A program made the position numbers and the translations under genes. The notes beneath the pieces are model-generated. The model searched no databases, was not told the DNA's origin, and worked only from the letters and a program-made list of their open reading frames with translations. 64,000 bases of DNA from Gammaproteobacteria bacterium (GTDB lineage: Bacteria > Pseudomonadota > Gammaproteobacteria > Steroidobacterales > PWYM01). This document shows, piece after piece, positions 1 to 64,000 of the stretch. How positions within the stretch are numbered: position 1 is the first letter of the stretch; every line of letters starts with the position of its first letter. Location of the stretch: NCBI GenBank assembly GCA_007127715.1, contig SKYU01000003.1, positions 2,507-66,506 on the forward strand. The letters run 5' to 3'.

Positions 1-741
1 CGCCAGCACCACGAACGCGATGAGCAGGGTTGCCAGGGCATTGACCTTCGGACTGACGCCAAGACGCACACTGGAAAACACCACCATGGGCAGCGTGGTC
101 GCGCCCGGCCCGGTGGTGAAGCTGGCAATCACCAGGTCGTCCAGCGACAGCGTGAATGCCAGCAGCCAGCCGGCGAGCAGGGCTGGGGCGATCACCGGCA
201 GCACCACCTGGACGAAGGCCCGGAACGGCGTCGCGCCAAGATCAAGCGCCGCTTCGTAGAGCGCGCTTTCGAAGCGGGCAAGTCTCGCAGCCACCACCAC
301 GGTCACGAACGCCGTGGCAAAGGTGACATGAGCGATCCACACGGTGACCATGCCGCGCTCGGCCGGCCAGCCGATCAGCTGACCCATGGCGACGAACAGC
401 AGCAGCAGCGAAAGACCCGTGATCACCTCGGGTATGACCAGCGGCGCGGTCACCAGCACGCCGAGCGCGTTTCGGCCGCGAAACGGCCCCAGCCGCGTCA
501 GCGCGACGGCCGCCAGCGTCCCGAGCACCACCGCCGTGGTGGCCGCCATGAAGGCCACCCTCAGGCTGACCCAGAGTGCCGACATCATCTGGCGATCCCG
601 GAACAGTTCCCCGTACCAGCGCGTCGAGAACCCGGCCCACACCGTCACCAGTCGCGATTCGTTGAACGAGTAGATCACCAGCAGCAGCATTGGTGCGTAC
701 AGAAACACGAACACCACGATCATCGCCACGCGCAGCGACAT
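1..741 (-). CDS. Polyamine ABC transporter permease (PotC/PotI-like); C-terminus lies beyond window start
   Basis: Not in the ORF track because it runs off the window. My reverse-strand translation from the ATG at 741 gives MSLRVAMIVVFVFLYAPMLLLVIYSFNESRLVTVWAGFSTRWY...VLPVIAPALLAGWLLAFTLSLDDLVIASF, typical of PotC/PotI. It lies directly downstream of the PotB-like gene. Confidence 0.85.
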   Translation of the reverse strand, partial: MSLRVAMIVVFVFLYAPMLLLVIYSFNESRLVTVWAGFSTRWYGELFRDRQMMSALWVSLRVAFMAATTAVVLGTLAAVALTRLGPFRGRNALGVLVTAPLVIPEVITGLSLLLLFVAMGQLIGWPAERGMVTVWIAHVTFATAFVTVVVAARLARFESALYEAALDLGATPFRAFVQVVLPVIAPALLAGWLLAFTLSLDDLVIASFTTGPGATTLPMVVFSSVRLGVSPKVNALATLLIAFVVLA

Positions 742-758
742 CGAAAGTCCGCGCCCCG

Positions 759-1652
759 TCAACGCTCCAGCTCCAGGCTGCGCGACTGCTGATGATGGAA
801 CAGCCACAACGGTGCCAGCAGAACGGCCAGCAGCACGACCGCCACGGCGGCGGCCAGAGGCCAGGCGCGGTTGTTGAAGAACTCCTGCCAGAGCACCCGA
901 CCGATCATCAGCGTATCCGCCCCACCAAGCAGTTCAGGAATCACGAACTCGCCGATGGCAGGGATGAACACCAGCATGGACCCGGCGATGATGCCACCGG
1001 TGGCCAGCGGCAACACGACGCGCAGAAAGACCGTGGGCGCCGTCGCGCCGAGATCCGCCGCCGCCTCGAGCAGCGCGGGATCGATACGCACCAGCGTGGC
1101 ATACAGCGGCAGCACCATGAACGGCAGGTAGGCGTAGACGATGCCGACGTACACGGCGAAATCCGTACGCAGCATGACCAGGGGCTGATCGATCAGCCCG
1201 AGGGCCAACAGCATGTTGTTGATCACCCCGGTGTTGCCGAGGATGCCCATCCAGGCGTAGACGCGGATGAGCAACGAGGTCCAGGAGGGGATGATGACCA
1301 GCAGCAACAGGATGCCCTGCCACCGCGGCGCTGCCCGCGCGAGCCCCAGCGCCAGTGGAAAGCCCACCAGCAGACACAACACCGTCGATACCGTGGCGAT
1401 CCTGAGCGAGCTCAGGTAGGCGGAGAGATAAAGAGTGTCGCTGACCAGCAGCCTGAAGTGCTCGAAGGTGGCACTCAGCCATTGCCCCTCCACCCCGAAC
1501 CAGGGCTGGACAGGCGGGATGGCGACTGCAGCCTCCGACAGGCTGATCTTGAGAACGATACCGAAGGGCAGCAGGAAGAACAGCGACAGCCACACCAGCG
1601 GTATCCCGATCACCAGCCAACGGCCCCACGGACGCGCAGGCGTCTCCGGCAT
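759..1652 (-). CDS. Polyamine ABC transporter permease (PotB/PotH-like)
   Basis: ORF 759..1703. The likely start is MPETPARPWGRWLVIG at 1652, overlapping the upstream stop (TGATG). Multi-TM protein with the EAA-type loop LEAAADLGATAPTVF. Confidence 0.9.
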   Translation of the reverse strand: MPETPARPWGRWLVIGIPLVWLSLFFLLPFGIVLKISLSEAAVAIPPVQPWFGVEGQWLSATFEHFRLLVSDTLYLSAYLSSLRIATVSTVLCLLVGFPLALGLARAAPRWQGILLLLVIIPSWTSLLIRVYAWMGILGNTGVINNMLLALGLIDQPLVMLRTDFAVYVGIVYAYLPFMVLPLYATLVRIDPALLEAAADLGATAPTVFLRVVLPLATGGIIAGSMLVFIPAIGEFVIPELLGGADTLMIGRVLWQEFFNNRAWPLAAAVAVVLLAVLLAPLWLFHHQQSRSLELER

Positions 1653-2716
1653 CACGATGTCTCTTCCAGCACGACCGCATCTTCCGGCCACCAGTCGAGC
1701 CATACCGCGGTGCCCGGTGGCGGTGTCTTCTGGGCACTGCCGCTCACGATGACCGAGAGTCGCGGCAGCCCGGGCACCTCGATCTCCAGTACCCGGTGGG
1801 CCCCCATGTAATCGATGCCGACCAGCGTTCCGGCCAATGCCTGCCCATGCGCGGGCGGCGCGAGATGCAGATCGATGTCCTCCGGGCGCACGGCCACGGT
1901 GATGCGCGCACCCGGGGCCGCGCCTGCCGTCGGCAGCAGCCGGTCTCCCAGACGGACCCGGTCGGCCGACTCGGCCACCCCGTCAAGAAGGTTCACGGGG
2001 CCGAGGAACTCGGCGGCGAACCGCGTTCGCGGACGATCGTAAACCGCCTCCGGGCTGCCGACCTGGACCAGCCGTCCCTGCTGCATCAGGCCGATCCGGT
2101 CGGCCATGGTCATCGCCTCGTCGCGATCATGGGTCACGATCACGCAGGTGATCTCGATGCTGCGCAGAATCTCCCGGAGTTCCCGCTGCATCTCTACCCG
2201 CAGCTGGCGGTCGAGTGCCGCCATCGGCTCATCGAGCAGCAGCAGCTTCGGGGCACGCGCGAGGCTTCGCGCCAGGGCCACGCGCTGCTGCTGACCACCG
2301 GAGAGCTGCTGCGGGCGACGCGCCGCGTAATCGCTCATCCGAACGAGCGCAAGCATCTCCTCGACACGCGCGCGCAGGCGTGCGGTCTCCATGCCGAGCT
2401 GCCGCAGACCGAACGCCACGTTATCCGCGACAGTGAGGTGCGGAAACAGCGCGTAGGCCTGGAACATCATGTTGACGGGACGCCTGTGGGCGGGCTGGGC
2501 GTTCAGCAGTTCGCCGTCCAGATGGATGGTGCCGGCATCGATGCCTTCCAGCCCAGCGAGCATCCGCAGCAGCGTGGACTTGCCACACCCCGACGGGCCC
2601 AGTAGCGCGAAGATCTCGCTGCGACCGATGTCGAGGTCCACGACATCCACGGCGTTCACCGTCCCGTAGCGCCGCTCGAGCCCCCGAAGCGACAGAAACC
2701 CGGGTGTGCCACTCAT
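1652..2716 (-). CDS. Polyamine ABC transporter ATP-binding protein (PotA/PotG-like)
   Basis: Walker A GPSGCGKST, ABC signature LSGGQQQRVALAR, Walker B LLLLDEP, and a C-terminal TOBE-like regulatory domain. Confidence 0.93.
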   Translation of the reverse strand: MSGTPGFLSLRGLERRYGTVNAVDVVDLDIGRSEIFALLGPSGCGKSTLLRMLAGLEGIDAGTIHLDGELLNAQPAHRRPVNMMFQAYALFPHLTVADNVAFGLRQLGMETARLRARVEEMLALVRMSDYAARRPQQLSGGQQQRVALARSLARAPKLLLLDEPMAALDRQLRVEMQRELREILRSIEITCVIVTHDRDEAMTMADRIGLMQQGRLVQVGSPEAVYDRPRTRFAAEFLGPVNLLDGVAESADRVRLGDRLLPTAGAAPGARITVAVRPEDIDLHLAPPAHGQALAGTLVGIDYMGAHRVLEIEVPGLPRLSVIVSGSAQKTPPPGTAVWLDWWPEDAVVLEETS

Positions 2717-2756
2717 GCCGTGGCGGCGATCGGCGACGCGCCGGCCACGACGGTCA

Positions 2757-3872
2757 TCATCGACGCGTCTTGATCTCGGTCCACACGCGGGTCATCACGC
2801 GATCGAGCGCGGGCTCACGGGCCTCGACGGCAAACAGCCGCGCGCGGACCTCGGCGGGAGGATAGATCCCGGGATGGTCACGCACCTCGTCGACCAGCAG
2901 TGGCGTCGCCGCGAGATTGGGGTTGGCATAGAAGACCTCGTTGCTGATCTCGGCGATCACCTCCGGCTGAAGCACGAAGTCGATGAAGGCGTGGGCTCCC
3001 TCCACGTTGGCGGCATCCCGGGGAATGGCCAGCAGATCAAACCAGACGCTGCTGCCCTCGGTGGGCACGACATACTCGATCTCGATACCGCGACCGGCCT
3101 CCGCCGCGCGATCTGCGGCCTGCAGGATGTCGCCGGACCAGCCAAGGGCCACGCAGATCTCTCCGTTGGCGAGGTCGTTGATGTATTGCGAGGAATGGAA
3201 ATAGCGGATGTACGGCCGGATCGCCATGAAGGCCTCGCGCACCGGCCCCTGGTAATCGGTCGGTGCCCGCGAATTCGGGTCGAGACCGAGATAGTTCAGT
3301 ACCAGCGGGAACACCTCCGCCGCGGAATCGAGCATGGCAACGCCGCAGTCCGCAAGTCGCTCGATATTTTCGGGCACGAACAGAAGGTCGAGGCTGTCCG
3401 TCGGAGCGCCTTCCGGAAACCGCGCCTCGATCTGCGCCACGTTCACGCCGATACCGGTCGTTCCCCACAGGTAGGGCACGCCGTAGGCGTTACCGGGGTC
3501 GACCGTCCGCAGAAAGCTCAGCAGTTCGGGGTCGAGGTTGTCGTAGTTCGCCAGGCGCTCGCGGGAAAGTGGCTGCAGCGCGCCCGCGCCGATCAGCCGC
3601 GCGATGGCATCGCTGCTCGGCACCACCACGTCGTACCCGCTCGCCCCGGACAGCAGCCGTGCCTCGAGCACTTCCTGGCTGTCGAACACATCATAGACGC
3701 TTCGCAGCCCCGTCTCGGCGTTGAAGCGGGACAGCGTATCGGCGGCGATGTAATCGGACCAGTTGAAGATGCGCACGGTCTCCGCACGCCGCTCCGGCGT
3801 CTCGCCTCCACCGCAGGCAGCAAGGGCCACGCCACAGGCGATCAGGGCCGTCATCCGGCGAAGCATCATCAT
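2757..3872 (-). CDS. Periplasmic polyamine-binding lipoprotein (PotF/PotD family)
   Basis: Signal/lipobox LIACGVALAAC. RIFNWSDYI and YLWGTTGIG blocks are typical of the PotD/PotF family. First gene of the pot-like operon. Confidence 0.9.
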   Translation of the reverse strand: MMMLRRMTALIACGVALAACGGGETPERRAETVRIFNWSDYIAADTLSRFNAETGLRSVYDVFDSQEVLEARLLSGASGYDVVVPSSDAIARLIGAGALQPLSRERLANYDNLDPELLSFLRTVDPGNAYGVPYLWGTTGIGVNVAQIEARFPEGAPTDSLDLLFVPENIERLADCGVAMLDSAAEVFPLVLNYLGLDPNSRAPTDYQGPVREAFMAIRPYIRYFHSSQYINDLANGEICVALGWSGDILQAADRAAEAGRGIEIEYVVPTEGSSVWFDLLAIPRDAANVEGAHAFIDFVLQPEVIAEISNEVFYANPNLAATPLLVDEVRDHPGIYPPAEVRARLFAVEAREPALDRVMTRVWTEIKTRR

Positions 3873-4015
3873 GGTGGCGTCTCCTGGCGCGCGATCGGCG
3901 CACGGCGCGCCAATGATGCGAAGTGGGGGGCGGCAGCGTCAACTCCGGTGTGGTTTGACCCGGCAGCCGCGGCGCGAGACTGGCAACACCGCACGGCGCC
4001 CGGCACAATCACACA

Positions 4016-5734
4016 ATGCGCAAGGAGGCTCGCGAAGCGCCGGTCAGCCTGCTGCCGGCCTGGCTCAGCGGCGGGCCAGTGGCCCTGTCGACCATCGGCC
4101 TGATCGTCGGAACCCTGTTCTTTGCCGCCTCGCTGTCCCCCAGCCTGGTCCCGCGTACCTGGACCATGCAGGGTGTGCTCTCGGGCCTGTCTCTGGCGGC
4201 GGGCTATGGCACGGGCGTGGCGCTGCGCTGGTGCTGGTCCTATCTCGAGCTGCCCGTGCCCTCGCGGCGGGTACAGCGGGTGCTGCTGGCGCTGGCTGCC
4301 GTGGCCTGCCTGGCGGTGGCGGTGATCTTTCTGCGCCAGGCGTCGGACTGGCAGAACTCCATCCGCGTACTCATGGACATGGAGACGGTGGATACGGCAC
4401 GCCCGTTCCGCGTGGCGCTGCTGGCACTGCCGCTGTTTGCAGCGATCCTGATGTTCTCGCGTGCTTTCCTGTTCACCTTCCGCGTCATCTCGGCCAGGCT
4501 CCACCGCCACATCCCACGGCGAATCTCTCACGGCCTGGGCGTCGTACTCGCGGTCGCGCTGTTCTGGTCAGTGATCGACGGGGTCCTGCTGGCCGCCCTG
4601 ATGCGTGGACTGGACACCTCGTTCCAGCAGTTCGACGCCCTCATGGAACCGGAGGTCGCCGCACCGGACGACCCGACACGCACCGGCAGCGCGGCCTCGC
4701 TGGTCGACTGGAACACGCTCGGGCGTACCGGGCGGAACTTCGTCTCCTCGGGGCCGGGTCTCGACACCCTCCGCGCCTTTCATGGCGAGGGCGTCCTGAA
4801 ACCCATCCGCGTCTACGTGGGCCTCAACTCGGCCGAGGACATCCGCGCGCGCGCGCGGCTGGCTGTCGACGAGCTCGAGCGGACGGGCGCCTTCGAGCGC
4901 GCCGTGCTGGTGATCGCCACGCCGACCGGCACTGGCTGGCTCGACCCCTCGGCGATCGACACCCTGGAGTTCCTTCACCGCGGTGACGTCGCCACTGTCG
5001 CCCTGCAGTACTCCTATCTGCCCAGCTGGCTGTCGCTGCTGTCGGAGGAGGAATACGGCGCGGAGAGCGCGCGGGCACTGTTCGAGGCGGTGTATGGCCG
5101 CTGGACACAGTTGCCTCGCGACGCCCGACCACGGCTGTACCTGCACGGTCTGAGCCTCGGCGCACTGAACTCGGAGCGCTCGGCCGACCTGTTCGACGTG
5201 ATCGCCGATCCGTTCCACGGCGCGCTGTGGAGTGGACCGCCGTTCCGCAGCCAGGCCTGGCGCACCATCACGGCCAGCCGTGAGCCCGATTCGCCTGCCT
5301 GGCTGCCGCGATTCCGGGACAGCTCGATCGTTCGGTTCACGAACCAGTACAACACCCTGGAGGTGCCGGGCGCACGCTGGGGGCCGATCCGTATCGTCTA
5401 CCTGCAGTACGCCAGCGACCCGGTGACCTTCTTCGAGCCCCAGGCGTTCTACCGACAACCCGAATGGATGGCGCCGCCACGCGGGCCGGATGTCTCCGAC
5501 AGTCTGCGCTGGTATCCCGTCGTCACGATGCTGCAGCTGGCGATCGACGTCGCGGCAGCCGACGAGGCGCCAATGGGCTTCGGGCATATCTACGCCCCTG
5601 AGCACTACATCGACGCCTGGCTGGCAGTCACCGATCCGCCGGACTGGAGCCCGGCAGATATCGCACGCCTGAAAGCCTGGTTCCGCACCCGGAGCGACCG
5701 TGCCCCGCCTGACACGCCGGTTTCACGCCCGTGA
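4016..5734 (+). CDS. Membrane-anchored alpha/beta-hydrolase family protein (Abhydrolase_9-like)
   Basis: Four to five N-terminal TM helices followed by a hydrolase domain with the nucleophile elbow LHGLSLGA. The architecture recalls the bacterial Abhydrolase_9 family. Confidence 0.7.
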   Translation: MRKEAREAPVSLLPAWLSGGPVALSTIGLIVGTLFFAASLSPSLVPRTWTMQGVLSGLSLAAGYGTGVALRWCWSYLELPVPSRRVQRVLLALAAVACLAVAVIFLRQASDWQNSIRVLMDMETVDTARPFRVALLALPLFAAILMFSRAFLFTFRVISARLHRHIPRRISHGLGVVLAVALFWSVIDGVLLAALMRGLDTSFQQFDALMEPEVAAPDDPTRTGSAASLVDWNTLGRTGRNFVSSGPGLDTLRAFHGEGVLKPIRVYVGLNSAEDIRARARLAVDELERTGAFERAVLVIATPTGTGWLDPSAIDTLEFLHRGDVATVALQYSYLPSWLSLLSEEEYGAESARALFEAVYGRWTQLPRDARPRLYLHGLSLGALNSERSADLFDVIADPFHGALWSGPPFRSQAWRTITASREPDSPAWLPRFRDSSIVRFTNQYNTLEVPGARWGPIRIVYLQYASDPVTFFEPQAFYRQPEWMAPPRGPDVSDSLRWYPVVTMLQLAIDVAAADEAPMGFGHIYAPEHYIDAWLAVTDPPDWSPADIARLKAWFRTRSDRAPPDTPVSRP

Positions 5735-6308
5735 TCCAGTGACCCTGGCCCGTGCCCTGCTGGGGCAGGTGCTGGTGCGTGTGCTCGATGATGGCGAACG
5801 CCTGGCCGGGCGCATCGTCGAAACCGAAGCCTACCTGGGCGTCATCGACCGCGCCGCCCATACCTACGGCGGGAGGCGCACACCCCGCACCGAATCCATG
5901 TGGGGCCCTGCCGGGCATGCCTATATCTATTTCCTCTACGGCATGCATCACTGCGTGAATGTGGTCGCCCAGGGACCGGGCGAGCCCACGGCGGTGCTGA
6001 TCCGCGCGCTGGAGCCGCTGGAAGGCCTCGAGCGCATGCGCGCGCACCGCGCGGGACGACGTCCGAAGGCACGGCTGCGAGACACCGATCTGTGTTCCGG
6101 CCCGGCCAAGCTGGCCCAGGCCCTGGCCCTCGACCGGCGCCTGGACGGCACGGACCTCGTCGAAGGCGAGCACCTGTTCATCGAGCGCGGGCGACGGGTG
6201 CCGGCCGGCAATATCGTGACCGGTCCGAGAATCGGCATCGCCTACGCGGGCGACTGGGCACTAAGGCCGCTGCGTTTTCACATGCACGGCAACCCCCATG
6301 TGAGCTGA
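5700..6308 (+). CDS. DNA-3-methyladenine glycosylase (AAG/MPG family)
   Basis: VTLARALLGQVLVR...IVETEAYLG..D.AAHTYGGRRTPRTESMWGPAGHAYIYFLYGMHHCVNVV is the hallmark of the family. GTG start overlapping the upstream gene's end. Confidence 0.9.
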   Translation: MPRLTRRFHARDPVTLARALLGQVLVRVLDDGERLAGRIVETEAYLGVIDRAAHTYGGRRTPRTESMWGPAGHAYIYFLYGMHHCVNVVAQGPGEPTAVLIRALEPLEGLERMRAHRAGRRPKARLRDTDLCSGPAKLAQALALDRRLDGTDLVEGEHLFIERGRRVPAGNIVTGPRIGIAYAGDWALRPLRFHMHGNPHVS

Positions 6309-7274
6309 GGGCCCGGGCGACGGGCGGCCAGCCGCTGCACTTTGCGAACCGCCGAGCGACTCGTCACAGGTGAGGGCGTCGGAGGCCGGACCTTCGTGCG
6401 TCGCACCGGTGACCCTGGCAATGAAGCGCGCGACATCCTCGTCGCTTCGCCCGGCAAACGACAGTGGCGGTGCCAGCGCCGCGGCAATGCGCATGTGCCC
6501 CACGCCAGGATAGACGATCACTTCGGCCGAGCTGCCGGCCGCACACAGCCCGGCGTGCAGCGCCAGGCTGTTCGCGGCTTCCACCACGCGGTCGCTCTCG
6601 CCGTGCAGCAGCAGCGCGGGCGGGGCGTCATCGCGGACGAAATTCATCGGTTGACTGTCGCCCTGTGCCTGGTCGCCCGCGAAGATCTCCGCCAGCCGGC
6701 CACGGTCGATGTCGAAGCGGTAGGGCCCGGCAAGCCCTATGAAGCCACGCGGCACCGCCCGGGTAACGCCCCGTGACTGCAGGTAGCGTTCATCCAGGGC
6801 GAGCAGTGCGGCGATATGGGCTCCTGCGGAGTGGCCCATGACGATCACGCGGGTGGGATCACCGCCGAAGGCCTCGACGTGCCGCTCGATCCAGGCCAGC
6901 ACCTCGGCCCCGTCTTCGACGAAACCCGGAAAGCGCACCTCAGGATAGACGCGGTAATCGGGTACCACGGCCACCACGCCGAGATCGGCCAGATAACTGC
7001 CGACAAAGGCGTACTTGTCGCGGTCTCCACGCTGCCACGCGCCACCGTAGAAAAACACCACCACGGGCGCGGCACCGGCGCCAGTGCGCCCCTGGGGACG
7101 ATAGACATCGAGCCGCTGGCGGGGATCTTCTCCGTAGGCGATGTCCGAGGCGCGTTCGAGGTGGGCGGTCGGGCTCAGGCTGGAGACCAGGCGTGTGGGG
7201 CTGCAGCCGGCCACCAGCACCGTGACGACGGCCAGCGTGCCGACGAGCGTGGCCCGGGCGCCGGATCCCGCCAT
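6261..7274 (-). CDS. Secreted/lipoprotein alpha/beta hydrolase (esterase/lipase, Abhydrolase_3-like)
   Basis: ORF 6261..7319. The start is chosen at MAGSGARATLVGTLAVVTVLVAGCS (lipobox). Oxyanion-type FFYGGAW and the GxSxG motif MGHSAGAH are present. The C-terminal tail overlaps the convergent glycosylase gene by 48 nt. Confidence 0.85.
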   Translation of the reverse strand: MAGSGARATLVGTLAVVTVLVAGCSPTRLVSSLSPTAHLERASDIAYGEDPRQRLDVYRPQGRTGAGAAPVVVFFYGGAWQRGDRDKYAFVGSYLADLGVVAVVPDYRVYPEVRFPGFVEDGAEVLAWIERHVEAFGGDPTRVIVMGHSAGAHIAALLALDERYLQSRGVTRAVPRGFIGLAGPYRFDIDRGRLAEIFAGDQAQGDSQPMNFVRDDAPPALLLHGESDRVVEAANSLALHAGLCAAGSSAEVIVYPGVGHMRIAAALAPPLSFAGRSDEDVARFIARVTGATHEGPASDALTCDESLGGSQSAAAGRPSPGPSAHMGVAVHVKTQRP

Positions 7275-7278
7275 GGTC

Positions 7279-7881
7279 TTACAGCCGACCCCTGATGCTG
7301 CGGATGGCACGGCCAACAAAGGGAAGATGTTCGAAGAAGTTGCCGCCGGAGTCCCAGAAGTCCTTGTGAATCAGCAGACGTCCCTGCTCGTCGAACCGGA
7401 ACTGTGACATGCCGTAGGACACCAGAGGCGCGTCGGACAGTCGCGGTGCCTCGATGGTCATGCGCCAGCGCACGTAGACGTCCTTGTCGGTCGCCGCGTA
7501 GGAGAGGAACTCCACCCGTACCGCGTCGGTGTTGCCGGCGGTGGCGTAGAAATACTCCTCGATGGCCTCGACACCGGTGATCACCTTGAGGGTGTCATTG
7601 AGGTAGCCGTCCGGCGCATAGGTCTCGCGGGTGAGCTCGCGCACCGACGTCTGGGTGATGTCGCTGAAGTAGGTTTCGGCGCGGTTCATCCACGCCGCCA
7701 GACGTTCCGGATCCTGCTCGAGGTTGCCGACCGCGCGTCCCTCAGTGGCCGCCAGGGCCTGCTCGTAGCTGGCGATCAACTCGGCGCTGCTGACGCCAGG
7801 GCCGGCACATCCGGCCAACCCGCCGCACAGCAGGGCCAGCATGCCGACCGCCACCAATCCCGTCCCGCGTCTCACCTGCAT
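7279..7881 (-). CDS. NTF2-like (SnoaL-type) lipoprotein
   Basis: Lipobox LLCGGLAGCAG. Size and pattern are of the SnoaL/NTF2 fold (YFYATAGNTDAVRVEFLSY...VRWRMTIE). No function can be assigned. Confidence 0.55.
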   Translation of the reverse strand: MQVRRGTGLVAVGMLALLCGGLAGCAGPGVSSAELIASYEQALAATEGRAVGNLEQDPERLAAWMNRAETYFSDITQTSVRELTRETYAPDGYLNDTLKVITGVEAIEEYFYATAGNTDAVRVEFLSYAATDKDVYVRWRMTIEAPRLSDAPLVSYGMSQFRFDEQGRLLIHKDFWDSGGNFFEHLPFVGRAIRSIRGRL

Positions 7882-7955
7882 GTTGCTCCCCTCGCGTGAC
7901 CACGCACGCGTCGTTCTGTTATGGTCCGGACATTCAGTGATGACCGGGAGTTTTC

Positions 7956-8147
7956 ATGGGCCTCGAAATCGGCGGCTTCTTCGGCCTGCTCTGGCTGATT
8001 CTAGTCATCTACGCCATCGTCAAGACCATAGACAGTGGCGCAGGCACGGGCGCGAAGGTGCTGTGGATCGTCGTGATCCTGCTGCTGCCATTTTTCGGTG
8101 TCATCCTGTGGCTGCTGTTCGGACCCAAGCGTCGCCGGGTGCTCTGA
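7956..8147 (+). CDS. PLD nuclease N-terminal (PLDc_N) domain small membrane protein
   Basis: 63 aa with two TM helices. KVLWIVVILLLPFFGVILWLLFGP is the typical PLDc_N signature. Confidence 0.7.
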   Translation: MGLEIGGFFGLLWLILVIYAIVKTIDSGAGTGAKVLWIVVILLLPFFGVILWLLFGPKRRRVL

Positions 8148-8172
8148 GCACGAAAGCCACTGCAGACATGCA

Positions 8173-8202
8173 CGCGGGTCGGCCTTTCAGGACCGACCCG
8201 CG
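8173..8202. terminator. Bidirectional stem-loop between convergent genes
   Basis: CGCGGGTCGG-N10-CCGACCCGCG, a perfect 10-bp stem, lies between the stop at 8147 (+) and the stop at 8221 (-). Confidence 0.6.
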
Positions 8203-8220
8203 GCAGTCCACTTCTGAAGT

Positions 8221-8730
8221 TTACGGCAGGATCACCTGGTCGATCACGTGAATCACGCCGTTGCTGGCCTCGACGTCAGCCTGGATGACCGTTGCGCCGT
8301 CGATCTTCACCGCGCCATCCTCGACCGCAATGGTCACGCTGGCGCCGTTGACCGTCTCAGCCGAGGTCAGGTTGACGACGTCCGCCGCCATCACCTTGCC
8401 GGGCACCACGTGGTAGGTGAGCACTGCCACCAGCTGCTCGCGGTTCTCAGGCTGCAGCAGGCTCTCCACCGTGCCTTCCGGCAATGCCGCGAAGGCCTCG
8501 TCGGTCGGTGCGAACACCGTGAACGGACCTTCGCCCTGCAGGGTCTCCACCAGGCCGGCGGCCTGTACGGCAGCCACCAGGGTCTCGAAGACACCCGCGC
8601 CGACCGCCGTCTCGACGATATCCGGACCGTGGTCGGCGCCGTGGTCGTCAGTGCCGTAGGCCTGCGCTACCGGGCTGCCGGCCAGCATCACCAGCGCCGC
8701 AAAGGTCGTTACAGCCGTCATGATCTTCAT
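8221..8730 (-). CDS. Secreted fasciclin (FAS1) domain protein
   Basis: ORF 8221..9063. The realistic start is [24 protein letters not shown] (signal peptide). FAS1 motifs: [15 protein letters not shown] and [11 protein letters not shown]. Confidence 0.9.
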
Positions 8731-8831
8731 ATGCCGCATCTCCATGTGGATTGGGTTGATGTTCAGGGCACGCCATCCGCTGGCGTCTCCCTTCACTACG
8801 CGCGCGGGGCGCGGACGGATGCAGCGTGGAT

Positions 8832-9833
8832 TCAGCGGGCCCAGTCGGGCGCCGGCCCCAGGCGATCGCGATCGTGCGGCCGGTCGAGAGCGAGCACCGG
8901 TCCGCGGGGCACGACCCGCGTCGGGTTGATCATGTCGTGACTGTAGTAGTAGTGGGTCTTGATGTGGTCCATGTTGACCGTGTCGGCCACCCCGGGAAGC
9001 TGATAGAGATCGCGCAGGTAGTTCGACAGCGCAGGGTAGTCCTCGATGCGCTGGCGATTGCACTTGAAGTGGCCGACGTACACCGCATCGAAGCGGACCA
9101 GGGTGGTGAACAGGCGCCAGTCGGCCTCGGTGAGGATATCCCCCACGAGGTAGCGCTGTACGGCAAGCCGAGCCTCGATGCGGTCAAGCGCGGCAAACAG
9201 CGCCTCGAAAGCCCGCTCGTAGGCCGACTGCGTAGTGGCGAAACCGCTGCGGTAGACCCCGTTGTTGATGTTCTCGTACACGAAGGCGTTGATCTCGTCG
9301 ATCCGGGCGCGCAGCGGCTCGGGATAGAAATCGAGCCGGTTGCCCGTCAAACCGTCGAACGACGAGTTGAACATGCGGATGATGTCGGCAGATTCGTTGC
9401 TGACGATGGTGTCGCGCTCACGATCCCAGAGTACCGGCACGGTGACCCGGCCGGTGTAGTCGGCGCGGGCGCGCTGGTATAGCTGGTAGAGATGTTTCAC
9501 GCCATGCAGGGGGTCGAGATTGCCGGGGAAGCTGCCCGAAAACGTCCAGCCGTTCTCGAGCATCTCCGCGTCGACCACGGACACGCCGACATGCGGCTCC
9601 AGCCCCTTCAGGCGGCGGAAAATCAGCGTGCGGTGGGCCCAGGGGCAGGCCAGCGAAACGATCAGGTGATAACGTCCGGACGCCGCAGGCCACGTCTGCG
9701 CATCCGCCGGACCAACGCCGTCGGGCGAGACCACCCAGTCCCGAAATCCGGCATCCTCGCGCTGGAACTCACCTTCCGTCGTCTCGGTGTCGTACCAGTC
9801 GGTGTGCCACTCGCCCCGTCTCAGCAAACCCAT
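8832..9833 (-). CDS. yqjG: Glutathionyl-hydroquinone reductase (Xi-class GST, YqjG/ECM4 family)
   Basis: Start chosen at [15 protein letters not shown] (333 aa). The diagnostic Xi-class motif [19 protein letters not shown] (CPWA) is present. Upstream residues in the ORF track arise from an absence of stops. Confidence 0.88.
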
Positions 9834-9912
9834 GTCAGTAAATCCATACCAGTAAACCCATGTCGGCACATCCATATCAAGAACCGCGAATTCCCCGCGC
9901 GGCAGACCCAGT

Positions 9913-11223
9913 CTACTGCACCTCGGGCAGTCGCATCGCAACCAGTGCCGCGGCCAGAGAGCACATCGCGAGCAGCAGCACGAGGCCGCCGGCCCCCAGC
10001 GCCCCGGCAAGCAGGCCAACGCCGCTGGCCAACAGCAGGGCGATCCCGATCAGGGTGTTGCTCAGCGCGACATAGGACGCGCGGGTCGAGGCACTGGCCA
10101 TGTCCACGAGGTAGGTCTTGCGGCCGATGCGCACGCCGCTGTGCGCCACGCCGAGTACGAAAAACAGCGCTGCGAACACCCATGCCGAATGCGCGGTGTC
10201 CAGCCGACCGTAACCGAAGGCAAACAGCCCGCCGAGTCCTGCAGTCAGGGCGGCCGCCACCAGCACCCTGCGGCTCGACCGGTCGGCCAGGCGGCCCCAG
10301 ACCGCCGAAGACAGCAGCGAGGCGAGCCCCGTGGCTATGATCATCAGGCCCAGCGCGCCAATGCTGCTGTCGGTCAGCTCGCGGGTCAGCACCACGTAGA
10401 ACGGGGCGGCCAGCGCGGTCGACAGCAGCAGGGTGCGCACATACAGGAAATGGCGCAGGCGGGCATCCTCGCGCAGCAGCCGCAGGCTGCGCCACGCCTC
10501 GGCCAGTGCGCTGGCACCGCCCTCGGTGGCGCCCTCCGGCTCCAGCACCTGGGCGTAGACGGCGGCCGCGAACAGCCAGAGCAGCCCGGCGCCGATCAGC
10601 AGCCAGGAAAACACCGCCAACGACGGGCTGTCCGAACCCACGAAATGCAGCCAGCCGCCGACCAGCAGCGACACGGCACCGGCGGCCGAGGAGGCATAGC
10701 CGCTGACCGAGCCGCGGCGGGTCTTCGACACGGTCTTGCCTTCGACATCCTTCAGCGAAACCGAACACACGCCGCGGGCGAGCGCGAACACCACCAGCAG
10801 CGAGAGCACAAGCCCACCGGCGACGGCGCCCTCGAACACCAGCACCACCGGCACCATCGCCACCACGGCCAGACCCTGACCGATGCTGCCGGCAACCCAG
10901 AACCACTTGCGCAGCCGATAACGGCGCATCACCCCTGCCACAGCCAGTTGTGGCAGCAGCGACAGCGACTCGCGGATCGGCACCAGCATGGCGATCATCA
11001 CTGCCGGCGCGCCGAGGGTGGCAAGCATCCACGCCAGCACCGTCTTCACGTCCATCAGCAGATCACCCGCCTTGGTGGCGATCAGCGCGACGATGTGGAC
11101 AAAATAGTTTCGCGGCTGGTGACGGCAGGCGTCGTCCGGGATGTCGCGACAGACCCGGGCATCCTCGTCACCGGTGGCAAGATCGTACAGGCGGGTGAGC
11201 AGTGCGCTCGAGGCTCTGGACAT
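9913..11223 (-). CDS. MFS transporter
   Basis: Start chosen at MSRASSALLTRLYDL (436 aa). About 12 predicted TM helices. A conserved cytoplasmic N-terminal block RVCRDIPDDACRHQPRNYF precedes the first helix. Confidence 0.8.
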   Translation of the reverse strand: MSRASSALLTRLYDLATGDEDARVCRDIPDDACRHQPRNYFVHIVALIATKAGDLLMDVKTVLAWMLATLGAPAVMIAMLVPIRESLSLLPQLAVAGVMRRYRLRKWFWVAGSIGQGLAVVAMVPVVLVFEGAVAGGLVLSLLVVFALARGVCSVSLKDVEGKTVSKTRRGSVSGYASSAAGAVSLLVGGWLHFVGSDSPSLAVFSWLLIGAGLLWLFAAAVYAQVLEPEGATEGGASALAEAWRSLRLLREDARLRHFLYVRTLLLSTALAAPFYVVLTRELTDSSIGALGLMIIATGLASLLSSAVWGRLADRSSRRVLVAAALTAGLGGLFAFGYGRLDTAHSAWVFAALFFVLGVAHSGVRIGRKTYLVDMASASTRASYVALSNTLIGIALLLASGVGLLAGALGAGGLVLLLAMCSLAAALVAMRLPEVQ

Positions 11224-11403
11224 GCGGGCTTCCCTGACCGAGATGCGGACTGACGTGGCCCGCCGTGCTGCGCTACCATAGTCCTCTTTGGGGGTCGACG
11301 GCGGTCGGGCCTGCATTATAGGCAGGCCTCTCCGGCATCGGCGAATGACACGGAAGTGCATGCACCCGGACACGGGCCATGCCGGGGTCGAACAGGAGAC
11401 ATC

Positions 11404-12015
11404 ATGAGCTACCAGCTACCCGCGCTTGATTACGATCTCAAGGCGCTCGAACCGCATCTTTCCAGCGAGATTCTCGAGCTGCACCACGGCAAGCACCACG
11501 CCGCCTACGTGGCCGGCGCCAACACCACCCTCGAGAAACTGGCCGACGCCCGCCAGGGCAAGGATTTCGGCAAGATCAACCAGCTCTCCAAGGATCTGGC
11601 ATTCCACCTCTCCGGGCATGTGCTGCACGCGCTGTTCTGGAAAAACCTCGGGCCGAACGGCGGGGGCGATCCCGGCGGGGCGCTCGCCGAGCAGATCAAC
11701 CGGGATTTCGGTTCCATCGACGGCTTCCGCGAGCAGTTCACCGCCGCCGCCATGGGCATCCAGGGCTCCGGCTGGGCGGCGCTGTCCTGGGAGCCGGTCG
11801 CCGGCCAGCTGCTGGTCCACCAGGTCTATGACCACCAGACCAACTTCGGCCAGGGCACCACGCCCATCCTGGTACTGGACATGTGGGAACACGCCTTCTA
11901 CCTGCAGTACCGCAACGTCAAGGCGGACTGGGTGAAGGGCTACTGGAACATCGTCAACTGGCAGGACGTCGCAGACCGCCTGGCCAGGGTCAGCAAGGGC
12001 CCGGCAGCGGTCTGA
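11404..12015 (+). CDS. Fe/Mn superoxide dismutase
   Basis: [28 protein letters not shown]...[28 protein letters not shown] lies 7 nt upstream of the ATG at 11404. Metal specificity cannot be called. Confidence 0.95.
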
Positions 12016-12037
12016 TCCGCCCAGCGCCTGCGCATCG

Positions 12038-12066
12038 AAAAGCGGCCTCCGGGCCGCTTTTCTTTT
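12038..12066. terminator. Rho-independent terminator, bidirectional (A-tract / hairpin / T-tract)
   Basis: AAAAGCGGCC-TCCG-GGCCGCTTTTCTTTT lies between the convergent stops at 12015 (+) and 12072 (-). Confidence 0.85.
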
Positions 12067-12071
12067 GCGCC

Positions 12072-13292
12072 TCAGGCGAGCAGCCCGCGCTCGGCCTCCA
12101 GCGCGGTGATCAGCCGGGCGATATCGCGCTCGTCGTTGTAGAAGTGGAAGGACGCGCGCACATTACCGTCACGGCAGGAAGTGACGATGCCGTGTGCGGC
12201 CAGCCGCTCGACCAGCGCAGCCTGGTCGCGCGCGCGAATGGCGACGGTCGCCCCGCGGCGATCCGGGTCCAGGGGCGTCGCCACGGCGATCCCGCTGTCC
12301 GCCAGCGCCTCCAGGCACCGGGTCACCAGGCCCTCGACCCGTGCGCCAACCGCAGCCATGCCGACATGCCGGAGGATGGCGATGCCCGCGGCGGCGGCCT
12401 GGGCATTCGCCACACCCGGCGTACCGGCCTCGAAGCGCCGGGCATCAGGTGCCGGGACGTGCCGGGTGATATCCATCGCGGCCACGTCGGCCTGCGCGAG
12501 CCAACCCGTGGCGAGCGGTTCCAGCGCGGGCACGAGTTCCCCCCGGACAAACAGAAACCCGCTGCCCGAGGTCCCCAGCAGGTACTTCATCATCCCGCCA
12601 ACCGCGAAATCCACCCCCAGGGCCCGGAGATCCAGCGGTCCTGCCCCAACGGACTGGTAAGCGTCCAGCAGCACCCGGGCACCGCGCGCATGGGCCAGTT
12701 CGACGATCGCGGGGATATCCAGCCGCGCGCCGTTGCGATAGCAGATGTGGGTGACGGCGACCAGCGCCGTGCGCTCGTCGATCAGGCGTTCGAAATGCGC
12801 CAACGGCACCGACGTTCCGTCGGCACTGGCTGGGACATGGACGACCTCGGCACCGCGCCGGGCCTGGGCATGCCAGATCTGGGCGCTGGTCGGGAATTCG
12901 AAGTCGCTGACCACGACCCGGCGCCTCGGACCGTCGAACGACAGCGCGCTGGCCAGGCTGTTGAGCCCGGCGGAGGCGGATGCCGTGAGCGCGAGCTCGG
13001 CGGCCTCGACACCCAGCAGGCCGGCCAGCGAGGCCCGGAGGGCCTCGAAGCGCTCCAACCAGAGGCCCCAGTCGGCACCCTCCTGCATCCGCAGGTCGAG
13101 GTAATCCTCCATCGCAGCACGCACCGACAACGCGAGGGCGCCACAGGAACCGGAGTTGAGATAGGTCCGGCGGGCAAGAATGGGAAACTGCGTCCGCCAG
13201 CCCGCCCAGTCCCCGGCGCCCGGCCAGCCCTCCCCCCCTGCGGCGGGGACGTCGCCTGCCGCCCAGGGCGGGCGAGACGCCTGATCGCCCAC
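12072..13292 (-). CDS. Class V-fold PLP-dependent enzyme (kynureninase-like)
   Basis: ORF 12072..13439. The proposed GTG start at 13292 lies 1 nt after the upstream stop (TGAGGTG). The putative PLP-lysine block DFAVGGMMKYLLGTSGSGFLFVR resembles the kynureninase KYL motif. Confidence 0.75.
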   Translation of the reverse strand: MGDQASRPPWAAGDVPAAGGEGWPGAGDWAGWRTQFPILARRTYLNSGSCGALALSVRAAMEDYLDLRMQEGADWGLWLERFEALRASLAGLLGVEAAELALTASASAGLNSLASALSFDGPRRRVVVSDFEFPTSAQIWHAQARRGAEVVHVPASADGTSVPLAHFERLIDERTALVAVTHICYRNGARLDIPAIVELAHARGARVLLDAYQSVGAGPLDLRALGVDFAVGGMMKYLLGTSGSGFLFVRGELVPALEPLATGWLAQADVAAMDITRHVPAPDARRFEAGTPGVANAQAAAAGIAILRHVGMAAVGARVEGLVTRCLEALADSGIAVATPLDPDRRGATVAIRARDQAALVERLAAHGIVTSCRDGNVRASFHFYNDERDIARLITALEAERGLLA

Positions 13293-13293
13293 C

Positions 13294-14499
13294 TCAACCG
13301 GCCTGTGCACGCGGCGCGAGCAGCGCCCGCAATCGCGCAATCTCGGCGTGACGACTGGGGATGTCGTCACGGGGCGCCGCCTGACGAAGGTCACGCAGCC
13401 GCTCCAGCCCCGGCAGCAGCACCGACAGGGGCGGACCACTGGCCGTCACGTCGCCCTGCTCCTCCTCGGGCAATGCGCGGGCCGGCAACTCGATGAACCG
13501 GCGCACCAGCTGATCGTGGTGCTGACCGGCGGTCTCGCCGTGCAGGGCGCAGACCGCCAGGAAACGCTCCGTCACGGTCTGGAACCAGGGCTGGTCGGCC
13601 GACTCTGGCGCCGCCTCCATCAGGGCATCGAGCAGGCTGCGCCGACGCATGCAGTCCCGCAGCCGCTGCTGATCCTCGGGCAGCATGTAGAGAAACTTGT
13701 CCACCAGCAGCTGCGAGTACTCCGCATGATCGGCCCGGCACAGCCCGAGCAGCAGGTCGATCTCGTTGATGCCGGCGAAATCGCCCGCATTGGCCCCGCG
13801 ATAAACGTGCAGCCCGACACGGTAGGGCTTGAGATAAGGCCGTACGCAATAGAAGAAGCGCTCGATATCGAGCGCCGCGAACAGTGCCTCGTTACCGCGC
13901 CGGACGTCGTCCAGCGCCGCAGCGGCGTCGTCGAGCAGGTAGGGCACCGCAGGATGGGAAATGCCCATCGGCAGCGTCCGCACCAGGGCATCGGCCGCGC
14001 GCTTGTACGCCAGGATGCCACGGGTGTTGTAGTCGAAGAAGATGCGCTCCGCCTCCAGCCGGGTGAACCGCTTGTAGACCCCGTCGCGCGCCGGGTTATG
14101 GGTGGTGAGATGGCTGGTCGCGAAGCGCGGCGTCACGCCCAGCGAGGCCCCCAGGTGCAGGGCCAGCGCCGAGGCGTCCTGCAGCGGCGAGCGTGTCTCG
14201 CGGGCCGGATCGGTCAGGCCATGCCGCCGACAGGCGGCCATGAACATGCCGAGGTTGCCCAGCAGGTCGAACGCGGCCTCGAACCCCTCGTCGGTGTTGC
14301 CCTCGGCCAGCAGCCGGGAGACATGCTGATGCCCGCTGTCCAGCAGCTCGCGGCGCAGCGCCGCACCCGCTTCCGGCACGACGTGCCGGTCGGGCTGGCT
14401 GAAATAAAGCTCCTCGAGCTCGGTGTTGATCGCCACGAAACGCTCGCGGATCCAGTCGTCGAACGCCCGGGCATTGGGGGTCATGTTCATCGCGCTCAC
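13294..14499 (-). CDS. PrnB-like / DUF1864 family protein (heme-dependent IDO/TDO superfamily)
   Basis: 401 aa. The block FFYCVRPYLKPYRVGLHVYRGANAGDFAGINEIDLLLG parallels PrnB [28 protein letters not shown] as recalled from memory. Confidence 0.6.
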   Translation of the reverse strand: MSAMNMTPNARAFDDWIRERFVAINTELEELYFSQPDRHVVPEAGAALRRELLDSGHQHVSRLLAEGNTDEGFEAAFDLLGNLGMFMAACRRHGLTDPARETRSPLQDASALALHLGASLGVTPRFATSHLTTHNPARDGVYKRFTRLEAERIFFDYNTRGILAYKRAADALVRTLPMGISHPAVPYLLDDAAAALDDVRRGNEALFAALDIERFFYCVRPYLKPYRVGLHVYRGANAGDFAGINEIDLLLGLCRADHAEYSQLLVDKFLYMLPEDQQRLRDCMRRRSLLDALMEAAPESADQPWFQTVTERFLAVCALHGETAGQHHDQLVRRFIELPARALPEEEQGDVTASGPPLSVLLPGLERLRDLRQAAPRDDIPSRHAEIARLRALLAPRAQAG

Positions 14500-14598
14500 C
14501 TATGGCCCATCAACGGGCCGCTTGCTGCCATCCCTGCCAGAATGCACTCTAACAGCGAAGGTGGGCACGATGACTGCAAGATCAGCTACATGAAGAGC

Positions 14599-15876
14599 TC
14601 ATTTTGGTGGAATCCTGCGCCAGTCGTGGCGGAACACCTGGCCACCCTTCATGACGAAACCGAGGCTGCGCAGCGCCGAGATGTCCTCCAGGGGATTGCC
14701 CTCGATGGCCACGATATCGGCATGCTTGCCCACCGAGAGCGAACCTAGCGTGTCATCCATGCCGAGCATGCGCGCCGATTCCAGCGTGGCGGAACGCAGC
14801 GCCTGCAGCGGCGTCATGCCCGCCTCGACGTAGTACTCCGCCTCGCGCACGGTGGCCGTCGTGCCATCGTTCGGCTCATAGGGGAACTGGTCGGTGCCGA
14901 GCGCGATATTCACGCCCTCCTCGACCGCCATCTCCAGCGCACGCCAGTGGTCCTGGCCCACTTCGTAGACGCGTGCCATGTACCAGGGCGGTGAGCCGAT
15001 GCGTTCGAAGAAATCGAAGCTGGCGGGCTGGCTGACCACGATGGTCGGGACGTACCAGGTGCCGCGCTCGGCCATCAGGCGCAGGGTGGGGCGCTGCAGG
15101 AAGTAACCGTGCTCCACGCCATGCACCCCGAGTTCGACCGCTTCGCGGGTGGCGTGATCGGAACCGGAGTGGGCCGTGACCTTGATGCCGTGCCGCTCGG
15201 CGATATCCACCACCGCCGAGATCTCGTCGGCGGTCATCAGCCCCTGGCCGATCCCACCGACGGGCGTCGCGATGCCGCCGGAGATGGCGATCTTCAGCCA
15301 CTGCGCGCCGGCACGCACCTGCAGCCGGGCCGCCTTGCGCATCTCGTAGGGCCCGTCGAAGTGTGTCCCCATGCTCGCGCCGTGTCCGCCGGTGATGTTG
15401 ATCATCTCGCCGGAGGACACGATGCGCGGGCCAGGGAGCACACCGCGATCGATGGCACGGGCCAGAGCGATGTCAGCGTGGCGCCGGTCACCGGGCTGGC
15501 GGATGGTCGTCACCCCGCTGTAGAGGCTCTTGCGGGCATTCTCGGCCATGCGCAGCACCAGCTGGGCATCGCTCTCCGTGGCATGTTCCGCAGCCATCAG
15601 CCCCGGCAGGATGAGCCCCAGGTGCACGTGCATGTTCATCAGCCCCGGGACGAGCCATTTGCCCTCCAGGTCGATCCGCTCGGCATCATCAGGCACCGGG
15701 GTCTCGGCCGCCGGCCCCGCAGCAGCGATCCGCCCTTCGCGGATCACCACTACGGCGTCGGGAATGACCCGGCCCTCGACCACATCGACCAGCGCCGCCC
15801 CGACGATGGCGCGGGTGTCAGCCGCGAACAGCGGCTGTGAGAGCAGCAGGGCCGCGACGAACAGCAGTCTCTTCAT
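14599..15876 (-). CDS. Periplasmic amidohydrolase-family metallohydrolase
   Basis: Signal peptide MKRLLFVAALLLSQPLFA. HxH metal motif LMNMHVHLG. Later H, H and D ligands are present (KVTAHSG, GVHGVEHG, GTDQ). Confidence 0.88.
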   Translation of the reverse strand: MKRLLFVAALLLSQPLFAADTRAIVGAALVDVVEGRVIPDAVVVIREGRIAAAGPAAETPVPDDAERIDLEGKWLVPGLMNMHVHLGLILPGLMAAEHATESDAQLVLRMAENARKSLYSGVTTIRQPGDRRHADIALARAIDRGVLPGPRIVSSGEMINITGGHGASMGTHFDGPYEMRKAARLQVRAGAQWLKIAISGGIATPVGGIGQGLMTADEISAVVDIAERHGIKVTAHSGSDHATREAVELGVHGVEHGYFLQRPTLRLMAERGTWYVPTIVVSQPASFDFFERIGSPPWYMARVYEVGQDHWRALEMAVEEGVNIALGTDQFPYEPNDGTTATVREAEYYVEAGMTPLQALRSATLESARMLGMDDTLGSLSVGKHADIVAIEGNPLEDISALRSLGFVMKGGQVFRHDWRRIPPK

Positions 15877-15892
15877 GCCGGCCTCCCTGCGC

Positions 15893-18223
15893 TTACAGGC
15901 GAACGGTCAGGCGTACGCCGTAGTTGCGGAACGAGGGCACCACATGCAGCCCGCCGAAAAACGCCTTCTGATAGGAGTTGGTGAAGAAGTTGTTGTCGAA
16001 CACGTTCTCCACATAGGCCGTCATGTCCCAGCGCTCGGTACGGATCCCCGCCCGCAGGTTGACCTGGTTGAAACCCGGCACCTCCCAGGGGAAGCCTTCC
16101 TGTACCAGCGAGTTGATGTTGGCCACGTTGCGCGAGCGCGCGAACCACTCACCCCGGACGAAAGCCTCGTTCCCGTTGCCCAGTTCGAAGTTGTACTGGG
16201 CATCGGCGTTCGCCGTCAGCCGGGGTGCGTTGGGAATCCGCCGCCCGGTGAGATCGACGAAACGGCCGTCGATGAAGGCGCCATCGAAGCTGTCGAACTT
16301 GGCGTTCAGGTAGCCGACACCCAGGCCGACGACCAGGTTGTCGGTCACCAGCGCCAGTGCGTCGAGTTCGACGCCATAGTTCTCTGCTTCTGCGGCGTTG
16401 AGAATCGCCGCAATGAAGGCGATGTTGCCGTCGGGGCGCTGGACACCGACGGCGGTGTTCACCTGCATGTCCTTCCAATCCATGTAGAAGGCCGCGGCGT
16501 TCAACCGCAGGCGCCGGTCGAAGAGCTCGGACTTCACGCCGACCTCGTAGCTCCATACGGTCTCCTCGTCGAAGTCCTCGCGCTCACCCTCACCTGCCAG
16601 CGCGATGTTCGTCTGGATCCCGCCGCTCTTGTAGCCACGCGCCACGCTGCCGTAGAGGTTGATCTCGTCGGTCAAGGCCCAGGTCAGCGCTGCCGAGGGC
16701 GAGAAGTCGGTGTAGCGGGTCGACCCCTCGGCGAAGGCGGTGATCACGGGGGGATCGCCCGAAGTCCGGAAGGTCAGCGAATCGATCTCGTCGCGGGTGA
16801 CGCGCGCGCCGAGCTTGAGCGACAGCCGGTCGCTGAGATCGTAGAAGAGCTCGCCATAGACCGCATAGCTCTCGAACTCTCCGGTGGAACCCGAGGAGGT
16901 CACCTGCTGGCCGGGCTGGAACGGCAGGCCGCTGACAAACTGGTTGCCCGGATCATTGGGGTCGAAGGCGTTGCCGGCAAAGGTGAACTGATCCTGGCTG
17001 CCGCGATCGCGCGCATAGATGACGCCCGCGCTCCAGTTCAGCGGACCTTCCAGCGCCGAAACCAGCCGGAACTCCTGGGTGAAGGAGTCGCGGAACAGCG
17101 GCTTGGTCTCGAAAAACGCATCCACACTTCCGCCGTCGATGTCACCCCGCAGGAATTCATCCTTGTCGATATAGCCGGTGATGCTGATCAGCGACAGGTT
17201 GTCCCAGTCGTACTGGGCCCGCGCCATCAGATAATAGAACTTGTTGCCGACGCTCTGGCCGCGGTTGAAGTTCACGCGGTTGCGGTTTTCCGGAAAGAAA
17301 CCGACCCCGTCGGGATTGGCCTCCGGGCCGAACAGGAACGCGCCAAAACTGGACATCACGCCCGAGGGTACGCCCTCACGCATGCCGACCTCCTCGTCGA
17401 CGTACGTGCCGGTGACGTCGAGGGTGAAGCGCTCGGTGGGCGTCCAGCGCACCGTGCCGCGCAGGTACTGGTATTTGGAGTCGTTGCCCCCACCAATCGG
17501 GTTGATGTTGCGGATATGTCCGTCGGTCTGGGCGAATTTGCCGGCAAAACGCACGGCGAGCGTATCTTCGATGATCGGCACGTTGAGAACCGACTCGACG
17601 TCGATCGAATTGAACCGCGCGTAGCCGACCGAGTTTTCCATGAACAGCTCGTTGTCGGGCTTGCGGGTCACCAGGTTGATCGCGCCACCGACGGCATTGC
17701 GGCCGAAGCCGGTGCCCTGCGGACCGCGCAGCACCTCGATGCGTTCCATGTCCAGGATCGGCGGGTTGACCGTGGCCTGCACGACGTTGAATTCGTCGAC
17801 GTAGAAGCCGAAGGACTGCGGGCGCACGTCGATGTCGCGCGAGACCTGGTTGGTGACGCCGCGGATGCTGAGCTCACGACGGTCGCGCGAGCCCTCCTGG
17901 ATGAAGCTGACGTTCGGCGTGCGGAAGAAGAAATCGTCCACGCCCTGGATGTTGCTGAGCGTGATGTCTTCGGCCGTGAAGGCCGTGAGGCTGATCGGCA
18001 CGTCCTGCGCGACGTCTTCACGGCGCTGCGCGGTCACCACCACCTCGTCGAGCATCCGGGCGCCGCCCTCCTGTGCCGTGGCCGCGGCCGTCCAGCCGGC
18101 GGCCAGCAGGCTGGCACCGCACAGCAGCGCAACCTGACGACGGAGGTGGCGACGGCCGTCAATGGTGACGGAACGGGTGGATTCCTGGATTCTGCTCACG
18201 GTCTTTCTCTCCAGCTGGGTCAT
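15893..18223 (-). CDS. TonB-dependent receptor
   Basis: Signal peptide, TonB-box-like DEVVVTAQRR, plug domain (IEVLRGPQGTGFGRNAVGGAINLVT), and a long beta-barrel with alternating aromatic pattern. Confidence 0.93.
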   Translation of the reverse strand: MTQLERKTVSRIQESTRSVTIDGRRHLRRQVALLCGASLLAAGWTAAATAQEGGARMLDEVVVTAQRREDVAQDVPISLTAFTAEDITLSNIQGVDDFFFRTPNVSFIQEGSRDRRELSIRGVTNQVSRDIDVRPQSFGFYVDEFNVVQATVNPPILDMERIEVLRGPQGTGFGRNAVGGAINLVTRKPDNELFMENSVGYARFNSIDVESVLNVPIIEDTLAVRFAGKFAQTDGHIRNINPIGGGNDSKYQYLRGTVRWTPTERFTLDVTGTYVDEEVGMREGVPSGVMSSFGAFLFGPEANPDGVGFFPENRNRVNFNRGQSVGNKFYYLMARAQYDWDNLSLISITGYIDKDEFLRGDIDGGSVDAFFETKPLFRDSFTQEFRLVSALEGPLNWSAGVIYARDRGSQDQFTFAGNAFDPNDPGNQFVSGLPFQPGQQVTSSGSTGEFESYAVYGELFYDLSDRLSLKLGARVTRDEIDSLTFRTSGDPPVITAFAEGSTRYTDFSPSAALTWALTDEINLYGSVARGYKSGGIQTNIALAGEGEREDFDEETVWSYEVGVKSELFDRRLRLNAAAFYMDWKDMQVNTAVGVQRPDGNIAFIAAILNAAEAENYGVELDALALVTDNLVVGLGVGYLNAKFDSFDGAFIDGRFVDLTGRRIPNAPRLTANADAQYNFELGNGNEAFVRGEWFARSRNVANINSLVQEGFPWEVPGFNQVNLRAGIRTERWDMTAYVENVFDNNFFTNSYQKAFFGGLHVVPSFRNYGVRLTVRL

Positions 18224-18269
18224 GTTGAGCCTGTTGTCGACCGCCCCCTCGGGGCCGGCCAGCGATACT

Positions 18270-18725
18270 TCAGGGTGCCGGCGTGCCGACGAAATTGATC
18301 AGGGCGATGCGCCCGTCGGTGATCAGCGCGTAGCCCACCACCCGCTCCCAGCGCTCCTCACCCTCCCGGCGCGAGCGCACCAGATGCGAAGTGAAGGTCC
18401 GGTCGCCGTCCGAAAACCCCTGGTCGAAGGGCAGGATGATTTCGACCTCTTCGGTTGCCGCCTGGATGTTGCGGAAATGACGGGCCAGGGCGACCGGGCC
18501 GACACCGCGCAGGTTGCCGTTGATCAGCATGACCGCGTCTTCGGTGTAGTAGCGTGCGAAGGCCTCGGGAGTGAAGCCCTCGGGATCCTGGTAGGCCTCG
18601 TTCCACCATTCGAACATCGCTTCGAGCACCCGGCCCGGGTCCTCTTCGGCCCGTGCGCTCCCGCTCATCAGCACCAGCAGCGCCAGCACGGCCCACGCTG
18701 CCCGCCACATCTGTCGTCCGTCCAT
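18270..18725 (-). CDS. Secreted NTF2-like protein (paralogue of the N-terminal domain of the DUF885 fusion)
   Basis: This is the C-terminal 151 aa of track ORF 18270..21149, starting at MDGRQMWRAAWAVLALLVLMSGSARA (signal peptide). It lies 46 nt upstream of the TonB-dependent receptor gene. Confidence 0.75.
   Translation of the reverse strand: MDGRQMWRAAWAVLALLVLMSGSARAEEDPGRVLEAMFEWWNEAYQDPEGFTPEAFARYYTEDAVMLINGNLRGVGPVALARHFRNIQAATEEVEIILPFDQGFSDGDRTFTSHLVRSRREGEERWERVVGYALITDGRIALINFVGTPAP
18570..18617 (-). repeat. Left arm of a 48-bp perfect inverted repeat (inside the NTF2-like CDS)
   Basis: The reverse complement equals 19002..19049 exactly (ATGTTCGAATGGTGGAACGAGGCCTACCAGGATCCCGAGGGCTTCACT). 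Confidence 0.95.
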
Positions 18726-18908
18726 GACAGCCACTCCCTTGTCCTGGATTCGCGCCGCGCTCCGCATCTGCGGGATGTCGCGGCCTGCCAACAGGGCGGT
18801 AGGAAACAACAAAAGCTGGCAATACGCAATGCGGATCGCGAGAATCACCGTCAGGGGAACACGCCGGCGGACCGGCGTGGCGTCCCACCAACAGCCATGG
18901 AGGGTGCC

Positions 18909-21110
18909 ATGAGGCGACTGATTCTGCTGCTTGGCGCAGCCCTGCTGCTGCCTGCGACGGCCTGGCCTGAGACACCCCGGCCCGGACACGTCCTGACCGC
19001 CATGTTCGAATGGTGGAACGAGGCCTACCAGGATCCCGAGGGCTTCACTGCGGAGGCCTTCGCGCAGTATTTCGACGATGACGCCGTGATGGTGATCAAC
19101 GGCAACGCCCGCGGACCGGGACCGGCGGCGATCGCCCGCCACTTCCGCACCATCCAGGCCAGTGTCGACGAGGTCGAGATCCTGCTGCCCTTCCGCGAGG
19201 GCTTCGATGACGGCGCACGCACGTTCACCTACCACTACACCCGGGCGCGGGTCGATGGTGAGCTGCGCCATTCCCGGGTGATGGGCTACGCGCTGATCCG
19301 TGACGGGCGAATCGCGCTGATCGATTTCATCAACCTGCCCATCGAGGGTCCGCCACCGGAGACCGACGGCCCCACGGCCGACGCCAGGCTGCTGGCGCTG
19401 CTCGATGCGCTGTTCGAGGACATGCTCGCCGCCAGCCCCATGCTCGCCGCACGTCTCGATCGGGGCCGGCCACGCGGCGACTGGGACAGCTTCTCGGCCG
19501 AGGCCCGCGCGGGCGAACGCGCGCGCCTGGAATACTGGCAGGCCCGGCTGCAGCAGGAGATCGACCGCACCCGCCTCTCCCCTCGTGCCGCCCTGCAGTT
19601 CGACGTCGCGCTTGACGAACTGGCGCTCAGGCTCGAGCGGCTCGACTGGTGGGCGCAGAGCTACCCGCTCAACCAGATCGTCGGCCTGCATGTCGATATC
19701 CCAAACCTGCTGATCAACCACCACCCCATCGCCGACGAGGCCGACGCGCGGGCCTACATCCAGCGCCTGGAGGGGGTCGGTCCGCTGCTGCAGGCGTTCG
19801 TCGAGGACATGGTGCTGCGCGAGGAGGCGGGTGTGCTGATGCCGCAGGCGGTCTATCCGCGGCTGATCGAAGGCACCCGCGCGCTGCTCTCCGGCGCACC
19901 GCTCGACGAGGGCGAACCCCATCCGTTGTGGACGGACTTCCAGCGCAAGCTCGGTGCGCTGGCGCTGCCACCTGCCCGAGAACGGGCGCTCGAGGCCGAG
20001 GCACGGGCGGCCCTGCGCGGGGGGTTCCGCGAAGGCTATCTTGCACTGCTGGCACGCCTGGAAGACGAGGCGGCCCGCACCCCGATCGACGGCGGCGTCG
20101 GACAGCTGCCCGACGGTGAGGCGTACTACCGCTTCCTGCTGCGGCTGTTCACCACCACCGACATCAGCCCCGAGGAGGTCCACGCGCTCGGCCTCGCGGA
20201 GGTCGCAAGAATCCGCGACGAGATGCGCGCGCTCGTGCAGGCGCTCGGCCATGACGACGACCTCGAGGCGTTTTTTACCCGGCTGCGCGAGGATGAGCGT
20301 TTCCTGCTGCCCGATGATGACGAGGGTCGCGAGCGTTATCTCGAGATTGCCCGGGGCCTGGTGGCCGGCGCCATGGCCCGACTGGACGACGTGGTGACCC
20401 GCCCGCCGGAGAGCGCGGTGGCGGTGCGACGGTTTCCGGCCTATCGGGAGGCCGGAGCGCCCGGGGGGTTCTACGAGGCGCCGGCCGAAGATGGCTCGCG
20501 CCCCGGCACCATCTATCTCAACCTGGCCAATATGGGCTCGAACCCGCTCTATGCCCTCGACGCCCTGATCTACCATGAGGGCCCGCCGGGGCATCATCTG
20601 CAGATCGCAACCATGCTCGCCGACCCGACGATTCCACAGCTGCGCAAGGTCTACGTCTGGTGGCTCAACACGGCCTTCATCGAAGGCTGGGCCCTGTACG
20701 CCGAGCAGCTGGCCTCGGAGATGGGCCTGTACCGCGACGACTACGCCGAGTTCGGGCGCCTGTCCGCCGAACTCTGGCGGGCGGTACGCCTGGTGGTGGA
20801 CAGCGGTCTGCACAGCCTCGGCTGGAGCCGCGAACAGGCGCTGGCGTACATGGCCGAGACGCTGCCCGCGACGGCCGAGGCCAACGCCCGGGAAGTCGAT
20901 CGCTATCTCGCCGTGCCGGGCCAGGCCACGGCGTTCAAGATCGGCATGCAGAAACTGCTGGCGCTGCGCGAGCAGGCACGGCACGAGCTCGGCGAGGCCT
21001 TCGACATCCGCGAGTTCCATGACCAGGTCCTCGCGCACGGCAACGTGCCCCTGTGGGCCGTCGAAGCCGCCATCGTGCAATGGCTGAACGAACACCCGTC
21101 CAGGCGATGA
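18909..21110 (+). CDS. NTF2-like domain fused to DUF885 (putative metallopeptidase-like) protein, secreted
   Basis: Start at MRRLILLLGAALLLPATA (alternative ATG at 18897). The N-terminal ~130 aa are paralogous to 18270..18725. The remainder is DUF885-like, with HEGPPGHHLQ (HExxH-like) and GWALYAE blocks. Confidence 0.85.
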   Translation: MRRLILLLGAALLLPATAWPETPRPGHVLTAMFEWWNEAYQDPEGFTAEAFAQYFDDDAVMVINGNARGPGPAAIARHFRTIQASVDEVEILLPFREGFDDGARTFTYHYTRARVDGELRHSRVMGYALIRDGRIALIDFINLPIEGPPPETDGPTADARLLALLDALFEDMLAASPMLAARLDRGRPRGDWDSFSAEARAGERARLEYWQARLQQEIDRTRLSPRAALQFDVALDELALRLERLDWWAQSYPLNQIVGLHVDIPNLLINHHPIADEADARAYIQRLEGVGPLLQAFVEDMVLREEAGVLMPQAVYPRLIEGTRALLSGAPLDEGEPHPLWTDFQRKLGALALPPARERALEAEARAALRGGFREGYLALLARLEDEAARTPIDGGVGQLPDGEAYYRFLLRLFTTTDISPEEVHALGLAEVARIRDEMRALVQALGHDDDLEAFFTRLREDERFLLPDDDEGRERYLEIARGLVAGAMARLDDVVTRPPESAVAVRRFPAYREAGAPGGFYEAPAEDGSRPGTIYLNLANMGSNPLYALDALIYHEGPPGHHLQIATMLADPTIPQLRKVYVWWLNTAFIEGWALYAEQLASEMGLYRDDYAEFGRLSAELWRAVRLVVDSGLHSLGWSREQALAYMAETLPATAEANAREVDRYLAVPGQATAFKIGMQKLLALREQARHELGEAFDIREFHDQVLAHGNVPLWAVEAAIVQWLNEHPSRR
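19002..19049 (+). repeat. Right arm of a 48-bp perfect inverted repeat (inside the DUF885-fusion CDS)
   Basis: Identical to the reverse complement of 18570..18617. The spacer is 384 bp. Confidence 0.95.
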
Positions 21111-21195
21111 GTCCGGACCGCGGCCGTCACTGGCCGCCGCCCCGGCCATCCTCTACACTGCGCCGCGGTCCGGATGCGGCAGTGGGGGCGTACAG

Positions 21196-22566
21196 GTGAC
21201 GGTACAGGGCGACAGGCAATGGTCTTCGGGCCTGATGTTCCTCGCGGCAGCCATCGGCAGCGCGGTGGGCATCGCCAACATCTGGAAGTTCACCTATGTC
21301 GCCGGCGGCAACGGCGGCGGCGCCTTCGTGCTGATCTATGTGATCGCGCTGTTCTGCGTCGCCCTGCCCGCGCTGGTCGCCGAACTGATGATCGGGCGGC
21401 GAGGCGGGCGCAGCGTGGTCGGCACCATGGCGGCACTGCGCGAACGCGAGGGTATCGGGCGGGGCTGGAAAGCCTACGGGGTGATGGCCGTGACCACAGT
21501 GTTCATCGCACTGTCGTTCTACTGCGTGGTCGCCGGCTGGACCATCGACTATTTCCGCGTCGCCGTCTCCGGGGCGTTTCGCGGCATGGATGCGACGAGT
21601 TCCGGGGCAGCGCTGGCGGCGATGCATGCCAGCCCGATGCGCATGATCGTCTTCCAGACGCTGTTCATCGGCCTGACCGTCTGGATCGTCGCCGCCGGTA
21701 TCCATGCCGGGCTGGAGCGCGCCCTCAAGCTGCTGACGCCCGGGCTGTTCCTCATCCTGCTCATCATGCTCGGTTACGCCATGATCGCCGGCGATGCCGC
21801 GGCGGGGCTGACCTTCCTGTTCCGGCCGAACTGGGCCGAGCTGACCCCGGCGGTGGTGCTGTTCGCCGTGGGACAGGCGTTTTTCTCTCTTGGCGTAGGC
21901 GTCGGCGTGATCATGACCATCGGGGCCTACATGGATCGCAATATCCCCATCGTGCCCTCCGGGATCGTCATCGCGGCGGCGGACGGCGCCGTCGCACTGA
22001 TCGCCGCCATGGTGATGTTTCCGATCGTCTTCGCCCACGGGCTCTCACCCGCCCAGGGGCCCGGCCTGATCTTCGCGACACTGCCGGTGGCCTTCGGCCA
22101 GATGAACGGCGGTGCGATCCTCGGGCCGATGTTCTTCCTGCTCATGGCGTTCGCCGCCTTGTCCTCTTCGATCACACTGCTGGAGAGCATCATCGCGACC
22201 CTGGAGGACTACACCGGGCTGACGCGGATTCCGCTGGCCCTGATCACCGGGCTCGCGCTGTGGCTGGTCGGTCTGGGCACGGTGTTCTCGTTCAACCTCT
22301 GGGCGGACTTCCATCCGCTCGGGTTCATCGCAGCGCTGGACGGCCGCACGCTCTACGATCTGAAGGGTCTGGCGGTGGCCAACGTGCTGATGCCTGCGGG
22401 CGGCATTCTTCTCGCCGTGCTGGCGGGCTGGATCATCGCCAGGCGCAGCTCGGCAGAAGAACTCGGCATGCGCCGTGAACTGGCCTATCGTGGCTGGCGG
22501 CTGCTGGTGCGCTGGGTCGTGCCCAGCGTGGTGATCCTGGTGTTCGCTGTGAATCTGCTGGCCTGA
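21196..22566 (+). CDS. Sodium-dependent transporter (NSS/SNF family)
   Basis: WSSGLMFLAAAIGSAVGIANIWKFTYVAGGNGGGAFVLIYV is the classic NSS N-terminal signature. About 11-12 TM helices. Confidence 0.92.
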   Translation: MTVQGDRQWSSGLMFLAAAIGSAVGIANIWKFTYVAGGNGGGAFVLIYVIALFCVALPALVAELMIGRRGGRSVVGTMAALREREGIGRGWKAYGVMAVTTVFIALSFYCVVAGWTIDYFRVAVSGAFRGMDATSSGAALAAMHASPMRMIVFQTLFIGLTVWIVAAGIHAGLERALKLLTPGLFLILLIMLGYAMIAGDAAAGLTFLFRPNWAELTPAVVLFAVGQAFFSLGVGVGVIMTIGAYMDRNIPIVPSGIVIAAADGAVALIAAMVMFPIVFAHGLSPAQGPGLIFATLPVAFGQMNGGAILGPMFFLLMAFAALSSSITLLESIIATLEDYTGLTRIPLALITGLALWLVGLGTVFSFNLWADFHPLGFIAALDGRTLYDLKGLAVANVLMPAGGILLAVLAGWIIARRSSAEELGMRRELAYRGWRLLVRWVVPSVVILVFAVNLLA

Positions 22567-22622
22567 ACGCCGCCCGGAGGCTCATCTCCCCCGGGCGGGC
22601 CGCGCACAGCCAGGGCGAGCGC

Positions 22623-22916
22623 TCAGGCGCCCAGGACGTCGAAGAACTGCAGATCCATCTCCTCGGCCAGGCAGTCCAGGATCGGCGGCACCAGCTCGTC
22701 GTGGAACGACGAGGCCATGTGGGCATCGAACGCCGCCTGATCCTTGAAGCTGGAATACACCACATAGGTGTTGGGCTCGTCCCGGTGACGGATCAGGTCA
22801 TAGACGAGAGTGTCTGGCTCGTGCTCATGGGTCAGCGCCTTGAGCTTGATCTGCAGTGCCTCGAACTCGGCCGCCTTCTCCGGCTTGACCACCAGTTTCG
22901 CGATGAATGCCATCAT
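22623..22916 (-). CDS. ABM-domain (antibiotic biosynthesis monooxygenase-like) protein
   Basis: 97 aa with ferredoxin-like ABM pattern MMAFIAKLVVKPEKAAEFE...YVVYSSFKDQAAFDAH. Lies 20 nt downstream of the acyl-CoA synthetase gene. Confidence 0.85.
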   Translation of the reverse strand: MMAFIAKLVVKPEKAAEFEALQIKLKALTHEHEPDTLVYDLIRHRDEPNTYVVYSSFKDQAAFDAHMASSFHDELVPPILDCLAEEMDLQFFDVLGA

Positions 22917-22936
22917 GAGCGTGTCTCCTCGGGGTA

Positions 22937-24595
22937 TCAGCCGGCGTTCTTCAGACCGAGCTCATCGATGAGCCCGTCGCGAAGCCGGAATTTCTGGATC
23001 TTGCTGGTCGACATGGGCCAGGTCTCGACGAAGCGCACATGGCGCGGCACCTTGAACCCGGCGATCCTGCCCCTGCAGTACTCGATGAGCTCCTGCGCGT
23101 CGACCGTCTGCCCCGCCTCGAGCTCGACGAAGGCTGCGGCGACCTCCTGGAGGCGCTCGTCCGGAACACCGACCACCTGGGCCAGCTTCACCGCCGGGTG
23201 ACCGGCCAGGAACGCCTCGATTTCCGCCGCAGCCACATTCTCGCCGCCAACCTTCAACATGTCCTTCAGCCGGCCGTAGAACATGATCTGTCCCTCGGCA
23301 TCGAGCGAGCCGATATCGCCGGTGTGGTACCAGCCCTCGGCGTCCAGCGCCTCGGCGGTCTTGGCCGGATCCTTGTAGTAGCCTTCGAAGAGGCTGTAGC
23401 CACGCACCAGGATCTCGCCACGCTCGCCGGTCGGTGCATCCTCGCCGGTCGCCGGATCGACGATGCGCACCTCCAGCCCGGGCAGCGGCACGCCAAGCCG
23501 CCGGGTCCGCGCCTCGAGCGGGTCGTCCAGGCGGCTGGTACACACGGTGCCGGCCGTCTCGGTCATGCCGAAGGTCCCGACGTAGACCGTGTTGGGCATC
23601 GCTTTCAGCATCGCCTCCCGAATCCAGTCGGGCTGTACGGCGAAATTCGAGTTCATCAGCCGGATCCGCGACAGGTCCGTCTTCTCGAAGTCCGGGTGCT
23701 TGATGAGGTCGGCCATGATCGTCACGAAACAGGGATAGGTCGCCGTCACCTGCTCGCGCTCGAGCATGGCCAGCGCCACGCCGGCATCGAAATGCGCCAT
23801 GGTCAGGTAGGTACCGCCCACATCGAAGATCGACACCATCGGCAGGATGGCCGCAATATGGAAGACCGGCAGCGGCGACCAGAACCGATCCTCGGCCGTC
23901 AGCTGGTAGCGATGCCGACCCAGTGCGATGGAATTGCGCACCATCGCCTCATGGGTGATGGGACAGCCTTTCGGGTTGGCCGTAGTCCCCGAGGTGTAGA
24001 GCATCAGTGCGGGGTCGCGAAGGCGCACACGCGAGCGGATCTCCATGATGGTCTCGACCGCGACCTCGGCCCCGCGGGCGCGAAAGGCCTGTTCCGGCAG
24101 GAAACCGGGGGCCTCGCCCGGGCCCATCAGCACCAGACGCCGCAGCCGCGGCGCGGCCTCCAGCGCCAGAGCCGTGGGGTCGGGACCCTCGGCCAGTGCC
24201 GGGAACGCACCGGTCAGCCTTTCCACGAAATTGACGTGATCGTTGATGCGTGAGGTGGTGATGACCGCGACCAGGTCGGCATTCTCGACCACATAGGCCA
24301 GCTCGGCCGACTGATAACGCGCATTGATCGGCACCGCCACCGCGCCGCACAGCGCCACGCCGAAAAACAGCTCGGGGAAGTCCATGCAGGTCGGCATCAG
24401 CAGCCCGACGTGATCTCCGGGCCGGACACCAAGTGCATGCAGCGAGCGGGCATGGTCGATGGCGCGCGCAGCCAGCTCCCGGTAGCTGACTCGCTCCTCG
24501 GGAAAGACGATCGCATCGGTCCCGGGGTGACGCTCCGCGGCCTGCAGCAGCAGGTCTCCCAGTGTGGTGACGTTGATCCAGGGCGTCTTGGACAT
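22937..24595 (-). CDS. Acyl-CoA synthetase / AMP-dependent ligase
   Basis: Start at MSKTPWINVTTLGD (552 aa). AMP-binding motif LMLYTSGTTANPKG, plus YHTGDIG and GRLKDMLKVGGENV blocks. Confidence 0.93.
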   Translation of the reverse strand: MSKTPWINVTTLGDLLLQAAERHPGTDAIVFPEERVSYRELAARAIDHARSLHALGVRPGDHVGLLMPTCMDFPELFFGVALCGAVAVPINARYQSAELAYVVENADLVAVITTSRINDHVNFVERLTGAFPALAEGPDPTALALEAAPRLRRLVLMGPGEAPGFLPEQAFRARGAEVAVETIMEIRSRVRLRDPALMLYTSGTTANPKGCPITHEAMVRNSIALGRHRYQLTAEDRFWSPLPVFHIAAILPMVSIFDVGGTYLTMAHFDAGVALAMLEREQVTATYPCFVTIMADLIKHPDFEKTDLSRIRLMNSNFAVQPDWIREAMLKAMPNTVYVGTFGMTETAGTVCTSRLDDPLEARTRRLGVPLPGLEVRIVDPATGEDAPTGERGEILVRGYSLFEGYYKDPAKTAEALDAEGWYHTGDIGSLDAEGQIMFYGRLKDMLKVGGENVAAAEIEAFLAGHPAVKLAQVVGVPDERLQEVAAAFVELEAGQTVDAQELIEYCRGRIAGFKVPRHVRFVETWPMSTSKIQKFRLRDGLIDELGLKNAG

Positions 24596-24609
24596 CACGA
24601 CCGGCTCCG

Positions 24610-24897
24610 TCACTGCTCGAGCGGGTCGAGGTACTCGCGAACATAGGGCCCGTCGAGGCACTCGACCAGGCCCGGCGCCAGCGCCTTGAAATGCTCGGTG
24701 TTCTGGTGATCCTGCTCGGCCTGCTCGCTGGTGAAGGACTCGACCACGGCAAAGCGGTTGGGCTCGCGCAGGCGATAGAACTGGTAGATCAGCGTTTCGG
24801 GCTCGTGCGCATGCACCTTTTCCGTGAGGGCTTGCGCCAGGCGGATGAACTCCGCTTCCTTCTCGGGCTTGACGGTCATGCGGGAAATGAAAGACAT
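24610..24897 (-). CDS. ABM-domain monooxygenase-like protein (second copy)
   Basis: Track ORF 24610..24936 begins at a TTG. The ATG at 24897 gives MSFISRMTVKPEKEAEF, colinear with the first ABM copy. Lies 14 nt upstream of the synthetase start. Confidence 0.8.
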   Translation of the reverse strand: MSFISRMTVKPEKEAEFIRLAQALTEKVHAHEPETLIYQFYRLREPNRFAVVESFTSEQAEQDHQNTEHFKALAPGLVECLDGPYVREYLDPLEQ

Positions 24898-25046
24898 GCG
24901 CGCGGTCTTCTCGCTCACGGCCTGCTCCTCGGTCAACGATGTGTCGGAATGCGGAGTGCGTGCAGCGACCGTGACCCGGCCGGCCGGCCGTCGTCACACC
25001 CTCCCCCAAAGAGAGCCCGGATCATAGCATCGGCCCCCGAGCGAAG

Positions 25047-25064
25047 AAACAGTCATGACTGTTT
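25047..25064 (-). promoter_or_regulatory. Operator site S1: perfect 18-bp palindrome AAACAGTCATGACTGTTT upstream of the ABM-ACS-ABM operon
   Basis: Intergenic position. On the minus strand it is followed after 20 nt by the -10-like TATGAT (25026..25021). It shares AAAATAAACAGTCA with site S3. Confidence 0.7.
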
Positions 25065-25094
25065 ATTTTCTCGCCAGCCACTGCTCTGGCGTGC

Positions 25095-25772
25095 TCAGCG
25101 GTATTCGACCTCCACCTGCCACTGGTCACGCGGCTGCGCGTGGAGCTTCCAGTACTCCTCGGCGATGGTGTCCGGATCGAAGCGGGTTCCCGGATTGATG
25201 TGATCGAAGATGGTCACGGTGGCCACGTGGACATCGTGATAGGCCAGCTCCCGCGCCAGGCTGAAACAGAGGTTGCGCAGCCCCGCCTTGCCTATCCCGA
25301 GCGCGGCCACCTGCACGGGCGGATCCACCGCCGAACCGCCTCCGGTGAACAGGATCGTCCCACGGCGCTTGTAGCGCATGTCGGCCACGACCTGGCGCAC
25401 GCAGTGCAGGGCGCCGACCACGTTCACGCGGACGCTGTCGATCACGTCGAGCTCGGTGAGCAGGCTCGGTGCGCTGGTGCGGCGCAGGAAGGCGTTGAAG
25501 ATCAGCACCTCGGGTGCGCCGTGCGCCTGGCCGATCCGCTGGAACGCGGCAGCCACGGCCTTGCGGTCGGTGACGTCGGCCACGTGCATCGAACACTCGA
25601 TGCCCTCTTCGCGCAACTGCTCGTGGATCTCGGCGAGGCGCGCCTCGGTCCGCCCGAGCATGGCCACGTGAAAACCCTCGCGCCCGAAGCGCCGGCACAG
25701 CGCAAGTCCCATGCCGGGCCCGACCCCGGCGATCGCACAGACTTTCTTGTCCACCCGCACCCTCGCATCCAA
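25095..25772 (-). CDS. Short-chain dehydrogenase/reductase (SDR)
   Basis: Cofactor motif AIAGVGPGMGLALCRRF. 225 aa with an SDR-type fold pattern. Confidence 0.85.
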   Translation of the reverse strand: MDARVRVDKKVCAIAGVGPGMGLALCRRFGREGFHVAMLGRTEARLAEIHEQLREEGIECSMHVADVTDRKAVAAAFQRIGQAHGAPEVLIFNAFLRRTSAPSLLTELDVIDSVRVNVVGALHCVRQVVADMRYKRRGTILFTGGGSAVDPPVQVAALGIGKAGLRNLCFSLARELAYHDVHVATVTIFDHINPGTRFDPDTIAEEYWKLHAQPRDQWQVEVEYR

Positions 25773-25864
25773 GACCGGAGATCCCGGAGCGCTATGCTAT
25801 CATCGCCGCCGGCTGCAGGCGGCGCAGGATGCGTGCCGGCCGGACCGACAGGGATGACAGCATC

Positions 25865-26182
25865 ATGAGCGAGCTTCAGTACCACCCACTGATCCAGGCC
25901 GACGAACTGCCTGTCGGCAAATCGCGCTGCTTCGAGATCGGCGAACACCAGGTCCTGCTGTGCCACACGAAGGAGGGGTTCTTCGCGGTGCACAACATCT
26001 GCTCCCACGCCTATGCACGGCTGGACGAGGGCCGGCTGCGGGGGACGCGGGTCATCTGCCCGCTCCACGGAGCCTCCTTCGATGTGCGCGATGGCAGCGT
26101 CAAGGGCCCCCCTGCCTACGAGGGCATCCGCAGCTACCCCGTGCGCGTGACCGAGGGCCGCGTCGAGGTAGCCCTCGACTGA
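25865..26182 (+). CDS. Rieske [2Fe-2S] ferredoxin component
   Basis: 105 aa from MSELQYHPL. Rieske ligands CSHAY...CPLHGASF. Confidence 0.9.
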   Translation: MSELQYHPLIQADELPVGKSRCFEIGEHQVLLCHTKEGFFAVHNICSHAYARLDEGRLRGTRVICPLHGASFDVRDGSVKGPPAYEGIRSYPVRVTEGRVEVALD

Positions 26183-26203
26183 CGGCCCTGGCCTGCCCGC
26201 CGC

Positions 26204-27364
26204 CTAGCGGCGCTGGTCGAACCGTCGCCCCACCAGGGCCGCGGCAATGTTCGTTTTCTGGATGTCGACCGCGCCCCCGGCGATCCCCCAACCCCAGGCA
26301 TCGCGCAGGCGCCGCTCCATCGGGTAGTCCTTGGAATAACCGTAGCCGCCCATGAGCTGTACCGCGTGGCCAGCCACCTCGCGGGCAATCTCGTTGGCAA
26401 AGCACTTGGCCACCGAGGACTCGAGCACGCTGGGCAGTCCGTCCTGGGCGTTGCTCGCCGCACGCCAGATCAGAAGCCGCGCCGCGTCCACCCGCATCTT
26501 CATTTCGGCAAGTTTAAGCTGCACCGCCTGGAACTCGACGATCGGCTTGCCGAACTGCTCACGCTCCTGGACGTAGTCGAGCACATCCTCGAGCGCCCCC
26601 GATGCCTGGCCGAGCGCCATGGTGGCGTTGCCGCAGCGTTCGAGGTCGAACGCCTCCATGAGTTTGCGGAAGCCACCGGCAGGTACGATCACGTTCTCCA
26701 GCGGCAGCTCTACATTATCGAGGTAGATGTCGGAGGACGGCACACCACGGAAACCCATCAGTTCTTCCTGCGCGCCGAAGCTCAGCCCGGCGCGATCCTT
26801 CTCGACATACACCGCGCCGATTCCGCGAGCCCCGGGGTCATCGGACATCCGGCAGTACACGACGTAGCCATCGGCGTGACCGCCGCCTGAGCACCAGCGC
26901 TTGGTGCCACTGACGATGACCGTATCGCCACGGACCTCGGCGGTGGTCTTCAGATCGGTCAGTGCCGAGCCGGCCTGCGGTTCCGACATCGAGACGGCCA
27001 CGATCAGGTTGCCGCGGCAGACCTCCGGCACCACGCGCTGGCGAAGCGCCTCGCTGCCGAAACGCTCGATGGCGCGTACCGGACCCACGCAGGACTCGAA
27101 GACAGGAAAGGCCACGGCCGAGGAAATCTGCGCGAACTCCTCGAGGATGATCAGGGCCTCGAGATTACCCAGGCCCATGCCTCCGTACTGCTCGGGGACG
27201 TTGATGCCCAGAAACCCCAGCTCGGCAAACTCACGCACCAGCTCATGCGAGGGCGGCTCGCCCGTGCGTTCGATTTCTTCGGCGATTTTCGGCAGCCGTT
27301 CACGCGCGTACTTGCGGGCGGCCTGCTGCAGTTCCTTCTGCTCCTCGGTCAACTGGAAATCCAT
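26204..27364 (-). CDS. Acyl-CoA dehydrogenase
   Basis: 386 aa. ACAD N-terminal, middle and C-terminal patterns (GMGLGNLE, CSGGGHADGYVV, YEGTNDI-equivalent WGIAGGAVDIQKTNIA). Confidence 0.92.
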   Translation of the reverse strand: MDFQLTEEQKELQQAARKYARERLPKIAEEIERTGEPPSHELVREFAELGFLGINVPEQYGGMGLGNLEALIILEEFAQISSAVAFPVFESCVGPVRAIERFGSEALRQRVVPEVCRGNLIVAVSMSEPQAGSALTDLKTTAEVRGDTVIVSGTKRWCSGGGHADGYVVYCRMSDDPGARGIGAVYVEKDRAGLSFGAQEELMGFRGVPSSDIYLDNVELPLENVIVPAGGFRKLMEAFDLERCGNATMALGQASGALEDVLDYVQEREQFGKPIVEFQAVQLKLAEMKMRVDAARLLIWRAASNAQDGLPSVLESSVAKCFANEIAREVAGHAVQLMGGYGYSKDYPMERRLRDAWGWGIAGGAVDIQKTNIAAALVGRRFDQRR

Positions 27365-27451
27365 CTGCTTCTCCTTTCGTTATTGCAAGGCCCCCGCGGG
27401 GTGTGTAGCTTGCCTGCTCCCTGACCGGACATTTGCGGAGCCCTGTTCATC

Positions 27452-28255
27452 ATGCCCATCGCACACATCAACGGCCACGACATGTATTACGAACTCCACG
27501 GCAGCGGCGACCCGGCCATCTGCATGGGCGGCTGGGGAACGTTCTGTCACGGCGGCGACCGACACCTTGCCCGTGGACTGACGGACCGGTACACGGTGCT
27601 GCTGATCGACTACCGTGGCATTGGCGAATCCACCGACGACCTGTCGGTGCCACCGAGCATGAATCTCCATGCCCAGGACGTCATCGGCCTGCTCGACCAT
27701 CTCGGCTGGAGCCACGTGCACTTCATCGGGCTGGTCGGCATGGGCGCATGCATCTCGCAGGAAGTCGCCATCCAGCGACCCGACCTCGTGCGCTCGATGA
27801 TCAACATGGGCGCCTGGACATACTGCGACGACTTTCTCCGTGACCAGCTCGAGCTGTTCGCCATGGTGCATCGCGACTCGGGCTTCGAGGCCTTCCAGCG
27901 CTTCGTCACCGTGATGTCCTTCAAGCCGGAATACTACAACGCGCACAAGGACCGGCTGCTTGGTCCGAATGGCGGCTGGAAGGAGCTCAACGGGCGGCTG
28001 GAGGCGCACGAGCGCTTCGTCCGCGCCTGTATCGAACACGACGTACGCGATCGCCTCGGCCAGGTGAAGTGCCCGACGCTGGTGATCCACGCCGGCCAGG
28101 ACCTGGTCACCAGTCCACGCACCACACTGCCGATCGAGGAACTCATCCCCGGCGCCGAGGGCGTGATGATGGAAGACGTCGCGCACGTCGTCGCCGGCAA
28201 GGAAGAGAAAATCGCGTTCTGCGAGATCCTGCTCCCCTGGCTGGCGAAGCACTGA
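27452..28255 (+). CDS. Alpha/beta-hydrolase-fold protein lacking an obvious nucleophile
   Basis: HGSGDP...LIDYRGIGES; the elbow reads HFIGLVGMGACIS instead of GxSxG. The Asp (HAGQDLV) and His (EDVAHVV) positions are retained. Confidence 0.8.
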   Translation: MPIAHINGHDMYYELHGSGDPAICMGGWGTFCHGGDRHLARGLTDRYTVLLIDYRGIGESTDDLSVPPSMNLHAQDVIGLLDHLGWSHVHFIGLVGMGACISQEVAIQRPDLVRSMINMGAWTYCDDFLRDQLELFAMVHRDSGFEAFQRFVTVMSFKPEYYNAHKDRLLGPNGGWKELNGRLEAHERFVRACIEHDVRDRLGQVKCPTLVIHAGQDLVTSPRTTLPIEELIPGAEGVMMEDVAHVVAGKEEKIAFCEILLPWLAKH

Positions 28256-28270
28256 TCGGGGGAGACGCGC

Positions 28271-29455
28271 ATGAGCCTCGATTTCTCGCGCCTGCGGGTG
28301 CTCGACTTCGGCCGTTATGTCGCGGGCCCCTACTGCGCCACGCTGCTCGGCTACCTTGGCGCCGAGGTCATCCGGATCGAGAAACTTGACGGGGGCGAGG
28401 ACCGTTACATCGCCCCACTGGCCGAGACCGGCGAGGGCGGGGTGTTCCTGCAGACCGGATGCAACAAGCGCGGCATGACCCTGAACCCGCTGAAGCCACA
28501 GGGCCGGGAAATTCTCGCGCGGCTGGTGGCCACGGCCGACGTGGTCGTGGCCAACCTCACGCCCGCCGGCCTGGTACGGATGGGTCTGGACCATGACAGC
28601 CTGCGGGCCATCCGGCCGGATATCATCCTCACCACGCAGACCGCCTTCGGCGCCGAAGGGCCCGATGCCGAGCGTGGCGGATTCGATGGCGTCGGCCAGG
28701 CCATGTCGGGCGCGATGTACATGACCGGCACACCCGGTCAACCGGCCAAGGCGGCCGCGCCCTACGTGGATTACGCCACCGCGGTCCTCTCGGCCTTCGG
28801 CACGCTCGCCGCGCTGGTCCACCGCGAGCGCACCGGCGAAGGTCAGCACGTCGAGGCCTCGCTGCTCGGCACGGCCCTGGCGGTGTTCAACTCCCATCTC
28901 ATCGAGCAGGGCGTGGCCGCACCGGACCGCCGGCCCACCGGCAACCGGGTACAGACCTCGGCGCCCTCGGATGTGTTCTCCACCCGCGACGGCCATGTCC
29001 TCACCCACACCGTCGGCAACGGCCTGTTCCGGCGCTGGTGCGAACTGGTGGGCGAGCCCGGATGGATCACCGATCCGCGCTTTGCCACCGACCAGGGGCG
29101 CGGCGATCACCGCGACCTCATCTGCGCACGCATGGCCGAGTGGTGCGCCGGACGCAGCACCGCCGAGGCGCTCGAAGCGCTCGGGCGCGCAGGCATCCCC
29201 TGCGGACCGGTGATGGACCTGCAGCAGGCGCTGGACAATCCCCAGGTGGCGGCAATGGGCTGGCTGCAGGGCGTGTCGTTTCCCGGACTGCCTCGGCCGG
29301 CGCCGGTCGCCGACCTCCCGGTGAAGTTCTCCTCGCTGCCCGCTGGCATCCGCCAGGCGCCACCACGCCTTGGCGAACACACCGAGGCGATCCTCGCCGA
29401 GCTCGGCTACGGCGAGGACGAGATCGCTGCGCTGCGGGCCGCACGCGTCGTCTAG
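28271..29455 (+). CDS. Family III CoA-transferase (CaiB/BaiF-like)
   Basis: LRVLDFGRYVAGPYCATLLGYLGAEVIRIE...NKRGMTLN is the typical family III N-terminus. 394 aa. Confidence 0.92.
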   Translation: MSLDFSRLRVLDFGRYVAGPYCATLLGYLGAEVIRIEKLDGGEDRYIAPLAETGEGGVFLQTGCNKRGMTLNPLKPQGREILARLVATADVVVANLTPAGLVRMGLDHDSLRAIRPDIILTTQTAFGAEGPDAERGGFDGVGQAMSGAMYMTGTPGQPAKAAAPYVDYATAVLSAFGTLAALVHRERTGEGQHVEASLLGTALAVFNSHLIEQGVAAPDRRPTGNRVQTSAPSDVFSTRDGHVLTHTVGNGLFRRWCELVGEPGWITDPRFATDQGRGDHRDLICARMAEWCAGRSTAEALEALGRAGIPCGPVMDLQQALDNPQVAAMGWLQGVSFPGLPRPAPVADLPVKFSSLPAGIRQAPPRLGEHTEAILAELGYGEDEIAALRAARVV

Positions 29456-29493
29456 CATCCGGTGCATCGTCGCCCCAGGGGTCGTCACTGGAT

Positions 29494-30408
29494 TCAGACG
29501 GCGCTGACGCGATAGCCCATGCGCGGGAAATGCACGGCAAGCCGTCCGAGCTCAGGCGTCTCCCGCAGCACCACGACCTCATCGACATCCAGCACCAGCA
29601 GCTCGCCCTCGACGGGATCACGCCCGTAGTCATCGGCGGCGATGCTGACCCGCTGACCCGCACTCAGGCCGAGCGGATCGTCCGGATCCACCCGCGGCTC
29701 GCCCAGCGGCTCGGCCTCGCGTGCCTCGGCCCAGGCCTGCTCGGCCGTGATGGTCTCGCGCTCGCCATGGCCAAGCACCGCAACCCGGGCCTCCCAGTCG
29801 GGCAGACGCGCGAACGGCGCGAGGATCTCGCCCGCGTTCGCCAGAAACCCGCGCGCCATCCACAACGGAAAGTAGGCGCAGATGTCGGCCCAGCCCGGGG
29901 CGGCCCCGGTAACGAAATCCCGGCCATCGGCCAGCTGCCGATCGACCAGGCTGGCCTGGGCGCGAAGCTGGGTCAGCAGATGCGGGATCTCCTGGTCCAG
30001 CCGATCGAAATCCATGAATTCGAAAAACGCCTTCCGGTCCGCGAGCAGTGGCTCGGGCAGCTCGTCGTTCATTCCCATTGACAGCCCGGCACCCGGTTCG
30101 AAAAACGCGGTATCGCTCCAGTGTGACAGGGCCAGCCCCAGACCCGTGTCGCCGGTCGGGAACAGCGTGGGCACCGGCTGCCACTGCTCGAGCGCCTGGA
30201 CGATCCGCCGGGTGTCGCAGAAGATATCCGCCCCGAGCTGCATCACCGGGGTCTTGCGGTAGCCCCCGGTCAGGCCGGTCAACATCGGCTTCGGCATGAT
30301 CATGGGGATCTCCACCGAACGCCAGGCGAGCCCCTTGAGGCCCAATGCCAGCCGGGCTTTCTCCGCGAAAGGCGAGAGGTCGAAATGGTGCAGAATCGGC
30401 GTCGGCAT
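29494..30408 (-). CDS. Glutathione S-transferase family protein with a C-terminal extension
   Basis: Start at MPTPILHHFDLSPFAEKARLALGLKG (thioredoxin-like GST N-domain with SPF). About 90 extra C-terminal residues. Confidence 0.8.
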   Translation of the reverse strand: MPTPILHHFDLSPFAEKARLALGLKGLAWRSVEIPMIMPKPMLTGLTGGYRKTPVMQLGADIFCDTRRIVQALEQWQPVPTLFPTGDTGLGLALSHWSDTAFFEPGAGLSMGMNDELPEPLLADRKAFFEFMDFDRLDQEIPHLLTQLRAQASLVDRQLADGRDFVTGAAPGWADICAYFPLWMARGFLANAGEILAPFARLPDWEARVAVLGHGERETITAEQAWAEAREAEPLGEPRVDPDDPLGLSAGQRVSIAADDYGRDPVEGELLVLDVDEVVVLRETPELGRLAVHFPRMGYRVSAV

Positions 30409-30490
30409 GCAGGCTCCCCCCGGGTCCATATCGCCGTGATGATCGGCGGGCCGCCGATGCCGCGCGAGTATCGCACGGCGCCCCCCAAAA

Positions 30491-30508
30491 AAACAGTCAG
30501 GCTTGTTT
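30491..30508 (+). promoter_or_regulatory. Operator site S2 (AAACAGTCAGGCTTGTTT) plus promoter of the Rieske-oxygenase/thiolase operon
   Basis: Intergenic position. After 20 nt comes a consensus -10 TATAAT (30529..30534), with TTTCTT at -35 spacing. The downstream GCGCCC..CCCTAT block is shared with site S3. Confidence 0.7.
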
Positions 30509-30684
30509 CTTTTGGAGCGCCCTGTCCCTATAATCGAGACAAGTCATTGCCGTGCGAGCACGTCGCCGCCGATGACAGCACTTCGTTTCCGCATCCTCGA
30601 TGTCGGGACGATGGGGACAGGGACGTCCCGACTCCGCCACGTGCGGCCATTCGTGATCAGCCTGAAACCGGGACGCAGACCACC

Positions 30685-31896
30685 ATGGAAGCAGCGATTA
30701 CCGACTATCTCCGCGAGGGCATGGCGTACGAGCGCAGCCGCTCGGGCCCGCCGGATCATTTCCCGCAGCTGCCGGACATTCCCGGCGGCCGCTATGTCGA
30801 CCCCGAATTCCTGGCCCTGGAGCAGGCGGGGCTGTGGAAGCGCGCCTGGCTGTACGCTGCCCACAGCGACGAGCTCCCGGAGCCTGGCAGCTTTCTGCTG
30901 TTCACGCGCACGGGCAGCCCGATCTTCCTCATCCGCGGGAAAGACAGCAAGGTGCGCGCGTTCTACAACACCTGCCGCCACCGTGGCGGCCCGCTGGTGA
31001 AGGAGGCCTGCGGCCATACCCGCGGACTGGTCTGCGGCTACCATGGCTGGACCTACGATTTCGAGGGTCGACTCGTGAACCTGCGCGACAAGCGCGACTT
31101 CGTCGGCCTGGATGCGAGCCAGCGCTCGCTGGTGGAAGTACGCTGCGAGCAGCTGGGCAACTGGATCTTCATCAACGAGGACCCCGAAGCCGAGCCCCTG
31201 CTCGAGCACCTCGGGCCCATCCCGGCATATTTCCAGCAGTATGACATCGACAACATCCGTTTCGTCGAGAAACACGGCTTTGACGTCGAGTGCAACGTCA
31301 AGGTGCTGATGGACGCATTTCTCGAGGTCTACCACCTCAAGTCCATCCATCAGAACACCGTGGACCGTTTCCTCGACCATCGTGGCTCGAAGATCGTGCT
31401 GTGGAAGAACGGCCACTCGCTGATGCTCACGCCCAACCGCCGGCCGGACTGGGTCGATCCGGGCACCGTGGGCATGCAGCAGATCCCCTCGGTCGACGAG
31501 CTGTTCGCGAAGAACAACCCGTCGTTCAACCTCTATCCGAACCTGGTCACCCCGATGGCCGACTCCGGCATGCCGTTTCTGCTGTTCTGGCCGACCGGAC
31601 CGCGATCCATGCACATCGAGGTCCACTGGTTCGCGCCCGACTGGGGCGATGGCGAGCCGCCTGCCCTGTGGGAGACCCGCATCAGCAACTTCGACCGCAT
31701 CCTCGAAGAGGACACGCAGTTCGCGCCACAGATCCAGAACTCGGTCGAGTCCCCAGGGTTCAAGGGCATGCCGCTGAATTACCAGGAGCGGCGGATCTAC
31801 CACTGGCATGAGGAGCTCGATCGACGTATTGGCCGCGACCGCGTGCCCGCGTCGCTGCGGGTCGAACCCGTGCTGCACGATTTCATCGAGGGCTGA
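30685..31896 (+). CDS. Rieske non-heme iron oxygenase, alpha subunit (no beta subunit adjacent)
   Basis: Start at MEAAITDYL (403 aa). Rieske motif CRHRGGPLV...CGYHGWTY. Iron ligands in EVYHLKSIH. Confidence 0.9.
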   Translation: MEAAITDYLREGMAYERSRSGPPDHFPQLPDIPGGRYVDPEFLALEQAGLWKRAWLYAAHSDELPEPGSFLLFTRTGSPIFLIRGKDSKVRAFYNTCRHRGGPLVKEACGHTRGLVCGYHGWTYDFEGRLVNLRDKRDFVGLDASQRSLVEVRCEQLGNWIFINEDPEAEPLLEHLGPIPAYFQQYDIDNIRFVEKHGFDVECNVKVLMDAFLEVYHLKSIHQNTVDRFLDHRGSKIVLWKNGHSLMLTPNRRPDWVDPGTVGMQQIPSVDELFAKNNPSFNLYPNLVTPMADSGMPFLLFWPTGPRSMHIEVHWFAPDWGDGEPPALWETRISNFDRILEEDTQFAPQIQNSVESPGFKGMPLNYQERRIYHWHEELDRRIGRDRVPASLRVEPVLHDFIEG

Positions 31897-31899
31897 GGC

Positions 31900-33342
31900 T
31901 TGGGCGCCGGCATTCTCGGATGGGGCGCCTATATCCCGCTGCTGCGGCTGCCGCGCGAGCGCATTGTCGAGCACACCGCCTGGCTGAACCCGGGGCTGCG
32001 TGCCCAGGGGCGGGGTGAGCGGGCGATCTGCAACTGGGACGAGGATGCCCTGACCATGGCCGTGGAGGCCGCACGCGACTGCCTGCAGGGCAGGCGCCCG
32101 ACTCTGGCGGAGCTCCAGCTCGCCTCCACCACCCTGCCCTTCGCCGATCGCAGCAACGCCGGCATGCTCGCTGCGGCACTCGATCTCGACGAATCGGTGG
32201 CCACGCTCGAGAGCGGCGGCAGCCTGCGCTGCGCCACCTCCAGCCTGCTCAGCCGCCTTCGTGCCGGCGCCGGCGCCGGCGAATGCCTCGTCGTGGCCTC
32301 CGAGCACAGGCTGGCGCGTCCGGGCAGCGGCGGCGAGCTGCGTTACGGTGATGCCGCCACCGCACTGCACCTCGGCGACGGCGATGATGTGGTGGCCCGT
32401 TTCCTGGGCGGCGCCACCATGGCCCGGGACCTGGTCGATCACTACCGCGCGAGCGACAGCCGCTACGACTATGCACTCGAGGAGCGCTGGATTCGGGACG
32501 AAGGCTACTTCAAGCTTGTCCCGGAGGTCTGTACGCAGGCCCTGGCCGACGCGGGACTGGAGGCCGCCGACGTGGACACGCTGGTCTTCCCCGGGCCCGT
32601 GCGGGTCGGCCAGGCACTGTGCAGGCGCCTGGGCATCGAGGCCGACGCGCTGGCTGACGATCTTGCTGGCCGCTGTGGCCACGCGGGCAGTGCCCACCCG
32701 CTGCTGATGCTGGCCCACGTACTGGAACAGGCTCGCCCGGAGCAGGTGATCCTGGTGCTCGGCTTCGGCCAGGGGGCAGACGCCCTGCTGTTCCGCGTCA
32801 CCGAGGCCATCGCGGCCCGACGACCGGCACTCGGGGTCCATGGCCACCTCGCGCTGCGCCGGGAGGAAACCCACTACCTGCGTTACCTGTCGTTCACCGG
32901 CCAGATCGGGATCGACTGGGGCGCGCGCGCCGAGCACGACAAGCGGACCGCCCAGTCGACCGCGTTCCGCAAACGCCGCGCGGTGACCGCTTTCGTGGGC
33001 GGCCGCTGCAGCGCCTGCGGTACCGCGCAGTTTCCGCGGACCCGTGCCTGCGTCCACTGCGGCGCGATCGACACCCAGGAAGAACATCGTTTCGCCGACA
33101 GCCGTGCGAAAGTGAAGTCCTACACCGAGGACTGGCAGGCACACTCGCCCGCCCCGCCATTGATGTACGGCAGCGTGAGCTTCGCCGAGGGAGGCAGCCT
33201 GATGATGGAGTTCACCGACTTCGCTCCCGGGGAGATCGCCGTCGGGACGCCACTGCGCATGGTGTTCCGCATCAAGGACGTCGATGAGAAGCGCGGCTTC
33301 ACCCGGTATTTCTGGAAGCCGGCTCCGGCACGGAGCGCCTGA
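31900..33342 (+). CDS. HMG-CoA-synthase/KAS-III-like thiolase-fold domain fused to DUF35 (zinc ribbon + OB fold)
   Basis: TTG start 7 nt after GAGGG. The N-terminus GILGWGAYIPLLRL is typical of the HMGCS-like family. The C-terminus carries CSACGTAQFPRTRACVHCG followed by an OB-fold-like segment. Confidence 0.75.
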   Translation: MGAGILGWGAYIPLLRLPRERIVEHTAWLNPGLRAQGRGERAICNWDEDALTMAVEAARDCLQGRRPTLAELQLASTTLPFADRSNAGMLAAALDLDESVATLESGGSLRCATSSLLSRLRAGAGAGECLVVASEHRLARPGSGGELRYGDAATALHLGDGDDVVARFLGGATMARDLVDHYRASDSRYDYALEERWIRDEGYFKLVPEVCTQALADAGLEAADVDTLVFPGPVRVGQALCRRLGIEADALADDLAGRCGHAGSAHPLLMLAHVLEQARPEQVILVLGFGQGADALLFRVTEAIAARRPALGVHGHLALRREETHYLRYLSFTGQIGIDWGARAEHDKRTAQSTAFRKRRAVTAFVGGRCSACGTAQFPRTRACVHCGAIDTQEEHRFADSRAKVKSYTEDWQAHSPAPPLMYGSVSFAEGGSLMMEFTDFAPGEIAVGTPLRMVFRIKDVDEKRGFTRYFWKPAPARSA

Positions 33343-33343
33343 C

Positions 33344-34549
33344 ATGGCCCGCGGCATCCGCGACAAGGTGGCGATCATCGGCATGGGCTGCTCACGCTTC
33401 GGTGAGCGCTGGGACTGCGGGCATGAGGACCTGATGGTCGAGGCCTATGCCGAGGCGATCGCCGATGCCGGTATCGACAAGGCCGATCTCGACGCTGCGT
33501 GGCTGGGCGTGTTCTTCGACGAGCAGAACACCGGCAAGTCGGCGCTGCCCCTGTCGATGGCGCTGCGCCTGCCGAACATCCCCGTCACACGCGTGGAGAA
33601 CCTCTGCGCTACCGGTACCGAGGCCCTGCGCGGCGCCGCCTATGCCGTGGCCGCCGGTGCCTGTGACATCGCCCTCGCCATGGGCGTGGAGAAACTCAAG
33701 GATACGGGCTACTCGGGCCTGCCCGAGCGCACCAAGGGGACGTTCGAGGATCTCTATCTGCCGAACAGCACCGCGCCCGGCGCCTTTGCCCAGCTTGCCA
33801 GCGCCTATGCCAACCGTCACGGCGTCCCCATGGACGACCTCAAGCGCGCCATGGCCCACATCTCGTGGAAAAGCCACCAGAACGCCCGAACCAACCCCAA
33901 GGCGCATCTGCGCAACACCCCGTCGATCGAGGACATCCTGAACGCACCGATGGTCTCCTACCCGCTCGGCACCTATGACTGCTGCGGCGTGAGCGACGGC
34001 GCGGCATGTGCCATCGTCACGACCCCGGAGATCGCCCGCAGCCTCGGGCGCCACGACGACCTCGTCACCATCAAGGCCCTGCAGCTGGCGCCGTCCAACG
34101 GCGTGGAGATGGGTCACGATGCCTGGGACGGCAGTCACACCATCACCACGCCGCTGGCCGCGAAGCGGGCCTATGAAGAGGCCGGTATCCGCGATCCGCG
34201 TCGGGATCTCGACCTCATCGAGGTACATGACTGCTTCTCGGTCACCGAACTGGTGATCATGGAGGACCTCGGACTCTCGCCACCGGGCGGAGCCATTCGC
34301 GACGTGCTCGACGGCGTCTATGACGCCGACGGCGAGGTGCCCTGCCAGATCGACGGCGGCCTGAAGTGCTTCGGCCATCCCATTGGCGCGTCGGGGCTGC
34401 GCATGGTCTACGAAATCTACCTGCAGCTGCTCGGTCGCGCCGGTGACCGCCAGCTGTCGAATCCAAAACTGGGACTGACGCACAACCTCGGCGGCATCCC
34501 GATTCGCAACGTGGCAGCCATCTCCGTGATCGGCCTGCACGGTGCCTGA
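33344..34549 (+). CDS. SCP2/Ltp-type thiolase (thiolase-like lipid-transfer protein family)
   Basis: The ATG lies 1 nt after the upstream stop. VAIIGMGCSRFGE...VENLCATGTEALRGAAYAV (active-site Cys) and ...GHPIGASGLRM are present. Confidence 0.9.
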   Translation: MARGIRDKVAIIGMGCSRFGERWDCGHEDLMVEAYAEAIADAGIDKADLDAAWLGVFFDEQNTGKSALPLSMALRLPNIPVTRVENLCATGTEALRGAAYAVAAGACDIALAMGVEKLKDTGYSGLPERTKGTFEDLYLPNSTAPGAFAQLASAYANRHGVPMDDLKRAMAHISWKSHQNARTNPKAHLRNTPSIEDILNAPMVSYPLGTYDCCGVSDGAACAIVTTPEIARSLGRHDDLVTIKALQLAPSNGVEMGHDAWDGSHTITTPLAAKRAYEEAGIRDPRRDLDLIEVHDCFSVTELVIMEDLGLSPPGGAIRDVLDGVYDADGEVPCQIDGGLKCFGHPIGASGLRMVYEIYLQLLGRAGDRQLSNPKLGLTHNLGGIPIRNVAAISVIGLHGA

Positions 34550-34579
34550 CTCCGCACGCTTGACCAGGGGACACACGCG

Positions 34580-35479
34580 ATGACCACCATGAAGGCCACG
34601 CCCATCAAAGAAGAGCCGACACGTCGCTGGGGCTTCACCGACGAGGAGCTCGCCTCACGGCCGACCGTCTACCGTGACGATCTGCTCGCCGACCAGGTGT
34701 TCATCGTCTCCGGCGGCGGCAGCGGGCTGGGTCGCGCCATGACCTTCCTGCTCTCGCGCCTGGGCGCCCGGGTGATGATCTGCGGACGGCGCGAGGAGAA
34801 GCTGGAGGACTGCCGCGAGGCGGTGGCGCGACTGATCCCCGGCAGCGAGGTCGCCACCACCGCGATGACCATTCGTGATCCCGAGCAGGTCGACGCGCTG
34901 GTCGAGCGGACCTGGCATGAATTCGGACGGCTCGATGGCATCGTCAACAACGGGGGTGGACAGTTTCCGCAGGCCGCGATCGACTTCAGCGTCAAGGGCT
35001 GGAATGCGGTGATCGACACCAACCTCAACGGCACCTGGTACATGATGCAGTCGGCTGCCCGCCGCTGGCGAGATGAGCAGCGACCGGGGAGCATCGTCAA
35101 CATCGTCGCACTGGTGCACCGGGGAATGCCCCAGGTGGCACACACCTGCGCCGCCCGTGCAGGTGTGGTGTATCTGTCAAAGACCGTTGCGGTGGAGTGG
35201 GCGCCGCTGGATATCCGCGTGAACTGCGTGGCGCCGGGGTCGGTGGAGACCGAGGGATTCAACGTCTACCCGCCTGCGGCGGCGGAGGCGTTCCGTTACT
35301 CCAACCCTCTGCATCGGCTGGGCGACGCCTACGACATCGCCGAGGCGGTCGTCTACCTGCTGGCACCCTCGGGCAAGTTTGTCACCGGCGAGGTGCTGAC
35401 GGTGGACGGCGGCGGTCAGCAGTGGGGCGATGTCTGGCCAGCCGGCATCCCGGACTATTTCCGTATCCCGGAGCGTTGA
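34580..35479 (+). CDS. SDR-family oxidoreductase (enoyl/dienoyl-CoA reductase-like)
   Basis: VSGGGSGLGRAM cofactor motif and NNGGGQF block. Resembles PECR / 2,4-dienoyl-CoA reductase-type SDRs. Confidence 0.88.
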   Translation: MTTMKATPIKEEPTRRWGFTDEELASRPTVYRDDLLADQVFIVSGGGSGLGRAMTFLLSRLGARVMICGRREEKLEDCREAVARLIPGSEVATTAMTIRDPEQVDALVERTWHEFGRLDGIVNNGGGQFPQAAIDFSVKGWNAVIDTNLNGTWYMMQSAARRWRDEQRPGSIVNIVALVHRGMPQVAHTCAARAGVVYLSKTVAVEWAPLDIRVNCVAPGSVETEGFNVYPPAAAEAFRYSNPLHRLGDAYDIAEAVVYLLAPSGKFVTGEVLTVDGGGQQWGDVWPAGIPDYFRIPER

Positions 35480-35488
35480 ACCGACCCG

Positions 35489-36127
35489 TCAGCGCCGCCG
35501 CCGTGATGGCGGAGGATCTTCGTCGCCGTAGGGGTTGTAACCGCGTTCCCGGCGTTCCCGGGGATCGATCCCGCTGCTCCCGGCACCTTGACGCGCCTTG
35601 CTGGGCCCGCTGCGCAGTGCCCAGGCCCACACGTCCCCCTCGGCCTCTCCATGACGCCGCCCACGTGGACCATGACCCGAGAGGCTGTCGTAGGGATTGG
35701 TGCCGGCGTCGGCAGGCTGCGCGAGAGACAGGGTCTGCAGGGCCCAGTCTTCAGGGCCCGGCATCTTTTGCGCTACAGGCTCCGGGGCAGTCCGACCATG
35801 GTCAGCAGCCTCGGCAGCGTTCGCAGCCTCCCTGGCCTGCTGCTGGCGAGCCACCTCACCACTGACGACGGTCAGGTCGCGCTGCTCGAGCGGCTCATCG
35901 AGACTGAGGGCCGGGTTATCCAGCCGGCGAAGCAGCAGGGTGGTTTCCTCAAGATCGAACGCGCCGGTGCTGGTGTTCCACTCCCACACCGCACCCCCAT
36001 GGCGGAAGGTCACCTTGCCGGCATCGCTGTCACGGACAGAACGCGTGCTGGCGGCGGCGTCTCCCACTCGATCATCCGACGCTGATCGCGCCCTCGGCGG
36101 TTTGCCCGGCGGTGCTCTTTCGCTCAT
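35489..36127 (-). CDS. Hypothetical protein (low-complexity, repeated LSL...NPY[DG] motifs)
   Basis: Start chosen at MSERAPPGKPP (212 aa). No recognisable domain. Contains LSLDEP, LSLAQPADAGTNPYDS and GYNPYGD. The coding call rests on ORF length and position only. Confidence 0.4.
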   Translation of the reverse strand: MSERAPPGKPPRARSASDDRVGDAAASTRSVRDSDAGKVTFRHGGAVWEWNTSTGAFDLEETTLLLRRLDNPALSLDEPLEQRDLTVVSGEVARQQQAREAANAAEAADHGRTAPEPVAQKMPGPEDWALQTLSLAQPADAGTNPYDSLSGHGPRGRRHGEAEGDVWAWALRSGPSKARQGAGSSGIDPRERRERGYNPYGDEDPPPSRRRR

Positions 36128-36194
36128 GACCTGCCCCGCCTCACGTATTGACGGGGGACATGGGTAACAGACAAACGCGCGGAGAGTCAACCTG

Positions 36195-36234
36195 ACGTGC
36201 CCCGGGGTGGCGCGAGCCGCCCCCCGGGGCACGT
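36195..36234 (-). terminator. Strong GC stem-loop immediately after the TonB-dependent receptor stop (no U-tract)
   Basis: ACGTGCCCCGGGG-N14-CCCCGGGGCACGT, a perfect 13-bp stem, begins 8 nt after the stop at 36243. Confidence 0.5.
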
Positions 36235-36242
36235 TCTGCAGA

Positions 36243-38795
36243 CTAGAAGTTGAATCCCAGTTCCAGGCCGAAGCTCCGCGGCATGCCCCACTGGGTATGG
36301 GTCCACAGGGTCGCCACGGACTGGCTCGCGATCCGGTAGCGCTTGTCGCCAAGGTTCTTGCCGTAGGCCCGCACGAAATAGCGGCCATCGCGATCGTTGT
36401 AGGTCACCGAGGCGTTGAACAACGTCTTGGTATCCAGGAAGGCGTCGAACTCACGCCCGGCCACCGCGATGTAGAACAGGTTGCGATCCTCGTAATACAC
36501 CTCGCCCGAGATATCGATGTAACCACCCGCCAGCTCGATCTCGTAGGTCGCCGAGATCGCGCCGCTCTTCTTCGGCGAGCGCGGCACCGGCAGGCCGCTG
36601 AGGTCCTGCGAAATCGGCAGGATACGGCCACCGGTGAGCGGATCTACCAGCTCTTCCTGCTCGAGGAAGAAATTCTTGTAGCTGGCATCCAGCCAGGCGG
36701 CCTGAGCGCGCACCCGGAAATTGTCGGTCAACAGTGCCTGGAACTCGAGCTCCACACCCTTGGCCTCGACCTTGGCGGCGTTGTAGAACACGGTCTCCTG
36801 GAACTCCACGCCACCACGCTCGGTGATCACGTTGGCTGCACGCTGGGCGTCGGAGTAGCGCACAAGAAAGGCCGTCGGGTTGAAGCGCAGGCGGCCGTCG
36901 GCCGTCTCGAACTTCAGGCCGAGTTCGTAGTTGGTGGCGAACTCGGGATCCACAGGCCTGGTCAGGGCGGGCACCAGCAGGCCACTGGTGCCGGTCTGGT
37001 CGTTGTAGCCGCCGGCCTTGTAACCACGGGACACGGTCAGGTAGGACAGCAGGTCGTCGGTGATTCGATAGGCACCGGTCACTCGCCAGCTCGGCTCATT
37101 CCAGGCCTGCCGGAGGTTCTCGAAGCCGGGCGTGGACGAGTCGACGATCGTGCCGCCGGGGAAGCGGATAAAATCGCCCGCATCCAGCGGCTCGTTGAGG
37201 TCGTCTGCAGTCAGGCCGGGGTTATTGGGATCGAGTTCCGAGAACGGCACCTGTGTGCGCCCAGCCCAGCTACGCTTGTCACGGGTGTAGCGGAAACCGG
37301 CACCCAGCGTGAATCGGTCGTTGAACTCGTAGGTCACATCGGCGTAGCCGGCCAGCGAATCGGAATCCTGCCGGTTGCACAGCACCGAAGGCGTGTTGTT
37401 GTTGAAGGTCGCCGGCAGACCGAGTGCGGCAAAATCAAGCGCCAGGTCGATGAACCCCAGCACCTGCACCACACAGAACGCAGCGTCGTTCTCCTGGTAG
37501 AACCCGCCGACCACGAAGTTCAACGGACCGGAGAGATCGGAGGCGATACGCGCCTCGAACTGGGTGGTCTGGCGGGTGGTGCTGCGGTTGGCGTCGAACA
37601 GCGAGAGCACCTCTCCCGTGACCGTGTTGACCGGCGCGGCACCCGTGTAGGTATTGGGCAGGATCTCGTCCTGGTCGCGACGCCCCGCTGACGCAATCAG
37701 GGTGTAGTCGGGGCTGAAGGCCCAGTCGAAGTTCAGGTAGAAGCCATCGACATCGATCCGCTGCCCACGACCCATGCCCAGCAGGGCATCATTGCGCTGG
37801 GTGGAGCCCATGTTCTTGACCGGGTCCCCATCCGGACGGGTGAAGCCCAGCACGTTCCAGAGGTAGGGCCCGTCTGGCGGAGTGTCGTTGAACGCAGGCA
37901 CGGCGTCGGAGCGGTCGCGCAGGATCTCGTACTGCAGCAGCAGGGTCATGTCCTCGTTGATGTCCCACTGAGCCTTGACGCGCCCGTTGAACACATCCTC
38001 ACCGCCGCTGCGCTCGCCACTACCGCGCCCGGACTCTCCGGTGAACCCTTCGATCACGAAAGGCTCGAAGGAGCCGTCGAACAGCCCCAGCGTGTTGATC
38101 GGTCCGTAGGGCGCACCCAGCCGGTAATAACCATCGGACTTCACGTAGCCGCCGACGAAACGCAGGGCGAACACATCCTCGACAATCGGAACATCCAACG
38201 CCCCCATGACGCGACGCTCATTGAAGCTGCCGTAGGCCACGCGGCCCTGGCCGCCGAGCTCGCTCATGTTCGGGCGCTTGCTGCGGATGTTGACCGCGCC
38301 GCCGGTGGTGTTCTTGCCGAACAGCGTCCCCTGCGGGCCACGCAGGAACTCGATGCTCTCGATGTCGAAGGTGTCGAGCAGCTGGGTCTGCACGCTGGGG
38401 ATGACGAAATCATCGATCTGGACGCTCACCGGCGCGTCCTGGTAGACGATGATGTCGGTCAGGCCGACGCCGCGCATCGCGAAGGAGGCGGCGTTGAAGG
38501 CGGTGATGCGCGCGGCGGAGAACCCGGGGACTGCGGCGGCCAGCCCGGAGATGTCACGGGCCACCATGCGGTCGATGTCGTCGGGGCTGAACGCCGAGAC
38601 GGAGACAGGCGTATCCTGGAGTGCCGTCTCGACGCGCCGGGTGGCCGTCACCATGATCTCGTCCAGCGCGCGTGCGCGCTCGCCCTCGGGCTGCTGCGCC
38701 AGGGCGGCGGTGACGCTGGCGGCGAGCAGCGCGGTCCCGGTCAGTGAAACCACAGCCGCACGACGCGACCGGCCGACAATGGCAGATGCTTGCAT
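36243..38795 (-). CDS. TonB-dependent receptor
   Basis: Signal peptide, TonB-box-like DEIMVTATRR, plug (IEFLRGPQGTLFGKNTTGGAVNI), 850 aa barrel, and terminal ...LELGFNF. Confidence 0.93.
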   Translation of the reverse strand: MQASAIVGRSRRAAVVSLTGTALLAASVTAALAQQPEGERARALDEIMVTATRRVETALQDTPVSVSAFSPDDIDRMVARDISGLAAAVPGFSAARITAFNAASFAMRGVGLTDIIVYQDAPVSVQIDDFVIPSVQTQLLDTFDIESIEFLRGPQGTLFGKNTTGGAVNIRSKRPNMSELGGQGRVAYGSFNERRVMGALDVPIVEDVFALRFVGGYVKSDGYYRLGAPYGPINTLGLFDGSFEPFVIEGFTGESGRGSGERSGGEDVFNGRVKAQWDINEDMTLLLQYEILRDRSDAVPAFNDTPPDGPYLWNVLGFTRPDGDPVKNMGSTQRNDALLGMGRGQRIDVDGFYLNFDWAFSPDYTLIASAGRRDQDEILPNTYTGAAPVNTVTGEVLSLFDANRSTTRQTTQFEARIASDLSGPLNFVVGGFYQENDAAFCVVQVLGFIDLALDFAALGLPATFNNNTPSVLCNRQDSDSLAGYADVTYEFNDRFTLGAGFRYTRDKRSWAGRTQVPFSELDPNNPGLTADDLNEPLDAGDFIRFPGGTIVDSSTPGFENLRQAWNEPSWRVTGAYRITDDLLSYLTVSRGYKAGGYNDQTGTSGLLVPALTRPVDPEFATNYELGLKFETADGRLRFNPTAFLVRYSDAQRAANVITERGGVEFQETVFYNAAKVEAKGVELEFQALLTDNFRVRAQAAWLDASYKNFFLEQEELVDPLTGGRILPISQDLSGLPVPRSPKKSGAISATYEIELAGGYIDISGEVYYEDRNLFYIAVAGREFDAFLDTKTLFNASVTYNDRDGRYFVRAYGKNLGDKRYRIASQSVATLWTHTQWGMPRSFGLELGFNF

Positions 38796-38892
38796 GACTT
38801 CTCCCCCAGTTGGACGGACACCACAGCATCCGCTCGTCTGCTGACGGGCGGATGCCGCGACAGAGACGCCATTACAGCGGCCTGTTCAAAAA

Positions 38893-38911
38893 AAAGCAAG
38901 CACGACTGTTT
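38893..38911 (-). promoter_or_regulatory. Operator site S4 (minus strand AAACAGTCGTGCTTGCTTT) upstream of the TonB-dependent receptor
   Basis: Lies in the divergent intergenic region. After 16 nt on the minus strand comes the -10-like TGTAAT (38876..38871). Confidence 0.6.
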
Positions 38912-39019
38912 GTGGTATTCGCGACACATGAACCGAAGAAAGATCAGAAGCTTACAGAGGCTGCGTCGGTCGCCGTCGACAAGCCGACAGGGGGACATGC
39001 CCATACTGCACTGCAAAAT

Positions 39020-39037
39020 AAACAGTCACGCTTGTTT
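39020..39037 (+). promoter_or_regulatory. Operator site S3 (AAACAGTCACGCTTGTTT) upstream of the second Rieske oxygenase
   Basis: Lies in the divergent intergenic region. After 16 nt comes the -10-like TATCCT (39054..39059). The flanks are homologous to site S2. Confidence 0.65.
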
Positions 39038-39131
39038 TTTGCCGCGCCCGCCCTATCCTTGACGCTGTTACCCTAAGCGGCAAACGGGTGTTTCGCCCGC
39101 GCCGAGTCACCGTCACAGGAGCAGAGCCCTC

Positions 39132-40493
39132 ATGGCCTACAACTACGAGCATGGCCCCGTCGTGAATCCGAATGCCCCGGAAGACTCGCTCGAGGCCAAG
39201 CGCCCCTACGTCGATAACGGTACCGACGTGGTCTCGCCAGACCGCTATTACAGTCCCGAGTTCATGGCGAAGGAATGGGAGCGCATGTGGCCGCGCGTCT
39301 GGCTGATTGCCGGCCCACGCACCGATCTTCGCGAGCCCGGCGACTACTTCGTGTTCAACGTCGGCCCCGAGTCCTTCGTGATCACGCTGGACGACAACCA
39401 TGTGGTCCGCGCGCACTACAACGTCTGTCCCCACCGCGGAAACCAGCTGGTGCTGAACGAGCGCGGCAGCGTGCCCCGCTTCACCTGCTCGTTCCACTCG
39501 TGGAGCTTCGAACTCGACGGGCAGCTGAACTCGATCACCGATGAGGACAGCTTCCGCCCCGAAGTGCTCTGCCCCCGCCCCCAGCTCTCGAGCGTCCGCT
39601 GCGAGGAGCATGCCGGGCTGATCTGGATCAACATGGATGGCAAGGCGCCGCCGCTGAAGGAGTATATCGGGCTGCCCGAAGGCTACCTGGAGAGCTACCG
39701 GATCGAGGACATGTTCGCGGTTCGCCATGTCTCCAGCGAGTGGGCGGCAAACTGGAAGAACGGCATCGATGCCTTCTACGAGAGCTATCATCTGCACGCC
39801 GTCCACCCGCAGACCTCGACGGTCATGGACGATCTTGGTGTGCAGTACGACCTCTACCCGAACGGTGCCTCACGCATGATCGTACCGATCTGCAAGAAAA
39901 GCCCGCGGGTACCGGACCAGGAGTCGGTCGATGCAGGGCTCGAGTTCATGATCCGTGATGCCGGCGCCGACCCGACGCAGTACGAGGGCTCGGCCATCGG
40001 CGTGCGCGAGTTCATCCAGCGCTCCAAGCGGGTGCGCGCCGAGAAGCTTGGACTGGATTACAGCGAGCTCAGCGACGCCCAGCTGACCGACAGCTGGGCC
40101 ACAGGCATCTTCCCCAACGTGCAGATTGGCCTGCATCCGGAAGGTGCCTTCCTGATGCGCTTCCTGCCGCACGAATCCGACCCCAACCGCTTCTACTACG
40201 ACACCATCACGCTGTTCCGCCCGGCCGACGACCCGAGCTACACCGTACCGGCCTGGATGGGCCTGCCGGAAGGAATGGACACCAGCGGCGAGACCCGCCC
40301 CGACACCGAGCACGTCGGCATCGGCGAGCCCGCGGGGCTTGGGCTGGTCCTCGACCAGGATTCCGAACTGCTGCCTGTGGTGCAGAAGGGCATGCGCTCG
40401 CGGGGCTTCCGCGGTCCGCTGTGGGGTGAACAGGAAGTCCGTATCCGTCACTTCCACAAGGAACTGGACCGCTACATCAACGGCGAGAAATGA
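39132..40493 (+). CDS. Rieske non-heme iron oxygenase, alpha subunit (second, no beta subunit)
   Basis: 453 aa. Rieske motif CPHRGNQLV...CSFHSWSF. Iron ligands in DAFYESYHLHAVH. An AGGAG RBS lies upstream. Confidence 0.9.
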   Translation: MAYNYEHGPVVNPNAPEDSLEAKRPYVDNGTDVVSPDRYYSPEFMAKEWERMWPRVWLIAGPRTDLREPGDYFVFNVGPESFVITLDDNHVVRAHYNVCPHRGNQLVLNERGSVPRFTCSFHSWSFELDGQLNSITDEDSFRPEVLCPRPQLSSVRCEEHAGLIWINMDGKAPPLKEYIGLPEGYLESYRIEDMFAVRHVSSEWAANWKNGIDAFYESYHLHAVHPQTSTVMDDLGVQYDLYPNGASRMIVPICKKSPRVPDQESVDAGLEFMIRDAGADPTQYEGSAIGVREFIQRSKRVRAEKLGLDYSELSDAQLTDSWATGIFPNVQIGLHPEGAFLMRFLPHESDPNRFYYDTITLFRPADDPSYTVPAWMGLPEGMDTSGETRPDTEHVGIGEPAGLGLVLDQDSELLPVVQKGMRSRGFRGPLWGEQEVRIRHFHKELDRYINGEK

Positions 40494-40569
40494 CCTCCCT
40501 GGTGTCGACCTGGAGCTGATCGACCCAGTCGTCGATCGACACGGGCATCCAGGACAGCACCTCCAGAGA

Positions 40570-40603
40570 CCTGGCGGCGAGTGGATCGTCGCCAGGTTTT
40601 TTT
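40570..40603 (+). terminator. Rho-independent terminator
   Basis: CCTGGCGGCGA-GTGGA-TCGTCGCCAGG (one mismatch) followed by TTTTTTT, about 77 nt after the oxygenase stop. Confidence 0.75.
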
Positions 40604-40738
40604 GCCATCGATGGCCGCCTGGGAACGCTCCGGACCACCGGCCAGCGCGGGCCGAGCGCCTGCGCGGCCGCGCCAGGCGCCGACAGGCGATGCCGGCTGC
40701 GGTATCCTTTGCCGCTGGACCAACAGCGGAGGTTGACC

Positions 40739-41332
40739 ATGTCCCGTATCGATGAGACCGCGCTTGACCGGCTGTTCCGAGAGGCCCGGACCCACTTCGC
40801 CTGGCAGCCACGCGAGGTGTCTGATGCCCTGCTGCAGGAATTGTTCGAGCTGGTGCGGATGGGCCCCACCAGCGCGAACTGTTCTCCGCTGCGTATCGAG
40901 TTCATCAAGAGCGAGGCGGCCAAGGCAAGACTCCGGCCCTGTCTTATGGACGGTAATGTCGACAAAACCATGACCGCACCGGTCACGGCGATTCTCGCCT
41001 TCGATACGCTGTTCTACGAGCACATGGACCAGCTCTACCCGCCAGCGCCCGAGGAAGTGAAAGGCTGGTGGCGCGGCGAGGAAAAAAGCGGCAATGAAAC
41101 CGCTTTTCGCAACTCCACATTGCAGGCCGGTTACCTGATCATGGCAGCTCGGGCGCTCGGCCTGGACTGCGGCCCGATGTCCGGTTTCGACAAGGCCGCG
41201 GTCGATCGCGAATTCTTTCCGGACGGTCGTTTTCGCAGCAATTTCCTGTGCAACCTCGGCTACGGAATCACGGAGAAGCTGCACCCGCGGCTGCCGCGCT
41301 TCGACTTCGATCAGGTCTGCAGGGTGCTCTGA
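40739..41332 (+). CDS. Nitroreductase-family protein (RutE / malonic semialdehyde reductase-like)
   Basis: Start at MSRIDETALDRLF with a GGAGG RBS. Contains RTHFAWQPREVSD...MGPTSANCSPLRI...GPMSGFD. Confidence 0.82.
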   Translation: MSRIDETALDRLFREARTHFAWQPREVSDALLQELFELVRMGPTSANCSPLRIEFIKSEAAKARLRPCLMDGNVDKTMTAPVTAILAFDTLFYEHMDQLYPPAPEEVKGWWRGEEKSGNETAFRNSTLQAGYLIMAARALGLDCGPMSGFDKAAVDREFFPDGRFRSNFLCNLGYGITEKLHPRLPRFDFDQVCRVL

Positions 41333-41731
41333 ATGGCCGACAGCCGACAGCGGCGCACCGTGGATGATCGTGAGCGTCTGGAGCAGGCGGTGGAGAAGCT
41401 GCAGATCCGCAGCATCCGTCGCCACATCCTGCTATGCGCCGACCAGACGAAGCCCAAGTGCTGCGACCGCGAGACAAGCATCAGGAGTTGGGACTACCTG
41501 AAGAAACGGCTCATCCAGCTGGGGCTGGTGCGCCAGGGAGGGGTGTTCCGGACCAAGGCGAACTGTCTGCAGGTGTGTCTCGAAGGTCCGATCGCGGTGG
41601 TCTACCCGGACGGCGTCTGGTATCGCAGCTGCACCCCGGAGGTGCTCGAGCGCATCCTCCAGGAACACCTCATCGGTGGCGTGCCAGTCGCGGAATATGT
41701 GATCGCGCGCCAGCCGCTGCCCGGCATGTAA
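41333..41731 (+). CDS. Thioredoxin-like [2Fe-2S] ferredoxin domain protein
   Basis: The ATG abuts the upstream TGA. Cys ligand pattern [14 protein letters not shown]...[12 protein letters not shown]. Confidence 0.65.
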
Positions 41732-41794
41732 TCCAACCGGGCTCCCTCGGGCGAACAGGCGCTGTATCCCGCGGTGCAGACCGCGCCCGTGGGG

Positions 41795-42637
41795 TCAACC
41801 TGCCTCGTGCAGACCATAGCGGCCGTCGGCTGCAGCAAAGGCACGGCCATCCTCGACCAGCTTGTCCAGGTGGGCCTGCAGCGAGAGACGCGCCAGTGGG
41901 TGCAGCTGTACCGGGGTGTCCGCATAGACCGTCGCGACCAGCTCATCGGCGTTGGCCGGTTGAGCCGCCGCCAGTGCATCGATCACGCGGGCTTCGCGGC
42001 GCAGGCGGTGGGCTATCACATGATCGACCACCGCCGCAGGCTCCGCCAGGATACCGCCGTGCCCGGGTGCCAGCCGCGAGATCGGCAGTGACTTGAGCCG
42101 TCGCAGCGAGGCGAGATAGGCGTTCATGTTGCCATCGGGTGGCGCGATCACCACGGTTGATCCACCCATCAGGTGATCGCCCGTGAACAGCCAGTTCAAT
42201 GGCTTCAGCAGCCAGCAGACATGATTGGATGCGTGCCCGGGGGTGTGCACGGCCACGAGTTCGCAGTCGTCAAAATCGAAGGCCTCGCCATCGCCTGGCA
42301 CCCGATCCGGGCGAAACGAGCGGTCCTGCGGTCCGGCCTCGGGTGGTGGCAGACCCACCAGTGGCACGCCCAGTGCGGCAGCCAGCGGCGCGGCGCCTGG
42401 CGAGTGATCAGGATGGGTATGGCTGACCGCGATGAATGCGCAGCGCCCTTCGCAAAGCGCTGCGAGGCGCTCGAGATGCGCCGGCTCGGCGGGACCAGGA
42501 TCGAGTACGACACGAGCGGACTCGCCAAGCACGTAGCTGTTCGTGCCCGGGCCGGTCAGCGGTCCGCCATTGGGGGCCACCACGCGCCGCACGCCGGGCG
42601 CCAGCCAGACACTCCGCCCGACGGTGAAGTCATCCAT
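41795..42637 (-). CDS. MBL-fold metallo-hydrolase
   Basis: HxHxDH motif SHTHPDHSPG; later H (HTPGH) and D ligands. Confidence 0.88.
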   Translation of the reverse strand: MDDFTVGRSVWLAPGVRRVVAPNGGPLTGPGTNSYVLGESARVVLDPGPAEPAHLERLAALCEGRCAFIAVSHTHPDHSPGAAPLAAALGVPLVGLPPPEAGPQDRSFRPDRVPGDGEAFDFDDCELVAVHTPGHASNHVCWLLKPLNWLFTGDHLMGGSTVVIAPPDGNMNAYLASLRRLKSLPISRLAPGHGGILAEPAAVVDHVIAHRLRREARVIDALAAAQPANADELVATVYADTPVQLHPLARLSLQAHLDKLVEDGRAFAAADGRYGLHEAG

Positions 42638-43394
42638 CGGGCATCACCGGCAATACCGGAGACACCCCGGCATCCAGCAGGCCTCGGGCGTGCGCCAGCG
42701 CCTCGACCACGTCGCCGGCCACGGCAAACTGGCGCAGCGTATGGCGGGTCGGCGGCGGGAGCAGCAGCGTCTCGTCGGCCAGCGCCGCCCGCGGACTGAG
42801 CCAGCGAGCCTCCAGCGACTCGCGTCCGTCATGGCTGGCCGCCTGTCTGGGCGGCGCGGCGGCGACGAAAAACCGGGTCGCATACCGACGCGGTGCGGCG
42901 ACCGGGGTAATCCAGTAGCTGAAATACGTGAGCTGATCGGCGGCCAGCGTCAGGCCTTCCTCACGGCACAGCTCCGCAAGACTCATGCTGCCTGCCAGCA
43001 ACAGTCTGCGGTAGTCGGCGAACCGCGAGGCCTCCAGTGCACTGCCGGGAGTGAGCAGCCCGCCGAAGCGGTCGCGCGCCAGCAATACACCACTCTCCTC
43101 GAAACATTCCCGGATGGCGGCCGCCCAATAGGCGAGCCCCCCTTTTTCCATGCCCAGGTCACGGCTGGCCTGCGCGTCATCGAGACCGCTGCACAGCTCG
43201 GCCAGCGCCGCATCGGCCGGTTCGAGACAACCGCCTGGAAAGACGAAGGCGTTGCCGAAGTCCTGGGCGGCCGGCCGTCGCAGCATGAGGACCTCGATGC
43301 CATCCAGCCCGCCCCGCAACACGACCAGGGTGGCCGAGGGGCGCGGGGCACGGCCCGAGCCGCCGGACGCGGCGTACTGCGCGACGTTCGACAT
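42630..43394 (-). CDS. NUDIX hydrolase
   Basis: Nudix-box elements FPGGCLEP...AAIRECFEESGVLL. The 3' end overlaps the MBL gene start by 8 nt. Confidence 0.85.
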   Translation of the reverse strand: MSNVAQYAASGGSGRAPRPSATLVVLRGGLDGIEVLMLRRPAAQDFGNAFVFPGGCLEPADAALAELCSGLDDAQASRDLGMEKGGLAYWAAAIRECFEESGVLLARDRFGGLLTPGSALEASRFADYRRLLLAGSMSLAELCREEGLTLAADQLTYFSYWITPVAAPRRYATRFFVAAAPPRQAASHDGRESLEARWLSPRAALADETLLLPPPTRHTLRQFAVAGDVVEALAHARGLLDAGVSPVLPVMPDG

Positions 43395-43559
43395 GACGAA
43401 TAGCCTCTCCCTGGCGCGACTGGTGGACCGACGATGGCGCGCGACCAGTTACAAGTATGCCAAGGATACTCCCGGACGGCGTGGCACCCATGGACGGCAC
43501 GACAACGACGAGATCGACTCACCCGGACATGCCGCCTCCGCGATCGGCTGCACGCCGGC

Positions 43560-45035
43560 TCAGCGCACGAGCCTCAGCCATCCGCGGAGCAGAGCCGCCA
43601 CCCGCGGGGTCAGCCGCTTGCGATTGACCGCATCTCCGAGCCGTTTCAGGTACTCCGCCCGGGTCGGATAGGGCAATACCAGCGATGCGGCGCTGCCAAG
43701 GCCCAACCCGCGACTCATCATCAGCACCAGCGCCGCGATCTGCTCACCGGCGTCGTGGCCGACCAGCGTCGCACCGAGGATCCGGTCACTGCCCTCGGCG
43801 GTCAGCACCTCGACAAAACCTTCGCGTTCGCCCGCCGCGCGGCCGCGATCGAGATCTGCGAAGTCGACCCGGTAGCGATCGAAGGCCACCCCCGCCGCCG
43901 CCAGTTCGGCCTCGCTGCGGCCGACCGAGGCAACCTCCGGTGAGGTGTAGGTGCAGTGCGGAATCACTGCACCATCGACCCGGGCAGTCGGCAGGAACAG
44001 CGCGTTCTGCACCACGACGCGGGCCTGGAGGTCGGCATTGTGAGTGAACTGCAGGGCAGAACAGACATCGCCCACGGCGTAGACCCGGCGGTTGCTGGTA
44101 CGCAGCCGCCGATCCACCTCGATGCGTCCATCCTGCAGCACACGGATCCCGGCCGTCGGAAGATCCAGCGCCTCGATATTCGGCCGGCGGCCAAGGGCGA
44201 CGAGCACTCGGTCGACCGTCACGCCCCCCTCACCAGCCTCGATCCTCCAACCCGCCTCTTCCCGGTGGACTGCATGCACGGCCTGACCGAGGTGCAGACT
44301 CACCCCCTCGCGGGCAAGCGCTTCACCCAGCAGCGCGCCCGCCTCAGCATTCTCCAGCGGCAGCACCTGCGGCGCGCGTTCAAGCAGGTGCACCTCACTG
44401 CCCAAGCGGGCGAAGACCTGGGCCATCTCGCAACCGATCGCGCCCGCGCCCAGGATCGCCAGGCGTTTCGGCTGCTCGCGCAGATCGAACAGCGTCTCGT
44501 TGGTGAGCGGGTCGGCCTCGGCAAGTCCCGGGATGGGCGGTACGGCGGCACGCGCCCCGGTGGCGATCACGAACCGTCGCGCCTCAAGCCGCTGACCGGC
44601 GACCTCCACAGCGGCCGGGCCGACAAAACGCGCCTCACCCAGGTACACATCGACCCCCGCCGCGGTGTAACGCTCGACCGAATCATGCCCTGCAATGCCG
44701 GCACGGACTTCACGCAGCCAGGCGAAGGCGCGGTCGAACGCCATGCCTGGGCGCGCCGTGATCTCCAGCAGAGCCTTGGAGGGTACACAACCCACGTTGA
44801 GGCAGTCCCCGCCCATGGCGTGCCGCTCGATCAGCGCCACTTTCGCGCCAAGACCAGCCGCCGCGATCGCCGTCACCAGGCCGCCCGGCCCAGCCCCGAC
44901 CACCACCAGGTGATAGCGGCCCTCGGGTACCGGATTGGCGTAATCGCGTGGCGCCACCATGGCCCGCCATGCCCGATCATGCGCGGCTCCGGGATAGTCG
45001 CCGGCAGGGGTCGACGTGGGGAGGCCGTTATCCAT
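43560..45035 (-). CDS. Pyridine nucleotide-disulfide oxidoreductase (MerA-like/dihydrolipoamide dehydrogenase family; not a true mercuric reductase)
   Basis: Start at MDNGLPTST (491 aa). FAD motif VVVGAGPGG and redox disulfide GGDCLNVGCVPSK. No NmerA domain and no C-terminal Cys pair. Confidence 0.85.
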   Translation of the reverse strand: MDNGLPTSTPAGDYPGAAHDRAWRAMVAPRDYANPVPEGRYHLVVVGAGPGGLVTAIAAAGLGAKVALIERHAMGGDCLNVGCVPSKALLEITARPGMAFDRAFAWLREVRAGIAGHDSVERYTAAGVDVYLGEARFVGPAAVEVAGQRLEARRFVIATGARAAVPPIPGLAEADPLTNETLFDLREQPKRLAILGAGAIGCEMAQVFARLGSEVHLLERAPQVLPLENAEAGALLGEALAREGVSLHLGQAVHAVHREEAGWRIEAGEGGVTVDRVLVALGRRPNIEALDLPTAGIRVLQDGRIEVDRRLRTSNRRVYAVGDVCSALQFTHNADLQARVVVQNALFLPTARVDGAVIPHCTYTSPEVASVGRSEAELAAAGVAFDRYRVDFADLDRGRAAGEREGFVEVLTAEGSDRILGATLVGHDAGEQIAALVLMMSRGLGLGSAASLVLPYPTRAEYLKRLGDAVNRKRLTPRVAALLRGWLRLVR

Positions 45036-45741
45036 GCGCGATCTCCTGCGCTGCCGCGGCCTCGAGCTGGCGGTCAAGCTCGCGGCGCGCAAGCCGGGTG
45101 ACCACCACGGTGACGACCAGCGTCGCCACCAGACCGAGCGCCAGCAGCAGCTGGCCGGCCAGCCCGGTCTCCACCTCACCCCCCGCAGCGGTGGCGAGCG
45201 ACTGGGCAAAGGTGCCCGCCCAGACGTAGAGCACGGTCGCGGGGAACATGCCGATCCACGACGCGAGCACGTAGTGACGCACCGGCACGGCCGTCAGTCC
45301 AAGCGCGTAGTTCAGCAGATTGAACGGAAATGCCGGGGACAGCCGCACCAGCAGCACGATCAGAAAACCGCGGCGGCCAATAGCGCGGTCCAGCGCATGG
45401 AACCTCGGCCAGGCCGCGATACGCGAGGCAATCGACTCGCGTGCGATGGAGCGCCCGAGCAGGAAGGCAGCCGTGGCGCCCAGCACGCTACCAACCGATA
45501 CCAGCACCACCCCCTGGACCAGCCCGAAGATGAAACCTGCCGTGATGGTGAGGATGAGCCCCGGCAGCATGAAGACCGTCGCGACGATGTACAGTGCGAT
45601 GAAGACCGCCCAGGCCACGTCCCGGTGCGCCTGGATCCAGGCAAGCCCTGTGGTCAACCACTCGGCCACCGGCAGCAGCAGCGCCAGTCCGAACAGGCCC
45701 GCGAGCGCCACCGCAAACACCAGCAATCGACGGTTCATCAT
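45028..45741 (-). CDS. TVP38/TMEM64 (DedA-related) membrane protein
   Basis: FMLPGLILTITAGFIFG...LLVRLSPAFPFNLLNYALGLT. Overlaps both neighbouring genes (8 nt and 4 nt). Confidence 0.88.
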   Translation of the reverse strand: MMNRRLLVFAVALAGLFGLALLLPVAEWLTTGLAWIQAHRDVAWAVFIALYIVATVFMLPGLILTITAGFIFGLVQGVVLVSVGSVLGATAAFLLGRSIARESIASRIAAWPRFHALDRAIGRRGFLIVLLVRLSPAFPFNLLNYALGLTAVPVRHYVLASWIGMFPATVLYVWAGTFAQSLATAAGGEVETGLAGQLLLALGLVATLVVTVVVTRLARRELDRQLEAAAAQEIAHG

Positions 45742-46442
45742 GCCATCTCTCCGGGGCCCAGCCCCATCGTCTCCAATGCCTGTAGCAGTGTGCGCCGTGC
45801 AGGTCGCGGGTCACCGACAATATCCCGGGCCAGCGCCCGAAGATCGGCGGCAGTATCGACATCGGCTGCACCGGGAAGCCGACTGACCGACAGGCCTGCG
45901 GCCACGCAGCACGCCGTCAGGGTCGCACCCAGCGCAGCCGTACTCCAGGGCAGACCCGCCAGGGGCGGCCATGATTGCCTGGCGGCCATCAGCACCACGC
46001 CACCGTCGGCAGCCGGCGCCAGCGCCACGTCGTGTGTCTCCAGTGCGCTGGCGGCGCCCTCGAGCTGCGCGGCGCCCAGCGCCGGGGCGTCGCTGCCGAT
46101 GAACGCCAGTCTCGCATGGCCCGCGCCACGCAGCGCTGCATCCAGCGCTGCGAGACGCTCACCGAGATTCCCCGACGACTGCACCCGTACCGTTGCCCGC
46201 GGCAGGCGCTGCGTCGCCCAGGCCGCATCGTTGCCCGCTTCCGGCGCCAGCACCACCGGCCCGGGCCAGCCTTCAAGGTCCTCCATCGCGCAGTCGAGAA
46301 ACCGCGAGGCAAAGGCACAGGCAGCCTCTGCGCCGATTTCGGCGGCGAGACGCTGCTTGCCGTAGCCCGGCCGGGGCCGCTTGAACACCAGCACCAGGGT
46401 CAGTCGGGCGACGGCGTCAGGAACGGTGGAAGCGTGATGCAT
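45738..46442 (-). CDS. DUF2064-type transferase (TIGR04282-like, rSAM/selenodomain-associated 'arsenosugar' transferase 1)
   Basis: Start at MHHASTV (234 aa). Contains LVFKRPRPGYGKQRLA...IGSDAPAL...LAPAADGG. Confidence 0.7.
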   Translation of the reverse strand: MHHASTVPDAVARLTLVLVFKRPRPGYGKQRLAAEIGAEAACAFASRFLDCAMEDLEGWPGPVVLAPEAGNDAAWATQRLPRATVRVQSSGNLGERLAALDAALRGAGHARLAFIGSDAPALGAAQLEGAASALETHDVALAPAADGGVVLMAARQSWPPLAGLPWSTAALGATLTACCVAAGLSVSRLPGAADVDTAADLRALARDIVGDPRPARRTLLQALETMGLGPGEMA

Positions 46443-46595
46443 GGCTATCGGGTACGCGCACCGGCGATGTTCGGAGTCCGGCCGGCATGGAAGCACCCCA
46501 CCGGACGCCGCTGCAACCATTTGCCTGTCCGCAGGGTCTGCCTCACCATGCAGGCGCCTTCACAGCATCATGACGTGCCAGGACCGATCGACCGG

Positions 46596-47315
46596 ATGTC
46601 AGCCCCAGAGTCTCCCCCGCGCGTAAGCGTGATCATCCCGGTGTACCGCGACACCGAGGCGCTGGGCACGTTGCTGGGCTGGCTCGAGCAGGAGACCTTG
46701 GCGTGCGAGATCGTGGTCGTCGATGCCGGCGCCGACCCCAGCTGCCGGGCGCTGTGCAGCCGCTACGGCGCGCGCTGGCTCGATGCGCACCCCTGCCGGG
46801 GCACCCAGCTCAATACAGGCGCCGCGCAGGCCCGCGGTGACATACTATGGTTCGTGCATGCCGACGCACAGCCGTCTTCCGGGGCCATTGCGGCGCTGCA
46901 GGCTGCCATTGAGGATGGCGCGGCCGGTGGCGCGTTTCTCTTCAGCCTGCCGGCGGCACGGGGCCTGATGCCGCGGCTGATCGAGCGCGGCGCGAGGCTG
47001 CGCGCGGCGCTTGGTGGGATGGTCTACGGCGACCAGGGCCTGTTCGCGCGGCGCGACGCGTTCATGGCCAGCGGCGGTTTCGCCGACAGCGGGCTGTTCG
47101 AGGAAGTGCCGCTGGTGCGGGCACTGCGGCGCCGGGGCTTCATCCTGCTGCCCCTGCCCATCGGTGTTTCGCCGCGGCGCTGGCAGAGCGACGGCTGGTG
47201 GCGTGGCGTCCTGCGCAACCGCTCGCTCGCCCTGGCACACCTGCTCGGCGTGCCAGGGCCAACACTGGCCCGCTGGTATCGCCGCCCGCCGCGACAACAA
47301 CCGATCAAGGAGTGA
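46596..47315 (+). CDS. Family 2 glycosyltransferase (TIGR04283-like, rSAM/selenodomain-associated transferase 2)
   Basis: Start at MSAPESPPRVSVIIPVYRD. Contains VVDAGADP, ILWFVHADAQP and a C-terminal YGDQGLF block. Confidence 0.78.
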   Translation: MSAPESPPRVSVIIPVYRDTEALGTLLGWLEQETLACEIVVVDAGADPSCRALCSRYGARWLDAHPCRGTQLNTGAAQARGDILWFVHADAQPSSGAIAALQAAIEDGAAGGAFLFSLPAARGLMPRLIERGARLRAALGGMVYGDQGLFARRDAFMASGGFADSGLFEEVPLVRALRRRGFILLPLPIGVSPRRWQSDGWWRGVLRNRSLALAHLLGVPGPTLARWYRRPPRQQPIKE

Positions 47316-47319
47316 TTGC

Positions 47320-48231
47320 ATGGATATGCCCACCCGCGACCCGCGACTGTTCACCTCGACCGGCGAGGCCCGTGGCTACATCCAGCCCCATGCGCTGCGT
47401 GAGCTGTGGTTCCACACGGGCACGGCCTGCAACCTGGCCTGCCCGTTCTGCCTCGAAGGCTCGAAACCGGGGGATGACCGCCTGCAGCGCATCACCCTGG
47501 AGGACGTTCGGCCGTTCATGGACGAAGCCGCCACTTTGGGCGTCGAGAAGTTCTCCTTCACCGGCGGCGAGCCGTTCATCGTCAAGGATTTCGTGCGCGT
47601 CCTCGCCTACGCGCAGTCGCTGCGACCCTGCCTGGTGCTGACCAACGGCACCGAACCCGTGCTCAAGCGCATGCACCAGATCCGCGCACTGCGCGACGGA
47701 CGGCATCCGGTGAGCTTCCGCGTGAGCATCGACTGGCCCGACCGCCACCGTCACGAGGCCGGCCGCGGGCCTGGCACCTGGGCCTCGGCCTGGCAGGGGC
47801 TGCGCGAACTCCACGAGGCCGGCTTCGCGGTCTCACTGGCCCGTCAGGCCGAGGCGGGCGAGGACCGCGCCACCGCCGATGCGCCGTTTCGCACGCTGTG
47901 CAGGGAACACGGACTGCCGGAAGGCCTCACCATCGTCTCCTTCCCGGACTTCGGCAGCCCTGGCGAGACGCGTGGCGTCCCCGAAATCACCGAAACCTGC
48001 ATGACCCGCTACCAGGACGAGGCCAGCCGGCGCGAGTTCATGTGCGCCTTCAGCAAGATGGTGATCAAGAAAGCCGGGCAGATGCGCGTATATGCCTGTA
48101 CGCTGGTGGATGATGACGAGACCTACGACCAGGGGGGCAGCCTCGCCGAGGCCATAAACGTGCGCGTGATGCTCGGCCATCACCGCTGCTACACCTGCTT
48201 CGCCTACGGCGCCTCCTGCAGCGAACTCTAG
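47320..48231 (+). CDS. Radical SAM / Cys-rich-domain protein (TIGR04167-like, ArsS-like)
   Basis: AAGGAG RBS. Radical SAM motif CNLACPFC. Cys-rich C-terminus HHRCYTCFAYGASCSEL, with Cys where some family members carry Sec. Confidence 0.75.
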   Translation: MDMPTRDPRLFTSTGEARGYIQPHALRELWFHTGTACNLACPFCLEGSKPGDDRLQRITLEDVRPFMDEAATLGVEKFSFTGGEPFIVKDFVRVLAYAQSLRPCLVLTNGTEPVLKRMHQIRALRDGRHPVSFRVSIDWPDRHRHEAGRGPGTWASAWQGLRELHEAGFAVSLARQAEAGEDRATADAPFRTLCREHGLPEGLTIVSFPDFGSPGETRGVPEITETCMTRYQDEASRREFMCAFSKMVIKKAGQMRVYACTLVDDDETYDQGGSLAEAINVRVMLGHHRCYTCFAYGASCSEL

Positions 48232-48244
48232 AGAATCAAGAACC

Positions 48245-50008
<1,764 letters not shown>

Positions 50009-50057
50009 GTTCAAGGGGGAACCTGGGCCGACGAGACTCCGGCGGTCCGATAGGTGG

Positions 50058-50571
50058 CTAGGGCTCTGGCGCGGAGCCTGTCTCACTCACAATCGCCTCA
50101 AGCGTCCGCAACAGGACAGGCAGTTCATCCTGAACGATGCTCCAGACGGTGTCGTCATCGATCCCCAGATACGCGTGGATCAGCCTGTTCCGCGTCACGA
50201 TGATCATGCGCCATGGAATCTGCGGATGCGCGGCCCGAATCTGCTCCGGGATATTGCGAGCAGCTTCGCCGATGAGCTCGAGGTTGCGCAGTGTCGCATC
50301 GTAGGTACGCCTGTCGGCGATGAACTCTGTTGCCGTCAGCCCACTCGTGTACGACAGGGTAACCGAGAAGATCTTCGAGGTAGAACTGGACACCGAAGTA
50401 ACGCTCGGACGTGGCAGGCCCATCAAACGCCACGAGAATGTCGACGTCACTTCCAGGTTCCAATTGGTCGCGTGCCGCCGATCCGAACAGCGCGAGCCGC
50501 GTTACCCCAAACTGACTCGCAAGGTGCGCCTTGTGCTCTCGAAGAAGCTTGAGGGTTCGTGCCCTGTTCAT
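50058..50571 (-). pseudogene. Internally deleted MntA (nucleotidyltransferase antitoxin) / HepT (DUF86 toxin) module
   Basis: MNRARTL...GSAARDQLEPGSDVDILV...LLGYPV (73 aa of MntA) ends at ~50353. From 50351, in another frame, the sequence continues as YTSGLTATEFIADRR...RNRLIHAY (HepT with an intact Rx4HxY motif but no N-terminal ~20 aa). The region is visibly more AT-rich than its flanks. Confidence 0.55.
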
Positions 50572-50704
50572 GTCCGATCCCGACCGCAAAAGGTAATTTC
50601 TGAGTGACCTGCCATCGATGCTGGTCACTCGAAATGTACACGATCAGCTCACGCAGGCGTAGGTCAACCCGCAGAATGCGTTCGCAGGGACAGGACTGCG
50701 TCGC

Positions 50705-51664
50705 CTACGCCGGGAAGAACTCGATCGGCTTGGTGGTGGTCACCGGCGCGACATCCCGGTCCTCGAAGCGGAACATCATCACCCGCTGCACCAGCCGGCG
50801 CTCCAGCTCCGCATCCCCCAGCTCGCTCGAGACGACCTCGCACTCCGTCACCGTGCCGTTCGGCGCAATGGTCAGGCGCAGCACCACCTTGCCCTGCAGT
50901 GTCGGGTCTGCACGCAGCGCACGGCTGTAGAGCGCATAGATCGCACCCTTGTGCTGATCGAAGACCATCTCGATTTCTTCGCGGCTGCGCGAGCCGACGC
51001 CATCGCTCGCCCCACCCCGGCGCTCGGTCTCCTCGGCCACCAGTCCGGCCACAGGGGATTCGACGGTGGTGGCCGTGCGCTCGGCCAGCCCGCCCCCACC
51101 CGTACCACGGCTGAGTTCGGCCGTGGTGATACCGCTCGAAGCCTCTCCGGCGCGAGAGGTGATCATCGCCCGCTCTGCGCGGGAGGCCTGGGCTGCGCTG
51201 GAGACCGTGTTGGCATCCAGCACGCTGGACAGTGCCGCGCTCTCCCGCAGGGCGGCCAGCTCTTCGACCATGGGCATCACGCCGGCGGTCGATGCGCGTT
51301 CCCGCGCCTCTTCTACGCGGGTCTCAGGGCGCGGCTCTGGACGGGGCTCCGGCGGGACCACCTCGCGCGGGGGTTCGACCACGGCCACTTCCGGCTCGAC
51401 AGGTCGGGGCTCCTCGCGCACCACGGGTGGCGGGGGCGGCGGCTCGCGCTCGAGCACGAAGCGCGCCAGCCGCGGCGGGATGTCCTCGACACGGTCAGCC
51501 GCCCGCTCGGGCACCGGCAGCAGCGGCATGATCAGCGAGAACACCAGCACCACCAGCAGCACCTTCCAGGTCAGCCGTCGGAAACGATGCTCCTGCGCGC
51601 CACCAGTCGTGCCTGGCAGCTCGAAACTGCGGTAGTAGGGATTGCTTGCAGCTACGGCCGTCAT
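50705..51664 (-). CDS. TonB-like energy transducer with AgmX/PglI-type C-terminal domain
   Basis: N-terminal TM WKVLLVVLVFSLIMPLL. Pro-rich spacer PPPPPPVVREEPRPVEPE...PPEPRPEPRPE. Ala/Ser/Gly-rich insert. C-terminal IEMVFDQHKGAIYALYSRALRADPTLQGKVVLRLTIAPNGTV. Confidence 0.8.
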   Translation of the reverse strand: MTAVAASNPYYRSFELPGTTGGAQEHRFRRLTWKVLLVVLVFSLIMPLLPVPERAADRVEDIPPRLARFVLEREPPPPPPVVREEPRPVEPEVAVVEPPREVVPPEPRPEPRPETRVEEARERASTAGVMPMVEELAALRESAALSSVLDANTVSSAAQASRAERAMITSRAGEASSGITTAELSRGTGGGGLAERTATTVESPVAGLVAEETERRGGASDGVGSRSREEIEMVFDQHKGAIYALYSRALRADPTLQGKVVLRLTIAPNGTVTECEVVSSELGDAELERRLVQRVMMFRFEDRDVAPVTTTKPIEFFPA

Positions 51665-51676
51665 GCTCGTCCTCCG

Positions 51677-52183
51677 TCAGCGCAGCTGCGCCACCTGCGG
51701 TTCGATCACCCGCTGATTCACCGCGAGCGACAGGCGTGTGTAGTCGGCCTCGGTGCAGGTCGCCATGATTCGCCGAAGCAGCCGGTAGGGCAGCTCGCGG
51801 TCACCCATGATCGTCACCTCGGCCCCGTCCGCGCTCTCCCGCAATGCCCGTGCATGCTGCGCGCGCAGCGCCTCGGCCAGAGGTTCGATGACCGTTCCGC
51901 CCTCCTCGGCCAGCACATCGGCCACGGAGGCGACACGCCGGCCCTGGACCAGGATATCGTCGAGCGTCACGGCCACGACCACGGTCTCGCGTGGCAACTC
52001 GCGCGACACGGATTCCGGCAGGGTCAGGTCGCGGTCGCTCGGCAGCGTCTCCACCTCGGTCGAGTTCACCAGCAGGAAGAACACCAGGATGGTGAAGATG
52101 TCCATCAGCGACACCAGGTTGAGGCCACCACCCTTGCGGTGGCGCTCATGGTGTCGCTGCATGCGTGCGGCGCGGTCACTCAT
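51677..52183 (-). CDS. ExbD/TolR-family protein (copy 2)
   Basis: GGLNLVSLMDIFTILVFFLLV TM segment with the conserved D. The start overlaps the upstream stop (ATGA). Confidence 0.88.
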   Translation of the reverse strand: MSDRAARMQRHHERHRKGGGLNLVSLMDIFTILVFFLLVNSTEVETLPSDRDLTLPESVSRELPRETVVVAVTLDDILVQGRRVASVADVLAEEGGTVIEPLAEALRAQHARALRESADGAEVTIMGDRELPYRLLRRIMATCTEADYTRLSLAVNQRVIEPQVAQLR

Positions 52184-52704
52184 CGTCCCGTCCCCTCGGC
52201 TGCTGCGAGCACTGGTGCGTCCCCGATCGAGATGTCCGGAAAAAGCTCCATCTGTTCGACGTCCCCATTCCCGGCATGCTCGACCACGCGCACGGTATCC
52301 ATCACCTGCACCAGCAGGTCGTACTGGATATCGGGCTCGAGCAGCAGGGTCGCGGCGAGGATGTCCGGATGCTGCGCCTTCAGGTCCTGCAGACGCTCAG
52401 AGAGCTCGACCAGGGCCACGCCGTCATCGCCTTCGCGCGCGATCACCGCCAGCGAGCCGCGGTTGCGATCGCCGAGTTCCAGACGGTCGTCGCGCACCGT
52501 CACCTCGAGAGCGAGCGCCGGCTGGTCGTCGTCCTCTCCACCCTCGCCCGGCGCCGGCAGGTTGAGCTCGAGCACCGCCATACGCGAGAACACTGCCGTG
52601 ATCAGCAGGAACGGCACCAGCACCACCATCAGGTTCATGAAGGCGGTGATGTTGAGCTCGGCGGGATCCTTGGACCGCCGCGCCCGCAGGCGGCGGGATT
52701 TCAT
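52180..52704 (-). CDS. ExbD/TolR-family protein (copy 1)
   Basis: ELNITAFMNLMVVLVPFLLI TM segment followed by a periplasmic domain. The start overlaps the ExbB-like stop (ATGA). Confidence 0.85.
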   Translation of the reverse strand: MKSRRLRARRSKDPAELNITAFMNLMVVLVPFLLITAVFSRMAVLELNLPAPGEGGEDDDQPALALEVTVRDDRLELGDRNRGSLAVIAREGDDGVALVELSERLQDLKAQHPDILAATLLLEPDIQYDLLVQVMDTVRVVEHAGNGDVEQMELFPDISIGDAPVLAAAEGTGR

Positions 52705-53387
52705 GCCGCAGCCGCCTGCGCCTTCACCTGGGACTTGCCAGGCTGGGGAGCGGGATCACGTCGCTCGGTAATGGCATTCAGGAACTTCACCGAGGCCATT
52801 TCCAGGCCGTCGATGATTTCCGAGGTCTTGGTCTGCAGCAGCGTGTGCATCAGCAGCATCGGAATCGCCACCATCAGACCGAACGCAGTGGTGTTCATCG
52901 CCACCGAGATGCTCGCCGACAGCAGGTCGGCCTTGTCGGCCGGGTTGGCGCCCGCCACCGCGGTGAACGCCCGGATCAGGCCGATGATGGTGCCGAGCAG
53001 GCCGAGCAGCGTGGCGACGTTGGCGAAGGTGGCCAGGTAATGCGTACGCTTCTCCAGGCGCGGCATCACCTCCATCAGGCTCTCCTCCATCGCCTTCTCG
53101 ATATCGTCGCGACGGCCGGCCGAGCGGATACGCGCGAAGCCATACGTCAGCACGTTGCCGACGGCAGCCTTGGACTTGCCCGCCTCCTGGGCGGCGGCCT
53201 GGAAATTGCCGGCCTGCAGCTGCGGCGCAATGCGCTTCCACAGGGCGCGATTGCGGCTTTCGGTCGACTGCAGATACAGCCAGCGCTCGATGGCGATGGC
53301 GACTCCCAGCGCAAGGACCAGGACGATGGGGTACATGAATACCCCGCCGTCCTGGAAGAAGCGCACCACGCTTGCATACATGTCCAT
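52701..53387 (-). CDS. MotA/TolQ/ExbB proton-channel protein
   Basis: Start at MDMYASVVRFFQDGGVFMYPI with a GGAGGAG RBS. Conserved LATFANVATLLGLLGTIIGLI...AMNTTAFGLMVAIP. Confidence 0.9.
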   Translation of the reverse strand: MDMYASVVRFFQDGGVFMYPIVLVLALGVAIAIERWLYLQSTESRNRALWKRIAPQLQAGNFQAAAQEAGKSKAAVGNVLTYGFARIRSAGRRDDIEKAMEESLMEVMPRLEKRTHYLATFANVATLLGLLGTIIGLIRAFTAVAGANPADKADLLSASISVAMNTTAFGLMVAIPMLLMHTLLQTKTSEIIDGLEMASVKFLNAITERRDPAPQPGKSQVKAQAAAA

Positions 53388-53412
53388 CTCGGGTCTCCTC
53401 CAGGGGGTTCGG

Positions 53413-53892
53413 CTAGCGGTCTGTCGGGGTCTCGGCCAGCGCCTCCCGGTAGCGCAGCTGGCGGCGGTACTCACGCCGGTCGACCGGCGAAATGATGTCG
53501 TTGATCAGGGAATCGGCAGGTCGGCCCGGAACTTCACCCGGCTGGGCGGATTTCCAGGGCACGATGTGCATGATTCGGGGTAACTCGTCGTTGCCGGTGA
53601 TGGCGATCGCGTCCAACTCGAGCTCATCGACCAGTCGTCGGGCCACCGCGCCGTCCTGCGCAGCACGCGGGGCCGGGTCCGGCGCCGCCGCGGAGGACTC
53701 CGAGGGCGTCTCGTCGCCGTCGGGCTGTCGCGCGACGAGGACATCGCTCGCGGGATCTTTCTCCGTGACACCTGCACGGGCCTCGTCCGGACCGGGCGCC
53801 TGCGCCTGGGCCTCAACGAGGCCGGTGCAGAAAAAACCCAGCATGAGCGCAGCAATCGCCGATAACGCAGGGGATCGACCGCATCCGCTCAT
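53413..53892 (-). CDS. Small secreted protein of unknown function (operon member)
   Basis: Signal peptide ALSAIAALMLGFFCTGLVEAQA, acidic/Pro-rich linker, and C-terminal block ITGNDELPRIMHIVPWK. The start overlaps the upstream stop (ATGA). Confidence 0.65.
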   Translation of the reverse strand: MSGCGRSPALSAIAALMLGFFCTGLVEAQAQAPGPDEARAGVTEKDPASDVLVARQPDGDETPSESSAAAPDPAPRAAQDGAVARRLVDELELDAIAITGNDELPRIMHIVPWKSAQPGEVPGRPADSLINDIISPVDRREYRRQLRYREALAETPTDR

Positions 53893-54530
53893 GCCCCACC
53901 CCCGCTGTCCGCCACCCGCAAGGAGGCGTCGGCCTCCACGCGGCGTCGCAGCTCCACGATCCAGCGCGCGACCTCGGCATCGGGCTCGTCTCCGTGCATG
54001 TCCTGGTAGCGTTCAAAGTGCAGCAGTGCGACCGAGGGCCGTGCGAGGTACAGGTCGTTCAGTACCGCGCGATTGAAGTGCGCCAGTGCATATTCAGGGT
54101 CGGCCGCCAGGGCGGCGGCGTAGGCCGCATCAGCCGCCTCGAACCGGCCCTGCTCGCGCAACAGCAACGCAAGCTGATGATGCGCCGGAGCAAAATCCGG
54201 ATGCTCGCGCACCGTCTCCTCCAGCAGCTCCTGCGAACTGTCGGCCTCACCGAGCTCGCGCAGGACAATCGCAAGGTTCACGCGCGGACCAGGCAGGGCC
54301 GGCTGCCGCGCCTCGAGGGCCCGCAGACGGCGTTCTGCAGACATCCAGTGCCCGGCCTGCATGTCGGCGAGGGCGGCGGCGAATTCCTGTCTCGCCGCAT
54401 CGCTGACCTCGACACTCTCGTCGACAGACCGTTCACTCACCGAGGCGCAGCCGGTCAGCAACAGCGCCAGTGCCGCTGCGGTGATGCCGGCGCGAGCGCT
54501 GCCGCGGCGGTCAGTACAGACGTGCAACAT
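53889..54530 (-). CDS. TPR-repeat lipoprotein
   Basis: Lipobox LLLTGCAS. About 4 TPR-like repeats (e.g. APAHHQLALLLREQGRFEAADAAYAAALAADPEY). Confidence 0.8.
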   Translation of the reverse strand: MLHVCTDRRGSARAGITAAALALLLTGCASVSERSVDESVEVSDAARQEFAAALADMQAGHWMSAERRLRALEARQPALPGPRVNLAIVLRELGEADSSQELLEETVREHPDFAPAHHQLALLLREQGRFEAADAAYAAALAADPEYALAHFNRAVLNDLYLARPSVALLHFERYQDMHGDEPDAEVARWIVELRRRVEADASLRVADSGGGA

Positions 54531-57306
54531 GGGTCTCTCCCTGTTCGGCCTTGGCGTATCGTCCGGGCATCAGTTCAGCGAGCTGCGAGAAGCTGGCCGC
54601 GATCCAGCGGTCGTAGAGCCCGTCGACGGTGCGTTGCGCGTTGCGTTCATGAATCGCGATGGCCTGCTCCTCGAACGGGAAGGCCTGCTCCTCGAGCAGC
54701 ATCTCGTACTGATCCAGCGCCAGCGCGTCGAGCTCGGCCGGACGGGGCGAGGCCATCAGCGCACGGGCCAGGCCGTGATAGAGCTCCGCGGTGGCGAAGG
54801 TGGCCGCGGTCACCACCTCGTCCACGGCATAGGCTGCAGCCATGGCGTAGCCCTCGAGCGCGGTTTCCATGCGCCGACGCTTGAGCCGCAGGCTGTCGGT
54901 GAGCGGCACGACCAGCATCGTGGCGTGGAAGGCCGCGGCATCCACGTCGGCAAGGCGCAGGGCTGCACGCGCGGCCAGAGTGCGGGTACGCGGCGTGACC
55001 GGCCCAGCCGACTCGAAGCTCACCAGCCGGCGCGAGCGCTCCAGCGCACCGGCCTCGTCGCCGCGAGCGTCGGCGAGGTCGATCAGCTGTTGATGGGCTT
55101 CGACCGCCTCGTCGAAAGCCTGGGCATGATCGCGGGTGATCTGGACCAGCACAGCCTCGGTGGCAGCGGTCTGGCCCGCCTGCTCCAGCAGCTCCGCCGC
55201 ACGCCACAGCAGGCCCCGCTGCTCCTCATTGTTCGGCAGGCGCGCAGCCATGCGACGGTACTCCGCCGCTGCTGCACCCGGGTTGTCCAGGGCCTCGTAG
55301 GCGCTCGCGAGATTGATCTCCACCTGCGAGGCCAGCGCATGGTCCGGATAGCGATCGCGGAAGCCAACAAGCACATCGACGGCCGCGTTCCAGTCACCGG
55401 CGGAAAGATAGGCGATACCCGCATCGAACTCCGCCACCGGTCGGATCCCCGCCTCGGGGAGTCGCGCGCCAACCCGCAGAAAGTGGCCCGCTGCGACGAC
55501 ATACTCACCCCGCTCGCGTGCCGCCTCGCCCTGGCGGTAAATGCTGGCGGCGAGCCGCTCCTCCACTTCCATGCGGCCCGCAGCGTCGGCAGTATCGAGG
55601 AGCCCGTGGACCGCCCAGTACGCAGACTCCGCCTCGGCATGGGCCATCAGGTCGAACAGGACATGGCCCTGGATGCGCCAGGCCACCCGGGCCAGCGCCG
55701 CAGGCGGCGATGGAACGCTGGCCGTCACCTCTCGGGCGAGACGCAATGCCAGCGGCGGATCATCGAGCGCAAAGGCCCGCTCGGCTGCGTCGGTCAGAAC
55801 GTCCAGTGCTTCGGGATGTTCGGAGAAGTTGCGGCTGAAGCGCTCGGCCGCCGCGATGCGTTCGAGCGCCACGGGACGTGGCGGCTCGGCCAGCGCTGCG
55901 GTCATCCTGTCGCGCGCCAGCAGCCCGGCGTAGGCCGCCTCCGCGCTGCGCGGATGGACCGGATAGCCGTAGGCAGTGGCATCGAACGCGCGGATCGCGC
56001 CATCGACATCCCCCGCCTCGAGCAGCAGCTCTGCAAACAGGAAGTGGTGTGTCGGCGCGGCCTCGTCGTCCGGGAAATATTCCAGCAGCAGTCCATACCA
56101 GTGGATGGCCTCCCCGAGCGCGCCGGGCGGCGGCTCGGGCAGCTGGGACTGCGCATGGGCATGCTGGGCAAGCGTGGTCAACGCGCTGCCAAGCGCGGCC
56201 ACCGTCTCGGGCTGGTCGACTGGTCGATGATCCCGCCAGTACTCCGTCGCCAGCCCGAAGCGCTCGACGAAATCCTCCTTGGCCGTCAGCAGGAGGCCCG
56301 CAAACCCGCCGCGGCGCAGGGCCGCCATGCCCTCGAGCGCTAGCGCCGGCGCCTCCGCATGCACAGGGTCCCAGGTCACGAAGGCGCTCATCACTGCCGC
56401 CGTGTCGGTGTAGCGCTCCTGCTCGAGATACAGCGCCCCCAGCGACCGATGGGTCTCTGCGGCCCAGGCTGCGCGCGCCGGCTGCTCCGCGAGCAGGGCA
56501 TGAAGCGTATCGATGCCTTCCAGACCTGCCAGCGACAGGGCCATGACGCGCAGCACGTCCTCCAGCAACTCGCGCTGTTGACGCCCCAGGGCATCGAGTC
56601 CGTCGATCCCGGCATGGCTGCGCGACACCAGCAGGTCGAAGAAGGCCTGGAGGGTCTCGGGCAGCAGGCCCTGCTTGAACAGGGCCCAGCCGTGTTTGTA
56701 GGCCGCCTGTACCACGAAGTCACTGGCCGGGCGGGTATCGAGCACGGCCGCGTAAGCCTGCTCCGCCTCGCGGTAGCGTCCGCGCGAGAACAGCAGTTCA
56801 CCCCGACGGAACTGCACCTCGTCGGCCAACGCCGAGTCGGGATGCCGGGCGATCAGGTCGTCCAGCGTTGCCAGCGCCGCCATGCGATCGCCACCCAGCT
56901 CCTGCGCGCGGGCCAGCTGGTAGCGGACCAGATCGTTGTCCGGATGCGAGGGGAAGCGCGCGAGCCGCTCCTCGTACAGGGCGATCGCCTCGGCGTGGCC
57001 TTCGCCATCGAGTGCTTCGCTCAGCAGGCCGAGCGCCGCCTCCTCCTCGAGCTCGAGTGCGAGGTCGCCGAGCCGACGCAGGGCCTCGGCAGTCATCGCC
57101 TCATCACCCTCACCCAGCGCCAGGAACCGCCTGTACTGCTCGCGAGCCGCCTCGCCCGCCTCAGGCAGCGGCTGATCCTCACGAATCTCCACCGCCGGCG
57201 CCTCGAGCGATCGCAGCGTCGGCTCGGCCCGGCGTTCCTCGCCACCGCGCCCGAACGGCCACAGCGACGCGGCGATCACCACCACGGCGAGGGCGGGCGC
57301 GCTCAT
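54511..57306 (-). CDS. Large periplasmic TPR-repeat protein (931 aa)
   Basis: N-terminal signal/anchor MSAPALAVVVIAASLW. TPR-like helical repeats run throughout (YQLARAQELGGDRMAALATLDDLIARHPDS and similar). The start overlaps the upstream stop (ATGA). Confidence 0.85.
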   Translation of the reverse strand: MSAPALAVVVIAASLWPFGRGGEERRAEPTLRSLEAPAVEIREDQPLPEAGEAAREQYRRFLALGEGDEAMTAEALRRLGDLALELEEEAALGLLSEALDGEGHAEAIALYEERLARFPSHPDNDLVRYQLARAQELGGDRMAALATLDDLIARHPDSALADEVQFRRGELLFSRGRYREAEQAYAAVLDTRPASDFVVQAAYKHGWALFKQGLLPETLQAFFDLLVSRSHAGIDGLDALGRQQRELLEDVLRVMALSLAGLEGIDTLHALLAEQPARAAWAAETHRSLGALYLEQERYTDTAAVMSAFVTWDPVHAEAPALALEGMAALRRGGFAGLLLTAKEDFVERFGLATEYWRDHRPVDQPETVAALGSALTTLAQHAHAQSQLPEPPPGALGEAIHWYGLLLEYFPDDEAAPTHHFLFAELLLEAGDVDGAIRAFDATAYGYPVHPRSAEAAYAGLLARDRMTAALAEPPRPVALERIAAAERFSRNFSEHPEALDVLTDAAERAFALDDPPLALRLAREVTASVPSPPAALARVAWRIQGHVLFDLMAHAEAESAYWAVHGLLDTADAAGRMEVEERLAASIYRQGEAARERGEYVVAAGHFLRVGARLPEAGIRPVAEFDAGIAYLSAGDWNAAVDVLVGFRDRYPDHALASQVEINLASAYEALDNPGAAAAEYRRMAARLPNNEEQRGLLWRAAELLEQAGQTAATEAVLVQITRDHAQAFDEAVEAHQQLIDLADARGDEAGALERSRRLVSFESAGPVTPRTRTLAARAALRLADVDAAAFHATMLVVPLTDSLRLKRRRMETALEGYAMAAAYAVDEVVTAATFATAELYHGLARALMASPRPAELDALALDQYEMLLEEQAFPFEEQAIAIHERNAQRTVDGLYDRWIAASFSQLAELMPGRYAKAEQGETHVARLY

Positions 57307-59168
57307 GGTGAGGCCCCCGAGCCGGTCGCGGCCACCTCGCCTGCGGCCGCGCGATCATAGATCCGGGCCAGCGCGAAGCGTGCCTGTACCTGGTGGCTGC
57401 GCAGGCGCGAGGCCTGACGCTCCAGACTGTCGACCGCGAGATTCTCGAGATGTGTGCGCTGGCGAACGCTGGCGGCATCCACCTGCATCAGCAGACCGGC
57501 CACCCGAGGACCGAGCGCGGCGATCCGCCGGGCCTGGTCTTCGAAGCGTGCCTCGGCGCCCTCTCGCAGGGCCTCGATACGCGCCTCGCGGGCAGCCATC
57601 TCGGCGAGCACCGGCTGCAGATCACGCAGCTCGCGGGTGTGCTGCCAGTGCCGCGCAGGAAACTCGGCATTGAGCTGCCACAGCAGGACTCCGCGCAGTA
57701 CCCGCTCCCGCACCGCCAGCTCGGCGACCTCGGGATCGGCAGGATCGAGAGGCCGAAGGCGCAGGGCCACCTCATCCAGTTCCGCGAGCTGCTGGAGTTC
57801 GTCGCGTCGGGCCAGGGCGAGGGTGTCGCGTTCCGCTGCGGCCCGGATCAGCGCGGCGGAGAGCTTTTCGCTGCGATCCTGCAGGCCAGCAACGTCGCTG
57901 CGGGCCATCAGCGCCTCGGCCCTCGGCGCGCGCGACTGCCAGGCCAGCTGCTGGGTGGTGACCATGTCGGCGAAAGCGCCGAGGCTTCCGGCCCAGTCCT
58001 GGAGCACACCGCGCACGAAGGCGAGATCGCGGGCGTTCTTGAGGCCTTCCTGGAATTCGTGTGTCGCGATCACCTCGGCCAGGTAGCGGGTCTCGAGCCG
58101 GTCGGGCAGCGCATCGAGTTGCCAGTGCCACCCCAGCTGATCGCGATCATCCATGGCGAGCAGCGCGGGCACCATCGCCCCGTCGCGGATCGCGGTGATC
58201 GCGGTCTCGATCCGCCCCAGTTCAGTCTCGAGAGTGTCAATCGCATCGATATAGGCTTCAGCCGCCTGACCGTACGCGGACAGGCTGGCGAAGGCGTGCG
58301 GGACCGCGAGCAGTGATTCCTGCACGGCGGGATCTAGCAGGTCGCGCTCACGCAGGGTCAGCCAGGGCGTGAGCGATTCGCGGTGCCGCCCCATCGCCGA
58401 CTCGGCCCAGCCGAAACCCAGCAGTGCCTCGCTGGCATGCGGACCATGCAGGCGCACGCGCTCGAGTGCAGCGCGGGCCTCCGCGGGTCGGCCGTACTCC
58501 AGCAGGCTGAAACCGAGTGCCACGTTGGCGCGATCGGCCAGCGCACGCAACTCCGGCGTGCGACCAGTCCGCCCACCCAGTCGATCCAGCGTCTGCACGC
58601 CTTCATCGAAGCGACCCTGACGGATGAGCGCCACGCCCTGGTTGTAGTGCGCGTACGCGCGCCAGTCGGCCGGACCGTCCCAACGGGCGAGACGCTCGGA
58701 GGCCTGACCGTACTGCCCGAGCGCCATCAGCAGCTGTGCCTCGAGCATCTGCCGCTCGGCCTCGCGCCCCCGGGGCAGAGCGTCACCGATGCGCGCCAGC
58801 GCCGTCTGCGCCTGGGCCAGTGCACCACGCTGCCAGGACAGCCGCGCCAGCTCAAGCCACGCACGATCGCGCACCTCCGGGCTACGGGTCCGCTCGAGCA
58901 ACGTTGCGAAAATACGTGCGGCCTCGCGGTGCTGTCCCCAGTCGAGCAGCATGCCACCCAGCAGCAGTTCGGATTCCTCGTCGTGAATCTCGATATGCCC
59001 CGCCATGCGCCCGGCCTCGATGCGCGTGATCGCCTCGAAGGGCTGGCCGAGGTAGAAATGGAACAGCACCTCGCCATAGTGCGGCTCCTGCACCACGGTC
59101 GTGTCCGCCCGCAGCGTGCCGGAAACCGCGGCGAGCAGCAGCACGGCGATGCGTGCGACGGGTCTCAA
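57303..59168 (-). CDS. TPR (N-terminal half) plus coiled-coil (C-terminal half) protein, secreted (621 aa)
   Basis: Signal peptide MRPVARIAVLLLAAVSGTLRA. TPRs run to about residue 330. After that come long heptad-like helices (ELQQLAELDEVALRL...). Confidence 0.85.
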   Translation of the reverse strand: MRPVARIAVLLLAAVSGTLRADTTVVQEPHYGEVLFHFYLGQPFEAITRIEAGRMAGHIEIHDEESELLLGGMLLDWGQHREAARIFATLLERTRSPEVRDRAWLELARLSWQRGALAQAQTALARIGDALPRGREAERQMLEAQLLMALGQYGQASERLARWDGPADWRAYAHYNQGVALIRQGRFDEGVQTLDRLGGRTGRTPELRALADRANVALGFSLLEYGRPAEARAALERVRLHGPHASEALLGFGWAESAMGRHRESLTPWLTLRERDLLDPAVQESLLAVPHAFASLSAYGQAAEAYIDAIDTLETELGRIETAITAIRDGAMVPALLAMDDRDQLGWHWQLDALPDRLETRYLAEVIATHEFQEGLKNARDLAFVRGVLQDWAGSLGAFADMVTTQQLAWQSRAPRAEALMARSDVAGLQDRSEKLSAALIRAAAERDTLALARRDELQQLAELDEVALRLRPLDPADPEVAELAVRERVLRGVLLWQLNAEFPARHWQHTRELRDLQPVLAEMAAREARIEALREGAEARFEDQARRIAALGPRVAGLLMQVDAASVRQRTHLENLAVDSLERQASRLRSHQVQARFALARIYDRAAAGEVAATGSGASP

Positions 59169-59172
59169 GCGC

Positions 59173-59745
59173 TCACTCCCACTTGCGCACGACGAACTCC
59201 GGCTGCAGTCGCCGCTCTACATCGCTGATGCGCAATTCGACGTACTTCGGACCGATACCCTTGGAGAACGTCAGCTCGGCGCCGCGACGATACTCGCGTC
59301 CGTGAGGGCCGATGCCGGTGAACACCGCCACCAGCTCATGGTCGCCGGAGCGGACGTTGCCCATGTAGAGGCGGTGAACCCCGCCACGCAGCAGCGCCTC
59401 GACCTCACGTTCCGTGTACAGATAGTTCGCAACCTCGCGGCCATTCAGCCGCAGGCTGACTGCATCCAGAGCGAAGAACTCACCGACGTCCATCGACACG
59501 AACACCGCTACCTGGGTGTTGGCCGGGAAGAGCAGCTCCTCCTCGAGGAGGAAGAGATCACGGTTGAGCGCCAGCACTTCCTGCTTGAGCGACTCGACGT
59601 CGCGGTCGATGGCCGCAAACTCCTCGGCGACCGCCAGGCTGGTCATGACCCAGCAGGCCACGATGGCCAAGCCGCCGGCAGTGCGACAACCGCGGGTTAC
59701 CGTCGGCTCGTCGCGACTACGCCTGGAAAAGAACACGGGGATCAT
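59173..59745 (-). CDS. Membrane-anchored/secreted protein of unknown function (coiled-coil plus beta-rich domain)
   Basis: Hydrophobic segment GGLAIVACWVMTSLAVA, coiled-coil DRDVESLKQEVLALNRDLFLLEEELL, then a beta-rich C-terminus. Gaps to both neighbours are 3-4 nt. Confidence 0.7.
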   Translation of the reverse strand: MIPVFFSRRSRDEPTVTRGCRTAGGLAIVACWVMTSLAVAEEFAAIDRDVESLKQEVLALNRDLFLLEEELLFPANTQVAVFVSMDVGEFFALDAVSLRLNGREVANYLYTEREVEALLRGGVHRLYMGNVRSGDHELVAVFTGIGPHGREYRRGAELTFSKGIGPKYVELRISDVERRLQPEFVVRKWE

Positions 59746-59748
59746 GGG

Positions 59749-60273
59749 CTACTCCTCCAGCAGATCGCGCACGAGGGCACGGTATTCACCGTCCCGCCCG
59801 GCGCGGTGATCGTTGTAGACGTGGCGGATGACACCTTCGCGGTCGATCATCACCAGGCGGGGAATGCCGCGGACGCCATAGCGGCGGGACACATGACGAC
59901 CATCGTCGCGCAGCACGGGAAACCCGATACCATGGCTGGCGATGAACTCGCGAGCCCGCTCGGGGTCGCTGTCGAAGTTGACGCTGAGCAGGGCCAGTCC
60001 GTTTCCGCCCAGCTCTTCGTGCAGCGCATCCAGCGCACTCATCTGGGCACGACACGGACCGCAGCGACTGGTCCAGAAATTGATCAACACCACCTGGCCG
60101 CGCAGCTCGGAGAGACGGTGGTTACGCCCATCGAACGCCTTGAGTGCGAAGTCGGGGGCTGCCTGGCCGGCCGGCGCGTCCGCAGCGCCGGCAGGCGACG
60201 CTCCAACCGCCAGGGCACCCAGCGCCATCAGCGCGAGGACCGTCGCACCCCATCTGTTTCGCTGCGTCGCCAT
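59749..60273 (-). CDS. Periplasmic TlpA-like thioredoxin-fold thiol:disulfide oxidoreductase
   Basis: Start at MATQRNRWGATVLALMALGALAVGASPAGA (signal peptide). Active site FWTSRCGPCRAQ (CxxC). First gene of the ten-gene operon. Confidence 0.85.
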   Translation of the reverse strand: MATQRNRWGATVLALMALGALAVGASPAGAADAPAGQAAPDFALKAFDGRNHRLSELRGQVVLINFWTSRCGPCRAQMSALDALHEELGGNGLALLSVNFDSDPERAREFIASHGIGFPVLRDDGRHVSRRYGVRGIPRLVMIDREGVIRHVYNDHRAGRDGEYRALVRDLLEE

Positions 60274-60536
60274 ACCTCGTCCGCCGTCATGGCCCGGGAC
60301 GGCCACCTGCGGACGACACGGAAACGCCGGGGCAGACTGCCCCCGTGCCGGCGATCCGGCGACTGGCATCCCCGCTGTCCTAGGCGCTGGCCCTTAGACC
60401 GGTGGTTTTGCGTCCCCGCCTTTCGACGGGTTTGCCTTTGTCAGAGGTTGACATGGTGCGGCCCGGCCGCCGTGGCGGCAGTGACCCTCGTCACAAGTTT
60501 CCCGCCCCCCGTTCGAAGCGGTCGATCCGGGAAGGG

Positions 60537-61523
60537 TCAGCGAGGCGCGGCCAGGCCACCGGACACGGCCATCCGGCCCTGGTGGTCGATCAGTACCGCC
60601 TCGTAGTCGGGCAGGCGCGCGATCAGCGCCATGCCCCGTTCGACCCCGAGCACGAACAGGGTGGTCGACAGCGCGTCGGTCAGGGTGGCGTCCGGTCCGA
60701 TGACGGTGGCGCTGCGCAGCGCACCGGCCGGCAAGCCACTGTCCGGATCGAGGATATGGTGAAACCGCACGCCGTCCTCCTCGAAATAGCGCTCGTAGTC
60801 ACCGGACGTCGAGACCGCTTCGTCCTGGAGAGGCAGGCGTACCACCACCCGCCCCGGATCGCGGGGGTCACGGATGCCGGTCCACCAGGGCTGCCCCCGC
60901 CGATCACCGATCACCCGGCTGTCACCACCGGCGTTGAGCAGGGCGTGGGCGACGCCGCGCGCCTGCAGAATCTCCGCGCCCCGCTCGACCGCGTAGCCCT
61001 TGCCGATACCCCCGAGATTCAGTCGTACCCCCTCGGCGAGGAAACGCACGCTGCGGGTCGCCTCGTCGAGCGCCACGAGCTGGTGGTTGAAGGTCTCCAG
61101 GGCGCCGGCGCGGGTGGCCTCGTCCGGACGCTCGCCCGCCCGGAAGTCGTAGTGCTGACCAACACTGTCGAAAGTGATGTCGAAGGCGCCGTCGCTCAGG
61201 CGGGACACCTCGAGCGCGCGGGTCAGCAGCCCGAACAGCTCGTCGCTGACCTGCACGGGCCCGGCATGCGCGTGACGGTTCACATGAGACAGTTCGCTGT
61301 CCTCTCGATAGGTGCTCATACGGGCGTTGATACGCTCGTATTCGGCCATCACCGCGCGCGCTGCCGCCTGACCTGCTTCGGCATCCTCGTGCCAGAGTTC
61401 CACCGAGACCGAGGTGCCCATCAGCGGGGCCTCGAGCCGATGCCATTCCGCCATCGCGGGCGCCACCATGGCGCAGGCGCTCGCCAGCGCAGCCAGCATG
61501 GCGCGAGCCGCCGTCGTTCCCAT
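60537..61523 (-). CDS. apbE: FAD:protein FMN transferase ApbE
   Basis: Start at MGTTAARAMLAALASACAMVAPAMA with a GGGAGG RBS. Contains MGTSVSVE, AFDIT, GGIGKGYA and TSGDYERYF blocks. Confidence 0.9.
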   Translation of the reverse strand: MGTTAARAMLAALASACAMVAPAMAEWHRLEAPLMGTSVSVELWHEDAEAGQAAARAVMAEYERINARMSTYREDSELSHVNRHAHAGPVQVSDELFGLLTRALEVSRLSDGAFDITFDSVGQHYDFRAGERPDEATRAGALETFNHQLVALDEATRSVRFLAEGVRLNLGGIGKGYAVERGAEILQARGVAHALLNAGGDSRVIGDRRGQPWWTGIRDPRDPGRVVVRLPLQDEAVSTSGDYERYFEEDGVRFHHILDPDSGLPAGALRSATVIGPDATLTDALSTTLFVLGVERGMALIARLPDYEAVLIDHQGRMAVSGGLAAPR

Positions 61524-61707
61524 GTCTGCAACCTCCCGGGTTCCACCGCAGTGATGGTGCCCTGCAAGAAAGTGAATCCTGCCGGCTCTGTCGCATGGTG
61601 CCTCTGACGCAGGTCGCAGAAATCCGCGGATGTACTGGCCGGCCCGGGCCGTGCGGCGTATTCTCCGCCTGGTCGCGGGTCCGCTCGCATCCCGGGGAGC
61701 AAGCAAG

Positions 61708-62295
61708 ATGGAAACCTGGATCATCATCGGTGTCCTCGTCGCGCTGGTGCTGTACGCAGTCACGATCTACAACCGACTGGTCAGCCTGCGTAACGGCGTC
61801 CGCAATGCCTTTGCCCAGATCGATGTACAGCTGACCCGTCGCTACGACCTCATCCCCAACCTGGTGGAGGCCGTGAAGGGTTACATGAAGCACGAGCGCG
61901 AGACGCTGGAGGCGGTCGTCCAGGCACGCAACCAGGCGGTGGCCGGGCTCAAGGGTGTGGAGGCCGACCCGGCCAATGCCGCCGCGATGCGTGACCTGGT
62001 AGGGGCCGAGGCCGCGCTGGGCGGCGCGCTGGGCCGACTGTTCGCGCTGGTCGAGGCCTATCCCGACCTGAAAGCCAGCCAGAACATGCAGAGCCTGCAG
62101 GAAGAACTCGCCACCACCGAAAACCGTGTCGCGTTCTCACGCCAGGCGTTCAACGACTCGGTCATGCGCTACAACGTCGCCACCCAACAGTTCCCGAGCA
62201 ACATCGTGGCCAATACGTTCGGCTTCAGCGAGGCAGCGTTCCTCGAGATCGAGGCGCCCGAGAAGCGCGAGGTCCCGAAGGTCTCGTTCAGCTGA
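61708..62295 (+). CDS. lemA: LemA family protein
   Basis: Start at METWIIIGVLVALVLYAVTIYNRLV. Contains QIDVQLTRRYDLIPNLVE...ENRVAFSRQAFNDSVMRYN. Confidence 0.92.
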   Translation: METWIIIGVLVALVLYAVTIYNRLVSLRNGVRNAFAQIDVQLTRRYDLIPNLVEAVKGYMKHERETLEAVVQARNQAVAGLKGVEADPANAAAMRDLVGAEAALGGALGRLFALVEAYPDLKASQNMQSLQEELATTENRVAFSRQAFNDSVMRYNVATQQFPSNIVANTFGFSEAAFLEIEAPEKREVPKVSFS

Positions 62296-62308
62296 GGCGT
62301 TCCAGGCG

Positions 62309-64000
62309 ATGGATTTCTTCGCCGCGCAGGAGGCGTCGCTCCGCCGCAGCCGCCGCCTGCTGATGATCTTCGCGCTCGCCTGCCTGCTGATCACCGCAGC
62401 GGTGGTCCTGGTCATCGCCATGGTGGCGGCCTTCCTGGACGGTACGGCCGAGGTGCTGTTCACCTCGCCGGGCCGGTGGCTGCAGGCCCGCCCGGGCCTG
62501 CTGGTCACGACGACCGTGTTCACGCTGGGGCTCATCGTCCTTGCCAGTGCCTGGCGCATGGCAAGACTCTCCAGTGGCGGCGGCGACATCGCGCGCGCAC
62601 TCGGGGCGACCGAGATCCCGCCGGATACCCAGGACCCGCTGCGAGTGCGGCTCAGAAACGTCGTCGAGGAAATGGCCATTGCCTCGGGCGTACCTGTCCC
62701 GGAAATCTACGTGCTCGAAAACGAACCCGGCATCAATGCCTTCGCCGCCGGCTATTCCCCGGGCGACGCCGCGATCGCCGTGACCCGTGGCTGTCTCGAA
62801 CAGCTCGACCGTGAAGAACTGCAGGGCGTGGTGGCGCACGAGTTCAGCCATATCCTCAACGGCGACATGCGACTGAATATCCGGCTCATGGGAGTGCTGT
62901 TCGGCATTCTCGTCATCGGCATGCTCGGGCGCATGCTGCTGCATGGCACGCGGGGCGGCGCCATGCGGGTGCGGGTGGGTGGCGGCAGCCGTTCCGGCGG
63001 TGGCGGTGCGGCGGTGCTGGTCATCCTCGCTGCCGGGGTCGCGCTGATGCTGATCGGCAGCATCGGCGTGTTCTTCGGCCGGCTGATCCGTGCGGGACTG
63101 TCCCGGCAGAGGGAGTTTCTGGCCGACGCCTCAGCCGTGCAGTTCACCCGCAACAACCGCGGCATTGCCGGCGCCCTGCGCAAGATCGGAGGCCTGGACG
63201 CCGGTTCGCATTTTGCTGCGACCGATGCCGAGGAGGTCGGGCACATGCTATTCGCACGCGGCAGCACCGCCTTCCGCTCGATGTTCGCCACCCACCCGCC
63301 GCTGGCGGCACGCCTCGCCGCCCTCGGCGATCCGCGCGGAGCGGGCGCTGCGGCAGCGGCCGGAGCCCCGGCCTCCCCGTCCGGTGGCCGCGGCCCCAGC
63401 GCCGAGACAGGACTGACCGCGGGGTTTTCCGCAGCGCAGATCACGGCTTCAGTGGGCCAGCTGGATGCCTCTGGCGTGGCCCATGCCGGCAGGCTGCGCG
63501 AGGGTCTTGCGCCCGACCTGATGGACGCTGCGCACTCGCGCGAGGCTGCGCCACTGCTGCTGCTGGCCCTGCTGCTGCACGAAGACGGCCGCGTACGCGA
63601 GCGCCAGCTCCAGCTGCTCGGCGGCCGGCTCGGGGAGGCCCGTGAACGGCGGGTGGCCGACCTGGCCGGGACACTCGCCTCCGGCCGGCGCAGCGATCGC
63701 CTGCCCCTGCTGGAAATCGCCTTTCCGGCCCTGAAGGAACGTCCCGCCGCGGAGCTGGCGTTTTTCATCGAGCTGGCCGAGCGCCTCGCCGAGGCCAGCG
63801 GCGACATCGAGCTGTTCGAGTACGCGCTGCTCAAGCTGGTGGAGATCTACCTGGACCAGGCGCAGCGTCCGGCGCAGGCCGCCGGCGTGCGTCACCGGGG
63901 CGCGGGTGGCCCGACGGCCATCGCCGAACTGCTGGCCATTGTCGCCGCCCAGGGCCGGGGCGACCCCGTGCAGGCCTACGACGCCGGCCGCGAGGCGTTC
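62309..64000 (+). CDS. M48-family zinc metallopeptidase with long C-terminal extension (partial; continues past window end)
   Basis: Not in the ORF track because there is no stop in the window. My translation from the ATG at 62309 gives MDFFAAQEASLRRSRRLL..., two TM helices, and HEFSHILNGD (HExxH). The frame is open to 64000 (564 codons). Confidence 0.85.
   Translation, partial: MDFFAAQEASLRRSRRLLMIFALACLLITAAVVLVIAMVAAFLDGTAEVLFTSPGRWLQARPGLLVTTTVFTLGLIVLASAWRMARLSSGGGDIARALGATEIPPDTQDPLRVRLRNVVEEMAIASGVPVPEIYVLENEPGINAFAAGYSPGDAAIAVTRGCLEQLDREELQGVVAHEFSHILNGDMRLNIRLMGVLFGILVIGMLGRMLLHGTRGGAMRVRVGGGSRSGGGGAAVLVILAAGVALMLIGSIGVFFGRLIRAGLSRQREFLADASAVQFTRNNRGIAGALRKIGGLDAGSHFAATDAEEVGHMLFARGSTAFRSMFATHPPLAARLAALGDPRGAGAAAAAGAPASPSGGRGPSAETGLTAGFSAAQITASVGQLDASGVAHAGRLREGLAPDLMDAAHSREAAPLLLLALLLHEDGRVRERQLQLLGGRLGEARERRVADLAGTLASGRRSDRLPLLEIAFPALKERPAAELAFFIELAERLAEASGDIELFEYALLKLVEIYLDQAQRPAQAAGVRHRGAGGPTAIAELLAIVAAQGRGDPVQAYDAGREAF

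Follow-up and report, generated by a model that had tools for sequence, protein, structure and literature searches.

The question posed by this locus is whether its genes for CoA-thioester metabolism, its two Rieske oxygenases and its TonB-dependent receptor (TBDR) serve one catabolic pathway, and on what kind of substrate that pathway would act. The locus occupies positions 22623-40493 of a 64,000-nt stretch of DNA (the window) from a 90%-complete metagenome-assembled genome (MAG) of a soda-lake bacterium.

Gene content, conservation and regulation

The gene map was drawn from Pfam and NCBIfam scans plus an ORF-by-ORF reading, and synteny was counted over 45 related loci with full flanks (given as n/45). 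It was found that every gene listed in the preliminary description is present, and that two small ABM-domain genes on either side of the CoA ligase and a 763-bp ORF-less spacer are additional. There are seven transcription units, on both strands, with the following features:

22623-22916, minus: ABM-domain protein 1 (ABM1, 97 aa); PF03992, 52 bits; end of the ABM2-ACS-ABM1 operon; 34/45
22937-24598, minus: acyl-CoA synthetase (ACS, 553 aa from MSKTPW); AMP-binding and AMP-binding_C; 29/45 within 10 kb
24610-24897, minus: ABM-domain protein 2 (ABM2, 95 aa); PF03992, 55 bits; 37/45
25047-25064: operator copy 1 (AAACAGTCATGACTGTTT, a perfect palindrome), 150 bp upstream of ABM2
25095-25772, minus: short SDR (225 aa); adh_short, without YxxxK; 3/45
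25865-26182, plus: Rieske-type [2Fe-2S] ferredoxin (105 aa); PF00355, 65.5 bits; CSH...CPLH motif; 30/45
26204-27364, minus: acyl-CoA dehydrogenase (ACAD, 386 aa); four ACAD domains; 41/45
27452-28255, plus: alpha/beta-fold protein; Abhydrolase_1; 3/45
28271-29455, plus: family III CoA-transferase (394 aa, SUGCT/Frc-like); PF02515, 375 bits; 37/45
29494-30429, minus: GST (311 aa), divergent from RO1; GST_N_3 and GST_C; 30/45
30491-30508: operator copy 2, upstream of RO1; TATAAT about 20 nt downstream of the copy
30685-31896, plus: RO1, alpha-only Rieske oxygenase (403 aa); Rieske and Ring_hydroxyl_A; 45/45
31900-33342, plus: HMGS/PhlA-like domain fused to a DUF35 zinc ribbon and OB fold (480 aa); 43/45
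33344-34549, plus: SCP2-type thiolase (401 aa); NF004810, 672 bits against a cut-off of 403; 44/45
34580-35479, plus: SDR2, PECR/DECR/AtuB-like enoyl- or dienoyl-CoA reductase (299 aa); 45/45
35480-36242: ORF-less spacer, at the site of a CMD/AhpD-like gene in most relatives
36243-38795, minus: TBDR (850 aa), divergent from RO2; plug and barrel domains; 35/45
38894-38911, minus: operator copy 3, TBDR side
39020-39037, plus: operator copy 4, RO2 side
39132-40493, plus: RO2, alpha-only Rieske oxygenase (453 aa), 27% identical to RO1; 34/45

The 690-aa ORF of the ACS is over-long, with AMP-binding beginning at residue 156. Within the spacer, neither a CMD remnant (by HMM) nor an Rfam match was found. 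The boundary on the RO2 side fits, because the genes to its right (nitroreductase, ferredoxin-like, NUDIX and flavoprotein) are present in 0-1/45 loci and a terminator-like hairpin (40576-40593) lies downstream of RO2. The base composition of the stretch is not island-like, in contrast to the earlier label; as had been described, no extradiol dioxygenase, KstD, reductase or regulator is encoded in the stretch or among the scanned ORFs of the window.

Several families of the order share the synteny of this gene set, as do 45/45 full-length related loci, and it reaches beyond the order to other orders and classes, with examples on plasmids of Alphaproteobacteria. A constant core (43-45/45) consists of RO1, SDR2, the thiolase and the HMGS-like::DUF35 fusion, followed by the ACAD (41), the CoA-transferase and ABM2 (37 each), the TBDR (35), and ABM1 and RO2 (34 each), whereas the short SDR and the alpha/beta-fold protein are genus-specific insertions (3/45 each). 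Two GST types and a VOC protein (roughly 180 aa, Glyoxalase_4 type) recur in related loci. The carriers are hundreds of sediment, soil and lake bacteria, many of them labelled Steroidobacteraceae, and the cluster is equally common in freshwater and soil MAGs and in saline MAGs; cultured carriers include Elongatibacter sediminis and Niveispirillum cyanobacteriorum (on a plasmid), in which the ABM copy is annotated as a quinol monooxygenase.

An 18-bp palindromic operator, AAACAGTCAnGCTTGTTT, is present at four promoters of the stretch, and the window contains 5 matches to it compared to 0.03 expected. In related loci we found 191 promoter-gap sites, covering 78 of 80 loci; none of these sites is within a matched gene, and most are about 100 bp or less from a gene start. 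The copy upstream of RO1 is located at 31-120 bp in nearly all 80 loci, and the position of copy 1 is kept in same-genus loci; there was no copy ahead of the ferredoxin, ACAD or hydrolase/CoA-transferase genes in the host's genus. A search of the source genome for further copies, as had been proposed, yielded only three (C48:5990, C121:5154 and C37:11242), which neighbour E1-E2, ferredoxin/SDR and TBDR/oxygenase/MaoC genes. The synteny in all 45 full-length loci and the shared operator confirm that the gene grouping is real and beyond chance. The shared operator itself argues for the co-regulation of these genes, counter to the earlier proviso that they might not be co-expressed.

The regulator described as absent is indeed missing from the stretch, but a TetR gene on contig C121 of the same genome is the likely candidate, assigned by co-occurrence: it was found in 10/10 RO1-positive relatives and 2/21 RO1-negative relatives (related genomes, not independent), it is on one contig with the cluster in G001, G005, G012 and G023, and it adjoins the cluster in 11 loci. 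The absence of a reductase likewise holds for the stretch and not for the genome, which encodes one BphA4-type ferredoxin reductase with a Reductase_C domain (contig C50) that is kept in all RO1-positive relatives. Therefore, both genes are better described as unlinked, which is usual for such systems.

Oxygenases, thiolase and accessory proteins

The RO1 residues C97/H99/C117/H120, H217/H222 and D343 are invariant among orthologues (67-70% identity across families), and the predicted metal sites of both RO1 and RO2 were shown to be intact. No oxygenase beta subunit reached the Pfam cut-off in the whole genome, in keeping with their alpha-only status. The comparison with known Rieske families that had been suggested placed CntA and Stc2 nearest: the RO1 fold is closest to CntA, Stc2 and TPADO (16-22% identity), and CntA and Stc2 are the best fold and sequence matches of the oxygenases (about 21% identity), with sequence coverage mainly of the Rieske half. 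Among the NCBIfam models, GbcA ranked first for RO1, RO2 and the C121 paralogue, and the GbcA score is 118 bits against a cut-off of 670; RO1 and RO2 fell below every curated NCBIfam cut-off, and neither matched KshA at E <= 1e-5. RO1-family genes are directly followed by CoA-thioester enzymes in three layouts, namely the thiolase pair and reductase (here), crotonase-SDR-ligase (Paracoccus) and thioesterase-MaoC (Sphingobium).

The thiolase ORF starts 1 nt after the stop of the HMGS-like::DUF35 gene, and its product, for which the best PDB match is an archaeal thiolase (6esq_A), has Cys108, HDCF315 and GH364 invariant in 67 orthologues. In 74 orthologues of the fusion protein, all four zinc-ribbon Cys residues of DUF35 are invariant, and the tetrad positions of the HMGS-like domain are T, variable, variable and variable. 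Judged by these residues, the HMGS-like domain is catalytically dead and the thiolase is intact. A homologous fused complex of Pseudomonas cleaves acetoacetyl-CoA and makes no HMG-CoA (PMC12960953). Because all 67 orthologues keep the Cys, HDCF and GH motifs, thiolytic cleavage is favoured for the predicted side-chain step over the retro-aldol processing previously put forward.

The best PDB matches of the ACS are feruloyl-CoA synthetase (8wev) and FadD13, and those of the CoA-transferase are 4ed9, SUGCT (9br7) and formyl-CoA transferase. The ACAD is homomeric and MCAD/SCAD/glutaryl-CoA-DH-like, with best PDB matches of the MCAD type and about 78% identity among loci. For SDR2, which lacks YxxxK, 2,4-dienoyl-CoA reductase ranks first among the NCBIfam models (203 bits, cut-off 318) and the best PDB matches are PECR (1yxm), 3imf and AtuB (6lln), such that it looks like an enoyl/dienoyl-CoA reductase, as first described, rather than a 3-hydroxyacyl-CoA dehydrogenase. 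The ACS, ACAD, CoA-transferase and SDR2 are all under the NCBIfam cut-offs. The GST resembles most closely the uncharacterised 4kf9 and 3ic8, with LigG at only 1e-6. The alpha/beta-fold protein has GLVGMG where GxSxG is expected and thus lacks a Ser nucleophile, in agreement with the earlier view that no such hydrolase is present. The TBDRs of related loci fall into orthologues (61-72% identity) and receptors of a different type (38-44%), and in Paracoccus the same family of oxygenases is accompanied by an ABC transporter of the branched-chain-amino-acid type in place of a TBDR, which makes the bulky substrate previously envisaged doubtful.

A proposed pathway and its alternatives

Taken together, these results support the core of the preliminary description, namely a single CoA-dependent catabolic unit that combines alpha-only Rieske oxygenases and a Rieske ferredoxin with a TBDR and the thiolase/HMGS-like::DUF35 pair. 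We estimate a probability of about 0.6 for the general scheme, in which the stretch would be the chief locus of a single catabolic regulon under repressor control, by which an organic acid is degraded as its CoA thioester. The substrate would cross the outer membrane via the TBDR and, to judge from enzyme family, be activated by the ligase, which is always located between two ABM proteins; the SUGCT/Frc-like CoA-transferase, again by family, may re-activate a carboxylate or dicarboxylate intermediate. The ACAD and the PECR/DECR-like SDR2 would set the position and number of double bonds. RO1, with RO2 at another step, would oxygenate a carbon intractable to ordinary beta-oxidation, probably on the thioester in view of the operon partners, with electrons presumably passing from NAD(P)H to the C50 BphA4-type reductase, to the Rieske ferredoxin of the cluster and to the oxygenase. 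The resulting beta-oxoacyl-CoA would be cleaved thiolytically by the thiolase, as suggested by its residues and the activity of the Pseudomonas homologue, with the dead HMGS-like::DUF35 protein as a scaffold that holds it. The C121 TetR-family protein would act as the repressor, binding AAACAGTCAnGCTTGTTT at the ABM2-ACS-ABM1, GST/RO1-operon, TBDR and RO2 promoters and at three further loci (an E1-E2 2-oxoacid dehydrogenase, the ferredoxin/SDR pair and TBDR/oxygenase/MaoC). Neither an enoyl-CoA hydratase nor a 3-hydroxyacyl-CoA dehydrogenase is encoded at the locus, and the origin of the beta-oxo group is therefore a guess. No orthologue with a defined substrate, which would have spoken against the earlier view, appeared in NCBIfam, the PDB or the literature searched. 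As to the substrate, we tentatively suggest a small to medium lipophilic carboxylate of the terpenoid or alicyclic type, in which a branch, a ring or conjugated unsaturation prevents plain beta-oxidation.

An aromatic-acid pathway is a rather unlikely alternative, in which RO1 dioxygenates the ring of an aryl-alkanoate-CoA (an ipf/salicylyl-CoA-type hybrid) and the thiolase/DUF35 pair cuts off the acyl-CoA side chain, leaving a catechol or quinol for GST, ABM and VOC proteins. This locus resembles the ipf genes, reportedly described by Murdoch and Hay, in that a ligase and a Rieske oxygenase occur together with DUF35 and an SCP2-type thiolase; the feruloyl-CoA synthetase match of the ligase, the recurrent GST types and VOC protein, and the quinol monooxygenases among ABM proteins (including the Niveispirillum annotation) point the same way. 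However, the oxygenases lack a beta subunit and are nearest in fold to quaternary-amine monooxygenases, SDR2 is reductase-like, and neither a conserved ring-cleavage dioxygenase nor a cis-diol dehydrogenase was seen; the VOC protein is of the Glyoxalase_4 type. That fold, together with the GbcA, CntA and Stc2 matches, would fit a dealkylation, in which RO1/RO2 would hydroxylate a carbon beside a quaternary nitrogen or ether oxygen, as do CntA, GbcA and Stc2, and a hemiaminal or hemiacetal would collapse to a beta-oxoacyl-CoA for the thiolase. This would account for the beta-oxo group without a hydratase or dehydrogenase, and the formyl-CoA-transferase-like CoA-transferase, the amino-acid-type transporter of Paracoccus and the osmolyte-rich soda lakes of the host are compatible with it. 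We nevertheless consider it less likely still, given the low identity and GbcA score, the matches mainly over the Rieske half, a cluster no commoner in saline than in freshwater and soil MAGs, and the TBDR, GSTs and periplasmic PQQ dehydrogenase of the regulon, which better fit a lipophilic substrate.

It is very improbable that unrelated catabolic genes are chance neighbours with no single pathway: the arrangement in seven transcription units over both strands, the two genus-specific insertions, which have degenerate catalytic motifs, and three operator-free promoters in the host's genus would allow it, but the shared operator and the synteny across orders and classes, including the Alphaproteobacteria plasmids, oppose it. 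We give the least weight to steroid or bile-acid side-chain degradation, a resemblance previously noted. ChsH2-Ltp2 pairs DUF35 with a thiolase-fold partner, many carriers bear the label Steroidobacteraceae, and a sphingomonad side-chain cluster has a ligase, an ACAD and a Rieske monooxygenase; that cluster, however, lacks a thiolase and includes amidases, and its oxygenase is KshA-like and its ACAD heteromeric. The resemblance is unsupported here, with no KshA match to the oxygenases, no KstD, Hsa or heteromeric MaoC genes in the window or related loci, and a thiolase predicted to be thiolytic and not an Ltp2-type aldolase.

Comparison with known systems

The Sphingobium sp. Chol11 bile-salt cluster (Feller et al. 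2021) shares a CoA ligase, an ACAD, a Rieske monooxygenase and the lack of a linked reductase, and differs in the respects just given. CntA, Stc2 and GbcA share the homomeric alpha-only architecture and are closest in fold (TM 0.67-0.73) and sequence, but at about 21% identity and scores far under the family cut-off, and the context here is CoA-thioester enzymes and not amine catabolism. The ipfABDEF genes (Sphingomonas Ibu-2 / Rhizorhabdus wittichii MPO218) likewise comprise a CoA ligase, a Rieske oxygenase for which the thioester is the presumed substrate, and an SCP2-type thiolase partnered by DUF35, and their electron-transfer genes are also located apart. In contrast to their two-subunit alpha/beta dioxygenase and free-standing DUF35, the present cluster has alpha-only oxygenases, a fused HMGS domain predicted to be dead, an ACAD, an enoyl-reductase-like SDR, a CoA-transferase, ABM proteins, a GST and a TBDR.

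The three-module architecture is that of the archaeal thiolase/HMGS/DUF35 complex (6esq) and the PhlACB acyltransferase (5m3k), the thiolase being nearest to 6esq_A and the HMGS-like domain to PhlA; the HMGS module here differs from the archaeal one in being apparently inactive, and the thiolase differs from PhlC in retaining HDxF. The closest parallel in these features is PfACAT/HMGS-DUF35 of Pseudomonas fluorescens (Liao et al., Nat Commun 2026, PMC12960953), which likewise is an HMGS-like::DUF35 fusion without the E-C-H-N tetrad, adjoins a thiolase that retains Cys, HDxF and GHx, and has the activity expected here, beta-ketoacyl-CoA thiolysis. Whereas the Pseudomonas pair is a minimal locus with no defined pathway, the pair described here lies in the middle of a Rieske oxygenase-led operon of five genes (four in this genome), within a conserved regulon.

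Gene content, limits and distribution of the locus

Because the G+C content of the window is 64-70%, ORFs were ranked by codon-position G+C and then searched with the Pfam and NCBIfam models. All of the gene classes listed in a preliminary description were found within positions 22623-40493, together with two genes that it had omitted, which encode ABM-domain proteins of 97 and 95 aa on either side of the acyl-CoA synthetase (ACS, the ligase). The starts of three long ORFs were shortened, to 24598 for the synthetase, 30685 for the oxygenase RO1 and 33344 for the thiolase, the last being 1 nt past the preceding stop. Synteny was counted in 45 related loci with full 10-kb flanks, among the matches listed.

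Features of the locus (window coordinates and strand) and their occurrence in related loci
Minus strand, ABM2-ACS-ABM1 operon (Pfam and NCBIfam scans): ABM2 in 37/45 loci, ligase in 29/45, ABM1 in 34/45
25865-26182, plus strand, Rieske ferredoxin, a small ORF: 30/45
Acyl-CoA dehydrogenase (ACAD): 41/45
CoA-transferase: 37/45
GST: 30/45
30685-31896, plus strand, alpha-only Rieske oxygenase RO1: 45/45
31900-33342, plus strand, HMGS-like::DUF35 fusion: 43/45
33344-34549, plus strand, SCP2-type thiolase: 44/45
34580-35479, plus strand, PECR/DECR-like SDR (SDR2): 45/45
36243-38795, minus strand, TonB-dependent receptor (TBDR): 35/45
39132-40493, plus strand, alpha-only Rieske oxygenase RO2: 34/45

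The boundaries proposed earlier proved to be right, because the core genes recur in the 45 related loci whereas the four genes to the right of RO2 are each found in 0-1 of them. The left flank (a sodium symporter, DUF885 and a tryptophan-type cluster) and the right flank (a RutE-like nitroreductase, a thioredoxin-like ferredoxin, NUDIX and a disulfide-reductase-family flavoprotein, followed by housekeeping genes) are unrelated to the cluster. The segment after RO2 (40709-42091) encodes a malonic-semialdehyde reductase of the RutE type, whose NF003768 score of 289 bits exceeds the cut-off of 152, along with a candidate thioredoxin-like [2Fe-2S] ferredoxin and a 105-aa ORF of unknown kind; these genes are probably outside the regulon, since they were seen in just 1 of the 45 loci. 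Positions 12072-18298 (minus strand) carry a separate cluster, which looks like one for tryptophan or indole-type catabolism: next to a class-V aminotransferase/kynureninase-like gene, it encodes a haem enzyme resembling PrnB (567 bits to PF08933), another TBDR and an amidohydrolase.

RO1 orthologues of 67-70% identity occur in very many metagenomic Gammaproteobacteria, and in whole genomes from its own genus and from five further families of the order RO1 is surrounded by the same genes. The cluster is no local oddity: an assembly scan with one genome per species gave at least 551 stretches encoding a confirmed RO1 relative, and among the carriers are lineages that abound in marine sediment, lakes, soil and sludge. 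The best 80 of these loci are labeled mostly Steroidobacteraceae, Woeseiaceae, Acidibacter and Nevskiaceae, and they include the cultured Elongatibacter sediminis CH-27. DNA of the present locus was detected in metagenomes of eight studies, from soda lakes, alkaline sediment, lake water and bioreactors. The distribution is patchy yet dense locally, with RO1 carried by 4 of 401 genomes in an even sample of the class, compared to 10 of 31 in the order.

Plasmids of some cultured Alphaproteobacteria also carry RO1 orthologues, at 58-65% identity. In Niveispirillum cyanobacteriorum TH16, the core cluster is accompanied by a TBDR. The TH16 cluster (NZ_CP025614.1, 103749-132954) lies on a 237-kb plasmid, adjoining an IS66 transposase and a RelE toxin gene, and has a GntR regulator in place of TetR, which suggests horizontal spread with a switched regulator. 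In Paracoccus pantotrophus and Sphingobium sp. RAC03, the oxygenase is combined with a crotonase, MaoC or thioesterase, along with ACAD, E1-E2(-E3), VOC, ThuA, ferredoxins of both types and a DUF35/thiolase pair; the Paracoccus transporter is a branched-chain-amino-acid-type ABC system, with no TBDR.

Most relatives have genes that are without a counterpart at this locus: a CMD/AhpD-like gene just after SDR2, a Glyoxalase_4 VOC protein, a second GST, a PQQ/cytochrome c dehydrogenase, an E1/E2 2-oxoacid dehydrogenase, MaoC, ThuA, a putidaredoxin-type ferredoxin and TetR. The CMD/AhpD-like gene, with its CxxC motif, is retained by one species of the same genus. Convergent SDR2 and TBDR are separated here by 763 bp without a credible ORF (35480-36242), in which neither tblastn nor HMM searches found a remnant of a decayed CMD gene and an Rfam search matched no family. 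This spacer is 68-70% identical to that of the closest species, compared to about 90% for the neighboring proteins.

The Rieske oxygenases and the thiolase pair

RO1 and RO2 are paralogues of 27% identity with intact metal sites. The Rieske CxH...CxxH ligands are C97/H99/C117/H120 in RO1 and C99/H101/C119/H122 in RO2. In an alignment of 12 RO1-family sequences, the RO1 Rieske ligands and the 2-His-1-carboxylate iron site (H217, H222 and D343) are invariant; for the mononuclear iron site, RO2 has the HLHAVH motif. The description of both enzymes as alpha-only held, in that no beta (NTF2-like) subunit is present in the cluster and nothing exceeded the PF00866 cut-off in the whole 90%-complete genome.

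Matches of RO1 and RO2 to PDB sequences were mainly to the Rieske half, with CntA first at about 1e-26. The AlphaFold model of RO1 (mean pLDDT 76) was closest in fold to CntA, Stc2, TPADO and 3n0q at 16-22% identity; CntA and Stc2 ranked first, with TPADO and naphthalene dioxygenase about equal in score. An ESM Atlas search with RO1 returned only generic 'ring-hydroxylating oxygenase' clusters. The RO1 family is a large, well-conserved group of Rieske oxygenases that lies outside the curated models and solved structures.

The 2.8-Mb genome has at least eight alpha-only-type Rieske oxygenase genes. These include a second tandem pair on another contig (C191, 12766-15332), consisting of an RO1 paralogue (62% identity) and an RO2-like gene (31%) with no CoA genes alongside; such a pair is also present in two relatives (G005 and G023).

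The thiolase is the sole protein of this stretch of genes to score above a curated cut-off (NF004810, 672 bits compared to 403), and it is nearest to the archaeal complex thiolase. Its residues C108, HDCF 315-318 and GH 364-365 are invariant in 67 orthologues. The partner is a single 480-aa protein with ACP_syn_III_C, zf-ChsH2 and OB_ChsH2_C domains, of which the N-terminal domain is nearest to PhlA and next to archaeal HMGS. Relative to 6esq_I, the HMGS tetrad is replaced (E82 by T, C114 by L, H238 by P and N270 by H), and this HMGS domain is dead. The first of these positions is Thr in 74 of 74 orthologues, whereas the other three vary; the four zinc-ribbon Cys residues are invariant in the same set. 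The design, an HMGS lacking the E-C-H-N tetrad and fused to DUF35, next to a thiolase with intact Cys, HDxF and GHx, is that of PfACAT/HMGS-DUF35 of Pseudomonas, which cleaves acetoacetyl-CoA and makes neither acetoacetyl-CoA nor HMG-CoA (Liao et al., PMC12960953). By analogy with this homologue, on which the experimental basis lies, thiolytic activity without HMG-CoA synthesis is expected here. The same 2026 study found fused thiolase/HMGS-DUF35 pairs in about 1000 loci and assigned them to no pathway (PMC12960953); the present cluster offers a physiological setting for them.

Among the other enzymes, the top NCBIfam model for SDR2 is 2,4-dienoyl-CoA reductase (203 bits, below the cut-off of 318), and its best PDB matches are PECR, 3imf (a Bacillus dienoyl-CoA-reductase-type SDR) and AtuB, with YxxxK absent. 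The CoA-transferase is nearest to SUGCT and formyl-CoA transferases; the best matches being true transferases, assignment as an alpha-methylacyl-CoA racemase is not supported. ACAD is MCAD/SCAD/glutaryl-like, and the structure matches of the GST are all uncharacterised.

Operator, candidate repressor, electron supply and expression

An 18-bp palindrome, AAACAGTCAnGCTTGTTT, occurs at four places in the window, giving five strand-matches compared to 0.03 expected.

Operator copies in the window
25047, upstream of ABM2-ACS-ABM1
30491, between GST and the RO1 operon
38894 (minus strand) and 39020, both between TBDR and RO2

In the best 80 of the related loci, 191 operator sites were found in 78; none of the 191 lies within a matched gene, most are no more than about 100 bp from the start of a gene, and one copy is 31-120 bp upstream of RO1 in almost all of these loci. 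A strict sigma-70 scan gave no promoters, and a TATAAT is present about 20 nt downstream of operator 2 (read by eye). The separate cluster at 12072-18298 has no operator copy. The search for further copies across the genome, which the preliminary description had proposed, yielded three.

Operator copies in the rest of the genome
C48, start of an E1alpha-E1beta-E2 operon
C121, between an SDR and a putidaredoxin-type ferredoxin
C37, between a TBDR and a third oxygenase with MaoC

In other lineages the operator is also found ahead of the ferredoxin and of the ACAD/CoA-transferase pair. In this genus, no operator is present at these two promoters, and the sites of the operator-bearing divergent promoters (ABM2/ferredoxin and ACAD/CoA-transferase) are occupied by two inserted genes, which are genus-restricted (3 of the 45 loci). 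These encode a short SDR without YxxxK (25095-25772) and an alpha/beta-fold protein with GLVGMG, not GxSxG (27452-28255). The ferredoxin and ACAD/CoA-transferase genes may have escaped the repressor in this genus.

A TetR protein encoded on C121, with 65% identity to the TetR that adjoins the cluster in other genomes, is the predicted cognate repressor. TetR is adjacent to the cluster in 11 loci. The C121-type TetR was found in 10 of 10 RO1-positive and 2 of 21 RO1-negative relatives, counts that are suggestive, not statistical, because the genomes are kin and the counts are not independent. Since TetR is on the cluster contig in four RO1-positive relatives, and in the two closest species is separated from the cluster by about 31-33 kb, C121 probably adjoins the cluster contig. 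Contig C15 has another related cluster, in which a TBDR, three SDRs, two ACADs and a pair of ThuA-domain proteins are joined by a paralogue of TetR (49% identity) and by a VOC protein that shares 52% identity with the VOC linked to the present cluster; with up to 3 mismatches allowed, the operator was not found there.

The oxygenases had been noted to have no reductase at the locus. Elsewhere in the genome, we found one BphA4/putidaredoxin-reductase-type gene with a Reductase_C domain (C50) and one FNR-like gene (C48), which are candidates for the electron path. Of 31 relatives, 23 have a single copy of the C50-type reductase, among them all of the RO1-positive ones, and it is on the cluster contig in none of them (these counts include G021, an unpublished genome used here alone). 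A shared, unlinked reductase is the ordinary arrangement in bacteria with multiple oxygenases. The flavoprotein at 43560-45209 was rejected as the oxygenase reductase, as it is of the glutathione-reductase family and occurs in 0 of the 45 loci.

In one RNA-Seq library from a culture, depth was low and flat over all 18.5 kb, spacer included, and so transcription is indistinguishable from DNA carry-over. This library is filed under a single organism, and the DNA or RNA of the present bacterium is flat over 22500-41000 of the window; the bacterium apparently accompanies the named organism in culture and could perhaps be isolated from there. Two lake metatranscriptomes contributed a few 160-230-nt contigs only, covering the ABM2/ACS start, GST, the RO1 5′ end, HMGS::DUF35 and the RO2 5′ end, from which no gene ranking or co-expression can be inferred.

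Proposed pathway and substrate

Taken together, the results support, with refinements, the interpretation put forward in the preliminary description, namely one CoA-thioester-based catabolic regulon, here seen as repressor-controlled. We propose that the Rieske oxygenases would do chemistry beyond beta-oxidation and that the scaffolded thiolase would perform the C-C cut, in a step order that is itself putative. The one ground for placing the oxygenases on thioesters is that RO1-family genes directly precede CoA-ester enzymes in three layouts. The scheme is weakest on where the beta-oxo group would come from: there is no hydratase or hydroxyacyl-CoA dehydrogenase at the locus, and SDR2 is reductase-like.

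Our preferred substrate, at a probability of roughly 0.3, is a branched, alicyclic or polyunsaturated lipophilic acid. Branched-chain alpha-oxidation, in which 2-hydroxylation would be followed by a BCKDH-like complex, was rejected as a specific route, as the operator-linked E1/E2 proteins are PDH/acetoin-like and below cut-offs; it is kept only within this loose substrate guess. An aryl-alkanoate processed as in the ibuprofen pathway is a less favored candidate, although the ipf-type aryl-acyl-CoA pathway uses a two-subunit (alpha/beta) dioxygenase and this cluster has no beta subunit. A quaternary-amine or ether acid, dealkylated as the thioester, is another such candidate; CntA and Stc2 head the fold ranking of RO1 at about the same score as TPADO and naphthalene dioxygenase, and on the curated GbcA model RO1 and RO2 score 118 and 104 bits, far below the cut-off of 670. 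The steroid side chain suggested earlier is unlikely: no chain of KshA, the 3-ketosteroid 9-alpha-hydroxylase, is among the PDB matches of RO1 or RO2 at E ≤ 1e-5.

A more speculative idea, which we consider fairly unlikely, is that RO1 founds a Rieske family acting on acyl-CoA thioesters, whose oxygen lets the scaffolded thiolase cut a chain resistant to beta-oxidation. If true, this would be an undescribed, globally distributed route in Woeseiaceae, Steroidobacteraceae and plasmid-bearing Alphaproteobacteria, mineralising a common natural acid, for example, one that is isoprenoid-derived or has a quaternary carbon. The core operon and operator are almost invariant across carriers. With the operator, a candidate TetR and cultured carriers in hand, the substrate question is directly testable.

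A characterised pathway with a matching gene set was not found in the literature, and the sphingomonad bile-salt cluster is comparable by analogy only. The parts are of known kinds, one of them characterised in 2026, and the whole assembly is without a characterised counterpart. It combines a widely conserved operon, which encodes a Rieske oxygenase, the dead-HMGS/DUF35 protein, a thiolase and an enoyl-reductase behind a conserved palindromic operator, with a dedicated ligase, two ABM proteins, an ACAD, a CoA-transferase, a further oxygenase and a receptor.

Follow-up and report, generated by a model that had tools for sequence, protein, structure and literature searches.

Genes and operator sites of the catabolic island

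The window, by which we mean the whole 64-kb stretch of DNA analysed, contains a catabolic island in which four groups of genes lie downstream of copies of one short operator. Site S1 precedes a minus-strand operon (22623..24897; Pfam matches, refined start codons) in which two ABM genes (24610-24897 and 22623-22916) flank an acyl-CoA synthetase gene (22937-24595), a trio also found in the related locus L086. Downstream of S2 is a plus-strand operon (30685..35479; Pfam and NCBIfam, with synteny in L001-L004 and L085) of a Rieske oxygenase alpha gene (30685-31896), a HMG-CoA-synthase-like/DUF35 (HMGCS-DUF35) fusion (31900-33342), an SCPx-type thiolase (ORF 33284-34549) and an SDR (34580-35479). 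S4 faces a minus-strand TonB-dependent receptor gene (36243..38795; Pfam Plug and beta-barrel), which is found in the orthologous position in L001 and L003. S3 faces a series of plus-strand genes (39132..42091), which their short gaps suggest to be one operon: a Rieske oxygenase alpha gene (39132-40493) and a nitroreductase-like gene (40520-41332), both from Pfam, followed by two small ORFs that lack a Pfam match (41333-41731 and 41732-42091). In L001 an opposite-strand L-PSP gene separates the counterparts of this oxygenase and nitroreductase-like gene.

The remaining island genes, all assigned by Pfam, have no operator here: an SDR (25095-25772, minus strand), a Rieske ferredoxin (25865-26182, plus), an acyl-CoA dehydrogenase (26204-27364, minus), an alpha/beta hydrolase (27452-28255, plus), a family III CoA-transferase (28271-29455, plus) and a GST (29494-30429, minus). 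A half-site scan of the intergenic regions in 25095..30429 found no operator, unlike in L085 and L031, where the ACAD/CoA-transferase divergent promoter has one. Among the cluster proteins tested against NCBIfam, the thiolase alone reached a curated threshold, for a generically named acetyl-CoA acetyltransferase model.

All four sites were recovered where the initial annotation had placed them, and each is intergenic (4/4). S1 (AAACAGTCATGACTGTTT, 25047..25064, upstream of the ABM-ACS-ABM operon) is a perfect palindrome whose 18 bp lie within the range of a short inverted repeat (about 14-20 bp). S2 (AAACAGTCAGGCTTGTTT, 30491..30508, plus strand) has a degenerate promoter-proximal half, S3 (AAACAGTCACGCTTGTTT, 39020..39037, plus) points to the second Rieske oxygenase, and S4 (AAACAGTCGTGCTTGCTT, 38894..38911, minus) points to the TonB-dependent receptor gene; the 19-mer reported earlier for S4 contains this 18-bp site and carries one additional T. 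The A-rich 5′ flanks described previously were confirmed, and the 3′ flanks are T-rich as well. When the 64 kb were searched with the pattern AAACAGTCNNGNNTGTTT at up to 2 mismatches, only the S1-S4 loci matched, against 0.03 matches expected from dinucleotide shuffles, and the full motif is absent from the coding sequence of the window. A half-site scan of the window returned the same four loci together with two 1-mismatch half-sites within genes; a looser 16-mer with 3 mismatches showed no excess over chance in the window (29 matches vs 21.4 expected).

The -10-like hexamers proposed earlier are likewise present. These putative promoter elements are TATGAT, 20 nt downstream of S1 (25021..25026, minus strand); TATAAT, 20 nt past S2 (30529..30534, plus); TATCCT, 16 nt past S3 (39054..39059, plus); and TGTAAT, a weak match 17 nt past the S4 18-mer and 18 nt past its TTGCTT (38871..38876, minus). 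No sigma-70-like -35/-10 pair was detected anywhere in 24900-39200.

Conservation and promoter spacing in related genomes

The cluster occurs widely among sediment and water genomes of uncultured Woeseiaceae, Steroidobacteraceae-like and 'Lysobacterales' bacteria, and searches returned 1592 homologues of the oxygenase. Related loci amounting to about 2.2 Mb contain 149 unique sites, of which 148 lie at most 450 nt upstream of catabolic-cluster genes, namely Rieske oxygenases, the HMGCS-DUF35/thiolase operon, the TonB-dependent receptor, the ABM-acyl-CoA synthetase genes and SDR/ferredoxin genes. The motif is kept at orthologous promoters even in genomes whose proteins are only 60-77% identical; S1-type sites occur at orthologous ABM/ACS promoters in 12 related loci, S2 orthologues (in L001, L003 and others) are for the most part perfect palindromes, the TBDR-class consensus AAACaGTCnnGcTTGcTT is kept in 18 loci, and S3-type sites are kept in 14 Rieske2-class promoters. 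The non-coding placement of the sites, their conservation at orthologous promoters and their promoter-proximal position all support the initial proposal that a shared operator defines a regulon.

The consensus of these sites is itself a perfect palindrome, AAACA(G/A)TCATGA(C/T)TGTTT, and 45 of the 149 catalogued sites are perfect. The initial annotation had described an oriented operator; the asymmetry is real, in that the promoter-proximal half is degenerate at the TonB-receptor and second-oxygenase promoters of related genomes as well as at S2 in the window, but the operator as such is intrinsically palindromic. The asymmetry of the promoter-proximal half-sites is itself conserved.

In related loci the distance from a site to the downstream -10-like hexamer is 9-21 nt, and that to the downstream start codon 30-440 nt. 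Of 15 unique Rieske1-class promoters, 11 have exactly 20 nt between site and -10 hexamer, and the spacing is 20-21 nt in 33/38 SDR/PQQ operon, 6/8 E1a and 7/12 ACS promoters, the ACS class as a whole ranging from 18 to 21 nt; a shared spacing within a class is not independent evidence, however, because many of the promoters are orthologous. The 20-21 nt spacing, commonest in most promoter classes, would place the site centre near -41.5 relative to the putative transcription start. A second preferred spacing of 10-11 nt differs from it by one helical turn, and a single site between divergent promoters can lie 20-21 nt from one -10 box and 10-11 nt from the other. Rieske2-class spacing is not fixed, varying from 9 to 20 nt across genomes. 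With strong -10 boxes and no -35 element beside them as the reference, the operators would be helically phased, at about -41.5 and -31.5.

A TetR-family gene linked to the operator

The initial annotation had reported no HTH regulator gene in the window, and we found no DNA-binding regulator domain by Pfam in the approximately 68 ORFs spanning it; a candidate TetR protein used as a tblastn query likewise had no match there. In L085, however, a TetR_N gene adjoins the oxygenase, with orthologues in L016, L017, L024, L026, L031, L079 and L086, and PF00440 (TetR_N) was detected in proteins of L085, L246 and L287. Searches with this TetR returned 780 homologues. Of 80 species-level loci centred on the TetR gene, 51 contain at least one site at no more than 1 mismatch and 29 do not; 17 of the 80 loci are shorter than 10 kb. 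Together these loci contain 73 sites in 1.22 Mb, vs none in each of 20 shuffles, and in the 80 species no regulator other than the TetR orthologue co-occurs with the motif. The initial annotation had named FadR-type GntR and TetR/PsrA-type leads, of which TetR most probably holds. The GntR/FadR lead was rejected, with no GntR domain found in the window ORFs or in the called genes of L001-L004, L085, L086 and L287.

L287, a relative that is 94.6% identical to window positions 1-7931, carries a TetR gene (15962-16633) and a perfect operator 6.4-8.5 kb beyond window position 1; the same arrangement recurs in L245 and L246 (83-85% identical). Judging from the L287 contig, the tetR gene of the source genome most probably lies about 7.8-8.5 kb left of window position 1. 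The four promoters of the window stand as members of the regulon, but the coordinates first given for it are too narrow, as the perfect operator beyond the left edge in L287 is a fifth.

The tetR gene and an SDR gene are always transcribed divergently, and motif-like elements are kept in the promoter between them in essentially all of the 74 of 80 loci whose upstream sequence was examined. Woeseiaceae-type tetR promoters have clear elements (AAGCAGTCTTGACTGTTT and a 9+4+9 variant), the latter a second type of site in which the centre is extended by 4 bp. In L245, L246 and L287, the clade nearest the window, the elements are degenerate (5 mismatches as 9+9) or have the longer centre, and autoregulation of tetR in this clade is uncertain.

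The TetR group is highly conserved, including the HTH, with a nearly invariant SRGA[T/M]LHHFPS; full-length identity between the L287 protein and P0121 is 61%, and the predicted model has a canonical TetR fold (pLDDT 88). Neither sequence nor structure searches revealed a close relative. An NCBIfam search gave only sub-threshold matches, to BetI, ScbR, FasR and AcrR models, and among the best 60 of 119 matches in a PDB profile search mainly the HTH region was matched, a few uncharacterised TetR regulators aligning weakly over most of the length (E about 1e-9). In Foldseek the best TM was about 0.6, with identity of at most 24% among the 50 matches listed.

Mode of action and alternative explanations

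TetR proteins are mostly ligand-released repressors with palindromic operators, and we consider it probable, from the sequence evidence above, that S1-S4 are operators of one such repressor of the P0121/L287 group. A TetR dimer would bind the 18-bp palindrome; since the operator lies immediately upstream of the -10-like box, it would cover the would-be -35 position, and the bound protein would therefore block RNA polymerase. The tetR gene would belong to a further sub-cluster of the regulon, left of the window, in which a PQQ dehydrogenase, a Rieske oxygenase and an SDR would lie on one side of an operator and a ferredoxin on the other, followed by the SDR divergent from tetR. Release may come from a pathway substrate or intermediate, possibly an acyl-CoA made by the regulon's own synthetase.

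One may postulate that the same protein instead activates, or acts both ways, a site near -41.5 replacing the missing -35 element in a class II-like manner. The 20-21 nt spacing in most promoter classes, the absence of a sigma-70-like pair in 24900-39200, the strength of the -10 boxes (TATAAT, TATACT) and the second preferred spacing one helical turn away are all consistent with this; together with the conserved asymmetry of the promoter-proximal half-sites and the longer-centred site type of the tetR promoter, the phased positions could reflect more than one binding mode. At 10-11 nt, however, the protein would lie directly over the -35 position and so could not activate, and the variable Rieske2 spacing and the orthology of promoters within classes further weaken the argument from spacing; activators are also rare in the TetR family. 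We consider this scenario unlikely, and favour repressor geometry because divergent promoters share one site at both spacings and because Rieske2 spacing varies. Class II CRP/FNR geometry similarly fits promoters with 20-21 nt spacing and not those with 9-11 nt, and the neighbourhoods examined contained no CRP/FNR gene.

It is about equally improbable that the palindrome is the target of a different, unlinked factor, such as a global regulator of GntR/FadR or other type, and that tetR is merely a member of its regulon. In favour of this, the GTC-N2-GAC core has a superficial likeness to FadR-subfamily GntR sites, L245, L246 and L287 have weak elements in their tetR promoters, and L001-L004 have no regulator within 10 kb of the oxygenase. 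Nevertheless, in the neighbourhoods examined no HTH gene, whether GntR, CRP/FNR or other, was found repeatedly, the single LysR gene lying beside a pirin gene in L246, and both the exclusive co-occurrence of the TetR orthologue with the motif and the 18-bp perfect palindrome, typical of TetR operators, argue against it. A role as RNA or DNA structure, whether terminator hairpin or REP-like repeat, is largely refuted and very improbable. S1 does follow the upstream SDR gene, 30 nt beyond its stop codon, has A and T runs on its flanks, and folds at -12 kcal/mol (z = -3.5), but S2, S3 and S4 fold no better than shuffles (z = -0.66, 0.05 and 1.36), the stems are AT-rich, and no terminator-like site or Rfam match was found at S1-S4; what is conserved is the sequence itself, including an invariant AAACAGTC half, and compensatory changes are absent.

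The proposed repression by the TetR protein has several parallels. PsrA of Pseudomonas, FadR of Thermus and Bacillus, and PaaR are acyl-CoA-responsive TetR repressors of CoA-dependent catabolic genes, and a mode of action of this type is likely here by analogy. Their palindromes, like the operator here, end in AAAC...GTTT (PsrA consensus G/CAAAC(N2-4)GTTTG/C), but the AAAC-to-GTTT spacing is 10 bp here rather than 2-4 bp. Escherichia coli FadR, of the GntR family, binds an operator with the core xxTGGTCnGACCAxx; its link to fatty-acyl-CoA metabolism and a superficial resemblance to CAGTCATGACTG are points of likeness, but half-site and spacing are not alike, and no motif-associated GntR gene was found in the loci examined. 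KstR2 and KstR of Mycobacterium and Rhodococcus are TetR-type repressors of cholesterol catabolic regulons, and KstR2 binds a 14-bp operator, AnCAAGnnCTTGnT (PMC3068626). As proposed here, a TetR-family regulator is encoded within its own regulon, a short palindrome is repeated between divergent catabolic operons, targets include acyl-CoA synthetase, CoA-transferase, acyl-CoA dehydrogenase, thiolase and SDR genes, and the regulon was delimited by motif and comparative genomics (PMC3068626). The 14-bp motif differs from the 18-bp AAACAGTCATGACTGTTT, however, the hosts are Actinobacteria rather than Gammaproteobacteria, and the pathway here does not seem to be one of steroid ring degradation. 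Membership in the KstR2 regulon was rejected given the different motif and the absence of KstR2 from the best 60 of 119 PDB matches and the 50 structural matches listed.

The proposed control logic, in which copies of a palindromic operator across a catabolic island serve one TetR repressor, is ordinary; its value lies in what the regulon delimits, namely a widespread, uncharacterised pathway. Genes that share the operator encode two or three Rieske oxygenases, the HMG-CoA-synthase-like/DUF35 fusion with its SCPx thiolase, and the ABM-flanked acyl-CoA synthetase, together with a TonB-dependent receptor, SDRs, a ferredoxin and a PQQ dehydrogenase; some genomes add a 2-oxoacid dehydrogenase. A position weight matrix built from the operator would allow annotation of the regulon in metagenomes, and operator and TetR together provide an experimental handle by which a reporter or ligand screen could identify the substrate. 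If the TetR protein were instead to activate or act both ways, which we consider unlikely, the regulon would mark an uncharacterised catabolic pathway that combines CoA-thioester, Rieske oxygenase and HMGCS-DUF35/thiolase steps in widespread sediment Gammaproteobacteria.

Operator sites and the genes they precede

The four 18-bp operator sites predicted by the initial annotation lie exactly where it placed them (S1, 25047-25064; S2, 30491-30508; S3, 39020-39037; S4, 38894-38911), all four in intergenic DNA, and the -10-like hexamers that it had named are present downstream of each. A pattern search of the 64-kb window with AAACAGTCNNGNNTGTTT at up to two mismatches returned these four loci only, compared with 0.03 matches expected from dinucleotide-preserving shuffles. 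A scan for the half-site AAACA[G/A]TCA at up to one mismatch led back to S1-S4 and otherwise gave just two lone half-sites, both within genes; a looser 16-mer with three mismatches gave nothing above chance in the window (29 matches versus 21.4 expected). A role as RNA hairpin or terminator was rejected, as S2-S4 fold no better than shuffles, only the perfect palindrome S1 does, and there was no Rfam match.

Because the G+C content of the window is 67%, genes were called by codon-position G+C, and they were then annotated with Pfam. Downstream of S1, on the minus strand, Pfam identified an ABM gene (24610-24897), an acyl-CoA synthetase gene (22937-24595), and a second ABM copy (22623-22916). 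S2 precedes a Rieske oxygenase gene (30685-31896; Rieske1), after which come genes for an HMG-CoA-synthase-like/DUF35 fusion protein, a thiolase of the SCPx type, and an SDR. S4 is read into a TonB-dependent receptor gene (36243-38795, minus), and S3 into a second Rieske oxygenase gene (39132-40493; Rieske2), whose downstream neighbours are a nitroreductase-like gene and a pair of small ORFs. In this divergent TonB-receptor/Rieske2 region (38894-39037), S4 and S3 are 108 bp apart and oriented so that the conserved half of each points towards the other site; facing pairs of this type also occur in the related loci L001, L003, L005, L013, L023, L025, L030, and L034. The extended similarity between S2 and S3 (GCGCCC..CCCTAT) is present, at 30509-30534 and 39038-39059 with a 4-nt length difference, but L001 and L003 show no clear conservation of it; its origin may thus be a local duplication of a promoter in this lineage.

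The interval from S1 to S2 encodes an SDR, a small Rieske ferredoxin, an acyl-CoA dehydrogenase, a hydrolase, a CoA-transferase of family III, and a GST; no operator site accompanies any of these genes in this genome. The Rieske-type [2Fe-2S] ferredoxin (105 aa; 25865-26182, plus; PF00355/PF13806) is divergent from the SDR gene, has an orthologue at 7634-7987 of related locus L086, and is the likely electron carrier of both oxygenases.

Pfam found a DNA-binding regulator domain in none of the ~68 window ORFs scanned, in agreement with the absence of an HTH regulator noted previously; the small and unannotated ORFs yielded no HTH protein either, their matches being to a HepT/MNT pair, the Rieske ferredoxin, and a fasciclin protein. 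The nucleotidyltransferase (MNT-like) and HepT-like RNase ORFs (50058-50628, minus) form a type VII toxin-antitoxin pair by domains; as they overlap in different reading frames, they could be competing calls for a single gene. The fasciclin-domain gene (8221-9063, minus) is overlapped by an opposite-strand ORF (8248-8940) with no Pfam match. An Arg/Pro/Ala-rich low-complexity ORF (35489-~36130, minus), with no Pfam match and of uncertain coding status, fills the 760 bp that separate the SDR gene from the TonB-receptor gene. A separate operon-like run (12072-18223, minus) has no operator; it encodes a kynureninase-like aminotransferase, a PrnB/IDO-like haem protein, an amidohydrolase, and a second TonB-dependent receptor, and may serve catabolism of an indole or tryptophan type.

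Conservation of the operator across relatives

A search with the second oxygenase gave 1592 homologues at E <= 1e-30, the majority from uncultured Gammaproteobacteria. In the syntenic related loci L001/L002 (75% protein identity) and L003/L004 (68%), the motif is found at all three orthologous promoters with its orientation unchanged, and among 80 metagenome loci whose oxygenases are 59-69% identical, 28 have it at up to two mismatches. Across relatives the consensus is a perfect palindrome, AAACA(G/A)TCATGA(C/T)TGTTT. The loci retrieved, ~2.2 Mb in all, contain 149 unique sites, and 148 of these lie at most 450 nt upstream of a cluster-gene homologue transcribed away from the site. They fall at TonB-receptor/Rieske2, SDR/ferredoxin, and SDR/TetR divergent promoters, and at the Rieske1 operon, acyl-CoA dehydrogenase/CoA-transferase, ABM-ACS, 2-oxoacid dehydrogenase E1, and CMD-family genes. 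Since the motif is kept at orthologous promoters and nearly every site lies just upstream of a cluster gene, we saw neither pattern that the initial annotation regarded as fatal to a regulon, namely occurrence in coding sequence or orthologous promoters lacking the motif. A 14-base motif pattern run against a public collection gave at least 120 matches that were noise on viral contigs (L087-L206).

The operator had been described as oriented. Half-site asymmetry is indeed real across genomes: TonB-receptor promoters have G(C/T)TTGCTT as the proximal half and Rieske2 promoters mostly GCTTGTTT, with the distal half AAACAGTC invariant at both. The operator itself, however, is intrinsically symmetric, and 45 of the 149 sites, S1 among them, are perfect palindromes. 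The proximal half may be asymmetric because it overlaps a -35-like TTG, or because affinity is tuned in this way.

Several oxygenase loci without the operator (L008-L012, L015, L018-L020) carry another conserved element, GAACTTGAACTTTATTCAAATATTCCACACAATA, upstream of the oxygenase gene, which hints at another regulator in that lineage.

A linked TetR-family candidate regulator

In related locus L085 (also L079/L031; 2.99-Mb contig), a gene for a 214-aa TetR_N protein directly follows the oxygenase and is divergent from an SDR gene; the 170-bp intergenic region contains the tandem elements AAACAATCACCTGTGATTG and then AAACAGTCAAGACTGCTT. Orthologues occur in L016/L026 (87%), L017/L086 (66%), and L024 (58%), all motif-bearing loci. 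The protein is part of a tight orthologous group (780 homologues at E <= 1e-10), and its recognition region is nearly invariant; the homologues named come from Woeseiaceae, from MAGs of Xanthomonadales/'Lysobacterales', and from Elongatibacter sediminis, of which the cultured strain CH-27 (L218) has an orthologue. A genome scan with the protein yielded 80 loci at species level, which belong to Woeseiaceae, Steroidobacteraceae, and unclassified Gammaproteobacteria; 51 of these loci have at least one site at up to one mismatch, usually a perfect palindrome at the divergent promoter next along from tetR, 1-3 kb away. These loci hold 73 sites in 1.22 Mb versus none in 20 shuffles, which, together with the four loci in the window, rules out a chance origin. 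That an unlinked regulator binds the palindrome instead seems improbable to us. The suggested FadR-type GntR regulator was dropped because no GntR gene is linked to the sites in the loci examined.

The tetR-SDR intergenic region is conserved, with AAGCAGTCTTGACTGTTT adjoining CAATCACnnGTGATTG in Woeseiaceae and tAGCAGTCAGGCCTGCTGGTTTCAATCATCTTTGACTTTT in the clade nearest the window. Its elements share the operator's half-site, but several have a 4-bp longer centre (9+4+9). Such elements (L085, ~12160-12200; L287, 15860-15905) are shared by loci of the Woeseiaceae and the Steroidobacteraceae type, and may mean that the regulator binds in a second way or as two dimers.

The window contains no TetR orthologue. 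By blastn, window positions 1-988 match the ends of TetR loci L245 (84.6%) and L246 (82.7%) in reverse orientation, so that in these two relatives tetR is ~9 kb to the left of the window. The genes there run from an ABC permease through glucose/sorbosone dehydrogenase, pirin, and LysR to PQQ dehydrogenase, Rieske, and SDR genes, then a perfect site with the ferredoxin on its other side, and an SDR gene divergent from TetR. Exact look-ups of the window's oxygenase and permease matched no database record. A closer relative, L287 (Logan contig SRR20069387_1921), was reached via the 98%-identical permease P0241, and its alignment with window 1-7931 shows 94.6% identity. Beyond the equivalent of window position 1 it carries the same PQQ dehydrogenase/Rieske/SDR sub-cluster, a perfect operator (AAACAGTCTTGACTGTTT) at 6.4 kb, and at 7.8-8.5 kb a 223-aa TetR_N gene (L287 15962-16633) whose product is 61% identical to the TetR orthologue P0121. 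Judging from this relative, the source organism's regulator very probably lies ~8 kb outside the window, ~33 kb from S1, which bears out the earlier claim that it is encoded elsewhere.

Mode of action and significance

Regulators of the TetR family typically block the promoter as a dimer that leaves the DNA on binding its ligand. The palindrome, the linked tetR with related promoter elements, and the promoter-proximal sites fit this scheme: a TetR dimer on the 18-bp palindrome would occlude the promoter, and ligand would release it. One may postulate that the protein instead activates, or has a dual role. A spacing of 20-21 nt prevails in several non-orthologous promoter classes, placing the site centre near -41.5, and no sigma-70-type -35/-10 pair was detected in 24900-39200; these points leave some room for activation, although we consider it unlikely. 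At divergent promoters one palindrome serves both arms, its distances to the two -10 boxes being 20-21 and 10-11 nt, and at Rieske2 promoters the spacing ranges from 9 to 20 nt, both of which favour occlusion.

The confidently predicted TetR structure (pLDDT 88) most closely resembles, among the matches listed, EbrR, EthR2, and Rv0078 (TM ~0.6, identity <=24%). PDB sequence and fold searches and NCBIfam gave generic TetR similarity only, with sub-threshold NCBIfam matches and no pointer to an effector; by analogy, our guess would be an acyl-CoA intermediate.

A literature search found no paper that gives the operator sequence, and a keyword search no description of the gene cluster or regulator. 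The same comparative logic has a worked example in the TetR regulon of KstR2 (PMC3068626), and the operator and its candidate TetR protein are a new case of a very familiar regulatory system. The regulon marks out a widespread, uncharacterised catabolic pathway, and the pairing of sensor and operator offers a handle for finding its substrate.
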